Notes under the pieces: generated by a model
Database searches by the model: none
What the model was told of the DNA's origin: nothing
What the model saw: only the letters and a program-made list of their open reading frames with translations
Translations under genes and position numbers: made by a program
DNA from: Podarcis vaucheri
Taxonomy: Eukaryota
Length of the DNA: 64,000 bases
Assembly (NCBI GenBank): GCA_965113315.1
Contig: OZ220365.1
Strand: one strand, 5' to 3'
In this document: positions 1 through 64,000 of the stretch, piece by piece
Layout of the letters: each line of letters begins with the position of its first letter
Numbering within the stretch: position 1 is the stretch's first letter

Positions 1-1024
1 AAATTTCCTTCAGTTATAACCATCAAAACCCCTTTTGGAAGCAGGAGAAAAGGGGGGAATTTTGATTGTTCAAGCCTGCAGGAGAGAGAGTAAAGAAAGA
101 TAAATTTCCACTGTCTCAAACCTGGGAACGGGGTGCCAGAGACAGAAATTATTGGGGAAGCTCATTGACTGTGAATGGAACGTCTTTTGACAGATAGTTA
201 AAAAAAAAGAGAAACAAACTGATTCCAATGTTGCCTTTTGCAATCAAAAGATACAAAATATAGGAAAAATGAAAGTAATTTTCTTTTGTTGGAACTGTTT
301 ACAAAAGATGGATACAAATAGAAATTGTCTCCTCTAGAGGGAGCTTGTTAAATTGTTGCTGGAGTCGATCTGGGGATTTTACAGCTGCAAGATTAGGATC
401 GTGAGACCAGACTCTGGCCTTGAATAAAAATGTGTTTAGAAGAAGTTTTGGTGCTTGCTTTTTGCAAGACAAGCGCTTTGTTGGAGCAGATGCATGAGAA
501 GATGGATTTGATGACTGTTGCAGTCAAAAACTTTGGACAAACGGCGAATATTCATATAGAAACCATCCAGGAACCAACTCAGGAATTTGTTTTGACAGGG
601 CAAGTGCAAGTGCAGAAGATAATGGAGGAGGTCGCTGTTGAACCTCAAGTAACACAAATGGAGAGACCCGAGGCCCTGCAGGAGCATAAGCCGCTGTTTT
701 TGAAGATTGAATCTGGAGTGGGCCAGGGGGGGTCTGGAGTTGTGGGGGCTTTTAATTTTGGAGGGTCTTTGAAACATGCTTTTAAATACTTTTTGGACTA
801 CAGTGCTGAGTGTGGGGAATGGGACTGTGGGGAATGGGCTGATCTACTGAGGGGAGATGGGGATATTTTTGGGTCGGAGTCTCCCCGAGTTCTATTCCTC
901 AATGAGAAAGGAAAGAAACTAAGAAAAAGATCAACAGAAGACAAGATAAAGTGCAGGTATAAACAAGAAGAAGATCTGCAGAAGGGGCATGGAAGAGACT
1001 TAAGAGCCTCGGACACAAGAGCAC

Positions 1025-1645
1025 CAGGTTAATGGACTAGATGGAATGGACAGTAAGGACTGACATAACCCGAGACCAGGAAGAAGAGACGTTGGATGAA
1101 GATTGGAATAAAGTTTTTTAAAAAAAATATTTTGAGAATTAGTGTAAAACTAATGAGTATTAGGAAAAATGTTGGAATGAAACTATTTGGCTTTAGTAGA
1201 AATGATACAAGGAGTTATGTATAAATAAACATTAAGTTTTAAGCTTTAAAGTATTTTATGGTAAGATAAGGTTAAAATAAATTAAGGTAAATTGAATGAC
1301 AGAACACAGTGAAAGATAGCAAGGATTTGCTGAGTGAATTAATATGTTAGACCGTTAAGATAAATTACTTAACAAAAATTGAGAAAGATTGAAAGAATTT
1401 GCTGGAAAAATTAACTAAACTAGAATACAAAAAGGGAGGTGTGAGGAGGTCGAGGAAACAAGCAAACAAAAGATAAAGATATGGAGTATTGGATGTGTGT
1501 TTTTTATTGTTGTATTGTTGTATTGGTTTTTATGTTTTTTATTTTTATTTTTTATGTATCGAAATGTATGTCTTGTTGATTTTTTTGTTGTTTTCCTTTT
1601 TTCTTTTATTTCTAAACCTCTAATAAATATCTTTTTTTAAAAAAA
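1025..1645 (+). mobile_element. L1-type LINE 3' end (degenerate ORF2 C-terminus and 3' UTR); the repeat probably extends upstream to the window start
   Basis: Resembles the L1 3' end at 56068-56857: purine-rich body, G-rich then T-rich 3' UTR, AATAAA and A-rich end. Confidence 0.5.
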
Positions 1646-1776
1646 GACAAGTTCCAAAGATATACCAGCACCAGGCCATACCAGCTAAGTGTTATAATTG
1701 CACTCTGCTAGTGTAACTCTGTGGGTACAAGAGCCCAAAATGCGTGGCGGTGGGCATAGGGCAGCAGAGGAGCAGG

Positions 1777-1912
1777 AATCATAGATTTGTAGAAAAGGGA
1801 CCACAAGGGTCATTTAGTTCAACCCTCTGCAATGCAGGAATCTCACCCAAATGGGGCTCAAACCCCCAACCCTGAGATTAAAAGTCTCATGCTATACCGT
1901 CTGAGCTATCTC
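1777..1912 (-). mobile_element. tRNA-Lys-derived SINE with CR1-type tail (Squam2-like)
   Basis: Minus strand reads GATAGCTCAG...CATGAGACTTTTAATCTCAGGG...GAGCCCCA (tRNA-Lys-like head) then GATTCCTGCATTGCAG...ATGACCC...TCTATGATTC; related tail fragments at about 3357-3430 (+) and 58325-58395 (-). Confidence 0.6.
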
Positions 1913-2051
1913 TCAACCTGAGCTTGTTTAGCTCTTGGTCCAACTGTAATACTGTGGGGAGGGGATATTGTTTTTGTTTGTTATTATGGCATGCATTTTT
2001 GTGTTTTCATATTATAAACCACTCTGTGATCTTTGGATGAAGGGTGGCGTA

Positions 2052-2052
<1 letters not shown>

Positions 2053-2096
<44 letters not shown>
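2053..2096 (+). repeat. (TAA)n microsatellite, probably a LINE tail
   Basis: About 14 tandem TAA units. Confidence 0.85.
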
Positions 2097-2098
<2 letters not shown>

Positions 2099-2856
2099 CT
2101 GCAATGTGGGGGCTCAGCATGTGAGCCTTGATAAGTCACAAAGACCTGGGTTTGAATCTTGCCTCACCCCACCCCTAACTCAAGAGAAAGCCTTGTGGGA
2201 GGGGGAGATGTGCTTTCCTCCGTTCCCCTCCTTCCTCTCTGCCCCACATATTTACAGTATAGTCTGAGATCCTTTCAGCTCCCAATCCTATGCTGAGGAG
2301 TTAAATTTGAGGCCTTATGCCAGGAGCACATGACATTGCCTTGCACCCTATCAGGTTGTTGGGATACCTAGCTCAATATTGCCTCCATCTGGCTTTGCCA
2401 ACATGGTGCCCACCATGTCCTGCCAATGTGCCTGCCAATCTTCCTTTCAACCCCCCCCCCCCAGTTCAGAAGTCAAACTCTTTTAAGTTTGAGGGAGCTG
2501 CCCCAGTTTTCTCTCTTTACTAGGGTTGCCAAACCCCCAGGGCTGGCCTGAAGCCTCCAGGTTTGCCTCCCATCCCCTCTAGTGGCAGGGTGGTGCTAAG
2601 GCCACACATGCACATCCATCACTTGGTGTACATTACAAGATGGCTTGCATGTGTGAATGGGCTGCTGCAGTGCAGATACACTGCCACATAGGTTCCTATC
2701 ACCTCACAGGCAACCTATTTTCTCAGTGGAGCCAGTTCACAGTCCCCGTCTCCAAGTGAGCAGAGGCTCTGTGTGTGCCGAAATCAAGCCCTCACCCACA
2801 CAGGTGTAGCCAGGCTTTATGTTGGGGGGGGGGAGGGCAGAACCTCAGTGAGTTAT

Positions 2857-3023
2857 GTTTTTTTTCCTAAATAAATGTTTAGGGGTACTCTCATTTTCCT
2901 ACTCATATTGAAATACTGCCCCTCAATGAGGACGAACTTAGATTATTGTTGTATTTTAATATTTTGCTAGAAGCTGCCCAGTGTGGCTGGGGGAACCCAG
3001 CCAGATGGGCAGGATATAAATAA

Positions 3024-3062
<39 letters not shown>

Positions 3063-3128
3063 TATTATTATTATTATACAAAATGTTTAGCGGTATGTGT
3101 ACTCCTGCATCCCCCCAGAAAAAACAGC
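2857..3128. mobile_element. hAT-type MITE (same family as 6064-6198) interrupted by an L2 3' tail fragment ending in (TAA)n(TTA)n
   Basis: Reverse-complement similarity to 6064-6198 on both sides of an insert at about 2945-3077. Confidence 0.55.
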
Positions 3129-3439
3129 TTTGGCTAAGCCCATGGTCACCCACATGCACCCTAAACATTATTTTTTTTGGGGGGGGGAATGCCTTTACAT
3201 TGATGTTTTGCTGCTGAATGCTTTTTGAGACCAGCAGGACTTGGGGTTGCTTATTATGGCTGTTTATAGGGGTTGGTGTGGTTCACACATGCATGAGTTT
3301 TCAGGGAGAAGGGGTGTATATGTGTGTGTGGCCATCTGCCATGGGTGCTTTAGCTGAGATTCCTGCACTGCAGGGGAGGGTTGGATTAGATGACCCTCGG
3401 GGATCCCCTTCCAACTCTTCAGTTCTCTGTTTCTTCGAC

Positions 3440-4400
3440 TCCAAGACAGCGGGAGCCCAGCCCTGCCGAGCAGCAGGATCCCTCAGGGGAGGACCCAGGG
3501 GAGGACCCCGCCGAGACCCCGAGGGAAGCGGCCTCTTTAAAGCGCCCTTGCCGGCGAAGGAGGCGGGGACGTCGCCACAGGAAGTGCCCCCTCCCGGAGC
3601 CGAGGAAGGGGAATAGGCCCCAAGATGGCGGTGGTGGCGGCGGCCGAGCGGCTCCTGTCGGAGGGGGAAGGAGGCGCCATGGACTCGGCGCGGCTCTCGC
3701 CGCCGCCTCTGCCCCAGCCCCGCGGCGGCGGCGGGGAAGCGCAGCCCCTCGAGCAGCTCCCGCAGAGCAACACGCTGGTGGGGCTGCCCATCGTGGCCAT
3801 CGAGGGCATCCTGGGCTTCCTGTCCTACGACGAGACCAGCCAGCTCCGCCTGGTGAGGGGCCGCGTCGTGGGGGGAGAGGGAGGCGCGGGGCCGGGGGTG
3901 GGGAGGAAGGAAGAAGCGACGCCTCGGTCCCCTGCCTTGGCTGGGTGGGGGGGATTTGGGGGCGCGACACTTCGCATCCGTTCGCTTTGCCGTTTTCCCC
4001 CCACCCCACCCCTCCCCTCCGGATTGGCAAGCGTTTCCACTTGGTTTTTTGATTCGGTTCGGGGATCCCAACTCCACGCCTCCTTCCCCGGCTTATCCCT
4101 TTTCCTACTTGATTTGGGAGAGACCGGCGTGGTCGCACTGGATGACCTCTGGATTCCCTTTCCTTTGGAAATCCTCTCTCCCCGCCCCTCCTGCCCACCT
4201 TGAAGAAATCGCCCGCTATTTTTTGGGGGGGGGGAGGGAGGGAGGGAGGGAAAGGGATCCAGCCAGAGGTTTAACGGGGGAGGGCCAAGGATGATGGCCG
4301 CAGGTTGCAGCCCCTTTGCGGCAGAGCTCTATTCGCCTGCTGCGCCTTTTTCGGGAAAGATTGGGAATCGGTGGTACGACGCTGGGGGGGGGGAGTGAAG
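3440..4400. promoter_or_regulatory. FBXO28 CpG-island promoter and first exon
   Basis: Strongly GC/CpG-rich block around exon 1; GC box at 3562-3567, ETS-type CAGGAAGTG at 3578-3586, YY1-type CAAGATGGCGG overlapping the start codon. Confidence 0.75.
3625..3852 (+). CDS. FBXO28: F-box only protein 28, coding exon 1 of 5
   Basis: ATG at 3625 in CAAGATGGCG context inside a CpG island; encodes ...QLPQSNTLVGLPIVAIEGILGFLSYDETSQLRL (start of F-box); GTGAGG donor at 3853; 228 nt, phase 0. Confidence 0.95.
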
Positions 4401-5683
4401 GTCTCTGTAAATCGGATCCTCATTGTATCTCATTAGAACCCTGTTCATATTCAACATTCACCCCCCTTACCCACCCCGCTTCCTTGTATTTTGACTTTTT
4501 CCCCCTTGACAGCGTTTCCATTGCAGACCATCTCTTTATATAGCATGGGCGATGGGACTCTTCCGATGAGGTTGATCGTGTAGAGTTAATTTCCTCTACC
4601 ATGCAAAGAGACTGCGGTACATAATCTGTGCTTTAGGCCTGTGTATCATTTCTATAGTGCTTTCTAGTGAATGGAATGCTTTTCTTTCTTTTGGTAATTA
4701 TTTAATGTAGCTCGTTGTAATTCCATAGAGTTGGGGGCAAGTGTATACTGCTAGGAGCCATTCTCAGAAGATCTCGAGTTCATCTAAACGCAGAAAATCC
4801 ATGTGGCAATAGTCACATGGGAGGGAGGGAATTTGTGAAATAAGAAGAGTATCTACTGCATCTGTTTTAGTTCTGTTCTGATAAAGGCACAGTTTGGATG
4901 CATTCAGTAGCTTTAGAATTTCAGTATCATAAAGCAGATGTTTAATAATCTAAGGCTTATATTCTCCCTAAGCTAGTTCCTAGCTGTGGAATGAAAGCTT
5001 TACTATTGTCAGACTTTCTCCATAAAAAAATCTTAAAACATTATTGAAAAAAATACCTCTAAATTGATGCTTTTTGAGATCAGGTCCATGTTTTGATACA
5101 GTCTACACCAGTGTCCAATGTTAATTTTTAATTTTAATGGATACCCACGTATGTGCCTGTGAATGCCGTCTCTGTAGGTTTCTCTGCAAGAGTATGGCTT
5201 TTTCTCCACAGCAGTACAATCCTTTGTGTATTTACTTGGAAGTAAATCGGATATTCATCAGTTCAGCTTTCCCTCAGGTAATGTGCAATTGCATAGGATT
5301 GCAGTCTAAGGCACTCAACCTTGGGAGTGCCTACTACTTCAGGGTAGATATGCATTGGATTACAACACAGCTTTTTGTGATGAACAGTGTCATTGACTGC
5401 TTAAAGGAGAGCTTATTTTGATTCCTGATGCCTGAGATATTTGACACTTTTTGAAAATAAATATGACAATGAACAGAATTTTGTTTGCTTTATTTCTCTT
5501 GTTGGTATGTGCAACCTATGGTCAAGGCAGTAAGCAAATTGACTAACTTGTAAAGCTTTGACAGGTTTTTCCACCTTTCAGTTTTCATTTTCTGTTACCT
5601 CTTCATCAAACAGCATTACAGCCCTTTGGGGGAAAAAATTAGATAGATGTGTGTAATACCATGACAAACATCTTTGGTTAGAA

Positions 5684-5819
5684 CAGGCATAGGCAAAATT
5701 GGCCTTCCAGCTGTTTTGGGACTACAACTCCCATGATCCCTAGCTAACAGGACCAGTGGTCAGAAATGATGGGAATTGTAGTCCCAAAACATCTGGAGGG
5801 CCGTGTTTGCCTATGACTA
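5684..5819. mobile_element. Palindromic hAT MITE
   Basis: TIR CAGGCATAGGCAAA...TTTGCCTATGACTA; internal GGACTACAA/TTGTAGTCC inverted repeat; perfect 8-bp TSD GGTTAGAA. Confidence 0.85.
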
Positions 5820-6063
5820 GGTTAGAATTGAATTAGAAGGGGAAATGTGCATTATTGCTTTTGCCTCATATTCCTCTGATCTTGGAGGGTGGTTGCCATC
5901 TAACATACAGCCCAGTTTTATACATAAGTGCTCAGAAGCTAGTCTCATTCTGTTCATCGGACTGTACTCACAGGTAAGTGAGTTTAGAATGGCATTCTTA
6001 ATTTATCTTAAATATTCTTAGAATTGGTGTAGCTGAGATTCCTTGCTAAACAGAAGCTGCTAC

Positions 6064-6198
6064 CAGTGCTTTTTTCTGGGGGTACACATACCCCTAAACG
6101 TTTTATGAATCTAAGTTTGGCCTCATTGAGGGGCAGTATTTCAATATGAATAGGGAAATTAGAGTATCCCCCAAACATTTTTTTAGAAAAAAGCACTG
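6064..6198. mobile_element. hAT MITE (CAGTGCTTTTTT TIR)
   Basis: TIRs; 8-bp TSD GCTGCTAC/GCTACTAC. Confidence 0.8.
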
Positions 6199-6594
6199 GC
6201 TACTACAAAGGACAGTTGCGTTGGCCACTTCATCACTGTGCTATGAAAAACTAGCTTGGGTTAAATATTAAAGCTTTATAAGAAAGTAACAGTGGATTTC
6301 TAGTTGCTATTGTGAAGCAAACACCAAACCCTCTCTTTTCTCAGCTGATGTGTTTACGTAGGCATCAAACTGATGTAGCTAAGCAGCCAAACATTCTATC
6401 CGCTTCACAGTGCATAGCAATTGACGGGAAAGATCCAAGTAAGATTCCTTCTTTGCTTCAGTGGCTTGAAGAGTGGAATTAATCATATACAGTTGATCAT
6501 ATTCATGGTACATAATGCAAATCTGATAAACCTGTACAAGCTGCCTAAAAGGTTCAGTATCCTACAGTTGCCCAACTTGTTTCCTTTTCCAGTA

Positions 6595-6829
6595 CAGTGC
6601 TACCTTGGTTCTCAAACTTTATCCTTTTTGGGACTCCTTTCGATTCCCAAAACCGTTCAAAAAGCAAGGCACGGCTTCCAATTGGCTGCAGGAGCTTCCT
6701 ACACTCAAGCAGAAGTTGCGTCAGATGTTTGGCTTTCAAAAAACATTCACAAACCAGAACACTTCCGGGTTTGCGGCATTTGGGAGCTGATTTCTTTGAC
6801 AACTAAGCCATTTGCGAACCAAGGCACTG
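6595..6829. mobile_element. Tc1/mariner/pogo-type MITE
   Basis: TA-flanked CAGTGCTACCTTGGTTC...GAACCAAGGCACTG; internal sequence shared with 29970-30213. Confidence 0.75.
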
Positions 6830-7140
6830 TACTTGTCCCATTTGTTTGTTGGAGCAGAGATGGCCCTATGCCGTGTTCCCATAGTGCAGCTTAGGAGCGC
6901 CTTGTGCAGTTTACTCCTCTCTGTCTAATAGAAGCGGCAAAAACAGTTGTGCTTAGTGACGTGCTTATATTTATATGAGTGTTTTTGAAGCACAGTGTCC
7001 CTCCAGTGCAAGGGGGAATTGATTATTTGAAGGATATGTATGAGAATAACTTAAGCTGCCCTGCTCAGAAGTGAGACAGATGGAAGGACAGTCTTAGGTT
7101 TTGTTCTAGGTGCCTTGGGCTCATGTAGCACAAAACCCTA

Positions 7141-9717
7141 CAGTGGTGCCTCGCAAGACGAAATTAATTTGTTCCGTGAGTTTTTTCGTCTAGCGAATTT
7201 TTCGTCTTGCGAAGCACGAAATCCCATAGGAATGCATTGAAATTCAATTAATGCGTTCCTATGGTCAAAAAAAGTCCAAACAAAGCCAAATTTGGTACAA
7301 CAAGAGTTTATTAAGTGCTCTGTAAAGTCACACATACTGTAAAGAGCATTTCAAAAACTGAAGGAATAATAAATTAAGTTTCTAAACATGACAGAAAAAC
7401 ATTTAAAAATCAACAAAGTGTACTGTACATTTTCTAAGACTCTGTGGGACAACTCGAAGAAGGTTCCTCTTCCACTCTTTGTTTCTTGCTGAAGAACCTG
7501 TCCATGGTTTGCTGCTTCATCTGCCTTTTCAGCACCTCCCTGAAAGGCGACATGACCCTCGTATCAAAAGTGTTCGCTTGGTCATGTGCCACGTGCTTGT
7601 CAGGGTGGTGCCGCTGTGCAAAAGCCTGCACATCCTTCCACTTCAGGCAAATGTCCCTCAGTTCTTTGGAGGACAGCCGTTCCTCAGTTGCTTCCTCCTC
7701 TTCCAGCGAGGCCTGCTCCTGCGCAGCCTCTGCCTGCAGTTCGACCAGCTCATGGGTGGTCAGCTCGTGGTCGTGCTCCTCCACCAGCTCGCTGATGTCC
7801 TCCTCTGTGGCCTCCAGGCCCATGGTCCTCCCCAAGGCAACAATGTCCTGCACCACTGTTGACTCTGGTGCATCAGAGTCACTTGGTGCCACACAGTCCG
7901 GCCACAGGCTGCGCCAAGCGCAATTCAAATTTCTCTGGCTGATCCCGTTCCAGGCCGTGGTGATCATCCTCAAGCAGGTGATAATGTCGAAGTGGTCCTT
8001 CCAGAATTCCCGCAGGGTGATGGTGGTGCAATCAGTCACCTCGAAGCATCACCTGAAAAGCTCCTTGGTGTAGAGTTTTTTTGAAATTGGCGATGACCTG
8101 CTGATCCATCGGCTGGAGCAGTGGCGTGGTGTTAGGCGGTAGGAACATGATACTGATGAAGCTGAACTCCTCCAACAAGTCCTCCTCAAGGCCTTTAGGA
8201 TGAGCAGGAGCATTGTCCATCAGAAGCAAAGCCTTCAGCGGCAGGTCGTTGTCCAGCAGGTACTGTTTGACAGCAGGGCCAAAAGCACGATTGACCCAGT
8301 CCACAAACAGCACACGTGTGACCCAAGCCTTACTGTTGGATCGCCACATGACACTCAGCCGCTCCTTGTTGACCTTGTGTTTCTTGAAGGCCCGTGGGTT
8401 CTCCGAGTGGTACACCAGCAGGGGCTTGATCTTCAGGTCGCCGCTTGCGTTGGCACAGAAGAGCAGGGTCAGACGGTCCTTCATGGGCTTGTGGCCAGGC
8501 AACTTGGCCTCCTCCTGTGTGAATGAAAGTCCTTTTGGGCATCCTCTTCCAAAACAGCCCGGTCTCGTTGCAGTTGAAGACCTGCTGTGGAATGTAGCCC
8601 TCCATCTTCACAACCTCCAGGAACTCCGCTGCAAAGTCTTCAGCCACAGAAACATCAGAACTGGCAGCCTCTCCATGCCTGACCACGCTGTGGATTCCAG
8701 ATCTTGTCTTGAACCGGTCAAACTAGCCTCTGCTTGCCATGAAGACTTCTGGCTCGCCTGAGGTTCCTGGCTGTTCCCAGACGAGGTCTGCGTGCAAGGC
8801 CTTGGCCTTCTCACAAATGACGGCCTCAGTCACTGTGTCCCCTGCATGCTGCTTCTCTTCTAACCAGATGAGCAGCAGCTTCTCCACCTCCTCCAGAACA
8901 GCTGGGCGGTTCTTCACGATCTTGGTGACTCCCTTGGCTGCATCAGTCACAAGGATCTTCTCCCTCATCTTCAGGATGGTCCCGATGGTCAATGGATTCC
9001 TCCCGTACTCCCTGGCGAGGTCTGTCACACGCATTCCACCGTCGTGCTTCCGGATGATCTCCTTCTTCATTTCCAGCGTAACCTTCACCTTCTTCCCCTC
9101 GTCGGCCTCTGCAGCAGCAGTCTTCTTGGGTCCCATGGCAGCACAGCTCCTACCTTCGCACCCCCCCCCCAAAAAATCAGTGCTTCACATCCAAAAAATT
9201 CAAAAGCACCCAGCCACCCACCACACAGAAATTCAAACCCAGAATTTTTTTTTTTTAAAAAAAGCAGAGTGGCCCAATGGTCACAAAAAATCATAAAAAT
9301 GCAGAAAAAAACCACACAAGCTTCCAGATTCTTGCAAACCCCTCCCCAACACCAAGTCCTTGAATTCCAAACACCCCAACCCAAAATCCAAAAAACCCCA
9401 AAAAAGTTTTAAAAGTTTAACTTACCGAATGGCTGCAAAAGAAGTTTTGCAAAAGCTTCAAAAATCACCAAAGTCTTCAAAAACCTCAAAAAAGGCTACC
9501 ACACCGCGTGCTATGAGTTGCTCTTCGAAGTCAAGTCGCAACTGCACCTCTTCAAGCAATGCACCCTGGGTATTAACGGTTTTACGAAAAAGGAAACAAA
9601 CTTGCAAGACGTTTTGTCTTGTGAAGCAAGCCCATAGGAAAATTCGTCTTGCGAAGCAGTTCAAAAAACGAAAAACCCTTTTGTCTAGCGAGTTTTTCGT
9701 CTTGCGGGGCACCACTG
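7141..9717 (-). mobile_element. Full-length Tigger/pogo DNA transposon in FBXO28 intron 1
   Basis: About 23-bp TIRs CAGTGGTGCC(T/C)CGCAAGACGAAA, TA target duplications at both ends, 2577 bp, internal transposase on the minus strand. Confidence 0.93.
7434..9136 (-). pseudogene. Disabled Tigger/pogo transposase (psq and CENP-B HTH domains, DD36D catalytic domain)
   Basis: Starts MGPKK...; TAG at 8723-8725 where W is expected in SRG*F; FNCNETGLFW (first catalytic D>N); frameshifts near 8520 and 8080; LLMDNAPAHP and LQPMDQ motifs; C-terminal QQTMDRFF PIP-box. Confidence 0.9.
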
Positions 9718-10539
9718 TACTGCCCTATATGCAACTTGATTTTGCTGTTGGCCATGACGCTACCCACTCAGCAGTGTTTAGCCCAAAGAGTTCAGACCAG
9801 GCTCTTCGTTACAAAGATTGAATGGAGATAATCATTCTGGGCTCCCATCTTCTATCACAGTTAAGATAATCCTCCTATCATGTAACAATTCTCCATCTGG
9901 TGATTCTGAAACATATGCAGATGTGAGGAATTACTGACAGAGCAAGTTAAGCAGAAAAAATTAAGCAACTAAACAAGCAAATATCCAGTTATTGGGAAAG
10001 TGTTCTACGACCAATTTCAGGCAGCTTCTCAACAGACAGATGAATACATGGTAGAACATGAGCAGTAGTTCTTATGTGTTTTCCTTGTTCTGATTTTAAC
10101 CTTAATATTAACATGTGCAACAATAGGCTTATGAAACAGGTGATGAGTACAAAGAAACAGAACGGAAAATTACTAAACTTCTGATCCCAGCCACCCCTTT
10201 ATCTTATATAAAAATGCACCTTGAAAATATTGGAGTATTTGTATGTGTTTAAGATGCCTTGTTTAATTGCCCTGTTGTGTTCTTTCACTTTATAGTGGTG
10301 TGCTGACATCCATAGTGCACAAGGTGCTTTCAATTTGTGGGATTGGAGCAACAACCTCCATGGCACATCCCTTTTGAAGGCGTTCAATGTTCTGGTACGC
10401 ACACTGGGTACTAGGTTATTATTCATTTGTGAACCCCAGGACTGCTCTGGAAGAGCAAAGGAGAGAAACTGGATAATGGGTGGGTGATTCCAGACACCAT
10501 ATTCTGTTCAGTACCAGTAGCTTCAACCAGGATAATGGA

Positions 10540-11150
10540 AGCAGAGGCGATCATGAATTTGACACTGTTTGGCACCGTGTTTACATCCTGTGCTGATCAA
10601 TATGCAGCTGACTCTTCACTCTATCCGCTCACCCCAGGCATGCCGAGGTATTTTTAAGCTGGTGCTTGGAGACTGTCGAAGAATGGATGAGAAAGAACAA
10701 GCTGTAGCTTGATCCAGACAAGATGAAAGTCAGATCTCATATTAGTTCTCCATGCACTTGTCTCATTAAGACTGGGCTACTGTAATGCACCTTTGAAGAA
10801 AGTCTAGAAACTTTGAACTAGTACAGAATGTGATTGCCTGGTTCTTGGCAGGGGCCAAAAATCTGGAGGTGTTATCCAAATATTGTGTCAGTTGCAATGA
10901 TTATCAGTGAGTTTCCAGGCCAAATTCAAAGTGCTTTGAAGCACTGAATGACTTGGTATCTGTGTCTGATTGGGAATATAAATGAGGGTAGTTAACTGGG
11001 TTTTGCATAAGCTATTGTTATTTTATACTGATGTTTATTGTTGCTGTTTCTTAAAAAACATTTTTGTGTTATGGATTTGTACTTTGAAATATTGTACGCT
11101 GCTCTGTGGAGTCCTTTTTCAAAGAGCAGAGTATAAATCCATTAAATAAA
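10540..11150 (+). mobile_element. Old, degenerate L2 LINE fragment
   Basis: Remnants of the QYADD and RLDYCN coding motifs (CAATATGCAGCTGACTC, AGACTGGGCTACTGTAATGC) and an AATAAATAA tail. Confidence 0.55.
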
Positions 11151-14100
11151 TAACTATAAATACAAGCATGCAAGTTTAGAGTAACAGGGATTAATACATT
11201 ATTTCAGTGTACATGCTCAAAACACTTCTGTTTGATAGCATCCAGATGGCATCAACTTGACTATGCTTCTTGTTACTGATTTTCAGATATTTATAATTAC
11301 TATACTTCCCAACACAGTGAAGTATCCTGATCTGAAGGAATGCATGGGGGCAGGGGCTGCATCTCTGAAGCCCTTCAGAAAGATATACCGTAAATACCAC
11401 TGCAGGAGGCACTGAAACCAGCTCCCGCAGGGATCTTCTTACATTTTTAAAGAAACGTCAAGGCTGTGAGTTACTCAGCACTTGCGTAGAATTGCAGGAA
11501 AGCTCTAGAATCTAGCTTACCTAACATTCTAACCTAAGGATTCTTTTAAAAAAAGAGAATCTCCCCAAGGCCAGTTTTTGTTGCTTATGGTTGCAAAGAT
11601 GCATTTGAAAGTGTAGATAAATCTTGGCTAAGCAGCAGAAGCCAAAAGGATCATTGGAGGTGATTCTCGGGAGTTGGGTGCTGAGTCTTCAATGCCTTGC
11701 AAAGCTTCTTTCCACCATTTGCCTCAAGTGACTAGCGGAAGCAGAATAAACAATTCTGCAAAATATAAGAGATCATACAGACTTGTGTAATTTATACAGG
11801 TTTGTGGAATTCATCACCTCGGCATGTAATTTAGATTCTCCACCTCCTGCTCCTGCAGTGTAACATACTAACTATATCCTGACAAAGATATGAGAGACCC
11901 AACTAGTTTAAAATGCAGTGTGGATGAGCTTCCTGCACCTGTACACAAACGGGGAAACAAACCAGAAAGCTGTAGATAATTGTAGATTCCCATTATGTGC
12001 AAACCTTAATGGCTTCAAAGCAAGCCAGGATTTGGTGGCTGGCAGAACTCCAGTTGTCTGGGGTGGTTAGCAGTTGCTCATAACCAATGGCACTCAAAAG
12101 GAAGGGAGCACCTGCATAGACACTATTGAAGTTGCACGTGTAGCTAGCCAAGTTGCTCACTGGTTTGCTGTACGGTTCCTGAGAGCTTGTCACTGAGCCA
12201 ACAGTCTAGTTTAGCTTCTTTTGTGCCTGTTAAAAGTGTTCAGAGGTGGAGGTCCATGGAGCATAGGGATTATATACTTGGATGGTGAAAGTAAGGGCCT
12301 CATGGCACAAAACAAGCCAATTGAATGGACTTCAAAAGACAAAAAGAATTGCAGGTAGTGGAATAAGTACTTATTGAAAGAGATCTCCATGTCTCAACCA
12401 TCTTAGGAAGTTGACTGCTGTACTTTGAACAGCCAAACCTTCCAGACAAAAGACAACCACATTGCACCAAATGCTAGAGTGGCCTTTGAGATGCCCACAT
12501 ACCAGGGTGGTATTCTGAGTACGGCAGTGAATCCAGGGCTACCAGGAGACTGCATTCAGGTATTCATGAAATAGTGTTTGCCACGAAGAACAGATTAGAA
12601 TAGAAGAATAAATTAGAATAGAAGAATAGTCCATAATTCTCTGTTTCTTGAGGTTATAGGATCTCCTGGCAGCTATTTTTTCTGCTTTATACTAGCTAGT
12701 GAAGAGTACAATCTTTTCCCAATGCCACAACTGACCAGTGCTTATGTGTGCCAGTTGTTATTCATGCTTTCTGTTCTTGTGCATGAGGCTATTCCAGAAA
12801 ATTTCTCAAGTGTCCAGGCACATCTTCGCACAGACCTATCAAAGTGTGTGGCTTCTGTCTACTAGCCATGATGGCTTTGCTCTGCCACCACACCCGGAGG
12901 CAGCAATGCTTCTGAATACTGGTTTCTGGAAACCACAGGAAGAGAGAGAGCACTTATGTGTGAATCATGCTTGCTGGTTTCCCACCAGTATTTAGTGGGT
13001 CAGTATGTGAACAGGATGATGGGACTAGTTAGGCCATTGGCCTGTCCCAGCCAGGCTCTTATGTTCTTAGATGTTCTTCTGACTTACACTTAGTACAGGC
13101 AACCCCCAATTTGCACGGGGATTGCATTCCAAGTCATCACACGTGATGGTGGAGAGCTCATAAGCCTGTGCTACCCTCTTCCGCCCCCTTTTCCAGCCAC
13201 TTTTGTGTCACCTCAAAGCGTGCGCGAAAATTGATCATTGTCTTTAGTAGAAGACAGCTCTGTTCTTGAGAGCTTTTTCTGGGGTGGAGGGGGAGATCAC
13301 AATCTTCTTCTCTTTTAAACTGGTTTTCTTTGCTTATTTTCTCTTATAGTCTCCCCTTATAAAAACATGGCTAAAGCTATTTTTTGGGGGTGCTTCTATC
13401 TGGCACTAGTAAGAAAAACACTCACTCTTTTTTCACAGCTTTGATTGCTTTTTAGGTTTATTGACTCTGAAATTTCCAAACATAGCAAGTTGAGCCTTTT
13501 TGAGATAGTGGCGTCAGTTGGATATTAGATAAGAATTTCATATATGTTCTCTCAAAACTAGTCATTCATGCAGCAGGGACTGGCGATAGGAAGGCAGTGG
13601 AACAAGAAGGGGATTTGTCTTAAACTTGATGTGGGGGTAAACTTTGGATGCACATTTGACATCACTTGATTCAACCTCTCTCAAAATGATAGCTGTGCCA
13701 TACTGTGCTTGTACAACTATAGACTTGGATTTGGGGAATTAGCTTTACTGTAATTTAAACGTCTAAAACCATTAGATATTGTGCAAAAATCTTCAGTGAA
13801 CTTGACCAGACCCTCCTCGTAGGCTTACCATCTGATCAGAGACTAGACATATAAAGTTATGTTTTAATTGTTTTGATTTTTGTAAAGGAATTTGTTGCAA
13901 CTTTATTCTATATTTCATTTTAAAGTGCATGTGGTTTGGTTTGGTTTTGTTTTGTTAGGCACTTAGAGAACTCCTGTTATAGAGCAGCTGTATAAATGCA
14001 GAGGCAGTAATTAAGTAAGCAATCAAGTGAAACTTTGGAGCAAAGGGAAGGAAGGTAAATGAGGAAGAGTCAATGCGGAGGGGGAAGTGAAAAGATTTCT

Positions 14101-15136
14101 TAAATGTAAGAAATGGAGGAAGAGAATTGGGTAGCATAATGGTATAAAAAGATTCCAAGGCTATTGAAACCATTTATATACCACTTAACTACAGTTGTTC
14201 TCTAAACTGCATTATTCTTCCGTGTCTAATCAAAGATCTGCCTAACTCGACATTCTGCCTTCAGCATTCAGTTGGTCCATTACTCTGTGGAAGCCTATCT
14301 CAACAAATGGTAATTGGAAGCATACTACCATTTAGGTTCCATTTTCAAGCTATTATAATCAGTATCTATCCTTGATTGATTCAGTCCTTCTTGAAAAGCC
14401 GCCTTTGCCGGTGCCATCATAACGTTCTGTGGTGCTTAACTCTGCAAGTTCATAAGGTGAAGTGCTTTCTTTGAATGAAAGGTATTGTCAAAGGCCTATT
14501 TCATCAAGTGTGTGGGCCACTTCACGTGTTTGATGAAGTAGGGTGTAACTTACGAAAATTCATACTGCAATGAATTGGTTGTTTCTGCCTTAACAAATTA
14601 CATATTCTGCTGTTCTGGAATTAATAGGGAACATCCTATTATTCTGGTTATTTTGGTAGACCCTGTGTAGTTTTTCTAGTTCTAGAATACCTTTTCTGTG
14701 ATGCAGCTGCATATAGTATTTCAAATATGGGTGCATCATATTTCACATAGAAGTGTCATTAAAGTTTTTTGCTGTTTTATATTCAGTATCTTTCCTAATA
14801 GTTTCTGACATTGGCTTTGACTCCTCGCACCTCCATTGCAGCATTCTGAACTGGCATCTTTTGGGAGACATGCTATGGCGCCCAAATATTCTGTGTAGCT
14901 TTAGTAGGGGCACTTTTCAGGGATTCCCCAATTTCAGACCACGTGTGGTTTTTTCCTCAGTAATAATATTAGGCTGAAAAAATTAAGTAACTTCCACAAA
15001 TGCTGTTAAAATATATCCTTTTGTTTTAGTAGTTTGATCTTGAACATACTAAAGAGTGAGTTTGAATCCTAACTATGAATCTTGCTTCCCCACTGCCAAA
15101 ACACCCAAAATTGCATGTCTGAGCTTCAGCCAAGTA

Positions 15137-15366
15137 ACTAGGTACCGGTGCAGCGGGAAGGTAAATGGTGTTTTCATGCACTCTGGCACTCGTCACAGTG
15201 TCCTGTTGCATCAGAAGCGGTTTAGTCATGCTGGCCACATGACCCAGAAAAGCTGTCTGCGGACAAATGCTGGCTCCCTTGGCCTGAAGTGAGATGAGTG
15301 TTGCACCCCATAGTCAAGTTTGACTGGACTTAACCATCCAGGGGTCTTTTACCTTTTTACCTTTTA
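15137..15366 (+). mobile_element. Sauria (Squam1) SINE, 3' half
   Basis: Matches the 3' half of 28918-29280; ends in an ACCTTT-type tail. Confidence 0.8.
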
Positions 15367-15744
15367 CATGAGTCACATCCACCATTTTGTCGTTCGAGTT
15401 GGGATACAGCCTTTTGGAGATCCTTTGTTGTGTAGGATTTAACTCCCTGAATATGTGGGTGTCAGTCTGCAAGTCTAGCTGCCCCTTTATCCATCCCTAC
15501 ACATATTGCTTATGTGTGGAATTATAGCATTAGTGAACAGAACCGGTTTTGTTTCTATGTTCCCAGGTAGATTTTGACTGAGGTTGTAGTATTCTGCTTT
15601 GCCACTAGGTGTCAGGGTACGCATATCATTGCCTAATGTGTGTATCAAGGAACTCTAAAGTTAGTGGGTGGAGAAGATGCACATTAAATTATGACATGGG
15701 CAGTGCTGGGTTTTTCTCTCTTTTGCTTTTGTGTGTGCTTTTGT

Positions 15745-15834
15745 CATAGCTGACAATGTTTCAATTTTTTAAAGGGAAATTCTCTTATTCCGAATAGGAT
15801 TCCTCGCAAGAAAAGGGAAAAGTTTACAGCTATG
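15745..15834. mobile_element. 90-bp mini hAT MITE
   Basis: CATAGCTG...CAGCTATG TIRs; perfect 8-bp TSD GCTTTTGT; sibling at 57646-57735. Confidence 0.85.
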
Positions 15835-17449
15835 GCTTTTGTGCTGCGGCAACATTGGAAATTATTTCTGATTCATGGATGTCAAACCACATTTGTAGAA
15901 GCCAATACAGTTGTTTTAGAGATGCTAGCCCAGGGGAGATGGGAACATGCCAAACATTTATACATGTCACAAACTGTATGTTTTCTAGGCACCTAGGTGC
16001 TGTATGAACCCAGTGTTTTTCCAACACGCAAAGCATTAGTACACAAAGTCGTTCATTTGGCTTGTAATCTACTTTCAATCTCTTTTATGTCGGGGAAAGC
16101 TTAGATCAGCATGCTACAATTTAACTGGAGGTTCCAAGATCAGAGACTTTACAGTATAAATTAAGAAACTTCCCTGATTTGTAGAATACATTACAGTGGC
16201 ACATAACGTTATAAACTTCTTGCGGTCAAGTATCACTTTCAGGGAAAGATGCTGTAACTGTTTTCAAGGACATATTGTTAGTTTCAGGTAAAAAACAAAG
16301 AGGTTTCTTCCTTTGCTGAAATGTAGATGAAAATATATTTAACAATGCGGAAAAAATACAGCCTTTCTGTAGTGTATATTGAGTGCAGAGCAGAGCAGCC
16401 TTTTAAACCAAACAACCCAGGAGTTCATTTCTTTCCATGTTAGCTTTCAGAACCTTCTTCTTTTTTAAAAGATAGAAGTTACCTGGCCAGTAATAAGTAA
16501 TAATAAATAACTTCCTTCAGCAACCTGTTTGATAACACAACTGTGAACATATTTTGGGTTTTACTGCATTTTATTATTTGTGCTACAAAACTGCATGCGC
16601 ACGCACGCGCACACACGCGCACACACACACACACACACATATATCTTCTGATTATAACTCTTACTTGGTGTCTCTTTGGAAGGCCAGGTCAGTCTGTGTT
16701 AGACTTCATAATATTTATTTTTTTAAATTTATATATCGCCCTTAATCCAAAGATCTCAGAGTGGTTCACAGAATCTCCTTGTTTTAAATGTCTGAGAGAG
16801 GAGAGCCAAATGACTTTGGTCTCTCTCCTTTGATGGTTGTTTTTTTCCCTCCTGTCTTCCTCAAGATCTTTCCTGAATTTTTCTGGTACGGGTGTGTATT
16901 TTCAGCTTTTCTTTGGGATAAACAGAACCTGTTTCTTCAGTCTTGCCTCATGTGTATGGTGTTTATAAACCTTTAGTCATCTCTGCTTTCTTCATAAACT
17001 TCTCCAGTTTCTCTGCATTCTTCTTAAAATCTAAAAGAAAACAAATCTTCAGCTGCCACCTGGTTCATGCCCAGTAGGTGTGTTGTTCAGTAGCTTTGTG
17101 TCACTGAAAGCTTAGAAATAGTTTTTGTGCAAGCAACTCCAGTGTTCAGAGAGGAAGCCAACTGTGTCCTTTGCCAATGGCCAAAGGAACAAGGATGATT
17201 GCCCCCCCCCTCTTCCATGGCCCTTATCATTGACCAAAGAAGGAATATCTAAAGAAAATATACCTTCCTGTTCCCTTCTTGCCAGCCAGAACTGTGTCTG
17301 CTGCAACTGATGGTTGTCTTGGGAGTGCAGAATAAAGTGAAAGGGGACACTGGCCTTTGTCATCAGCTGGGTTTCCAGGTACCTGGCCATCTCTGTTCAG
17401 GCAAGAACAGCGAGGGAATGTCACTGTGCCCCAGCTGAATAGAAATGCC

Positions 17450-18062
17450 AGATTGATTGATTGATTATTGATTGATTGATTGATTGATTGATTATACCCC
17501 ACCAATCTGGCTGGGTTTCCCCAGCCACTCTGGGTGGCTCCCAACAGAAGACTAAAAACAGAATAAAACTTCAAACATTAAAAACTTCCCTAAGCAGGGC
17601 TGCCTTCAGATGTCTTCTAAAAGTCAGATAGTAGTTTATTTCCTTGGCATCTGATGGGAGGGTGTTCCACAGGGCGGGCGCCACTACCGAGAAGGCCCTC
17701 TGCCTGGTTCCCTGTAACCTCACTTCTCGCAGTGAGGGAACCGCCAGAAGGCCCTCGGAGCTGGACATCAGTGTCTGGGCTGAACGATGTGGGTGGAGAC
17801 GCTCCTTCAGGTATACAGGACCGAGGCTGTTTAGGGCTTTAAAGGTCAGCATCAACACTTTGAATTGTGCTCGGAAACATACTGGGAGCCGGTGTCGGAC
17901 CGGTGTTGTATGGTCTCGGCAGCCACTCCCAATCACCAGTCTAGCTGCTGCATTCTGGATTCATTGCAGTTTCCAAGTCACCTTGAAAGGTCGCCCCACG
18001 TATAGCACGTTGCAGTAGTCCAAGCGGGAGATAACCAGAGCATGCACCACTCTGGCGAGACA
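17450..18062 (-). mobile_element. 5'-truncated L2 LINE with (AATC)n tail
   Basis: ORF 17571-17936 matches the L2 ORF2 C-terminus (LPVCFRAQFKVLMLTFKAL...RAFSVVAPALWNTLP); GATT repeats at about 17450-17493. Confidence 0.85.
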
Positions 18063-18579
18063 GTCTACTCACTGCAGCAGCAGCAGCAGCTACTTGCACC
18101 TTTAAAACTTTCTACCTTGTTCTGGCATTGTTTTTGATCTTTTGCCATTCTCTTTCCCCTCCATACCTTTTCCTTTTGTGTGACTTACCTTTTAGTCTGT
18201 AAACCTGAGCATGTGCCTCAGCTTCTTTTTGATTATGAGCTCCTTCGGCAGATGAAAGAGTGGAATAAACATACTGTATAATAAATGGAATTGAAGTGAA
18301 TGTTATAATTTTTAAAGAATCCATTTAAGAAGAGTGTTACGCCACTTGAGAATTCATTCATGCACCAGAAAGCATGGAATTTTTTTGTTAAGACATCAAC
18401 ATCCACACCATGGAAAGGACAAAGTGACGGTTTTGTAATCTTTGGAAGCGGCCCCATTTCAAATTGTGCTGTGTAGCCTTGTGGCACTTACGACAAACTG
18501 GTTAATCATAAAAGGGGCTCACAGCTTATTAACTACTAAAGAAGACACCTTGAGTTTTGTTTTTGTATTTTCAATGTAG

Positions 18580-18689
18580 GTTTGTAAGCGAATGGACTTG
18601 GTCTGCCAGAGAATGCTGAATCAGGGATTTCTGAAAGTGGAAAGATACCACAACTTGTGCCAGAAACAGGTTAAAGCACAGCTCCCAAG
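18580..18689 (+). CDS. FBXO28: FBXO28 coding exon 2
   Basis: T-rich tract and TAG acceptor; VCKRMDLVCQRMLNQGFLKVERYHNLCQKQVKAQLP(R); GTATGT donor; 110 nt, frame-compatible with exons 1 and 3. Confidence 0.96.
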
Positions 18690-19789
18690 GTATGTGCTTA
18701 CCACAAGATCAGAAGTAAAAAAAAATCTGTATTTGCAAGAAGATTATATAAGGAAAGCTGCTTTGCAACCGGTTGTGAAACAAATATTTAAAGTCTGTAT
18801 CCTGCTTGTGCCTGATGGATTTGTGACAGTAGTCAAGGTTCTCCATATAGCATGAAGAATGAGCTACCAGTCCTGTTTGTGCACCTTAGCACTGCAGCAG
18901 AACAATCTGTACCTTGAATGATTTTCTGTTTGGGTTGACTTTTCCCCCTCTGCTTGGCCCTAGGCTCTCATTTTGCTTGAGTGTCACTGCCTGTCTTGCC
19001 TTTGGAGAAGACAGGCGCTATCAGTGATATCCTATAGTAATACTGTAAGTCATCTTTCACCATCCTGGGGACCCTCCAGATGTTTTGAAATATAATTACC
19101 TGACCCTTGGCTGTACTGGCGAAGACTGCTTGGGAGTTGTAGTCAAAACATCTCACGGGCATCGTGTTGCTTACCCCTGCTGTAGGTCAGTGGGATTATA
19201 AATTGCATGGCACACACTGGAATAGGATAGTGAGTTTTGTTTTCATATACCAACTGGCCACTGAAGGGTGTGTGTGTGTGTGTAAATTTTAAAAATAATA
19301 GAGAGCAGGGCTACATATGGGAATTGGAAAGCCCCTGTGTAGAAGACTGTGCCTTCCACATTGCTTTATATCCTGGTTTATGTACAGTACTTAATGCAGG
19401 TTATCATTCTGTATGCTGGTTTTTTGGCTTCTCAGCACTGCCAGAGGTAGAACTGATTTTAAACGGAGGCACTTACAGAGAAATGTTGAAGCGCTAGCTT
19501 CTCAAATGTACAACTTGAGGCCCTTCTATGGAAGCCACAGCCATTTAAGGTCAAGGAAATCACCTCCCAAGTTCAGCATTTCCTGAATGGTAACACCTTC
19601 TATGGTACTCTCTCTCCCCAGGAAAACTCCAGCTCAACTCCCATAGCATTCAAAAAGCTGGTTAAAATCTCTTGTTTTGCAGGGCTCTCAGGTTGGTAAA
19701 CAACTTTGAGTTCTTTACTGTATTATCTCTGTGCTTTATTCTAATACATTATCTTCATATACAGCATCTAGCATTTTTAGTGCATTTGT

Positions 19790-19915
19790 AGTCATGTTGG
19801 CCACATGACCCAGAAGCTGTATGCCGGCTCCCTCGGCCAATAAAGTGAGATGAGTGCCGCAACCCCAGAGTCGGCCACGACTGGACCTAATGGTCAGGTG
19901 TCCCCTATACCTTTA
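19790..19915 (+). mobile_element. Sauria SINE 3' fragment
   Basis: GTCATGTTGGCCACATGACC...ACCCCAGAGTC...ACCTTT, as in the other copies. Confidence 0.7.
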
Positions 19916-20323
19916 AGCTGCCTTGAGGGTCCCATTTGGGATCAGAAAGTTAGAACCGCTGTGGGGAACCTCCAGTCTGTGGGCCTAATTAGGTGTGCCA
20001 AACCTCCCCCTTTGACCTGCAAGGTTATTTTAGCCAAGCCACATCCATCTGCCCTACATGCGACATCACATATTACTGTAAAACATGGCTGAGTTGAACA
20101 TGTCTTTGCAGGCACTCACTGATCAGTTGATTGGCAGCACTCTCAAAGCATTGTGCATGGGGCTTCCCAAGATCAGCTGATCCGTCAGCGCTTTGTGGGC
20201 TGTGCCCTTGCCTGTGCCTTTTGATTTCAAGCCATGTGGGCAAAAATGGGTCTCATAATGTCAGGCGATGTCCCGCCCAACTGCCAAATTTGGCTCAGAG
20301 AGAGAAACAATCAAACCCTAACC

Positions 20324-20758
20324 CATGGGTAGGCAAACTAAGGCCTGTGGGCCGGATCAGACCCAATTGCCTTCTGGATCTGGCCTGCGGATGGTCTGGG
20401 AATCGCTGTGTGGATCGCCAGCGTGCACATTCCCTCCCTTGGCGGCGCCTCCTCCCTCCCTCCTCATGGCTTGTCTCCGCCCTGCCTAGAGGAGGAAGGG
20501 GGCTGGGCTTTGTTGGTGCCAGCAGCAGCAGTGCTTGAGCAGCCATTTTAAGCAGCCCCTCTCCGGAGCACTTTCACGCGCCGCTCATTGTCCCTCCGCC
20601 GCTGCCAGCCCCTGCAGCTTGCAAAACACAGGTAAGCAGCCATCGGGGCTCATGGTGCTCTTGCATCATCCCCCCCCCAAAAAAAATATAGTCTGGCCCC
20701 CCACAAGGTCTGAGGGACAGTGGACTGGCCCCCTGCTGAAAACGTTTCCTGACCTCTG
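20324..20758. mobile_element. hAT non-autonomous element
   Basis: Ends CATGGGTAGGCAAACT...TTTCCTGACCTCTG; perfect 8-bp TSD CCCTAACC; ends shared with 33028-33278 and 41932-42184. Confidence 0.85.
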
Positions 20759-21472
20759 CCCTAACCCATCCCTGGGCTATAACAGAGGTCTGACATCGGA
20801 GGCTGGAGGGACATTGCTGCTGCCGTGAGTGCTGCAAGGTCCATTTCCACATGGCAAAGGGGACGGAGCCCAGACTCACCCTGAAGAGTTAAAAGAAGCT
20901 CCTGGGAGTCTGGGGCTGCCCACTAGTCCAGGTGGAAATGGGCCTTGCAGCAGAGGGAGTGTGTGGAAAAAAGAGAGGGATATTACTGTTCAATTAAATT
21001 AGCAACAGCTTCTGGTATCTTCGCATTAGGTGCTGAACTGGTAGCATAAGCAATGTCACCTGTATCCAGTTCTTATGCTATAGTGTGAAATATCAAACTG
21101 CTGTTGGAATTCTTCTTGGACTCATGCAAGTGTGGCAATGGTGGTGAGCAAAGGAGGGCTATGAGCGATGTTCTAGCAATGCATTTTCCTCATGTAATTA
21201 TTTTTAAAGTAATCCATCTACTTTTCAAGGAAACTCAAGGCTCTTTAGTTTCACCCGTGTCTGAAAATTACTTGGAAAATAATACGATAATTGTTGGATC
21301 TATATAAAAGCAGATTGAGTCATAAACATTATTATTTTGAACTAGAATGGAAAAAAATGGAACGGCTTCTTAAAGCACACATCATTTTTGGTGTCAGAAT
21401 CTTGTGAACTTCCAGACACCTGTCCTGCAGATCTCTGCAGTGTTTCTCACTGTCTTGGATGTGTCTTTGTAG

Positions 21473-21611
21473 ACGGGAATCGGAACGGAGAAATCACTCG
21501 CTAGCTCGCCATGCAGACATTCTTGCTGCTGTAGAAACAAGGCTGTCCCTGCTAAATATGACCTTCATGAAGTATGTGGATTCTAACCTCTGCTGCTTTA
21601 TACCTGGGAAG
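21473..21611 (+). CDS. FBXO28: FBXO28 coding exon 3
   Basis: TTTGTAG acceptor; RESERRNHSLARHADILAAVETRLSLLNMTFMKYVDSNLCCFIPGK; GTAAAG donor; 139 nt. Confidence 0.96.
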
Positions 21612-21975
21612 GTAAAGTCCAAAAGATGGCTGCATTTAAAGTGTGATGGAATAAGTCATTAGGGCTAAACTATGTTTTGATGAGCCACTGATGGAAGTTC
21701 AGAACCTTCTGTAGGCTTATCTCAGATGGTTCTTATCTAAATACTGTTCCTTTGTTAATAACAGATTGGCTTAACAACTTATTAGGGCTTTGATCATATG
21801 GTATGTAAATGTACTAGCTGAAACCATTTATAAAACATTGATTAAAACGTGAATTGCATTGCTTGTGAATAAAACGGTAAACGACTCATAAGTTGTTCTC
21901 AAGATAATTGCAAGTACCTTTCAATTACTTTTAAAATAATTTTAAGTCACTGTAGAAAATAGACATTATTAAAGG

Positions 21976-21979
<4 letters not shown>

Positions 21980-22027
<48 letters not shown>

Positions 22028-22391
22028 TTATTATTTATACCCCGTCCTCCCCAGCCAAGGCCGGGCTCAGAGCGGCTTACAAGCAATAATAAAAACAAGT
22101 TGAATGATTACAACTTAAAAACAAAATTAAAATACAATATTAAAATATTAAAATTTAGCCTCATCGCAGAAGGAGAAGGAAAGGAAAAAAGAAAGGGAGG
22201 GAGGGAATCAAATTGGCTCCAAGCCAAAGGCCAGGCAGAACAACTCTGTCTTACAGGCCCTGTGGAAAGAAATCAGATCCTGCAAGGCCCTGGTCTCATG
22301 AGGCAGAGCGTTCCACCAGGCCGGAGCCAGAGTTGAAAAGGCCCTGGCTCTGGTTGAAGCCAATCTAACTTCCTTAGGGCCCAAGACCACC
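21980..22391 (-). mobile_element. 5'-truncated L2 LINE with (TTA)n tail, same family as 52441-54010
   Basis: ORF 22208-22393 nearly identical to the C-terminus of ORF 52632-53633; (TAA)n at 21980-22026. Confidence 0.88.
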
Positions 22392-22449
22392 ATATGCTGC
22401 TCTTAGCTTTTGCCAGTCGCCATGTCTCAACTTTTCTCATTTGTTTTAG

Positions 22450-22645
22450 GTAATTGATGAAATTTATCGTGTGTTAAGGTATGTAAACTCTACCAAAGCT
22501 CCTCAGAGAGCCCATGAAGTCCTTCAGGAGTTAAGGGACATTTCATCGATGGCAATGGAATATTTTGATGAGAAGATTGTTCCAATTCTAAAAAGAAAAT
22601 TGCCTGGATCAGATGTATCAGGACGGCTTATAGCGGCAGCTCCAG
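22450..22645 (+). CDS. FBXO28: FBXO28 coding exon 4
   Basis: TTGTTTTAG acceptor; VIDEIYRVLRYVNSTKAPQRAHEVLQELRDISSMAMEYFDEKIVPILKRKLPGSDVSGRLIAAAP; GTACC donor; 196 nt. Confidence 0.95.
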
Positions 22646-23856
22646 GTACCTCATGTATTCTCTGAGTACATTATGCAGATAGTGGGAAGCTATAGTACTT
22701 CCACTTCCTTGTGACAGAAGTGGGCGCAGTGTGTGTGTGTGGGGGGGAGATCTCCACCTATGCTCCCTTGTTATCATTAAAAAAGTGTGTTCCATTACTA
22801 TATTAAAACAGAACATAACGTTTTAAAATAGAAACTATTTGAAGGATCCAGAGAAAAAGTGAGAAGCATTCTGCTAGTGGAAAGTGTGCTTCCAGCTCCT
22901 GTGCATGGAAGGGGGAAGGATGATAATTTTCCCCACCCCAACTCTATATTCCCCACAAATCTGCTCTGCTTCCTTTGGAATAGGGTGGGAAGTGATTTGC
23001 AGCAGCTGCAAGGGAGCAAAGGTGGAGATCTGCCCCCCCCCCACTGTGCCCACCTCTGTTCCTAGGACTCTTCACAGGATTGAAGGCCCTTCTGTGAACA
23101 GAGGTGTCCTTTGGATCCAATCCAATGGCTTCTAAAAGGAAGAACCTTCATTCTTTGGTTATCTTGCTTATATTCATGTCTTTTGTACTACTGAAAGTAA
23201 CTTCATATTGTTGTATGCACGGCTGGAAGCACCAGATTGGTTCTGCCAGTGAGCCTGCACCACTGTATCCTCACTGCCATCATGCTTCATCCCCATTCCA
23301 TCCCAGTAAGTGTGTTTATATGTGTTGGAAGCTGCCCAGAGTGGCTGGGGCAACCCAGCCAGATGGGATGGGTTATGATGATGATAATGATGATGATGAT
23401 ATATTATGTTTATTTTTATTATTGTTGCCTAATTTTTCCTTAACACTGCATTAGGAAAAGCAGCACCATGACCTAAATTATGATGGTAATTTACACTTTT
23501 TGATTTACACTTTTTGATTTGGTGGGTGGAGCACAGCTTTCCTGCTCTCCCTTAATGATAGGTTGATACTACAGTGGGAAATTAAATTACTTTCTAGAAG
23601 CCACAGAATCCTGTCCTGGTGTGATTGTATGAGTAGGCAGTAGGTGGTACCGGTAATTATTTCTTGTGTGCTAATTTTTTTCCTTAAAGCAAAAACTCGA
23701 GTGCAGTGTAATGTCTTGTCAAGCTCTGTTTTTTGCTACTTTATTATCTGGAATTCCAGCTTTGCAATAGAGGCCTTTAGCTCTCATCCTCTTTAGGTTT
23801 GGATTTGGGGTTGATAATAGAATCGTAATTACTGAAAAATGTAAAATTAATATACA

Positions 23857-23986
23857 CAGTGTTTTTTCTGGGGGTGCTCAAGAGTATGCAGTACTGGTGC
23901 ACCTCCCTCCCCCATTAAAAGTGTGGCACTTACTGTAACAACTTCATGGTTGAGTACCAGCACTTTTTTTTCTATAAAAAGCACTG
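23857..23986. mobile_element. hAT MITE
   Basis: CAGTGTTTTTT...AAAAAGCACTG TIRs; TSD AATATACA/AATATGCA. Confidence 0.75.
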
Positions 23987-24841
23987 AATATGCAATACAA
24001 TAGCTTTCCCCAGTATATAGTAGCAACAGAACATAATACAAACAGAATAACTGATAATATAGAACTCTTCTAACAATACATCAATAATTAAAATAGAAAA
24101 ATGTACAGTAGTGTAAATTAATAACAAACTTTTTTTTTAACCCCCACGATTCTTACCAAACTAGAGCTGTTAAAATTCTTTAAAGTCTTAGGATAGCCTC
24201 ACTCACTCTGTACCTGTTCAAAGTCCCCTTTTAATAACCAAATCACACATATTTTTTCACGTAAAATGCCAAGAGATTTTTAGCTATCAAAATAGATACT
24301 GAATATAAATCAACTTGGCTTTGCTTCCTCTATATCCTTCCTTCCTTCTGTTCTATATACGATATGCTTCCTACAGTCTTCTATTTTGTATACAACTTTG
24401 GCCAGTAAAACCAAACTTGAATCCTAAAACAAAGCAGTGTTTACTTTTTGCCCAAATAATTCACTCTTTATACTTAAAGTCAACCTTTAGAGGGCAGCAG
24501 CCGTATCTCACTTTCCAGCACTAAATTTTACTTTGCTTATAGGGAGGTCTGGAAGCATGAGGTTAGTTCTTTAGAATGTTATTCATGTACTTTACTGGAA
24601 ACAGTTACTTCAAGGCTTGGGTAACATTCAATGACATAACAACCATATTGCTGGGGGCTGATATGTGGGTCCTGATTACTGAAGTGACTGTTTCCCATGA
24701 ATGCTGATTTCATAAGAGAGACCCATGCAACCAACATCTGTTAACACGGCTTTTTTGTTTACCACGAGGAGCTCCTGAAATAGTTGGGCTAAAATGTAAA
24801 AGGCCTCCAACATACCTGGAGTAATATTTAAGGGCAGAATA

Positions 24842-25070
24842 CAGTGGTACCTCGGGTTACATACATTTCAGGTTACAGACTCTGCTAACCCAGAAATAGT
24901 ACCTTGGGTTAAGAACTTTGCTTCAGGATGAGAACAGAAATCATGCTCCAGCGGCACGGCGGCAGCAGCGGGAGGCCCCATTAGCTAAAGTTGTGCTTCA
25001 GGATAAGAACAGTTTCAGGTTAAGAACGGACCTCCGGAATGAATTAAGTATTTAACCCGAGGTACCACTG
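24842..25070. mobile_element. Tc1/mariner/pogo MITE (CAGTGGTACCTCGGGTTA family)
   Basis: TIRs and TA TSD; siblings at 44349-44566 and 54805-55315. Confidence 0.88.
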
Positions 25071-25353
25071 TATACAGTTGGTAACATAACGTTGAAACAA
25101 TATTTAAGGGGTGTGCTCACTTGAAGGGCAACCTATTCTGCTTGCTGCAACCCAGAGTAGGAGTGTCTCTAAACAGCACTTTCCTCTTTACCTGTTAAGC
25201 AGGAATGTAAAAATCTGTGAATATGCTCAAGTCTTGCACATGCATTAAATTTTGTTTCTATGCTGGGGAATAGTTATAGATTTGCTTGTTCACATTCACT
25301 TTGCAAACCTTGATGCTCTGTTTTGAAGACATAAGACTGAGTGCAAGTCAATA

Positions 25354-25681
25354 CAGTGGTGCCCTGCAAGACGAATGCCTCGCAAGACGGAAAACTCGCT
25401 AGACGAAAGAGTTTTCCATTTTGGAGGTGCTTCGCAAAACGAATTTCCTATGGGCTTGCTTCGCAAGACAACAGTGTCTTGCGAGTTCCTGCTGGTTTTT
25501 CCCCCCTTCCCCCCCTTTTTCTAAGCCGCTTATCAGCTGATCCGATCAGCAGGTAAGCCGCTAAAAGCCGCTAATAGCGCTAATCCTCTAATCCGTCAAT
25601 GGGCTTGCTTTGCAAGACGAAAAAACCGCTAGAGGAAGAGAATCACAGAACGGATTCTTTACGTCTTGCGAGGCACCACTG
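25354..25681. mobile_element. Tigger-derived MITE
   Basis: TIRs and subterminal GCAAGACG repeats match the Tigger at 7141-9717; TA TSD. Confidence 0.85.
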
Positions 25682-25726
25682 TATCTGAAATGAGACGGGG
25701 GAAATGTAAATTTTCTCTTCCTGCAG

Positions 25727-26121
25727 TTCCAGGTCCTTCTGCAGCCTTAACGACAATGCAACTCTTCTCCAAACAAAACCCCTCGAGGCAGGAGGTCACC
25801 AAACTCCAGCAGCAAGTGAAAACCAACGGTGCAGCTGTGACTGTGCTCAGGCGCGAAATATCGGAGCTTCGCACCAAAGTGCAAGAGCAACAGAAGCAGC
25901 TGCAAGATCAAGATCAGAAACTGCTTGAGCAAACCCAGATCATAGGTGAGCAGAATGCCCGATTGGCTGAGCTCGAACGTAAACTGCGAGAGGTTATGGA
26001 AAGCGCAGTGGGCAATTCCTCAGGGTCAGCACCAAGCGAGGAGACTCCTAGGAAAAGGAAGAAGGCTGTCGAATCAATAGGTGCGCTTAGGAAGTCTAAA
26101 CGCCTTCGAAATAATAAATAA
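25727..26121 (+). CDS. FBXO28: FBXO28 coding exon 5 (coiled coil, CDK site, basic NLS-like tail, stop)
   Basis: TTTTCTCTTCCTGCAG acceptor; (V)PGPSAALTTMQLFSKQNPSRQEVTKLQQQVK...ETPRKRKK...KSKRLRNNK*; the five exons total 1068 nt = 355 aa + stop. Confidence 0.96.
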
Positions 26122-28917
26122 CTTTGGAATAAATGACACCTCCAGGAGGATGTACTGCTTTATAGTAGCCCAAGCAGGTTGTCTGGTCTGGATACCGCTA
26201 TTCAGAGCATGGTGTCATTTAGGCTGCTGGTTCTTCAGAACACCATAGACTTGAACAACTTTCTCTCATTGCTGAGATGTTTCTTCCTAAACCTGCCCTG
26301 CTTCTGTTTGAGTGGGCCTACGGCACAGAATCATTATAACTTGCCATTGATTTGTACTAACCAGACCTGCTCTATCACGTTCTGAAAAGTTAATTTTCCT
26401 TTTCTGTGCAGATGACTATTAAAGTGAAACTTATATTTATGCATCTGTCCCTGTAAATGAGTATACCAGATAAACCCAGGCTTAATTGGCTAGAAGATTA
26501 AAAGGGGATAAACAGCAGATGTTCTCTTCACTTGAAAGAACCACTTTTTGAAAATCTCGTGGGGTTGGGGTTTTTTTTTGGCGGGGGGAGGCTGACTTTT
26601 TTGTTGCAAGTGACCAGGTTTAGAATGTCTGAAAAGTAGCTTATAAATGTGGGAGTCAACATAACAAGTAAATATGACTTCTGAAGCTTACAGTATTGGC
26701 TATATATATTTTTGTAAAACTTAACAGGCAAGGGACTTCAGTTTAGATTTCACAAATGCATACCCTCCTCCTAAGCATTTGGAGCCATATTTTTATCTTT
26801 GCATGGAGAGACGCATGCATTGCTTAGTCAGCTTGGTAAAGCATTTGCCTGGAGTTGCAATTAAATCGTTGGCCTCTGTCACCTTTTGTACCGCAATTTC
26901 TTGGTTCCTTAGCCATGACTTTGCATTTGCTTTCAGCACAGCTGTTTCTTTTCTTGCGAGGTCATTTTATCTTACTTTTGTCAAGAGTATATAAGCCAGG
27001 CTATTTTGCTGCTTCTGCTTGCCTATAGATAGCAGGTACTCTTTTATCTAAAGGTTGATTCCTTTAGCCTGTGAGTTTCTGATTATACACTACTGATGCT
27101 GATTCAGCGGTTCAAAGACTATTAAACATTGGATAAAAACGATTTGTTCTTTGTATTACACAGGCTTCCTAAGGCATGGTTCAAATTCTAAAAAGTTTAT
27201 GTTGAGAGAAAGACCTTACTGTTACATTGAAATAACTGTCTAATACTGTGTTCCTTATCATAAAAAGTAAATTGATTTCAGACAAAAAAAGCTTTAATTT
27301 CTTTTGCACTCCTTCCATTTTGAATTTTTAACTGGAAACACATGTCTTGCACTGTACAGTCTGGATTTGTCACTTTAACAGCCTCAAAGTTGTAATGTAC
27401 AGTGAATTTCTCCCCGGTTATGTTTTTTTTTTTAAGCATCCAACAAGTATTGCTGTTCATGGTTTTTAATTTGCTGTTACCAAACGATGTCACTGTTGCT
27501 CGACTGTTACATTTTTCTCTTAATCTGCTGTTGCCGAATGGACATATTTTCACAAGAATGAATTTGAAACGAGAATAGAAAATTGAATTTGAGTGGTCGT
27601 TCAAAAGGCCACTCATAACTTAGACATTTCACTGAAGTACCTTGGTTTAAAATGGAAGCTGCTTATTCATTTTCATTTGTCAAGTTAAAGATAAAACACA
27701 AAGCTTTCCTAAAGACTGTTCTGGGCTTTTTCTTAAATGTTAATCAAAGTCCATTAATTCATAATTTGGAGTAGATTCCCCCCCCCCCCATAAAACAATA
27801 TATTACAATTTGATGTCAAGAGTTTGGAGTTTTGATTTTTTAATTATATTGTTTTTGCTATCTTAAGGCCTTTTTACTGTTTGTGTCCCCGTCCCCCCTT
27901 TTAAATGGGAGCAGACTCTTGTGTCTTAGCAGTGGGCATATATTCAACTGTCTCAAGGATAATATATGAATTTTAAAACATTCACTTGAAAGTTTCTTAT
28001 TTTTGAGGAGCTCTGTTGTACAACATCAGCATGATTGATCATTAGAAATAACTACTGCGGATGCATTCCAGAGTGGGAACACAAATGGTAGTCTTCTCAG
28101 CAATTACTGTGCGGTGCATTTAATTTCTTTCAGTATTGAATCCAGTATCCTTGGTTTGCAATGCCTGAGAAGCAGGATAAATAGGATTCTCTGCATCTGT
28201 CTGTGTAGAACCACATATAGCACAGTATACTGACATTATAGCATAAACATTGCAGTCTGCCTATCTACATGCTAGGCCCTCAACCAGGTATTTTCAGAGT
28301 AACACCCTATTCATAAGCTACCACTTTCTTGTGGCTGAATCCTACACAAACATCTTCAAGAAAGAATCACAATTGTGAAAGTGGTTCATTCCCATGATTA
28401 TGGCATGGGAAGGAACTTCTGTCATTTGCTTGACCCACATTGGTCGTCTTTACAGATACTACTGAAAGACCATCATGTCAGAAACGTCCCATTTCCTCCA
28501 GAAACATATTACTCTTGGGTAACCATAGAAGTATTCTGCAGAGCAACTGTATTTCCTGGTCAGGTTTGTTTATACAGGCGTAGAAAAGCAAAAGCTGCTC
28601 TGTTAAATTCTGCTGTCCTCAATAGTTTGGAAAACTGTTTTGCTAACTGAAGTTAATACCTGCCCCAGGTTTAGAAAGCATCTGTACAATCTCTACTCAC
28701 AAATTTTACAGCTGTTTTGCAATAACGCCTATCTCTTCAGGGAATGATTGAAAGTATTCAGGAAATGGAAGCTGGAAAAAGCATTCAAATTTCTAGAGTA
28801 CAATTCTCTCTGCATAAATTGAGGAGTCATGTAGGTAGTGTAATTTTCCACGTATAAGACTGTTTATTGCTATATATTTTTTAGTAAAAAATTTGGGGTC
28901 ATCTTATACATGGATAA

Positions 28918-29280
28918 GGGACGCGGGTGGCGCTGTGGGCTAAAGCCTCAGCGCCTAGGGCTTGCCGATCGAAAGGTCGGCGGTTCGAATCCCCGCGGCG
29001 GGGTGCGCTCCCGCTGCTCGGTCCCAGCGCCTGCCAACCTAGCAGTTCGAAAGCACCCCCGGGTGCAAGTAGATAAATAGGTACCGCTTACCAGCGGGAA
29101 GGTAAACGGCATTCCGTGTGCGGCTCTGGCTCGCCAGAGCAGCGTTGTCACGCTGGCCACGTGACCCGGAAGTGTCTCCGGACAGCGCTGGCCCCCGGCC
29201 AATAGATGTGAGATGGGCGCACAAACCCCAGAGTCTGGCAAGACTGGCCCGTTCGGGCAGGGGTACCTTTACCTTTACCT
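28918..29280 (+). mobile_element. Full-length Sauria (Squam1) SINE
   Basis: GGGACGCGGGTGGCGCTGTGG head, B-box GGTTCGAATCC, (ACCTTT)n tail, 13-bp TSD TTATACATGGATA at 28904-28916 and 29281-29293; CpGs largely intact, so young. Confidence 0.92.
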
Positions 29281-29387
29281 TTATACATGGATAGTGAATG
29301 CACAGGGGCTTGGGCTTGGGTTTGGGCTCTAGCGCGGGTGGTGTGGGCTCAGGTTTGGACTCAGTCTCTGGCCCCCTTTCTTAATTA

Positions 29388-29893
29388 GATAAACTTTATT
29401 TGCATTAGCCAACGGCCATAGCAACATAAAACAAGCAATATATACAATTAAAAAGACAACAATGGGTAAAAAGGACAATCAGATGACCAAGATTATCGTT
29501 TAGATACCGGCCACTAATCTCATTGCACCCTTGATAAACCTAGCAACCTTTGCTGTTGTCTGATCATTTTGATCTGATAAAAGAAAGAACAATGTGGCTG
29601 CAGATGGTGGGCGGCCAGGGATGGTAAGTAAGAGTGGGGTGATGATCTCATTCCTCAGATCTTTATAAAGGGGACAGGACAGGAGAACATGAGCCACTGT
29701 TTCCAGATTGCCATCTCCACATGGGCAGAGTCGTTTCTCAGTTGGAATCTTTTGGTATCTGCCCTCCAGTATGGCAGAGGGCATCACATGTAATCTGGCC
29801 AGTGTGAAGGCACGTCTGTATTTTGGGATAGTTAATCTATACAAATATGGTGCCAGGGAATCAAACTGGGGGGGGCGGGAGGCATACCAAGGA
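29388..29893 (-). mobile_element. 5'-truncated non-LTR retrotransposon with C-terminal CCHC zinc knuckle (RTE-X-like)
   Basis: ORF 29500-29844 GRYQKIPTEKRLCPCG...ETVAHVLLSCPLY; 12-bp TSD CTTTCTTAATTA at 29376-29387 and 29894-29905; clade assignment is from recall. Confidence 0.8.
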
Positions 29894-29969
29894 CTTTCTT
29901 AATTAAGGGTTCAAAAAAATAGGGGTCATCTTATACATGTGGCCGCCTTATAGGCAGAAAAATACAGTA

Positions 29970-30213
29970 CTGTCGTATCTTGGAAGCTGAACGTTCCAGA
30001 GGTCTGTTTGACTTCCATAGCATTTTACTTCAAATATGCTGCTTCCAATTGGCTGCAGGAGCTTCCTGCAGCCAATCGGAAGCTGCGGAAGCCCTGCCAG
30101 ACGGTCAGCTTCCAAAATAACATTCGCAAACCGGAACACTCACTTCTGGATTTGCGGCGTTCGGGAGCCAGAACTTTTGACTGCTAAGGCGTTCGTCAGC
30201 CAAGGTACAACTA
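29970..30213. mobile_element. Tc1/mariner/pogo MITE (family of 6595-6829)
   Basis: Shared internal palindrome GCTTCCAATTGGCTGCAGGAGCTTCCTGCAGCCAATCGGAAGC; degenerate TIRs. Confidence 0.65.
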
Positions 30214-31237
30214 CTTGTTTGCATTTGCATTTTAATTCATTAGTGCAAAGATTTCTGCTTGTGCAACAGAATTCCCCACTTGCACCATGCACCCTCCCCA
30301 AATCTGCTCTAGAGGGTTGAGGGAACACCCTAGAAAGTGTAGGGGGCACGTGGGTGGGGGAGACCATTCCAATGTGAAAGCAGAAATCCTTGCACTAGCA
30401 GATTATTCCCTTACTGCTACTTTGAATGTAACCATTGCTGCTAGCTTTTTCAGGAAGCTTACTATCTTGTGTTTTAGCCTGGTGGCAAAAGACACACAGC
30501 AGTGAGACCAGATAGACTTTCCTGGAATTAATATGCCAGAGGTCTAGTGCTATGATGGAGGAGGCTGTGTCCCTCATGGCTCCCTGCTAGGTTTGTCATT
30601 TGAAGCAGTGATGCGCACAGCTGGACCTGATGTTCACAGGGAGGAGGAAAATACGGGAGAACCTGATTCTTGATAATACCTTTCAAAGCCCATAACAGTT
30701 TAGAATCTAGGTAAGAATCGGAGCCTTTCAATGAGATTGCAACTAGACGAGGTAATGAAAATTAGACCACAAGAATTATATACTTTGTTCAGCAAAGCCT
30801 GCTGCAATAGCCTGAGGGGGGTGTTTGAAACTGACCACCATTTCTTGACATACTTCTATGGCAAATGCTGACAACACGAGAGAGCAGTACAGTTCAGTGC
30901 ATATGCAGTGGGCTTTTTAGCATCATAAATATATGGATAAAAAGATTTTCTACCAAGGTCCTTAGTAATGCTAAAGTAGATGTGGACAACCTTTGGTCAC
31001 ATTTCATGTAGGTGTTGGGAGCCCAAAAGAAGAGGAGGGCAGGAGGGGGGAGGAAACCTGACAATGGAAGGAGATGGAAGAAAAGGACTAGGTTCAGAGT
31101 GGCCTGTCCCTCCCCTGGCAATCTGAAGAACAGGGAGGAAGAGGTAAGTGTGTGTGCGTGCGTGCAGAGAGAAAGAGATGTCCTGACCACTGCTGGTAGT
31201 CAGCCCCTTGCACATTACAGAAAAAGTGTACCCCACC

Positions 31238-31481
31238 CCAGCCAGTGTGGTGGTGTGGGTAAGAGCGGTAGTCTCCTAATCTGGTGAACCGGGTTCGCTT
31301 CCCCACTTCTCCACATGCAGCTGCTGGGTGACATTGGGCCAGTCACACTTCTGTGAAGTCTCTCAGCCTCACTCACCTCACAGAGTGTTTGTTGTGGGGG
31401 AGGAAGGGAAAGGAGAATGTTAGCCGCTTTGAGACTCCTTCAGGTAGTGATAAAGTGGGATATCAAATCCAAACTCTTCTT
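31238..31481 (+). mobile_element. Squam3-type tRNA-derived SINE
   Basis: GCCAGTGTGG...GGTAAGAGCGGTAG...GGGTTCG head; ends GATATCAAATCCAAACTCTTCTT; close match to the minus-strand copy at 54982-55254. Confidence 0.8.
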
Positions 31482-33027
31482 ATGCTAGAGATCAAGAGTG
31501 AATATGCAATGCATATGTTCAGTATGGATGGCTATTCAGAAACGTGTCATAAGTTACAGCCAGAGGCCATCAAAGTGGTATACAAGATAAAAACAGGAGA
31601 AAATACTAAACCCAATTTCTAAAAGTAATAACATAATTTCTTGAAAGCAATAAAACCTATAGGTACATGGTATTACATGTGCATGTGAAGTTCACATTTT
31701 GCATATTTTCATGAAACTGATGGATGCCAAAAATATTCATAAAGTTAAAACCTAAAATTAGCTATCTGTTATCTGCTTGTAGTAATTCTGTATGATGCTC
31801 CTTGTGCGTGTTCTTGTTTGCAGGAAATGCAGCATTGGAAAGATAGGTTGCTTGTAAAAGACAACATCAGTCTGGCTGAGAGAGACTGCATACAAACCAT
31901 ATATTTAAAAAATATTTCCCCACCCCACCCCAAGAATTCTGGGAGCTGTAGTTTGTTAATTGTGCTGGGAATTATAGCTTTGTGAATTCCCAGGATTCTT
32001 GGAATTTTAAATGTAATTTTAAATACACAGCCTGAAGAAAACAAACACGTTCATATGAAAAACCAATAGAAAGAGAAGGGAGGCAGAAAAAATTATAACA
32101 TGGCATAAAACAAACCATTGGCCTGTGAACAAAGCCGAAGGGATGTGTTTTATACATTTTTGTGCTTTTTAAATACACCCCCCCACAATTTACATCATAG
32201 ATATACATAATCTTGTAAACTAGATGCCAAGGGGGAAAAACAAATTTATTTCAACTTTGTACTGTCTGTTGTGGTCATACTGCCAAATCCAATTCCAAAC
32301 ATCTGTTTGAATTTGACAACCCAGCTCTCTCTTCCCAAATATTTTGATAGGTGTAGACCAGTATATGAGCTTCCTCAATAAACTCTTCTGATTTTCAGTA
32401 ATTTCAGTAAAAAAAAGATACTGTAAACTTATTTTTAGCTTTCATATGGTAGGCAGGCATCGTCTATGGATAAATATTTCTGCTTCTCTTTCATACAGTG
32501 GGAATGCTTCTGCTAAGGTTGTATCTGCTGTGACAGATGCACGAATAATGGAAAAACAAAGCATGCTTTCATCTTGAGAACTATTGTTCTTACTTGCATT
32601 GAAATGTGTGCAGATTTAAGTGATGAAGGCTGGAATGTTAAACATGTTTCATAGAGAGTAAGCCCCACTAAACTTTGAGAGCTTGATCTCTGAGTAAACA
32701 TGCTTAAGATTGCTTTGGAAAAAGTTCCAGTTAATTGACTAAGATGTTTCGAGTCAGGTGACACATTATTCTCGAGAGGCTGTGGCAGTGTATTTAGAGC
32801 ACTCTGGCCTGGATCAAAAACCAATGAAAGTTATTCCAGTCTGGTGTATTTTAGGTTCTCCCCCGCCAATAGCGTTCCCCCATTCACCAAAGACACTGGT
32901 TTTAAACATACATGGAAAAGGTAGGGAATTTCTACTTTTCTACCACTCTTTAAACATCCTGTTCATAAATGCAACAGGACAGGATAAATAAGACATTTTA
33001 GTAGATAAAGACGGCAATACTGTAATG

Positions 33028-33278
33028 CAGGGGTCAGCAAACTTTTTCAGCAGGGGGCCGGTCCACTGTCCCTCAGACCTTGTGGGGGGCCAGACTATAC
33101 TTTGAAAAAAATATATGAACGAATTCCTATGCCCCACAAATAACCCAGAGATGCATTTTAAATAAAAGGGCACATTCTACTCATGTAAAAACACGCTGAT
33201 TCCCGGACCATCCACGGGCCAGATTTAGAAGGCGATTGCGCTGGATCTGGCCCCTGGGCCTTAGTTTGCCTACCCATG
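33028..33278. mobile_element. hAT MITE
   Basis: CAGGGGTCAGCAAACT...AGTTTGCCTACCCATG; perfect 8-bp TSD CTGTAATG. Confidence 0.88.
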
Positions 33279-34309
33279 CTGTAATGTTTCATGTGAAAAA
33301 GAATACAGTTCTTCCTTTGTTATGATACCCAGAAAAGATGCTTCCACTTTGTAACAGTAGACTGTCTTCTTGAGAATTTAAGGATCATGGAAAATAAACC
33401 CTTAAACTTAATATCATTATGTCCTCAGTCACACCACATTCATCTCTTTCTGCTATAATCGGTAATTTCTCTGTCACGACAAATCTGGTATGACACATGC
33501 AAATTTACTCAGAAGCAAGTACCACTGAGCTCAATGGGAGCTTCTCACTAGTTAGCGTGCATAGAATTGCAGCCTTAGCCTTCAAGGTGCTACAAGACTG
33601 TTTGTTCTTTTTATCTGTCTGTAGCCTCTGGAATTTTTAGATAAAGGAATTTTCATCTACTCAACTCTGGTGAAAGATGGAATATTGCCCATCTACTTAG
33701 TGTAAACATTCAGGCCTCTTTAGGCAAGTTTGCTTTTCCTATAATTTAGGACATGTAGAAACCTCTTGAGATCAGCAGTGTTGGTTTCCCCTGACAAGGT
33801 GGTAACTCCTAAAAATGCAGAGTTTAACTCAACAAATAGGCTTTAAAGCTTTTGTGGACTAGAGCTCACTACATCAGATGCTCTTTCATGGCATATGCCA
33901 CAAGATAATGATGCTTTTGCTGCAACTGACAGACATGTCTATTCCATTGGAAGTCGTCATTTAACTAGCACAGATAAGTGCTTTTTGAATTGGCTGTGAA
34001 TAGGAAGGGATACTAATCAATATGCTAACTATTTTGCTTTAATTTCGTGTGTTAATAGGAACAGATATACTTGGGGCAAATACAAGGAGATAGGTTTTAA
34101 GTTACAGTCAGGTTTGATTTTGGGCAGAATTTTCACCTAGCTCATTTTTTTTACCCAATAGATGTTGTTCCATAGGTTGCCTCACTTCCTTGTGTGGCAA
34201 GTTATTGTTTGCCAGCAAGTCAGTACATTTCCTTTAGCCATTCCTAGATGATTAAATCTCATTTCTATTATAATGGAGTGTATGGTGTGTTAGGGGAGGG
34301 GTAGTATCT

Positions 34310-34912
34310 CTGGTGGGGGACATGTCATGCTCCTTCTGGGGTTGTTTGTCCACCTTTGGTCCCCACCCTGCACTCAGCTCTCACCTGGGTTAGGTGAGTT
34401 AGGGACTTTCCCTGCATGCGAAGACAAGCTCCAGAGCAGACAAGACCAATAGCGGGTCCAACTGTCAGGAAAGCGGTTTCTGCACCTGTTGTAGAGGGCA
34501 GGAGTGAAGGGCAGATGGGCTTCGTCAACCTGGGAAGGTAGCCCATCTAGGAGAAGCAAAACTGCTAAAGCTTCGCTGCCTTGCGGGATATCTTAGGAAG
34601 AAGAAAAGGTTAAGGAGTAAATGCTTCACAGATCCAGAATGGAGTCCCTAAAATGGTTTGAGTGGCACCTTGTACACCTTCTTCTGGCAACTCCTGCAGC
34701 CAAACTGGTGCCAAATGTATTGCTCTGCTTTCCTTTGGCCCACATTAGTGAGGCTGAGAGGGTGGTTTTGTCGTCTGGGCAGCCCACGACCTTCATACAC
34801 ACTTCCTAGGCTTGTGCCCCTGGGAGGTCACTTTGGTGCTGCTAATACAGTGGTTTGACTTCACCCCTGGAGGCACACTCCATTGTCCCCTGAGACAGAC
34901 GGATGCCAACAA
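34310..34912 (+). mobile_element. Probable non-autonomous RTE-like retroelement
   Basis: Ends CCATTGTCCCCTGAGACAGACGGATGCCAAC followed by an A-run; family recognised from recall only. Confidence 0.35.
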
Positions 34913-36277
34913 AAAATAATTATAATGATCTAACATGTATGCCAGCAACATAATTCCACAGTATGTATTATTTCTCATTTCCTACCTGTGCTTATAAAGA
35001 AAGCAGTAAAGAAAGTGATTGTTCCTATTTGACCATTAAGTCTTTCCCAGGTTACCATTTCTGGTGCAAGAAATGTCTAGCGAGTACTGTTTTGTGTTTT
35101 TCTGTTTCCTCACATCCCCTTCAGGGGATAGAAAGGTTCAGCCTTACTCATGAGGCAACTCTTGAAGGGATGGAACCAAAGCTCTCTCCCACCCCCCACC
35201 ACCATGTGATGTGTTTGGAACAAGATAATCCAATGATATAATCAGACTTCTTCCAACTATTTGAATAGTAGTTAAAAATTAGCAGCAGACAATAAACGCT
35301 GCAAAGTTAAGAGATTTAAGTTTAGACCTGATCTGTTTTATTTAGAACACATACCATTCTCAAGCATGGTTGGCCCTTTTATAGGAAAGTCTGAGACCAT
35401 TGTTTCTCCATACATTTTTTTTTTTTGTTGTTGTTGTTGTTGTTGTTAATGTTCCGCTTTTTCCCCTGACAGGCAGATTACAGATAAAAATAAGAACAGC
35501 TAAAAACATAGAACACAGTAGGGGAGGGTGGAGTAAGCAGGTGCCAGAAAGAATGGAAATATTGGAGTGGGGTGGTGGAAACTCCAAAAATTTGAGATTG
35601 CAGAATGTGCAAAAAAGTATGCATTTCCTACAAAAGTGACACAAAACACTCGATTCCTGAGTATGCTAAAGCTATCCAATGAAGCCGGCACAATATTTTG
35701 CACCACTCCTGTTCCCAGGAACATTGTGAAGGAGTGGTACATGTGGCTGAGCCCTGGGCTTTCTACTCCCTCTGCCCCTTTGAAAACGAATGGAAAAAAA
35801 ATCTTAATTTGTTCATAAGCCACTATATTAGTTTCCCAGAGGCATCTAAATTAGAACATCCAAACTTCAAGCAAATATGTGCTTGAGTATTTTTAAGTAC
35901 CTAGGCATGCTCCGGCCTCTTCCATAGAATTGATTCCAGGGCAGTTTATAAGGTTGTTTTTTTAAAAAAATATTGTGTGACAGTAAGGAAAAGACAAGAT
36001 TTAGGAACAGATCTTAGCAAAATCTTAGCGCCTCATTGCAACAGAAGAGTGAATGGAATAGAGATGTACAGCAGGGAAGTGGGATGGAATGTTGGGTGGA
36101 GTTAAAATGAGATACAGGCAGAGAAATTAGAAACTTGAATGGAGGGTTGATGTGGGAACCAGAGAAAGGCTGAAGGGAAAAACAACAAGTGTGACACATA
36201 GTTAAAGTCCATTAAGAAGGATTGAGATAATCAGTCTGGTTAGGGCAGGAAGCTAAGAACCCTGTAGGGAAGGAGTT

Positions 36278-36620
36278 TGTGGGTGGCACTCTGGTCTAAA
36301 CCACTGAGCCTCTTGGGCTTGCCGATCAGAAGGTCGGTAGTTTGAATCCCCGTGGCGGGGTGAGCTCCCATTGCTCTGTCCCAGCTCCTGCCAACCTAGC
36401 AGTTTGAAAGCACGCCAGTGCAAGTAGATAAACAGGTACCACTGCGGCAGGAAGGTAAATGGCCTTTCTGTGTGTTCTGGTTTCCGTCATGGTGTTCCAT
36501 TGCACCAGAAGTGGTTTAGTCATGCTGGCCACAGCACCCGAAAAGCTGTCTGTGGACAAACACCGACTCCTTCGGCCTGAAAGTGAGATGAGCACTGCAA
36601 CCCCATAGTGGCCTTTCTAT
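36278..36620 (+). mobile_element. Sauria SINE, near full length
   Basis: Colinear with 28918-29280. Confidence 0.85.
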
Positions 36621-36646
36621 ATGTCAATAGGTGGCAGCAGCAAGTA

Positions 36647-37094
36647 CCGTATTTTTCAGCCCATAGGGCGCACCTAGTTTTTTCTTGGGGGGGGGGAAAT
36701 AAAGGGAAAAAAATATTTCCCCCCCCCCAGCCCGAGCTTCCCCTGACCCCAGCCCCCAGAACAGGCAGCTCTCCACAAGCCGTGGGAGAGCTGTGTGGCT
36801 TGCAGAGAGCTGTGCGAAGCCCGAAGCCTGGGGGGCGCTGAGCTCAGCGCCCCCCAGGCTTCTGGGTGCAGGCAGCTCTCCGCAAGCCGTGGGAGGGCTG
36901 CGCGAAGTCGCGCAGCTCTCCCACGGCTTGCGGAGAGCTTCCTGAAGCCTGGAGAGTGAGAGGGGTCGGTGCACACCGACCCCTCTCGCTCTCCAGGCTT
37001 CAGCGAAAGCCTGCATTCGCCCCATAGGACGCACACACATTTCCCCTTCATTTTTGGAGGGGGAAAAGTGCATCCTATAGGGCGAAAAATACGG
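36647..37094. mobile_element. TA-flanked MITE with CCGTATTTTTC TIRs and GC-rich internal hairpins
   Basis: CCGTATTTTTCAGCCCATAGG / CCTATAGGGCGAAAAATACGG; TA on both sides. Confidence 0.85.
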
Positions 37095-37237
37095 TATGTT
37101 GAGGGAAGTTTGGGCTCAGTTGAGTAGCTGAGGGCCTTACAGATGAGTATCCAGGGTCAGCCTCTAGCAGAAAACCCACTGAACCTCATATTGATCCTAA
37201 ACATCACTGGGCTTTTAAACTTAAAAAAAAAAAATAT

Positions 37238-37413
37238 GGGAAGGTTCTCAACTCAGTGGTAGAGCACATGCTCTGTATGCAGCAGCCCTCAAGTTCAATT
37301 CACACCATCTCTAGGTAGAGCTGAGAGAAACTCATGTCTGAAAGGCTGAAGACAATACTGAGTTAGGTGGGTGAGTAGTCTGACTCTGTATAAGGCACCT
37401 TCCTATGTTCCTA
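37238..37413 (+). mobile_element. Old tRNA-headed SINE with CR1-like tail
   Basis: CTCAGTGGTAGAGCA...AAGTTCAATTC A/B-box remnants; ends GTCTGACTCTGTATAAGGCACCTTCCTATGTTCCT. Confidence 0.55.
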
Positions 37414-40400
37414 CAATTGATCCTAAGAGCAGTGTCTGGGACATGCCACTTGTGGAACGTAATTAATGCAGTATGGAAAGAAGAAAAGCATTTCAAAATT
37501 GAATGTACCTACATACACACTTTTAAAACCATTGCAAAACCAAACTATATTTAAAATGGCACATATCTATTCACCTATGCATTAATCACTAAGATAAATT
37601 CCAGTACTAAACCTCATTTCCAACCCTTCCTTATCCCTAATTCAATGACCAGGTGGATGGAACAGTGCACCACTGAAACATACACTGCTGGGGAAAACTG
37701 ACCTCTAAGAGAACTAGAGTTCTGGACGGTGGTATATAAGCTGTTAAATATTTTCACAAAGGAATTCTCCAGAGCTGTCACACAGCAAATAATCAACACA
37801 ATTATTAAAGATACTATTCCATAGGTGTACATTTAACAGGGTGAAGCATGCATTCACTGCAAAATATTCCTAAATATTTGGAGGAAAGTGTATTCTATTC
37901 ATCACAGTGATACCTGGTCCCTAAAAATACTGCTATATAATATCCAGAGCAATCAGTTCTGCTAGAATAACAAATACATTAGTACAGTGCCTATTTTAAT
38001 GAGTGATTTCCTGAAAAATAAAATAACAGGAAATTGGAAAGAATGGTTTTGTAGCGCTGACTTTTTCTTTTGCAGATTGTTAAATGGAAAACAGCATAAG
38101 AATATAGATATTCTGCAGCAGAGAAGAAAGACATATTTTAGTTGTCTACTTCCTAACTTCATTGGGAAAAATAATTTATGAATTTTCCTATCTGCTGTGT
38201 TAGAATTAATTTTCTTTGAAGAAAGTATAGTTCTGAAACTGTAGCTTCTCTGAATTAACAAATATGTTAACAGTAATCTTATTTTCACTTAGTAACAGAA
38301 TAACAAATGCAGAGAAAGAATACAGGAAAAGGAATTTTAAGAATAAACCCCAACAAAAATAGGGTTGGAAGGTTTTTTTTGCAAATCTTTTTAGTTTCTG
38401 GGTAATATTTTCTTCATGGTTGCACATTTTTATGTATTTGCCTAAGCTGTGTTTGCCTTCCAATGGACTGTGTATCTGAAATACATGGCTATCCCTCATC
38501 ATTTGCAATGTAACTTGCATGTTCTAGGTTACATATTCTGTTATTATTTTTTATTGTTTACAAGTGTTAGTCTTACATGGCTGCTGTGAGCTTAGCCATA
38601 GTTTGCTTAGTGTTGCATCTGAACCCAGGGCTCATGGTTTATTTTGTTCCAGACAAGCCATGAGCTGTAGCCAAGGTTTGTTCATGACTTGTTGCTCATG
38701 CTTTACCTGGGGAAGATAAACCATGATCTTGCGATTGGACATAACACTAAGCCAAACCATGGCTTTGCTTACAGCAGTGTAGCAGCAGGACAGAAAGAGG
38801 AGCAAAGTAGTTGTGAGCTTCCTTCTGGAAGTCCATGTTTGTTCATTTGTGCTAAGCCATAGTTTGACTTCATGTCATAAGCAAATGAGGCTGGCATGTG
38901 CCATCTGCTGTCTTTGCACCAGGCAGGCAAGTTGCCATGTGGTCTGCACAAATTTCACATATCTATGTCTCCCATGATCAATTGACTCACACGGTACTAG
39001 GAGCCCTTCCTCCACTCTCTACAATATACAAGTGGATATCCGTGTGTGTGTCCCATGGAATAGGTCTCTTTTAATGGATCATTTCCTCCAGCCCTTCCCT
39101 GAGGCCCACATTTTTTGTGATAACCAAGGAGCAATCAACCTGTGAGTGAGATAGGGCTATCATGTCCCTGAAGGCTTTGTTCAGCAACCTCTCAAAGCTT
39201 CTGCAGCGGATAGTCATCATGCCTCTTTGCTTTCTACCTGCATAGCTGTCACTGTTATTTGCTCAGTTTATTTACTTAGGACTGGTAAGATTTCTTCCAG
39301 CCAATACTTTGATTGGATGAAGTGAAATAAGAGGTGGGGGCAGTATATCATGCAGTGGTTACTTATTAAGTGCCCCTTATTTTAAGTAAGGGCTCTTAAT
39401 TTTTTTAATAGGATTCTGGTACAAACTAGAAAAAGATAGGTTTATTTGAGCCAAACTTGAAGCAGGACTTTTTTACCCCGTTCCCCCCCCCCCAAATTGT
39501 GTTTTTTAAAGGTTTTCTTGGGTGAAAAAGTACATACATTGTCTCCATTTTCAGATCATAAAGTTCTTTCTGCAGATAAGTTATATATTAAATGTGAGAT
39601 TTTACTACTGTATACAGTATAAAGTTGGGGGAGAGAAGAGGAGGGGGGAGAGAAGGGGGGCCTTCTATAAATGGTTAAGCCCTTATATGTTTGGTGTGAT
39701 TCCTATGTGTACAGCTTTACGTTAGCAGAGATGGAGTGTGCGGCATATTTATTTCAGGGGAAATGAACAGCACATCACTTGCAATGATTCCAGACCTGCT
39801 CAGCTTGTGATGTGCCCAAGCCAATGCCTCAAATTTTGCTATCCGAGGCATGCAGCCGAAATAGGTTTTTGAGACCCTAATATACAGGGCCTGTGTTTCA
39901 TCCTGGATGTGCAAGTCTGTTCTATGCAGATACCACATTCTTCTAGGAAATCTCCATATACTTCATCAGGTGTGAAGAACACACCTTGTGTTCAGTTGTG
40001 TGCACTGGTAAATAAGTGGACACATGTGCTTGTTACATGTGACATGGCACGTTCAATGTGCTTTTGGTTTTCTTTATGGATGCCATCTCTCTGTGTGTGA
40101 AGCGACTTTGAGAAAGGCACACAACCAGCCTTTTATAAACGGTACTGTTTCTCCCTCATTCTAGAACATTACAGCACAATGAATGCTGTCTCAGAATTCC
40201 ATCCAAACACAGGTACATGCTACGTTTAACATTTTGAACAGGTAGTCCTAGTTAATTGCTCTGTGCCTAGAGGGACTGGTTTGACTGTACAAACAAACCA
40301 AACAGTGGCTTGGAGTAGCAATGTTTTTAGGCGCACTAAAGAAGCAGCATGCAATCCATGAGGCTATGCAGGGCCCATTGTAATGACACCAAGACTGATG

Positions 40401-40802
40401 AAGTGAAACTTTCAGATTGTGTGGTAGAGCTGATTGGGGGCCTCAGTTGTTTTGGGCAGCCCTGCTTATGTAACCAGATGCAAGCATGTTCAAAGTTCCT
40501 ACACCTTGAAAAGTTCCTGTAGAAAAATTGTGTGCGTATGAAGGAGGGCAAATGCATCCACAGACAAGTAGCTCCTTCCATTCCTCTGCCCCCCTCCATT
40601 GCTGGACCGCTGTATTACTTAAAAGAATTACACTGCTTTTTCTTAATTATCACCTATTTCTCTAAGCAATTTTCAGTAGGCTTACTTCTGTCTGTCAGGG
40701 ATAGATAAAACTGGAGTACAGAAGAGAATTTAAAATTTCAGCAGACTCAACAGAACTTCCAAGAAAATATGTGTAGGATGGGAGTGTTCATGTGAGATAT
40801 GC

Positions 40803-41219
40803 CTTTATTTTTCTTTTAGACATTTACAAGTGGGATAAAGCTTTTGAAAATACAAATTAAAGATAAAGCAAAACAAAACAGATGTGAAAGGTAAGTTAAC
40901 ATAACATAACAGGCTGCACCACTGGTCAATATTTACATTGCGATGTGTCTTCCAATTCTGAGCTACAACTGCTTCTGCAGTCAAGAGTAAATGACTCAAC
41001 AATTCTTTATGATTACGATCTAAATTTCTACCCACAAACATATTGAACATCATGAATGCTGGAGATGGATGTATCCATTGACCAGTAATCGCACAAATCT
41101 CTTGGCATACCGACTCCCAAAACACTCGTACCTGGGGACAATCTATCACATATGGAAGTATGTACCAACCATACCACAACCTCTCCAACACATAGGATAA
41201 GCATTAGGGTTTATCTAAT
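40803..41219 (-). mobile_element. L1-type ORF2 C-terminal fragment, interrupted by a Sauria SINE
   Basis: ORF 40805-41191 DCPQVRVFWESV...AQNWK; minus-strand LHNLYSTPR resumes at about 41593-41620 beyond the SINE. Confidence 0.65.
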
Positions 41220-41592
41220 GGGACGCGGGTGGTGCTGTGGTTTAAACCACTGTGCCGCTTGAACATGCCGCTTGGAAGGTTGGTGGTTCGAGGTCCCGTG
41301 GCGGGGTAAGCTCCTGTTGTTCGTCTCAGCTCCTGCCAACCTAGCAGTTCGAAAGCACGTAGAGCAAGTAGATAAATAGGTACCGCTCCAGCGGGAAGGT
41401 AAACGGTGTTTCTGTGCGCTGCTCTGGCTTCACCAGAAGCGGCTTAGTCATGCTGGCCACATGACCCAGAAAAACTGTCTGTGGAAGTGGACAAATGCTG
41501 GCCCCCTCTGCCTGTTAAGCAAGATGAGCGGCGCAACCCCAGAGTCATTCGCGACTGGACTTAACTGTCAGGGGTCCCTTTACCTTTACCTT
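41220..41592 (+). mobile_element. Full-length Sauria SINE
   Basis: GGGACGCGGGTGG head through CCTTTACCTTTACCTT tail. Confidence 0.9.
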
Positions 41593-41931
41593 CCTTGGTG
41601 TCGAGTACAAATTATGCAGTATTTTCACCTACAGCTCCCTAGCAGCAGATGTTGTTTTATATGGTGGCTTTAACCACAAAGTATTCCAGTCATTTATTCT
41701 ATTTGTCTAACTAGCTCTTTCCCCCACAGTATATGTAGCAAATCATTTTACTCCTTATCATATTCAAAGAGCCACCTATAAATGTTAGAAACCAGCCCTC
41801 TTACCACTCCTGAGTAACTCATGATCTCCTTTTCAAATGCTCTAAGTTGATGTGCAGCAGCCTCTAAGAGCGCTGGGGATAAAAGAAAATATTAAAGTTG
41901 AGCCTGCAGTATCCAAGTGCACGTTATAGGT

Positions 41932-42184
41932 CAGGGGCAGGCAACCTAAGGCCCATGGGCCGGATGCGGCCCAATCACCTTCTAAATCCGGCCCGCGGAT
42001 GGTCCGGGAATCAGTGTGTTTTTACATGAGTAGAATGTGTGCTTTTATTTAAAATGCATCTCTGGATTATTTGTGGGGCACAAGAATTCATTCATATATA
42101 TATTTTTCCCCCAAATATAGTCCCCCCCCACAAGTCTGAGAGACAGTGGACTGGCCCAGGGCTGAAAAAGGCTGCTGACCCCTG
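41932..42184. mobile_element. hAT MITE
   Basis: Reverse complement of 33028-33278; TSD TTATAGGT/TTATATGT. Confidence 0.85.
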
Positions 42185-42230
42185 TTATATGTTCTAACTG
42201 GTTTCTCAAATCTCCCATAGTCATTATTCT

Positions 42231-42428
42231 TTCCAGTAGCACCTTAAAGACCAACTAAGTTAGTTCTTGGTATGAGCTTTCGTGTGCATGCACACTTCTT
42301 CAGAAGAAGTGTGCATGCACACGAAAGCTCATACCAAGAACTAACTTAGTTGGTCTTTAAGGTGCTATTGGAAGGAATTTTTTTATTTGTACTATGGCAG
42401 ACCAACACGGCTACCTATCTGTAACTGG
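42231..42428. mobile_element. Penelope-like element remnant: 143-bp palindrome with a minimal hammerhead-ribozyme-like core
   Basis: 71-bp arms 42231-42301 and 42303-42373 (1 mismatch, 1-nt spacer); 12-bp TSD AGTCATTATTCT at 42219-42230 and 42429-42440; minus strand reads CTGAAGA-A-GTGTGCATGCACAC-GAAA-GC-TC-ATAC. Confidence 0.75.
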
Positions 42429-43249
42429 AGTCATTATTCTGTTTGACAATCAGCCTATCCATGATACCCAGGTTCTGCCTTTCACATCGGGTTACATAAT
42501 CAAAAATCAAACTTTTTGATTATTTACCGCGTGTGTGTGTGTGTGTAATTAAATTTGTATACTGCTCTTCTTCTGCAGATCCCAGGGGTATTTCACGAGA
42601 TAAAAATACAAGATAAAAAAACAACAAGTTCGTTAAGTTTCTTGGCGATTTGGACCCCTAAATACTGAAAAATGGTGCACACTTACCTGTAAGGTAGGCA
42701 TGCCCAGAATTGAGATAGAGATAAAGTGCACCCAGCAGCGGCTTCTGCTACTGCAGCTGCGAGACAAGAAGTCCTTCCCCGAGGGAGTTTCCCTTCGGGG
42801 CTGACTTTCGAAGCCATATAGGGCAAGAGAAGGTCCCAAGCTCAACCTGTGGCTTAGCAGCGCGAAACCTTTAGGGGCGCCATTGCAGACGCCGAGAGAA
42901 ATGTTGAGGAGCAGTTCTCAAAAGTGCGGAGTTGTTTTCTGGTGGTGAAAGAAGTTTGGCAACGGAGCCAGGAAAGAGGACAAAGCAGACGTGGCCGACT
43001 GTCTTCCGAAACTCAGCCGGGCCTCCTCTTGTGTCTCTCGCTCCCAACCTTCAGGGACTCCTAACCGACTTTCCTGACTGAAACGGCAGCCTTCCTCCCC
43101 CGCGTCACTCGCTCCCTCAGCCCTACCTCACTTCACCACGTTAATAACGTACTATTACCCTAACGCAAGTATAAATTATTACAATAAATGTCAGGGGCAA
43201 TTCACGGTGTTGGGTCATTATTATAATCAAGGCTAGCGTGGTAAACATA

Positions 43250-44240
43250 AAGGTGCTTTCCTTGAAGGAAGCCGCCACGGCGTTTGAGCGGGGAGAGAGA
43301 AACGCGCACAAAGAAGGAGGGCAAAGCCCATATTCGAAAACCTCAATTCTAGCTCCCCCCCCCCGCACCCCGCCTCCTCCTCCTCCAGACGCGGCTGCTA
43401 ATCTGCTTCCGTGACGTCGCCCCTCATGGCAGCCAATGAGCTTGTGCTAAGGGGGACCTGGTACCGGCGGGAGGGGCGGGAGCTCCTCCTCCTCCTCCTC
43501 TTCTTCTAGATGAGAAGCAGCAGCAGCAGCCCCGGCCGAGCAGCGGATTGCTGGCAGAGGCGTCTGGAGGGGTCGGACGTAGCAGGCCGAGGAGAGGCGA
43601 CGGGGCTGGGTCCGCGGAAGAGCCATGGGGAACACCGTGGCTCGGGAGGATTTCGAGTGGGTTTATACGGACCAGCCGCACGCGGACCGGCGCAAGGAGA
43701 TCCTAAGTAAGTGCGCACTTTCGCCGCCTGCCGCTCCCCTTTTGGTCTCGTCTTCCTTTCTCTCCCCCGTTTCGCTGCGATGCCTTTTTTTGGGCGAAGG
43801 CGCTCGAGTCCTCCTTCTGCCCGCTCCTTGGCTCCCGAGGAGGCCGGGCGTGGCGGGCAGACGCCTCCCGGTCTTGCTCCCGGCCTCCGCCCTTGGCGCC
43901 CCGCACCGACGCCTCTTGTCTTCGGAGGAGGAAGCCCCGGCATTGGCTTTCTCGGCGGAATTCCCCACCCGGCCGACGGCGCTCCCTCCTTTGGGTCTTG
44001 GGTGATGGGGAGAGGAGTTCCCAGGGTTGGAGGGGAGCGAGCTGCCAACATCTGGAGAGACGCAGTGCGTCACATCCGAAGGCCTGGGGCCGGCCACCCG
44101 TTACAAGCACGTTGCTGCTTTCCTTTCCCTTGTCCCCCCGGCACGCCGCTTTTTCTCTTTTCAGTTTCGAAATCTGCCTGCGCATAATATGCGGGGAGGT
44201 GGTTCAAAGCGACCTTGGTTAACTGAGGACTTCGCCATGC
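43250..44240. promoter_or_regulatory. DEGS1 copy A CpG-island promoter with CRE/ATF-like site, CCAAT box and GC box
   Basis: CpG-rich; TGACGTCG at 43412-43419, CCAAT at 43433-43437, GGGGCGGGA at about 43473-43481. Confidence 0.7.
43625..43706 (+). CDS. DEGS1: Sphingolipid delta(4)-desaturase DES1, copy A, coding exon 1
   Basis: GCCATGG Kozak; [27 protein letters not shown]; GTAAGT donor; 82 nt. Confidence 0.96.
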
Positions 44241-44348
44241 CCAGCTGCTGCTTGGTGGCAGCCAAACAGGCTTTTTGAAATGGTTTTCGCAGGGTGCAGT
44301 GCTTTTGCCAACATGAAGTCTGATGGGATCTTTAGATAAAAAGAGGTA

Positions 44349-44566
44349 CAGTGGTACTTCGGGTTACATACGCTTCAGGTTACAGACTCCGCTAACCCAG
44401 AAATAGTACCTCGGGTTAAGAACTTTGCTTCAGGATGGGAACAGAAATCATGTAGCAGCGGCAGCAGGAGGCCCCATTAGCTAAAGTGGTGCTTCAGGTT
44501 AAGAACGGTTTCAGGTTAAGAACGGACCTCCGGAATGAATTAAGTACTTAACCCGAGGTACCACTG
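44349..44566. mobile_element. Tc1/mariner/pogo MITE in DEGS1-A intron 1
   Basis: TIRs and TA TSD; sibling of 24842-25070. Confidence 0.88.
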
Positions 44567-45260
44567 TATATAGATTGGAATAAATGCTGATGATGGTGGT
44601 TTTCAAATTTCCTACTGGCGGAGGACACTCCCCGGCTCCCCATCTTTGATTCTTACTTTTGGAGCTTTCATCTGTTTCCTGTTTCCAGGGAACATTCTAA
44701 GGTGGACTTTGATGTGTAGGACTGGGTAGGCCTACTAGACCTAGATATTGCCATGGCAAATGTGGTAGTAACTTGGAATGTCCAAACATTCTGTGGGTTG
44801 TGAGAGAAGATAAAAGAAAGGGAGAAGTTGTTCTTCATACCCTGCTGTTAGTGCTGCCCTCAGTGATGTGCTCAAAGTGTACCCTGGACAAAATGACTAA
44901 AATATACCCCCACGCTGAAGGGCGTGGAAAGGACAACGTCTGCTTTTACTATATAATAGAATGTGGGTTTAATTCCTCAGTCAGCTAGCTTTTCAGTAGG
45001 CTGTCTCTCTATGAAGGAATGGATGGCTGTAGTCTAGTTTGCAGGCAAAATTTAAAATGATCTGCCAACAGGTTGCAAGAGGGGTCAGTTTACTTTTGCC
45101 ACTGGCATTCTGTAGCTGGATTTAGCCAGGTGAGTGAAGTTGCTCAACCATCTCAGTTTCTTGATGGAGGAAAAGTGTGGGAGACCCTGTCGCTGTATTT
45201 GGAAGCTCAGGTTTTAGGTTGATCGTAGAGGTTTCTTTCACATGCCAAGGTGTTTGATAC

Positions 45261-45815
45261 TGTTACGGAAGGGGGGGGCATGTCTTCTTCACTACAATAT
45301 ATTTGCTCAATTTCTCTAGGACTCCATCACCCCTCCCCTGTCCTCCATAATCTCTCAAGTAATCCTGTCAAAATCACTCTGCCAAACCTTTCCTCTGGGC
45401 AATGCCAGGTGACAGACTATGTGTACATGGACCATTGTCTTCTCAGGATGTGCTTATCTGCGCATATCTCCAGCTCTGCATATTCCCCCTCCCTCCTCCA
45501 TCCGGCTCTCTGCATATTCACCCCCTCCCTCCTCCATATGTTAATCTGTGTAACCCAACCTCTTCTTAATGTATTCATGATGTAACTGGGATGTATTTTG
45601 CACTGTATTCTGGGATATGGAGGGAAATTTCAAAAGTTCATGTCACCCCTTTCTCTGGGTTCAATCTCGCCTTGAACCTGTTGCGCAATAAACTTGGACC
45701 TTCTGCAGTTTGCTCCTGTGTCCGGCTGAGCTCATTTTCTTCCGCAGGGACCCACGGACTTAGTCCGATGAGCTGGGTGGCAGAGTAACCCCGCACCCAG
45801 ATTTTAGCCGTAACA
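45261..45815 (+). mobile_element. Solo LTR (Gypsy/ERV-like) in DEGS1-A intron 1
   Basis: TGTTACGG...CCGTAACA inverted termini, internal AATAAA at about 45687, 4-bp TSD ATAC/GTAC; empty paralogous site in copy B at about 58548-58580. Confidence 0.8.
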
Positions 45816-46904
45816 GTACTCTTGGTTAGCAAACGAGAAGCTAGGAGAGTGGGGTGGCCCTGAGCATTATTAGTTAAACAGCATGCTTCTAGCCCTTTTA
45901 GTTCCTGAGAAGCATCAATAGGAGACAACGATCAAATTATACACTAAAAATGCCATTCACAAGTACACATGTCTCTTTCTATTTCCTTTGTCTCAAAAAA
46001 AAAAATAATCAGACTCCTGGTGTACAAACCTATTATGCAACTGTGTATGCAAATATAAACCAGCTTATTTTAGTAGCAGGGCAGTCCAATTTTTCATACC
46101 AAGTGGGAGTACTTTGACATGGAACCAGTGGGCCGCACACTGCCTTGTCCTGTGCAGGGGTGCCCGCACACCGCCTTCCCAAGGCTGGCTAAGGGAGGCA
46201 CTGGGCTTTGGGAAGGAGTCACAAGGCTCTGGCAGGGTCCTAGAGCACTCCCACCTTTTCCCAAAAGGTTAAAAAGTGCTAACTAGGCTTTGGGAAGGAG
46301 GTGGGACAGGAGGGCTCAAGGACCCTGCAAGAGCCCTTATGTCTCCTTCCCAAAGCCCTGCACCTTGTTTACCTTGTTTTCGGAAAGTGGGGGGGGGGAG
46401 AGTAAAATGTTGATGAGGGCTGCCATAAAAGCCACATCATTTCAGACCACCCAGTTCTACTATGTGAATTTGTCATCTACAGAATCAATATTTTTTTCTT
46501 GTTCAGAATGGAGAGTTTCTGGGTTGCTTGTATCACTGAAGACTTTTTGTTAGACACAGAGGGTAGCTTCAGCTACATTTTACCCACAGTGGACCTATCA
46601 AAATTAATGAGCACAACTAAGCTAGGTCCATCAACTTCAATGGGTCTACTATTCAGGAAACTTAGTTTGAGTGCCACCTAGAGTGTGGAATTTAAGTTGG
46701 TGCTGAGGAGATTGCTCTTGTTAGTGTAAACCTCTTTTTTGCTTGCATGATGAAACAATGATGAAACAATCTCCCTACTCCTCCCCCTGTGTGTGTTGTT
46801 CTGTGGGCTCTCATGAATCCCTCTCCCCAAACAGTTTGGAGGGACGAGAGAAAAGCCTTCCTATGCTAGTGGGAGTTGTTGACCTGACTCCTGCCACAGC
46901 AACT

Positions 46905-47215
46905 GATGTCTTCAATATACTCATAAAGACCACTCCCAATAACTTCATGTAGATACTAAATAGTATTGAGGACAAAATACTGTCCTGTGACACAACTGCT
47001 TGTGGTGGACACACATATAATCTCCTAATGCCATTCTCTGAATCCGGCTCTGTAATGAGTGGAACCAATGTGGAATTGTGCCCCAGCTCATGAAGATGAT
47101 CCCAGAGTACAACATGGTCGATTGTATCAAAAGCCACTGAGAGATCAACAGGGTTGCAATCCCCTTGTCTATCTCCCAAATATGGACCTCTGTCAGGGCA
47201 ACTAAGGCTGATTCC
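46905..47215 (-). mobile_element. Old L2 RT fragment in DEGS1-A intron 1, shared with copy B
   Basis: ORF remnants DLSVAFDTIDH and QDSILSSILFSIYM; paralogous to about 60350-60635. Confidence 0.7.
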
Positions 47216-47443
47216 ATCCCCTAACTTCGCCTGAACCATTATGGCATTGATGCTGTTGTTGTGCCTGTACTTCATTCATGTGGTTTTTACAGTAGACTGC
47301 AGAGTTGTACTAAAGCACCCTGTATATATTCAAACTTTTAACATGTATAGAATCCAATTATAAGACTCAGTTGTGGTATGATCTTCAAAGAGTATTTGTC
47401 TATTGACAGCAGTTATTGAAACTTTCTCTTTTCCTCCCAACAG

Positions 47444-48186
47444 GTAAACACCCAGAAATAAAAACTTTGATGAAACCAGACTACAACTTGATCTGGATAG
47501 CTACACTGATGGTCCTTGCACAGCTAGTTGCCCTTTACCTAGTTAAAGATTTGGAGTGGAAATGGGTTATATTTTGGTCATATGTGTTTGGCAGTTGTCT
47601 TGATCATTCCATGACTCTGGCTATTCATGAGATAGCCCACAACAGTGCCTTTGGCAATTGTAAACCTCTGTGGAATCGATGGTTTGGAATGTTTGCCAAT
47701 CTCGCACTTGGCATCCCATACTCTGTATCCTTCAAGAGATATCACATGGATCACCATCGTTATCTTGGCGGTGAAGGAGTTGATGTGGACATTCCTCTTC
47801 CCATTGAAGGATGGTTTTTCTGTACCCGTCTTCGAAAATTCTTTTGGATTATTCTCCAGCCCCTATTCTATGCTATTCGGCCTCTTTTTATTAATCCCAA
47901 ACCAATCTCTCGACTTGAAATAATGAATTTGTCAATTCAGTTTCTCTTTGATATTATCGTATACTATGTCTTTGGAGTAAAATCACTTGTCTACCTGATA
48001 ACAGCAGCTGTGCTTGGGCTAGGCTTGCACCCTATTTCAGGACACTTTATAGCCGAACATTACATGTTTTTAAAGGGATATGAAACATATTCCTACTATG
48101 GTCCGCTTAATAAACTTACATTCAACGTTGGCTACCATAATGAACACCATGACTTCCCTAATGTTCCTGGGAAAAACCTTCCACTG
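47444..48186 (+). CDS. DEGS1: DEGS1 copy A, coding exon 2 (all three histidine boxes)
   Basis: Pyrimidine tract and CAG acceptor; HEIAH, HMDHH and HNEHH boxes; DES1-type NSAFGNCK after box 1; GTGAGT donor; 743 nt. Confidence 0.97.
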
Positions 48187-48676
48187 GTGAGTACATTATA
48201 GTGTCCATTTACAACTAGTTACTTTCCTGGAGTTAAGCAACTCCATTTTAAACGAATGGATTGCTGGTATTCCACCACAGTGTGGTGATTTGCTGATGTA
48301 GGTTGGCAAATATATTAAGGCTGTAAATGTTGATTAAAGTGGTTTATCTTGATCCAAAGCATATTTTCAGACCAGTATTTAGAACCACAGCAATAGGCTA
48401 AACACAATACCTTATGTCAACTAGAATATCATATTACTTCAGACCAATGATATATATTCAGCTACTAATACATTTATGGAGGTTGTTCAGCTGCAGAAAT
48501 GTGGTCCTTGCTTCTAATGCTTAAAGCTCAGACACAGCTGGATAGACTATTAATGTTGACTCCTTTGTACAGCCTCAAAGCTGACCTTGAAACATAACCT
48601 GTTACTTCTACAAAACGGCCTTAGTGTTTGTTTAACCTCCTCCTCTTCAAAGGAAAGATACTTTTTGTACCTGCTA

Positions 48677-48921
48677 CAGTGGTGCCTCGCAAGAGGAAAT
48701 TATTCCATTCCTTGAGTCTCTTCGTCTTGCGGTTTTTTTGTCTTGCGAAGCACGGCTATTAACGGCTTAGCGGCTTTAAGAAAAAGGAAACAAACTCGCA
48801 AGAATTTGCAAGACGTTTCATCTTGCAAAGCAAGCCCATAGGGAAATTCGTCTTGCGGAACGACTCAAAAAACGGAAAACTCTTTCGTCTTGCGAGGCAT
48901 TCGTCTTGCAAGGTACCACTG
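48677..48921. mobile_element. Tigger-derived MITE in DEGS1-A intron 2
   Basis: CAGTGGTGCCTCGCAAGA...TCTTGCAAGGTACCACTG; TA TSD; internal match to the Tigger end at 9580-9717. Confidence 0.85.
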
Positions 48922-49801
48922 TACCTGACTAGGAAGTTATGCAGTGAATGAATGTTGGCTATTGCATGTATGACCAGTGCACTAAAGCTGCATTCTGTCT
49001 GTGCAGTTTTTTAAAAAGTTTTTTTAAAACCCCTCCTATTTTGGGTATATTAGTCGTTTTCAGTAGTTGTTTGTCTTTGTTGTGCTTTAGGGAATAAAAG
49101 CACTGTCAAGTGATTGGCTCAAGAGTGGAAAACTGCTAGCCCCCTGCATTTGTGAGGTTGCAGTTTCCATTCTTCCTCTGCAGGCATGACCAGCGACTAG
49201 GGATGATGGGAACTGTAGTAACATCTGGAAGGCCACTGGAAGTTGTAGTAACATCTGGAAGGCTCCCAATCCCTGCTTTAGATCTTTTAAAGTTTAAGAG
49301 GAATGTTTATTTTAAATTCATAATATTGTTTTTCTCTAATTTATGTTAATATATCATTTATGTTCCTAAGTGGTGTACATAAAAACAAGCCATAGAAAAT
49401 GGGACAATGAAAGAATACAAGGTATCATAAAATCTAATACTACAGTAAATGTGTAAAGGAACAAGGAAGTCTTAGTTGTGGGCTGGCAGTTCAGCAGGAA
49501 AGACTACCTGTCTAATCTCAGTTGGGATGGAGTTCCACAGCTTTGCACCAATCATGCTGAATTCACTGCTTCCAGTAGTTACTAGTTGTACAACTGAGCT
49601 ACAAGGGACCTCCAACAGGGACTTCTCCAAAGATTGCAGAGGTCAAGCAAGGATATAAGGGATCAGGCAGTGTAGTTCTGTGGGTAGACTCATGTGCTTG
49701 GTATGTTAAAATGAGGTGGGGTTACTGCTTCCAAAACTGGCTATTTAATGTCTAGCTGACAAAACTTTTTTCTAAATAACACTGGGTTTTTTAAATTGCA
49801 G

Positions 49802-49948
49802 CTGAAGAAAATGGCCCCTGAATACTATGAACATCTGCCACAGTATAACTCCTGGGTAAAGGTGCTTTATGATTTTGTGATGGATGACACTATCAGCCCT
49901 TATTCACGCATGAAAAGGCATTTAAAAGGTGAAGTGAAATTGGAGTGA
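49802..49948 (+). CDS. DEGS1: DEGS1 copy A, coding exon 3
   Basis: TGCAG acceptor; [48 protein letters not shown]; 82+743+147 = 972 nt = 323 aa. Confidence 0.96.
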
Positions 49949-50931
49949 AAAAAAATTCCTCTGCCGCCTCCAAGGACATAGACTCATGGAAGCTGGTACA
50001 AAGGTTTCGTTTGATCAGGATGTATTTGCTTTGTATCTTAACCTAGTCTGGACTGTGAATATATATGGATTACAATCTAGAACAAGATCTCTGAATTAAA
50101 ATATTGCTGGAAATAGAACATTCCAAGCTATTTGCTTTATTTTGTATAATTAAAGTTTAAAATATAACTTGCTGTATGCACAATGCTAGTATTAATGTTA
50201 CATAATGTGTTTCAGTTGCTACTCACTCGAACACTGGATTGTTCTTCAGGCCATTAATGTACCAGTGGTGTATCTTGGTTATTTTGAACTTGCTGCCACA
50301 ACTTTGGCTCTTCAATGTTTTGCTGACAAAACATTAATTTCCAAATTAAATTGCAGAATTGTTTTAGTTAGTGTAGATGCTGGAAAAAATGGCTGGCTAC
50401 AACTCCTCCTATATTGAGTTATGTCTTGGCCAATCCAAGTGCTAACCTAACTGATGGATTTACAATTGCTGCTATAAAGTATATATCCATTAAATCATGC
50501 TAGTGTTCATATAACTTCAAAATAGACAGGGATATGAATACCAACTTTTGACTGCCTATGCTCTACATTTCATTAAGCTAAATTATCATTTCCTGCAGCA
50601 GGCCCATTTCCTTGAGTATAGCTCTGCATTCCTTCTTTTCTGCATCTGTACAAAAGTGCTATGCCCTGCCTTCAAACCGATGCTTCTTTGCAAACAGACT
50701 AGATCTCCTGAAGTTTAGAAACAGAATAGTAGAGCCTATGTGTGTCGTGGTAACCATCTTGCGCTCTCTTAGCTGGGGCAAGAGCTAGAGTGTCGGTTGT
50801 TGACAGCAGGTAGCAAGTTTATAAAAGGTATAAAACATTGACTATGAGAATGCAAGTACCTCCTATAAAGGAGTATATGAAAGCTGTTGTTGTTTTTTTT
50901 TTAAAAAAAAAACCAAACTCTTGGGCACTTG

Positions 50932-50937
50932 AATAAA
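50932..50937 (+). terminator. Candidate poly(A) signal of DEGS1 copy A
   Basis: AATAAA about 1 kb after the stop codon; a second AATAAA lies at 51130-51135. Confidence 0.4.
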
Positions 50938-52440
50938 GATGATATTAGTGAAGTTTAACAAATGTGTGGAATGTTCTTGAGGAAAGCAAATTCTATCTGC
51001 TTCCTTATCTCTGGGAGGCAGAGGATTTTCTCGTGATTATGCAATGTTTTTAAAGCTGTGTCAGTTATATAGGCAGCACATTTATGCAACTTAATTAATG
51101 CGTTACACCTACAGATCCTTGCATGCAGCAATAAACTTGATGCACTGCAGTGAGGATCTTTTCATTGTCAAGGTAATTCATTACTGGTGGATTAAAGTAC
51201 AGATTTTGCGGGGGCTTGTCTTGAGTCTTGCTTCAGCTATTTCATCCAAAATTACCTAGCCTCCCTTTGTTTTAGTCATACTTGTAAAACCTGCAAGGTA
51301 AGGAACGTGCAATTTTTTAAACCAAACATGCAAGCTTCTTCAAAATTATCCCCACAAACAGCTATTTTCCCTTTAGTTGTCACTATTTCTCTTTAGTTTG
51401 GCACATTTCCCAGAAAAAGGAAGCAAGCCAGTAAACCTGTGGCTCATTTGCGCTTCAGACTGCAAACAAGCTCCTCGCTGCTCCCCCACTCCCCAGATTC
51501 CTACACATAGAAAACTAGAATGGCAGAGAGAGATCCAGGCCAGAATGTTACTCTTGCTTTTGTTGGAATAATATGAATCCTCATCTGGAGTCTAAAGAGG
51601 TGCAGTCTAAACTAGGTTACTACCTCTTCTGCTGTTAATGTGAGAACTACACTGCTTCCTAGGAGTCAATTGTGGAGCAGTTGTTTCAGTCATAATGTAC
51701 AATGGAAATCTAAAGCAGTTAACAGATGTCAACCCACTGATCAAATGGGACTCTTGTTTTCCCAACTATCAACTTCATCAAGCACCTAGTCTTGTAGCCT
51801 ACCAGAGAAACATAATGCTGTACCTTCCAGATTGTACTACAAGCCGCAGTTGCAACTGGCCGTTCCTCATCTGCAGCAGCAGTTGAAAGTCGTCTGGATT
51901 GAAGAGGAAGTTGGAGCTCGTGATGTATTTCAAGCAGAAACTGAATTTCAACTATGCCTCGATACAATCTGCACATGTGACTTGTTTTACAGAAACGCAT
52001 GCTGGCTCTTAGTAACCACAACATCCTGGAATCCTGAGAGGAATTCCTGGCAATGCAGGTAAACTTTGCTGTTATCGTCACAAGTAACTAAAAGCAAGTC
52101 AGTCCTAAACTGAAATCGGCATCTGGTCTAGAATTTTATAGATTCCACAGACCAACTGCTTAATTATCTGTTCTAGGACCTTTCCAGGTATCAAAAGTCA
52201 ACCTGACCAGTCAGTTGCTGTTATATAAATTTAATTAGTTAATAATAATAACAACAATATTACCCACCCACAGGGCGGTTTACTATATAAAGTTGTTGGA
52301 CTTGAAACAATTTGCTTGGGTCCTCCCCATGAATCTCATCCCACCAAGTTTCAGCAATGCCTGTTACATCATATTTGCCACCCTGCATTGAGAATACAGG
52401 TTAATCTTGTTCAGAGTAATCCCATGCTCTATGCGTTAGT

Positions 52441-54010
52441 ATAATAATAATAATAATTTTTATTCATACCCCGCCCTCCCCACCCAAGGGCAGCTAACAA
52501 GCAATAATAAAAACAAGTTGAATGAATACAACTTAAAAACAACATTAAAATATTGAAACATTAAAATATTGAAACATTAAAATGCAGCCTCATCACAGGA
52601 GGAGAAAGGAAAAAGAAAGAGGGGAAGGGAATCAGACTGGCTCCAAGCCAAAGGCCAGGCGGAACAACTCTGTCTTACAGGCCCTGCAGAAAGAAATCAG
52701 ATCCTGCAGGGCCCTGGTCTCATGAGGCAGAGCGTTCCTCCAGGCTGGAGCCAGTGTTGAAAAGGCCCTGGCTCTGGTTGAAGCTAATCTAACTTCCTTA
52801 GGGCTCGGGACCACTAGGGTGTTGCTATTTATGGACCTTGAGGCTCTCCGTGGGGCATACCGGGAGAGGCAGTCCCGTAGGTACGAGGGTCCTAGGCCAT
52901 GAAGGACTTTAAAGGTCAAAACCAGCACCTTTAATCTGACCCTGTACTCTACCGGGAGCCAGTGCAGTTTGAAAAGCACTGGGTGAATATGCTCCCATGG
53001 CAGAAACCCCATGAGGAGCCTCGCTGCAGCATTCTGCACCTGCTGGAGTTTCTGGGACAGCTTCCAGGGCAGCCCTGCGTAGAGCGAATTACAGTAGTCA
53101 AGCCTGGAGGTGACCATCGCATGGATCACTGTGGCCAGGTCGGAGTAGGAAAGGTAAGGGACGAACTGCTTGATGCGGCGAAGGTGGAAAAATGTCGCCT
53201 TAGCTGTTGCTGTAACCTGTGCCTCCGTGGAAAGGGAGGCGTCAAGGATTACACCCAAACTCTTAATGGAAGGCAATGGCACTAATTGGGCCCCCACAAG
53301 AGAAGGGAGTTGGTCCCTCATCCCCATGCCATCCCGACCCAGCCATAGGACCTCCGTCTTTGAAGGATTTAGTTTCAATCGGCTCCCACGAAACCATCCA
53401 GCCACAGCTTCCAACCATCTGGTCAGTGTGTCCGGGGCCGAGTCGGTGTGGCCATCCATCAGCAGATAGAGCTGAGTGTCATCAGCATATTGGTGACAGC
53501 CCAGCCCAAAGCTCCGGATAATCTGGGCAAGGGGGCGCATAAAGATGTTAAAAAGCATTGGGGAGAGGATTGCGCTCTGCGCCACTCCACACACCAAGGA
53601 GTGGCGCGATGACATCACCCTCCCTAGTGCCACCCTAGCACTATAGCCATTTACGGGCTATGCCCTGTATCCCCACATCGGCGAGGCGGTCCAGAAGATC
53701 ATGATTGACCATGTCAAAGGCTGCTGACAAATCTAAAAGGATCAGCAGTCCTGACCCGCCTCGATCCAGTTGTCTATGGAGATCATCTGTTAGGGCAACC
53801 AGGGCTGTCTCGGTCCTGAAACCAGGACGGAACCCAGACTGAAATGGATCTAAAGCCGATGTTTCCTCCAGAAACCTACCAAGCTGTTCAGCAACCGCTC
53901 TCCCAATCACCTTACCCAGATATGGAAGATTTGAAACTGGGTGGTAATTGGATAGGTCTAAAGGATCTAGTGAATTTTTCTTTAAGAGCGGGCACACCAC
54001 TGCTTCCTTC
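52441..54010 (-). mobile_element. 5'-truncated L2 LINE (reverse transcriptase domain) between the two DEGS1 copies
   Basis: ORFs 53641-54156 and 52632-53633: QSGFRPG, LDLSAAFDMV, QSAILSPMLFNIF, QYADDTQLY, SRLDYCNSL; (TAA)n tail at 52441-52456. Confidence 0.93.
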
Positions 54011-54804
54011 AGTTCCCCTGCGAATGTCCCCGTGCCAAGGGGTATAGAGAAAATTGAAATCATGAGGCAGTCCCTCCAGCTGCTTCCATACTGTTTTTTC
54101 TCCTGCGAATGGAGAGATGTTAAATAGGGAGTCCTGGCAGGTGTTATTATGCCCATGAGCCAGATGTTTCCCTAATACTTGTTTTTAGTATCCTGGGAAA
54201 AGACATGGTTGATGAGCTAGCTATGAGTATACACTGCAGAATTTTGATGCAGGTCACACTTGTGATCTATTTCTGCCTCTTTTTTGCTGAATGCATTTTA
54301 CACAGGCAACAGAGCCAAGCTTTACCAGCAAGGTATGAGTAATACAAGTTATGTTGTGGTAGAAAAGTAAACGCCTAATGCATATGGAAGCCTAGTCATG
54401 GGCTTTTACTCTCAATCCAAAGCTTTATGCTTACATCTGCAGTTAGTGAAAATGAAAGATCTGTTCCATACAACAGCTAATGGGCTTATATTTCAATAGA
54501 ATTTAGAAAGACCATGAAGAATTGGCAGAACTTGGAAAAAGTAAATAGAGGAATGTGGTGTGGCGGCGGGCAGGGGAGGTCAAGAGAAGAATAGGGATAG
54601 TCAAGTTGAATGGTGAGAGAGCTATTAGGACAGTAGAGGAAATACTATGGCTAACCCTACCCCCAGGCTCTCTGCCTACTGAATCCACCTCTGCTCATAC
54701 CCTCAATGCAGCCCTTTCTGTGTCCTTCCCTTAATATGGTACCCATCTTCATGCTGCCCCAGCACCTCTGGCACAGGAAAAAGGATAGCAAGTGCATTCC
54801 TGTA

Positions 54805-54978
54805 CAGTGGTACCTCAGGTTACATACGCTTCAGGTTGCATACGCTTCAGGTTACAGACTCCACTAACCCAGAAATAGTATCTCGGGTTAAGAACTTTGC
54901 TTCAGGATGAGAACAGAAATCGTGCAGCGGCGGCACAGCAGCATCAGGAGGCCCCATTAGCTAAAGTGGTCTTCAGGT

Positions 54979-55009
<31 letters not shown>

Positions 55010-55315
55010 AAGAAGAAGAAGAAGAGTTTGGATTTGATATCCCGCCTTTCACTCCCTTTAAGGAGTCTCAAAGCGGCTAACATTCTCCTTTCCCTTCCTC
55101 CCCCACAACAAACACTCTGTGACGTGAGTGGGGCTGAGAGACTTCACAGAAGTGTGACTAGCCCAAGGTCACCCAGCAGCTGCATGTGGAGGAGCGGAGA
55201 CGCGAACCCGGTTCCCCAGATTACGAGACTACCGCTCTTAACCACTACACCACACAATTTCAGGTTAAGAACAGACCTCCAGAAGGAATTAAGTTCTTAA
55301 CCCGAGGTACCACTG
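54805..55315. mobile_element. Tc1/mariner/pogo MITE with a nested Squam3-type SINE
   Basis: TIRs and TA TSD; colinear with 44349-44566 once 54982-55254 is removed. Confidence 0.85.
54982..55254 (-). mobile_element. Squam3-type SINE with (CTT)n tail
   Basis: Reverse complement of 31238-31481; (GAA)n run at about 54981-55025. Confidence 0.85.
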
Positions 55316-56067
55316 TACTCTATATCAATCTGCTTTGTTTCAATATATGAATATATTCTTCGAAAATCCTCACAAAGTTCACTGACCAGGGGCTTTGATT
55401 TTGTGCACACTTATTTGGAAGCCCCATTGCTTTCAGTGGAACTTATGTGCAAGTAAGCATATGCAGAATTGGGCTAGATGAATTGCGCTGATACAAGGTT
55501 TCTGATAACTCAATGCTGCAGTTGCAAGGTAAAACAGTCCCAAGGACACAACTTCCTTCAGAGCTCATCTTCAAAGCCATATGACAAGAGAAGGTCCCAA
55601 GCTGGTGTATAAAAGGAATACTCATAAAAACCTGTGATTAAAATAAAAATAAAAAGACCGCTGCCTTCCCCAGCACTTCTAATATTGGATACATTTAGCA
55701 TATTCAGGAATCAAAAGTTTTGTGTCTCTTGTAGGAAATGTTTACTTTTTCGTGCATGCAACTTGAGTAGTGCTGAAGCAGCGAAAATGAGGCAGCTATG
55801 CAAAAGGAAATGTGAGGAACAGTTCTTAAGTGTGAAGACTTTTGGAAGTATGAAAACAGGCAGGGAAGAAGTAAAAGCAAGGGTCACTGTCCTCTGAAAC
55901 TCAGCCAGGCCTCTCGTCATGTGCTCCCACTTTTCTGACTGAACCAGCACCCTCTCTCCGTGCTTCTTCAACCCTACGTCGCTGTTAAAAAATAATATTA
56001 TTAATTACAATTTGTACAGTATCATGTTAATGACAATTCATGGTATGGCATAATTGTGAATACTGCT

Positions 56068-56857
56068 GGGCACAAGATATAGGTCATAATATTATGTTGG
56101 AAGACTAGGAAAGGTTGTGGAAAACTGATTTAAAATTTACAGATTGTTCTTTGCTGAAATAAAATTACATGAAAATGATGTATAGATGGTATATAACACC
56201 AGTGCAGATAGGAAGGATGTACAAAACTACTTCAAATATATGCTGGAAATGCACAGAAAAAGAAGGGACTTTTTACCCTATGTGGTGGGACTGTAGTAAG
56301 ATTTTAAAAAATTGGGAAATGATATACAACGAGCTGAAGAAAATGTTCCAATTAACATTTGTAAAAAAACCGGGAGAATTTTTGTTAGGGATTGTAGGAA
56401 AAGACCTGCCAAGGAAATTCAAAAATATATTTATGTATGCAACAACGGCGAGAGTCTTAATAGCACAAGGATGGAAGAATGAGGAAATCCCGACCAAATA
56501 ATTGTGGCAAGAGAAACTGATGGACTACGCGGAATTGGCGAAATTGCCAAATTACGTGATAAGGACAACTGTGATTTTAAAGAAGGGGAACCTTTTACAA
56601 AGTACTTAAAGAAATAACAAAATGAACTGGACTCCTTGGCAGGTTTTGAATAAACAATTTTTTTATTGGTAACATATTGATAAATTAAGGATTTTTACAA
56701 CTTTATAATATGCAGAAAATAACATGTGCTGAGAAACCAGAAAGAGGAGCTGAGGGAAGTCTGGGCTGGTTTTTTCCTTTTTGGGGGAGGGAAATGAGGA
56801 TGATGTATTTTTGATAAAATGTTATGTTGAAATTCCTAATAGTTTTTTTTTAAAAAA
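56068..56857 (+). mobile_element. 5'-truncated L1 upstream of DEGS1-B
   Basis: ORF 56169-56501 YRWYITP...CWKC...MWWDC (L1 ORF2 C-terminus); 13-bp TSD TGTGAATACTGCT at 56055-56067 and 56858-56870. Confidence 0.88.
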
Positions 56858-56910
56858 TGTGAATACTGCTAACGTAATTTAACACCTAATAATTGAAAAG
56901 ACACCTAATA

Positions 56911-57018
56911 GTGTGAGGTACGTCACGGGAGGGTGGGGGATTTGGATTCATATATGCTTTGTGTGATAATGATGTTTCGTTTTGAATATAAAACTGTAAA
57001 ATTTAATAAAAACTATAA
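56911..57018 (+). mobile_element. 108-bp L1-like 3' UTR insertion
   Basis: G-rich tract, AATAAA and A-rich end; 16-bp TSD GAAAAGACACCTAATA at 56895-56910 and 57019-57034. Confidence 0.75.
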
Positions 57019-57159
57019 GAAAAGACACCTAATATTATGCAGCTCAAAAATATCAACTCTTTCGAAATGAAGCCACCCCAACATTTTTGCCGGGGAGGCA
57101 GAAAAATGAATGGCAAGGCGACGAGGGCAAGAAGCGGGCACATCTTAAAACTCCCATTG

Positions 57160-57500
57160 CCTCCAGGCAGGGCCGCTAATGGGCTTCTGTGACGTCACCG
57201 TTCCCTGTAGCCAATGGTTTTTGGGACGTGGGGTCGGTGGGCGGGAAACCATCCTTCCCTACCTGGCGGCGGGCGCGAGTGTGTGGAAACGGCGCCGCCG
57301 GCGAGGAAGGAGCCATGGGCAACGCTGTGGCTCGAGAGGATTTCGAGTGGGTTTATACGGACCAGCCGCACGCGGACCGGCGCAAGGAGATCCTGAGTAA
57401 GCGCGCGCCTTCAGGCCCTCCCCGCTCCCCTTTGGGGGTCTCGCCCCACACGATGCCTCGGTTGACGAAGGCGCTCTCGAGTCCCCTTCTCTCTCCGACC
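57160..57500. promoter_or_regulatory. DEGS1 copy B promoter: perfect CRE and CCAAT box, small CpG island
   Basis: TGACGTCA at 57190-57197 and CCAAT at 57211-57215, the same 21-nt offset as in copy A. Confidence 0.7.
57315..57396 (+). CDS. DEGS1: DEGS1 tandem copy B, coding exon 1
   Basis: GCCATGG Kozak; [27 protein letters not shown]; GTAAGC donor; 82 nt. Confidence 0.95.
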
Positions 57501-57645
57501 ATAAGCTCTGCCCGTGTAGCCTGGACAAAATGGCTGAAGTAACATCCCCTCCCCTGCTGAGGGTGGAAGGGGCGACGTTTGCTTTTAAGAGTGCCAACTT
57601 GAATAAAATATTTTGGGGGGAGGGAGAGGCCTGCCCACATAGGGC

Positions 57646-57735
57646 CATAGCTGGCAACGTTTCCATTTTTTTAAGGGGAATTCCCTTATTCCTAATAGGA
57701 TTCCTCGCAAGAAAAGGGAAAAGTTAACAGCTATG
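57646..57735. mobile_element. 90-bp mini hAT MITE in DEGS1-B intron 1
   Basis: CATAGCTG...CAGCTATG; perfect 8-bp TSD CATAGGGC. Confidence 0.85.
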
Positions 57736-59989
57736 CATAGGGCACACTATTTGAATGGCAGTGTCCATCAACAACTTCTTTTTTTGATATCTATATCATT
57801 TTATATTTTTAAGAAAAATCTCAAAGCGGTTTACAGAATATTAAAACATCAATAAAACAAGCTGTGGAAAGTCAAATATAGAGTATACAGCCACAACAAC
57901 ATAATTAACAGAAAACTAAAATATTATCTTAAAAATTTCAAAATAAAACATTACAAAGGAGTTCAACTACAGAATACACAAACTAAGTTAACAAAAAAAT
58001 TTCAAAAAAAAAAATGCTAAGTGAAGTCAAATATAAAATGCACATTTAAAACAGCATAATTAACAAGAGAATAAAATATCATAAGCATGACACGGCTATT
58101 TGGCAGGCACAAAAAGATGGGGCAAAAGACTCCAAATAGTTAGGGTTTGTTGGGGGGACAGACTCTCAAATATTTTATTGGGGCAAAGAGACCTCCTCTC
58201 AGCCCCTAGGAGTTGGTCAGCAACTAGCTTTCCAGTAGGATCTCTTAAGAGAGGGACGGGTGTAGGCTGGTGTGTTGGGCACACTTCAAAATGGTGTGCC
58301 AACAAGCTGCTACAGGTGTAGTATCATAGACTCATAGGATTGGAGAGTTAGCAGGGGTCGCCAAGTATAATCTAGCCCAAGCCCCTGCAATGCAAGGTGT
58401 CATTTTATCTTATGAGCGACAGAAATTGGCTGAGTGGTTGAAGTTGCCCAGACACCACCAGTTTCTTGGTGGAGTGGAAGTGTGGGGAGACCCTGTAGCT
58501 GTATTTGGAAGCTCAGCTTTCAAGCTGATCCTAGAGGCATCTTTTTTCACATGCTAAGATGTTTGTTGCTCTTAGTGAGCAGGTGAGGTGCTAGAAGAGT
58601 AGAGTGGCCCTGAGCTTTTAGTTAACAGCACGCTTCTAGTCCTTGTGGCTGCTGAGAAGCATCCGTAGGAGACAATGATCAAGTTTTATGCTGACAAATG
58701 CCATTCCCAATTACACATGTCTCTTTCCATTTTATCCGTCTCAAAATAAATTCAGAAACCTGATGTACAAACCTAGTAAGCAACTGAGTATACAAACTCA
58801 GTTTATTCTATCCAGCATCTTGATTTTATTTTTCTAGCACCGGATAGAGAATCTCTAGGTTGCCTACATCACAGTATACTTCTTGCTAGACATAGGGTGG
58901 TAGTCAACTACTTTTTACTAAGAGTGGACCTATTAACGAACATGACTAAGGTCCATTAATTTCAATGGGGTCTATTCATGAAATTTGGATCCCCCCCCAT
59001 AGGCGGAATTCAGAGTAGCACTAAGGAGATTGCTCTGTTAGTTCCATCAGGCAAGCAAAATGTGCTATCTCCCCTTTCTTCCTCCTGTGGTTCTTCTGAC
59101 CCCCAGAGCCAATTTGGGGGAGGCAAATGGGTAGGAGAGGGAGGAGAGCCTTATAGCATTAGTAGGACTTGTTACTGGCTCATACTACTGCAACTGTTTA
59201 ATTGAATCTGCCCAGAGAAAAGTTAAGAATTGAATGACCTCAAACTATATTAAAGCAGATCACCTTGGGATTGGCACGGTTTTCTGTGTCTGCTTAGTCG
59301 ACCATGCTGACTTTCATGTAAAAGTTAGGTCTGTGAGAAGTCTGCATATCTGATGCCATATTTGTTCATGTTCTTAGTCAAAGGCAACTTGCTGGAAATG
59401 AAGCTTAGTGAAATCATGGGAATAGATAGCATGGATTTCAGTGCTACTACTCTTGATCTGAATTATTAAAATCTCAGTGGACAGGAGTAAATAATTTTAT
59501 CACAAAGTCATGTTAGCAGAAATTGCCCGCACACTGTTCCAGTCACCACTGGCAGCATAAGGCCCAAAATAGTTCACTTCTACAAATGATAAGGCCTCAG
59601 TAATACAGTTCTGGATGTTGCTCTATACATACAGTTTTCAGCTTTATAGCTACAATTAAGAAGTATTTTTGCTGCTCCAGCTATTCAAGACATAAAACAG
59701 ACTCTGACTCACAGACTCACTGACTGACTAATAAACTGACATGCCTTAATCATTTATATAGACAGTGCAACTGGTTTGTCTGACCATGCACATCTTGGCT
59801 TATGGGGTGATTTATGCCCATGAAGGAAATTAACCCTTTCTTCCATGTTCAGTTCCTCCAATAAATCACATCTTGGTTACAGTCTCAAAACTATATTTTA
59901 AAAATACCTGTTCTTGCATATAGCTCCTTAGTGAAGTAGATGTCAACATGTAACTTAACTGACCTCATATTTACTGCCTTCTGGACCTG

Positions 59990-60635
59990 TCTCAAAAAGA
60001 GCCTCACACAGAGCATGTTACAGTAATCTAGTTATGAGTGGTGATCAAGCTGTCCTTTTCCAGGAAAGGGCATAGTTAGTGTAACTGCTTCTTGTCATGG
60101 AGGCTATCTGAGTCTCCACTGACAGATGGATCTAAGAACATCCCAAACTATCTACCTCTTCTTTCAGAGGGTGTGCAACTCTCTACAGAACTGGTAATTT
60201 CTCAAGATCCCATACCTGGAAGGAACTTACCCACAAATTTAATTTCAGTTGGTTTGTCACTCAGCCCACCACCGTCCAGAAATATCAAAACCTCTTCTGA
60301 TTTGGTTGTAACTGAGAAATAGAACTGCATGTCATCAGCATACTCTTAATGACCACTCCCAATAGCTTAATGTAGATCTTAAATAGTACTGGGGACAAAA
60401 ATTGTCCTGTGACACAATGGCTTGTGGTGGACACACCTATAATCTCCTAATGTCATTCTCTGAATCCTGCTCTGTAATGAGTGGAACCAGTGTGGAATTG
60501 CACCCCAGCTCATGAAGATGATCCAAGAGAACAACATGGTTGATCGTATCAAAAGTCACTGCGAGATCAATAGGGTTGCAGTCCCCTTGTCTATCTCCCA
60601 AATATGGACCTCTGTCAGGGCAACTAAGGCTGATT
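59990..60635 (-). mobile_element. Old L2 fragment in DEGS1-B intron 1
   Basis: Plus-strand GTCATCAGCATA (minus-strand YADD) and TTACAGTAATCTAG (minus-strand LDYCN) remnants; paralog of 46905-47215. Confidence 0.7.
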
Positions 60636-60879
60636 CCATCCCCTAACTTAGCCTGAACCATTATGGCAGTGGTGCTGTTGTTGTGCCTGTACTTCATTCA
60701 TGTGGATTTTACATTAGACTGCAGAGTTGTAGTAAAGCATCCTGTATGTATTCAAACTTTTAACATGTATATAGGCTTGTATAGAAAGTAGAATCCAAAT
60801 GATTGTGGCATGATCTTCAAAGAGCATTGTCTATTGACAGCTGTTATTTGAAACTTTATCTCTCTTTTTCTCCCAACAG

Positions 60880-61622
60880 GTAAACACCCAGAAATAAAAA
60901 CTTTGATGAAACCAGACTACAACTTGATCTGGATAGTTACACTGATGGTGCTTGCACAGCTAGTTGCCCTTTACCTAGTTAAAGATTTGGAGTGGAAATG
61001 GGTTATATTTTGGTCATATGTGTTTGGCAGTTGTCTTGATCATTCCATGACTCTGGCTATTCATGAGATTGCCCACAACAGTGCCTTTGGCAATTGTAAA
61101 CCTCTGTGGAATCGATGGTTTGGAATGTTTGCCAATCTTGTATTTGGCATCCCATACTCTGTATCCTTCAAGAGATATCACATGGATCACCATCGTTATC
61201 TTGGCGGTGAAGGAGTTGATGTGGACATTCCTCTTCCCATTGAAGGATGGTTTTTCTGTACCCGTTTTCGAAAGTTCCTTTGGGTTATTTTTCAGCACTT
61301 CCTCTTTGTTATTCGGCCTCTTTTTATTAATCCCAAACCAATCTCTCGACTTGAAATAATGAATTTGTCAATTCAGTTTCTCTTCGATGTTATGGTATAC
61401 TATGTCTTTGGAGTAAAAGCACTTGTCTACCTGATAACAGGATCTCTGCTTGGGTTAGGCTTGCACCCTATTTCAGGACACTTCATAGCTGAACATTACA
61501 TGTTTTTAAAGGGATATGAAACATATTCCTACTATGGTCCGCTTAATAAGCTTACGTTCAATGTTGGCTACCATAATGAACATCACGACTTCCCTAATGT
61601 TCCTGGAAAAAATCTTCCACTG
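60880..61622 (+). CDS. DEGS1: DEGS1 copy B, coding exon 2
   Basis: CAG acceptor; three intact His boxes; open frame; GTGAGT donor; 743 nt. Confidence 0.96.
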
Positions 61623-61988
61623 GTGAGTACATTATAATGTCCAACTAGCTACTTTGCTGGAGTGAAGCAACTCCCTTATAATTCAATGGATTGATATTAT
61701 TCCACTTCCGTGCCGTGATTTGCTGATGAAGGTGGGAATATACATTAAGACTAAACTCTATGTCTCCAAATTTTAAATTTGCTCCTATGTGGGGTAAACT
61801 AGTTGTTTTCCTTGCTAATTGCCACAATTCAGTGCTGGGTTGCCATTGTTTTTTGTAGACTTCTGCAAGAAAGATGCCTGCAATTCAATAGAGCTTCATC
61901 TTTGTGGAGCTTTAGGGATCTACTATTATTTATACCCTACCCATCTGGCTGGGTTTCCCCAGCCACTCTGGGCGGCTTACAGTATATA

Positions 61989-62068
61989 CAGGGTGAGTCT
62001 TTTAAAAGAGGCCCCGTGGAACATGTGCACTCTGTATCCACAGGGCCTCTTTTAAAGGACTCGCCCTG
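61989..62068. mobile_element. 80-bp palindromic mariner-type MITE inside an L2 tail fragment (about 61921-62102)
   Basis: CAGGGTGAGTCTTTTAAAAGAGGCCCCGTGGA...TCCACAGGGCCTCTTTTAAAGGACTCGCCCTG; TA on both sides. Confidence 0.8.
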
Positions 62069-63076
62069 TAGAAAAACATACTAAAACATCAGACATTAAA
62101 AAGGTAGCAATTGTAGCTCCTGCACATACCAATTAGCATACCAATTAGCATTGCTTCATCTCTGTAGAGAATGTTTTCCATTCCACATTGTTCAAGAGGC
62201 ATTCCTGACCAATGTGCAAGTAAACAGCTTCTAAAACACATTATAAAACATTAACTAGCTATGCCAAAGGAGTATGACAATGTTCCAGAGATCCCGTTCT
62301 AGATTGTACTCATATATTCATAGTTCAGACCTGAAAAGCCTTTAGGGGGTGTGGAGGAGTGGGTAGAAAATCTGCATCCCATGAGCTTACCTTGGGACCT
62401 AAGCCATTGTTTCTAGAAAACAGGGTCAGTGGCTGTCAGTGCCCTGCTCCTCCTCAAAGGCAGCATCCTTTGTGTTCCTGTTGTCTGATTAGGAAGTTGC
62501 ATACTGAGTGAATCCTGGGTATTTACTTGTATGACTGGCACACTTCCCGATACAGGTGATATGTCCCTTAGATATTGGGGTGCAATTCATATCTGCCTCA
62601 GCAAGCATGGCTAATGATTAGGGATGATGGGAGTTGCAGTAACATCCAGAAGGCCACAGGATCCCAATCCCTAATTTAGACCTTTTAAAGTTCAAGAGGA
62701 TTAATCATTTTACAATTCAAAATATTGTGTTTATTTTACTTTAAAACACTTATATACCGCTTAAGTATTTGCATTTCTAAACAGTGCAATTAAAAACAAC
62801 CAACAGAAAATGGAGCAATAATCTCAGTTGGGGTGTAATTTCCAGGCTTCGGCCCACTGCACTAAATGCATGGCTAATAATAGGGGCTGTGCATCTGAGC
62901 CATGGGGAAGCCTCGAAGATTTCAGTGATCAGGCCAGGATATAAGGGAGCAGATGGTGTAGTTCTGTGCGTAGACATACATAAAATTAGTTCCTAATTCT
63001 GAGATGAGATTACTCACCACAACACTGGCTATTTAATATTCTGCTGACAAACTTTAATTTCTTTCTTTCATTATAG

Positions 63077-63223
63077 CTGAAGAAAATGGCCTCTGAATAC
63101 TATGATCATCTGCCACAGTATAACTCCTGGACAAAAGTGCTTTATGACTTTGTGATGGATGACACTATCAGCCCGTATTCGCGAGTGAAAAGGCATTTAA
63201 AAGGTGAAGTGATACTGGAGTGA
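63077..63223 (+). CDS. DEGS1: DEGS1 copy B, coding exon 3
   Basis: TTTCTTTCTTTCATTATAG acceptor; [48 protein letters not shown]; completes a 323-aa product. Confidence 0.95.
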
Positions 63224-64000
63224 AAAAAGCCCCACTTCCGTAAACACCAAAGACAGCCTAGTAGCTGGTGGAAGGTTTTGTTTGATCAAGATGAATTTGC
63301 TTTGTATCTTGATCTGGTTTGAACTATGAATGTATGAGTACAATCTAGAACAGGATCTCTAGAACTAAACGTTCTCATGTTCTTTTGCCATATAACTATG
63401 TTTCATGATGTGTTTTAGTAGCTGTTGACTTGAACATTGGTTTGTTCTTGTAAGCATTTTATCTTACATGCAGCATATGTACTTGTTCAGTTTTTTACAC
63501 TTGCTGCCCAAGATACTAGCCTTTGCTGACAAGCCTTCCAAATTAACTTCTTTTAATACCCCAGAATTGTTTTAATTAGTGTAGTAGCTGACCAAAATGG
63601 CTGGCTACAACTCCTCCTATATTGAGTTATGTCTTGGCCAATCCAAGTGCTAACCTAATTGATGGATTTACAACTGTTGCTGTAAAGTATATATCCGGTG
63701 AATAAGGCTAGTGTTTGTGTAATTTCAAAACACATGGATATGATTACCATGGATATGATCTCCTGCAGCAGGCCCATTTCCCAGAAAACATCTGCATTCC
63801 TTTTTTAATGCATCTGTACATAAGAGCTATGCCCTGCCATCAAATTGATGCTTCTTTGGAAACAGACCAGAACTCTTGAAGTTTAGAAACAGAATAGTGG
63901 CCACAGTAGTGGAGCCTACGTGTGTCCCAGTAACCATCTTGTGCTCTCTTAGCTGGGGCAAGAGCTGGAGTGTCAGATGTTGACAGCAGGTAGCAAGTTT

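What the first reader, a model, noticed from the sequence alone, without database searches (positions are those of the whole stretch)
42820..64000. Tandem duplication of DEGS1 with two intact, diverging copies
Seen: two complete 3-exon genes (82/743/147 nt) about 13.3-13.7 kb apart. Both have canonical splice sites, Kozak ATGs and all three His boxes, and they differ at about 24 of 323 residues. Homology runs from at least 42820/55583 (shared CAAGAGAAGGTCCCAAGCT) through the 3' region to the window end. Different TE insertions in each copy argue against an assembly artefact. Known: at the FBXO28-DEGS1-NVL locus of human and chicken, DEGS1 is single-copy; it makes ceramide from dihydroceramide and has a reported retinol-isomerase activity. 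Inference: this is a lineage-specific desaturase array, possibly serving epidermal barrier or shedding lipids, femoral-gland secretions, or retinoid handling in a cone-rich retina. More copies may lie beyond the window.
Basis: partly seen in the sequence, partly recalled or inferred. Interest (0 to 1): 0.8.

Follow-up and report, generated by a model that had tools for sequence, protein, structure and literature searches.

The report
Lacertid tandem DEGS1 gene duplication
A wall-lizard-type genome carries two intact side-by-side copies of the ceramide-making desaturase gene DEGS1; the pair is shared by several lacertid lizards, and the second copy has rebuilt one short helix at the same residues that independent rodent duplicates of this gene also changed.

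Summary
Two head-to-tail DEGS1 genes lie 13.3-13.7 kb apart, each with 82/743/147-nt exons, GT-AG introns, a Kozak ATG and three His boxes. They differ at 24 of 323 residues.

It is not an assembly artefact. Non-coding identity is only 60-89%, and each copy holds its own repeats. RefSeq already lists A-type and B-type proteins (DES1 / DES1-like) for Podarcis muralis, P. raffonei, P. lilfordi, Lacerta agilis and Zootoca vivipara.

On the trees all lacertid copies form one clade, and the B copies group across genera. The duplication is therefore lacertid-specific and older than the split of those three genera. No paper on it was found.

Both copies are constrained (dN/dS 0.23). The 5' half of exon 2 looks gene-converted.

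Seven of nine polarised B-lineage changes fall in residues 163-171. They replace Pro167 and Tyr170, which no canonical DES1 or DES2 in my sample changes. Muroid and Perognathus DES1-like paralogs arose independently and changed the same sites (165, 170, 171; 167 in Perognathus).

I infer that copy A is the canonical enzyme and copy B handles substrate differently. This scan's only other notes on this are on the same window.

The parts
42792..55554 (+). Duplication unit A (first homology block to the start of unit B)
   Evidence: Colinear blastn blocks between A and B; 19-mer at 42824/55585
55555..64000 (+). Duplication unit B, cut by the window end
   Evidence: the 3' alignment still holds 83% identity at base 64000
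43412..43481 (+). Copy A core promoter elements: CRE-like TGACGTC 43412-43418, CCAAT box 43431-43438, GC box 43474-43481, inside a CpG-rich stretch of about 1.4 kb
   Evidence: consensus matches conserved between the copies; function inferred
43625..43706 (+). Copy A exon 1 coding part (82 nt, Lipid_DES N-terminus)
46901..47443 (.). 3' end of intron 1 of copy A, with a retroelement-like fragment (ORFs on the minus strand) shared with copy B at 60323-60879; 89% identical
   Evidence: Pfam gave no family for these ORFs
47444..48186 (+). Copy A exon 2 (743 nt; FA_desaturase, three His boxes)
47830..47874 (+). Copy A codons 157-171, canonical patch (LQPLFYA)
49802..49948 (+). Copy A exon 3 coding part with stop codon
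52632..54156 (-). LINE reverse-transcriptase remnant in the spacer between A and B
   Evidence: Pfam RVT_1
57190..57246 (+). Copy B core promoter elements: CRE-like 57190-57196, CCAAT 57209-57216, GC box 57239-57246; the CpG-rich stretch is only about 400 bp
57315..57396 (+). Copy B exon 1 coding part
60880..61622 (+). Copy B exon 2; its translation is identical (247/247) to Podarcis muralis DES1-like XP_028580378
61266..61310 (+). Copy B codons 157-171, derived patch (FQHFLFV): 12 point substitutions in 45 nt, 9 of them replacements
63077..63223 (+). Copy B exon 3 coding part with stop codon

Best explanation
The window comes from a lacertid lizard, nearest to Podarcis. It holds a head-to-tail tandem duplication (unit of about 12.8-13.7 kb) of DEGS1, the sphingolipid delta4-desaturase that turns dihydroceramide into ceramide. 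Shown: the duplication arose after lacertids split from the other sampled squamates and before Zootoca, Lacerta and Podarcis diverged, and it has been kept since as two complete genes. Each copy has its own first exon and conserved CRE / CCAAT / GC-box promoter elements. Both are under purifying selection. The 5' half of exon 2 has the signature of gene conversion between the copies. Copy A keeps the canonical vertebrate sequence. Inferred: copy A is the housekeeping enzyme. Copy B keeps all catalytic His boxes, so it is probably still a di-iron desaturase. Shown: in the Lacerta+Podarcis lineage, B underwent a burst of replacements in a hydrophobic helix (residues 163-171). These include the loss of Pro167 and Tyr170, which no canonical protein in my sample changes, and the new sequence has since been conserved. 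Independently duplicated DES1-like genes of muroid rodents and of Perognathus changed the same positions. Inferred: this helix lines the membrane-embedded substrate path. Its remodelling would change which sphingoid or N-acyl chains (or another lipid) the B enzyme accepts. That would be neofunctionalisation of substrate handling, not loss of function.
For: Gene structure and integrity. Real and old duplication: non-coding K2P distance 0.12-0.59 against 0.049 in exon 2; copy-specific repeats; A-type and B-type proteins in five lacertid species. Timing: lacertid clade 100/99; B clade including Zootoca 98/93 and 94/94; Rhineura and other squamates outside. Constraint: dN 0.034, dS 0.143, omega 0.23. 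The patch is FQH[F/L]LFV in Lacerta and three Podarcis species. Gene conversion: 3 synonymous differences per 77 sites in codons 29-150 against 24 per 129.5 elsewhere, Fisher p=0.002. Promoter elements kept in both copies. Patch: 7 of 9 polarised B-lineage changes lie in 163-171, P<5e-6 under uniform placement. In 139 other vertebrate DES1/DES2 proteins, 138 have P167 and 126 have Y170, and every exception is a derived DES1 paralog. Convergence: sites 165, 170 and 171 changed in all three derived lineages, uniform permutation p=4e-5. The AU test rejects one clade of derived copies (delta lnL 182, p about 3e-149). The AF2 model places the patch inside helix 156-177. A published docking model has ceramide reach the active site through a hydrophobic tunnel with its chains in the membrane half (PMC10696257). 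Weak sign of transcription: 14 small contig sets (55-153 Mb, guessed to be RNA) hold 26-40% of the words of 60880-64000, while only 11.5% of its 31-mers are shared with copy A.
Against: No coordinates of the model were available, so contact between the patch and the substrate tunnel is not shown. Model confidence over helix 156-177 is moderate (block means about 69-84). The overall A-versus-B rate difference is not significant (4 against 9 changes, p=0.27). The permutation tests assume equal site rates. Patch omega is 0.73 on 12 substitutions, which does not prove positive selection. Zootoca's B-type protein has the canonical patch, so the derived patch is not a feature of every B copy. Copy B has no AATAAA or ATTAAA in the 777 nt between its stop and the window end.
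Confidence: 0.62

Rival explanations
1. Both copies do the same chemistry. The pair is kept for dosage or split expression (tissue or stage), and the patch changes are nearly neutral or merely compensatory.
For: All His boxes and most of the protein are unchanged. The promoters have diverged: B has a short CpG stretch, a different upstream region and different 3' signals. Zootoca B keeps the canonical patch. Patch omega is below 1.
Against: Pro167 and Tyr170 are replaced in no canonical DES1 or DES2 of my sample, only in derived duplicates, in three independent lineages. After the burst the patch is conserved across Lacerta and Podarcis.
Confidence: 0.25
2. The two copies work as one transcription unit. 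Exon 1 of A is spliced either to A's exons 2-3 or to B's exons 2-3, as alternative exon sets.
For: RefSeq models Lacerta agilis as one gene whose isoform X2 (P0126) has an A-type N-terminus (MGNT) joined to B-type exons 2-3.
Against: B has its own intact exon 1 with a Kozak ATG, a GT donor and conserved CRE / CCAAT / GC-box elements. B-type N-termini (MGNA) are modelled in P. muralis, P. raffonei, P. lilfordi and Zootoca. Both modes could coexist.
Confidence: 0.08
3. Copy B is a decaying duplicate under relaxed constraint, on its way to becoming a pseudogene.
For: B changed residues that are replaced in no canonical protein of my sample. It has a shrunken CpG stretch. No canonical poly(A) signal is seen before the window end.
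Against: The 323-codon frame and splice sites are intact here, and full-length B-type proteins occur in at least four other species. Omega is 0.23. The derived patch is conserved between genera.
Confidence: 0.04
4. Assembly artefact: two haplotypes, or a collapsed and re-expanded repeat, placed in tandem.
For: None found.
Against: Non-coding identity is 60-89% and the repeat content differs between copies. Both types are present in five species' annotations.
Confidence: 0.01

Closest known systems
Vertebrate DEGS1 / DES1 (sphingolipid delta4-desaturase, EC 1.14.19.17)
   Same: Lipid_DES plus FA_desaturase domains, three His boxes, 323 residues, three coding exons. Both copies fall inside the DES1 clade, not the DES2 clade. 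Copy A has the canonical helix 156-177.
   Different: Two tandem copies instead of one. The lacertid stem branch is fairly long (0.078), and Pro115, present in 136 of 139 other sequences, is replaced in both copies.
Rodent DES1-like paralogs (muroid clade, to which I assign mouse 9130409I23Rik from memory; Perognathus DES1-like)
   Same: Lineage-specific duplicates of DES1 that keep the His boxes but replace L165, Y170 and A171 (and P167 in Perognathus). These are the same sites as in lacertid copy B.
   Different: Independent origin (tree; AU test). The rodent copies are far more diverged (62-72% identity to B). The papers found list the mouse gene only in expression tables, e.g. liver, and one calls it a DEGS1 ortholog. 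No biochemical function was found.
DEGS2 / DES2 (bifunctional delta4-desaturase / C4-hydroxylase)
   Same: An ancient paralog of the same fold, and an example of a DES duplicate with changed chemistry.
   Different: Separate clade (100/100). The DES2 proteins in the sample keep P167 and Y170, so copy B is not DES2-like in this patch.
Stearoyl-CoA desaturase (PDB 4ZYO)
   Same: A published superposition shows the same di-metal His centre as the DEGS1 AF2 model (PMC9663297).
   Different: About 12% sequence identity according to that paper. No PDB chain matches exon 2 by sequence. No residue-level mapping of the patch was made here.

Membership tests
DEGS1 / DES1 sphingolipid delta4-desaturase | N-terminal Lipid_DES domain (PF08557) | tested here: met
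   Exon 1 of both copies, E about 7e-12, 45 bits against a cut-off of 23
DEGS1 / DES1 sphingolipid delta4-desaturase | FA_desaturase domain (PF00487) with three His boxes HX3H, HX2HH, HX2HH | tested here: met
   Exon 2 of both copies, 84 and 78 bits; HEIAH89, HMDHH128, HNEHH259 in both
DEGS1 / DES1 sphingolipid delta4-desaturase | Groups with DES1, not DES2, on a tree | tested here: met
   DES1 and DES2 split at 100/100; both window copies lie inside squamate DES1
DEGS1 / DES1 sphingolipid delta4-desaturase | Conserved neighbourhood FBXO28-DEGS1-NVL | tested here: inconclusive
   ORFs at 3625-4203 and 25666-26121 (+) look like the FBXO28 N- and C-termini from my memory. Pfam and the Atlas did not confirm this. 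NVL would lie beyond the window.
DEGS1 / DES1 sphingolipid delta4-desaturase | Dihydroceramide delta4-desaturase activity | not testable with these tools
   Needs expression in DEGS1-null cells and lipid analysis
Rodent DES1-like (Degs1l-type) paralog clade | Common descent from the rodent duplication | tested here: not met
   Lacertid B is nested in lacertid DES1. A single clade of derived copies is rejected, delta lnL 182.
Rodent DES1-like (Degs1l-type) paralog clade | Replacement of L165, Y170 and A171 in helix 156-177 | tested here: met
   B has F165, F170 and V171 (plus H167, as in Perognathus DES1-like). So B resembles this clade in the patch but is not a member.

The most novel reading that the evidence does not exclude
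Helix 156-177 (residues 165, 167, 170, 171) is a specificity switch of DEGS1-type desaturases. It has been flipped independently in lacertid copy B, in muroid DES1-like genes and in Perognathus DES1-like. On this reading, these 'DES1-like' genes are a convergently evolved class of desaturases with a different lipid substrate or product from canonical ceramide synthesis. In lizards this might concern skin or gland sphingolipids.
Probability: 0.3. Interest if true: 0.7.

Novelty: new member of a known kind. Interest (0 to 1): 0.48.

Why it matters
DEGS1 performs the last step of ceramide synthesis. It is a human disease gene (hypomyelinating leukodystrophy 18), and no experimental structure exists. 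Natural duplicates that keep the catalytic centre but repeatedly rebuild one helix point to residues that may set substrate choice. This can be tested directly by swapping residues 163-171 between the two lizard copies, or between mouse Degs1 and its DES1-like paralog. For lizard biology, the finding gives a conserved, lacertid-specific lipid-enzyme paralog whose tissue use is unknown. The duplication itself is an ordinary tandem gene duplication that automatic annotation already lists. The added value lies in the dating, the gene-conversion pattern and the convergence with rodents.

Tried and rejected
1. Frameshift pair as the cause of the 157-171 cluster: rejected. The two copies align base for base with 12 point substitutions and no indel.
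2. Assembly artefact: rejected.
3. A third copy inside the window: none found by tblastn.
I therefore have no codon data from other species, no branch-site test and no copy count beyond the window.
Paralog-specific expression and the splice joints therefore stay untested.
6. PDB sequence search with exon 2 of A: no hit.
7. Literature searches for DEGS1 with Podarcis, lizard, duplication, lacertid, Degs1l or DES1-like: nothing relevant. For mouse 9130409I23Rik only expression lists turned up.
8. Atlas and Pfam on the upstream FBXO28-like ORFs: uninformative.
9. Relative-rate count of A against B: not significant.
10. The joined (spliced) protein was never sent to a search tool. All searches were done exon by exon, by reference. 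The joined coding sequence was used only inside local scripts for counting differences and dN/dS.
11. Fold search on the AF2 model was left out. It returns no residue-level contacts, and the fold relation to 4ZYO is already published.
Full report
**What is in the sequence**

The window holds two complete DEGS1 genes on the + strand. Copy A has coding exons at 43625-43706, 47444-48186 and 49802-49948. Copy B has them at 57315-57396, 60880-61622 and 63077-63223. Each set is 82/743/147 nt, with AG acceptors, GT donors, a GCCATGG start and one terminal stop. The three His boxes (HEIAH89, HMDHH128, HNEHH259) are intact in both copies.

The copies differ at 24 of 323 residues and 52 of 972 nt. Colinear homology runs from 42792/55555 to 50820/64000, where the window ends.

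Pfam finds Lipid_DES in exon 1 and FA_desaturase in exon 2 of both copies. There is no third copy in the window.

All database searches were made exon by exon, by reference. The joined protein was never sent to a search tool. The joined coding sequence was used only inside local scripts for counting.

**Is the duplication real, and how old is it?**

Non-coding blocks are 60-89% identical (K2P 0.12-0.59), against 95% in exon 2. Each copy has segments the other lacks, and some of these are interspersed repeats with further copies in the window. A retroelement-like fragment just upstream of exon 2 is shared by both copies, so it predates the duplication.

The best protein matches are lacertid DES1 / DES1-like entries. 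The translation of copy B exon 2 is identical (247/247) to Podarcis muralis XP_028580378. Copy A is 241-242/247 identical to the A-type proteins of P. muralis and P. lilfordi. The 90% cluster holds an A-type and a B-type protein for P. muralis, P. raffonei, P. lilfordi, Lacerta agilis and Zootoca vivipara. Automatic annotation therefore already lists the pair.

I found no paper on the duplication in the held library.

On maximum-likelihood trees all lacertid copies form one clade (100/99). Rhineura (an amphisbaenian), anguimorphs, iguanians, snakes and geckos lie outside it. The B copies of Zootoca, Lacerta and Podarcis group together (98/93; 94/94). The duplication is therefore lacertid-specific, as far as annotated proteins show, and older than the split of these three genera. 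An earlier origin masked by gene conversion cannot be excluded.

**Selection and gene conversion**

Between A and B, dN is 0.034, dS is 0.143 and omega is 0.23, so on average both copies are constrained.

Synonymous divergence is uneven. There are 3 differences per 77 sites in codons 29-150, against 24 per 129.5 sites elsewhere (Fisher p=0.002). The intron block just upstream of exon 2 is also unusually similar (89%, reaching 92-95% at 47000-47299). I read this as gene conversion over the 5' half of exon 2 and part of its upstream intron. This is an inference.

**Regulatory regions**

Both copies keep a CRE-like TGACGTC, a CCAAT box and a GC box in the same order, 70-215 bases upstream of the ATG. 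Further upstream their sequences are unrelated, apart from the 50-bp block at the edge of the duplication unit.

Copy A sits in a CpG-rich stretch of about 1.4 kb; copy B's is about 400 bp. Copy A has four AATAAA/ATTAAA signals within about 550 nt of its stop. Copy B has none in the 777 nt before the window ends, and the sites that align with three of A's signals are mutated or deleted in B.

**The derived patch in copy B**

Twelve point substitutions, nine of them replacements, fall in codons 157-171 (61266-61310), with no indel. Polarised with eight squamate outgroups, 9 changes are on the B lineage and 4 on the A lineage. Seven of the nine B changes lie in residues 163-171. None of 200,000 random placements was as clustered.

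Copy A has LQPLFYA, like nearly all vertebrate DES1 and DES2 proteins. Among 139 non-lacertid sequences, 138 have P167 and 126 have Y170. Copy B has FQHFLFV. The same patch is present in Lacerta (FQHLLFV) and in three Podarcis species, so it has been conserved since it arose. Zootoca's B-type protein keeps the canonical patch.

An AlphaFold2 model of the P. raffonei B-type protein (mean pLDDT 76) puts the patch inside helix 156-177. No coordinates were returned, so contacts could not be measured.

**Convergence with rodent paralogs**

This is my own observation. Every sequence in the sample that lacks Y170 or P167 is a derived DES1 duplicate: lacertid B, twelve muroid DES1-like proteins (including a shorter Peromyscus eremicus isoform, P0054) and the Perognathus DES1-like protein.

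The muroid DES1-like genes form their own clade inside rodent DES1 (98/94). The Perognathus copy is sister to its own DES1 (96/83). A tree forcing all derived copies into one clade is rejected (delta lnL 182, p about 3e-149).

Sites 165 (L to F in all three lineages), 170 (Y to F, to V/I/L, or to W) and 171 (A to V, to I/L/F, or S to I in Perognathus) changed in all three. P167H is shared by lacertid B and Perognathus. A uniform permutation gives p=4e-5 for the triple overlap. That test ignores rate variation among sites, but these sites are otherwise slow, which makes the overlap more striking, not less.

From memory, I take the mouse member to be 9130409I23Rik. In the papers found it appears only in expression tables, and one paper calls it a DEGS1 ortholog.

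**Mechanism**

Shown: two intact, constrained genes with their own promoter elements; a canonical A copy; and a B copy with a conserved, convergently derived helix.

Inferred: A is the housekeeping dihydroceramide desaturase, and B is still a di-iron desaturase with remodelled substrate handling. A published docking study has ceramide reach the DEGS1 active site through a hydrophobic tunnel, with its chains in the membrane half (PMC10696257). It does not name these residues.

The main rival is that the two copies do the same chemistry and differ only in expression. A single transcription unit with alternative exon sets is suggested by the L. agilis annotation, where isoform X2 joins an A-type exon 1 to B-type exons 2-3. 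It is unlikely to be the whole story, because B has its own exon 1 and promoter elements.

**What could not be done**

I therefore have no orthologous DNA, no codon-based branch tests and no copy count beyond the window.

I worked beside those places afterwards and sent none of their letters to any search tool.

The only hint of transcription comes from 14 small contig sets (55-153 Mb), which the tool guesses to be RNA. They hold 26-40% of the sampled words of 60880-64000, while only 11.5% of that stretch's 31-mers are shared with copy A. This suggests B transcripts exist but does not prove it.

**Verdict**

This is a real, conserved, lacertid-specific tandem duplicate of DEGS1. Databases already annotate it, but I found no paper that describes it. 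It is a new member of a known kind. Its moderate interest comes mainly from the convergent remodelling of one helix in independent DEGS1 duplicates, which makes a substrate-specificity hypothesis directly testable.

Noticed in passing
proteins P0038, P0050, P0054, P0062, P0066, P0077, P0086, P0087, P0091, P0092, P0096, P0098, P0120 (rodent DES1-like): Independent rodent DES1 duplicates replace the same residues as lizard copy B (L165F, Y170 to a hydrophobic residue, A171 to a larger residue). Perognathus DES1-like even shares P167H.
   Followed up: yes
P0126 (Lacerta agilis XP_033000582, isoform X2): RefSeq models the L. agilis pair as one gene. Isoform X2 joins an A-type N-terminus (MGNT) to B-type exons 2-3. 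This could be a read-through or chimeric transcript, or a modelling artefact.
   Followed up: partly
window 63224-64000 versus 49949-50500: Copy B has no AATAAA or ATTAAA in the 777 nt after its stop. Copy A has four within about 550 nt, and the sites aligned with three of them are mutated or deleted in B. The 3' UTRs probably differ in length.
   Followed up: partly
window 63200-63215 (exon 3 of B) and P0130: The 360-aa P. muralis B isoform leaves the frame after ...RHLKG. That fits an internal GT donor (AAAG|GTGAAG) six codons before the stop, spliced to an unknown downstream exon.
   Followed up: no
window 47446-48186: Copy A differs at 5-6 of 247 residues from every annotated Podarcis A-type protein (unique L157, I198, I199). 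Copy B is identical to P. muralis B over exon 2. The source species or lineage is therefore not settled.
   Followed up: partly
window 47444-47810 and 47000-47299: Synonymous and intronic divergence between the copies drops sharply here (98-99% and 92-95% identity). This looks like a gene-conversion tract.
   Followed up: yes
window 3625-4203 and 25666-26121 (+): ORFs that I recognise from memory as the F-box N-terminus and the coiled-coil C-terminus of FBXO28, upstream of DEGS1-A. Pfam and the Atlas did not confirm this.
   Followed up: partly
window 7434-9172 (-): Remnant of a pogo/Tc5-type DNA transposase (Pfam DDE_1, CENP-B_N, HTH_Tnp_Tc5), probably inside an FBXO28 intron.
   Followed up: no
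window 52632-54156 (-): LINE reverse-transcriptase ORFs (RVT_1) in the spacer between copy A and copy B.
   Followed up: no
residue 115 of both copies (window 47704-47706 in A): Pro115, present in 136 of 139 other DES1/DES2 proteins, is Ala in A-type and Val in B-type lacertid proteins. Varanus and Anolis sagrei also have Ala.
   Followed up: partly
window 42219-42440: Another note of this scan reports a 143-bp palindrome with a hammerhead-like core just upstream of the duplication unit. I did not examine it.
   Followed up: no

Follow-up and report, generated by a model that had tools for sequence, protein, structure and literature searches.

The window analysed here, a 64,000-nt stretch of Podarcis vaucheri contig OZ220365.1, contains two complete three-exon DEGS1 genes arranged in tandem on the + strand and named copy A and copy B (Table 1). 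Both have 323-codon open frames with GT/AG splice sites, and their proteins are 93% identical. A genome search returned four DEGS matches, comprising A, B, a DEGS2-like exon and a further DEGS-like exon, the latter two on other contigs. Exon 2 of the DEGS2 gene looks intact. The fourth DEGS-family exon (L004:1501-2241, minus strand) belongs to a 'DES2-like' type that is also present in other reptiles, amphibians and fish; it has 62% identity to A and retains P167 and Y170. A third tandem DEGS1 copy was considered and rejected, as only two matches occur on this contig and none lies in the 29 kb downstream. Among the sequencing runs listed as containing B, none is recorded as RNA. Runs that we guessed to be RNA contained 0.47-0.60 of the sampled words of B, but as 0.45 of B 31-mers also occur in A, these shares are uninformative on B.

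Table 1. Features of the tandem DEGS1 genes, with positions numbered along the window.
Feature	Position	Strand	Remarks
DEGS1 copy A, coding exon 1	43625..43706	+	82 nt, ATG start, GT donor
DEGS1 copy A, exon 2	47444..48186	+	743 nt; three His boxes; canonical P167, Y170
Copy A codons 157-171, counterpart of the island	47830..47874	+	157 and 161 are A-side changes
DEGS1 copy A, coding exon 3 and stop	49802..49948	+	
DEGS1 copy B, coding exon 1	57315..57396	+	Unconverted; 4 silent and 1 replacement against A
Copy B intron 1, 3' end	60323..60879	+	Closer to A; likely within conversion tracts
DEGS1 copy B, exon 2	60880..61622	+	743 nt, open frame, AG/GT splice sites
Copy B codons 115-116, second paralog-diagnostic island	61140..61145	+	A115V, L116F; predicted neighbour of the 163-172 helix
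122-nt run identical in A and B, 5' of the island	61144..61265	+	0 differences at ~28 silent sites; likely conversion tract
Divergence island, copy B codons 157-171	61266..61310	+	Main finding
B-derived core, codons 163-171	61284..61310	+	7 replacements; P167H at 61296-61298, Y170F at 61305-61307; predicted helix 156-177
75-nt run identical in A and B, 3' of the island	61310..61384	+	Likely conversion tract
Copy B codons 220-275 (H223-H263, His box 3)	61455..61622	+	Unconverted; 10 silent, 0 replacement
DEGS1 copy B, coding exon 3 and stop	63077..63223	+	6 silent and 6 replacement steps against A

Judged by its descent, domains and histidine boxes, copy B is a DEGS1. In Pfam the full-length B ortholog P0125 scores 87.1 bits against FA_desaturase (cut-off 29.7) and 70.6 bits against Lipid_DES (cut-off 23), and the exon 2 protein of B in the window scores 78.5 bits against FA_desaturase. 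Twelve family-invariant columns hold when the B orthologs are aligned, including H89, H93, H128, H131, H132, H233, H259, H262 and H263, and the pocket residues F124, D143, H223, H228 and E232 are kept in B. In a tree of 53 selected rows, constructed without DEGS2 rows, B is nested in a lacertid clade (100/100) within squamate DEGS1, and it carries none of the DEGS2-type states at the 18 columns by which 25 named DEGS2 proteins can be told apart from 40 named DEGS1 proteins. B therefore has the three-exon layout, 323-aa length and predicted fold of vertebrate DEGS1 (sphingolipid delta(4)-desaturase; PF00487 FA_desaturase, PF08557 Lipid_DES), but it differs in having neither P167 nor Y170, in altered residues at 165, 169, 171 and 115-116, and in having an activity that is only predicted.

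Exon 2 differs between A and B at 35 of 743 nt, and 12 of the 35 differences lie inside codons 157-171, where nine amino acids are replaced (A>B: L157F, F161L, I163V, L165F, P167H, L168F, F169L, Y170F, A171V). The comparison confirms the 12 differences and nine replacements given in the initial annotation, together with the six differences in the preceding 386 nt of the exon. Codon 159 is the only wholly silent one, as had been stated, but when mutational steps are counted there are three silent ones among the 12, since codons 165 and 168 were each hit twice. The identical stretch described on the 3' side of the cluster also exists, although it extends for 75 nt from the last difference (74 past codon 171) and not 72. 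When 24 replacements were randomised over 323 codons, nine fell within a 15-codon window in 1 of 200,000 trials (p ~5e-6). Comparison with outgroups shows that the seven changes in 163-171 and those at 115-116 are derived in B whereas 157 and 161 arose in A. An assembly artefact was rejected, since the same B segment occurs in database proteins from four other lacertid assemblies. Smaller clusters reported at 115-116, 198-199 and 215-217 are all present, but only 115-116 separates A from B across species. As determinants, 198-199 was discarded as private to the A of this genome and 215-217 as labile and freely varying. Copy A of this genome acquired I198 and I199 (47953-47958), L157 and V217 recently, as these residues are missing from the A models of P. 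muralis, P. raffonei and P. lilfordi.

The proposal that this segment was protected from gene conversion is supported by the pattern of silent divergence and by comparison across species. Between A and B, pS in the unconverted regions is 0.21 for exon 1, 0.25 for codons 220-275 and 0.19 for exon 3 (pooled 0.22), while in the homogenised tracts it is 0.037 in codons 29-113 and 0 in both 117-156 and 172-195, giving silent deficits against the pooled value with binomial p of 0.0002, 0.0009 and 0.014. Within codons 157-171 pS is 0.31, at the unconverted background level (p 0.84). Intron mismatch between the copies is 6.5-10% in the two blocks directly before exon 2 and 17-25% in six blocks that do not adjoin its 5' side, and G100 is common to both P. 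raffonei copies and found in none of the other lacertid sequences compared. The uneven silent and intron divergence and the shared G100 indicate that the duplication is old and that much of exon 2 has been homogenised. The island is old divergence embedded in gene-converted sequence, and gene conversion is likely to have made the long identical runs.

This is the known pattern of a peak of divergence under gene conversion, described in an excerpt of PMC3924837 for human red/green opsin exon 5, in which tandem paralogs are conversion-homogenised except around functional substitutions, where orthologs are closer than paralogs. Homogenised flanks between the lizard paralogs are found in three tracts, and in the island orthologs are closer than paralogs in five of six gene-pair sets (the window, three Podarcis and Lacerta), Zootoca being the exception. 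The functional effect is established for the opsins whereas a functional effect in the lizards is inferred, and the lizard arrangement differs from that of the opsins in having a main island of ~27-45 nt inside one exon plus a second one of 6 nt, which is predicted to contact the main island once the protein is folded.

The comparison with other species covered 15 of the 19 lacertid cluster members. B in the window matches the P. muralis B model at every one of the 317 positions compared, and among the cluster members listed the B-type segment occurs in P. muralis, P. raffonei, P. lilfordi and Lacerta agilis with 0-1 differences at the nine positions 163-171. Eleven sites (115, 116, 161, 163, 165, 167, 169, 170, 171, 281 and 312) separate A from B in all five gene pairs, that of the window included, and nine of them fall at 115-116 and 161-171. 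Podarcis is sister to all other Lacertini, with a crown age of 37.6 Ma and earlier estimates of 15-47 Ma (PMC6733905, in part). As the island is common to Podarcis and Lacerta, its age is placed at about the Lacertini root.

The Zootoca B ortholog has canonical A-type residues at 115-116 and 165-171 in both database versions. It was assigned to B by its B-type exons 1 and 3, and the B clade has support of 99/93. On the Lacertini species tree this A-type segment is probably a secondary loss by conversion from A, and, judging from these proteins, at least one lineage can do without the island. The two versions of the Zootoca vivipara B protein (P0130, P0136) differ from each other at 142 and 158-163, and they have their own changes, T85S and I88G, just before His box 1. 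The rodent DES1-like copies described below are also altered at 85-88, and 85 covaries with 167 and 220; T85S/I88G is possibly a second route to the same pocket.

Several features of the lacertid entries were observed in passing. The Lacerta agilis A (P0003) and B (P0128) proteins are named in the database 'isoform X1' and 'isoform X2' of one gene but match the two separate tandem genes, so the annotation may hide the duplicate. The B database models P0132 (P. muralis, 360 aa) and P0134 (P. lilfordi, 359 aa) have a long alternative C-terminus and an upstream extension, respectively. Both lacertid copies have L146, P147 and I148 (47797-47805 in A, 61233-61241 in B), positions at which T/A, D/N/E and, invariably, F are found in the 40 named DEGS1 orthologs. 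This change is lacertid-wide, adjoins the conserved D143, P145 and E149, and either predates the duplication or was spread by conversion.

The initial annotation had also suggested localized positive selection on the segment, for which the support is indirect. Replacements are in excess, with replacement to silent steps of 9:3 in the island and 7:20 in the other unconverted regions (Fisher p=0.006, window picked post hoc), and an island pN of 0.26 against 7 replacements per ~306 sites in the unconverted background. Pairwise dN/dS, however, is about 1 and not >1 (0.8 for 157-171 and 1.1 for 163-171, on 10 and 6 silent sites in a window picked post hoc). The ratios of 9:3 and 7:20 indicate that escape from conversion alone is insufficient to explain the island replacements. 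Two counter-explanations raised in the annotation were not borne out. Gene-wide relaxation of B is absent, with 10 silent and 0 replacement changes in codons 220-275 and only 7 differences in 317 positions between window B and Lacerta B, where the A orthologs have 15. Nor is the segment hypervariable, as columns 165-171 have a conservation of 0.88 against a mean of 0.79. Both copies are under purifying selection at codons 220-275. A pseudogene reading of B is ruled out by the open frame, the splice sites and the silent to replacement ratio of 10:0. The best reading of the island is that it is likely to be a selectively kept change of the substrate pocket.

P167 and Y170, both lost in B, are otherwise near-invariant in canonical DEGS1 and DEGS2. 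We compiled a canonical set of 166 proteins (DEGS1, DEGS2 and DES2-like, named and unnamed), from which 17 lacertid DEGS1 and 58 rodent DES1-like entries had been set aside post hoc by name or cluster. Y170 occurs in 166/166 and P167 in 165/166 of this set, both residues are present in 40/40 named DEGS1 orthologs and 25/25 named DEGS2 proteins, and among the 145 distant family representatives that span this region, 134 have Y170 and 80 have P167. Copy B departs from this conserved feature of helix 156-176, having H167 and F170 instead. DEGS2, a bifunctional desaturase/C4-hydroxylase, is likewise a DEGS paralog with altered product specificity but, unlike B, it keeps P167 and Y170.

A comparable loss is seen in the rodent DES1-like duplicates (mouse 9130409I23Rik/Degs1l, muroid and Perognathus), extra DEGS1 copies in which Y170 is lost from all 56 entries of at least 150 aa (I in 22, V in 16, L in 16, W in 2). 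Position 170 is the largest departure among 140 conserved columns in these sequences; F165 occurs in 54/56, A171 is replaced in 56/56, and both Perognathus copies have H167, the same P167H change as lizard B. The muroid copies form one clade (99/95), Perognathus has supports of 88/42 and 90/83, and the rodent copies nest among mammals, which makes their origin independent of the lizard copy. The 56 sequences are redundant (isoforms and close species) and represent one or two origins on the tree, so that with the lizard copy there are two or three events. P167H, Y170F and L165F each need one base change, making convergence mutationally cheap. The rodent copies differ from lizard B in their independent origin, in being far more diverged, and in extra pocket changes, as they also alter E232, F124 and H223, all kept in lizard B, and have I, V, L or W rather than F at 170. 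The Perognathus sequences P0122 and P0333 lie on a long branch (0.32) and combine H167 and W170 with changes at H223, H228 and E232. No activity assay of the rodent duplicates was found in the parts of the literature examined.

AlphaFold2 models of the A ortholog P0129 and the B ortholog P0125 both have a mean pLDDT of 94.9 and an unbroken helix at 156-176/177, and the folds are indistinguishable at the reported level. A fold search matched membrane diiron enzymes (8xks_K, Z 18.0, rmsd 3.9, 281 aligned; AlkB, Z 15.2; SCD1, Z 6.3). A sequence search of the PDB gave no matching chain, and a profile search gave only AlkB at E 0.15. Mean-field covariation used 275 proteins without the lacertid and rodent duplicates, a shallow and weak alignment (Neff ~120). 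It paired 170 with 127, 228 and 229 (ranks 58-60 of 25,425) and with 124; 167 with 220, 186 and 85 (ranks 7, 19 and 38); 166 with 86 (rank 13); and 116 with 172 (rank 25). A drug-docking passage on human DEGS1 lists Tyr170 and Ala171 with Tyr120, Phe124, Leu175, Phe229, Asp143 and Glu232 (PMC12436506), and the modelled ceramide head-group contacts given in a portion of PMC10696257 are His128 and Glu232 at the end of a hydrophobic tunnel. On the weak covariation and the one docking passage, residue 170 would lie near the active site. Both lizard islands and Zootoca position 85 are predicted to lie together in that neighbourhood. By a helical-wheel estimate the conserved face includes 170 (25 degrees), has 167 on its margin (85 degrees) and excludes 165, 168 and 171, and the pocket therefore cannot be faced by all nine changes. 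In human DEGS1, L175Q, which lies where this helix ends, increases Km 2.5-fold, from 2.41 to 5.99 uM (Table 2 of PMC10940770), and N113D abolishes activity according to the same excerpted source. Literature searches on Y170 and P167, and on the determinants that distinguish DES1 from DES2, gave no mutagenesis of these two residues among the papers listed.

We propose, with a probability of roughly 0.55, that B is an old intact tandem duplicate whose fixed pocket changes have been kept by selection despite conversion and give it a different lipid preference. The evolutionary half of this explanation is well supported and we hold it with considerable confidence; the biochemical half, in which helix 163-171 would act as a specificity determinant, is an inference. 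Y170 is predicted to face the active-site pocket by F124, Y127, H228 and F229, where Y170F would remove a hydroxyl. P167 would lie one helical turn away, against 85, 186 and 220, and P167H would give the lipid-channel wall a bulky polar side chain. The change at 115-116 may be a neighbouring, compensating one, with the adjacent residues repacking. B would thus be a diiron desaturase that remains active but accommodates its substrate in another way, with a different chain length, head group or register. Any conversion tract spanning the island would restore the A state in B, and such tracts are likely to be purged by selection, which apparently failed once, in Zootoca.

Other explanations of the island were weighed against this proposal. 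B may be a weakened or non-catalytic copy, with dihydroceramide desaturation lowered or abolished and no new substrate, kept for dosage, tissue tuning or a non-enzymatic role. Loss of a tyrosine that is invariant in the canonical set could simply be harmful, the nearby human changes N113D and L175Q abolish or cut activity in the excerpt of PMC10940770 cited above, and the B gene reverted in Zootoca is not evidently lost. We nevertheless consider this doubtful, since the 12 family-invariant residues and F124, D143, H223, H228 and E232 are retained, the His-box-3 region has changed only silently, and the island is fixed in Podarcis and Lacerta though conversion could restore the A state. A neutral origin is also conceivable, in which constraint was relaxed early after duplication and the local mismatch then blocked conversion, with no new function selected. 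The dN/dS near 1 and the loss of the island in Zootoca are compatible with it, and exon 1, codons 220-275 and exon 3 are unconverted too, so escape is not unique to the island. With the replacement to silent ratio so different elsewhere, however, such relaxation would need to be confined to one helix; the B orthologs differ at only 0-1 of the nine core positions, albeit over few sites and at low lacertid divergence; and the same column is the most-changed conserved one in the rodent duplicates. We regard this origin as unlikely, slightly more so than a weakened enzyme.

That B has become a DEGS2-like C4-hydroxylase making phytoceramide is very improbable. A slight displacement of the substrate may be enough to turn desaturation into hydroxylation (PMC10140171, in part), and a KEGG-based speculation in a passage of PMC12049063 ties the mouse duplicate to phytoceramide. 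Against this, B has none of the 18 DEGS2 states, DEGS2 itself keeps P167 and Y170, and an intact-looking DEGS2 exon 2, as well as another DEGS-like gene, is already present in the genome. A link between B and femoral-gland lipids was also considered, and the literature search gave no supporting paper among those listed.

Returning to B as a selectively kept desaturase with altered lipid preference, a broader and quite speculative possibility is that loss of Tyr170 with a reshaped 163-171 segment is a recurrent escape route by which the desaturase comes to act on another lipid or bond position, lacertid B and rodent Degs1-like being independent members of an unrecognised activity. If true, the lizard pair would isolate the switch to about nine residues.

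The evolutionary pattern is a clean new example of a known one, and its mechanism is not new. No paper on the lacertid DEGS1 duplicate was found in the literature searched, which omits most subscription journals, and the mouse duplicate is mentioned once or twice per paper in the portions of the literature found. The DEGS1 gene is linked to human disease (leukodystrophy HLD18) and its product is a drug target; as no solved DEGS1 structure was found, the basis on which it selects its substrate is poorly mapped. Through conversion, the lizard pair amounts to a controlled experiment set up by nature, with 11 diagnostic sites across species, nine of them in two patches predicted to be adjacent. 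A swap between A and B could test the role of Y170 and P167 in specificity and would point to what the mouse Degs1-like gene, in which the same tyrosine is lost, may do. Copy B is a real, undescribed variant of a known enzyme, and the convergence with rodents makes DEGS1 specificity directly testable.
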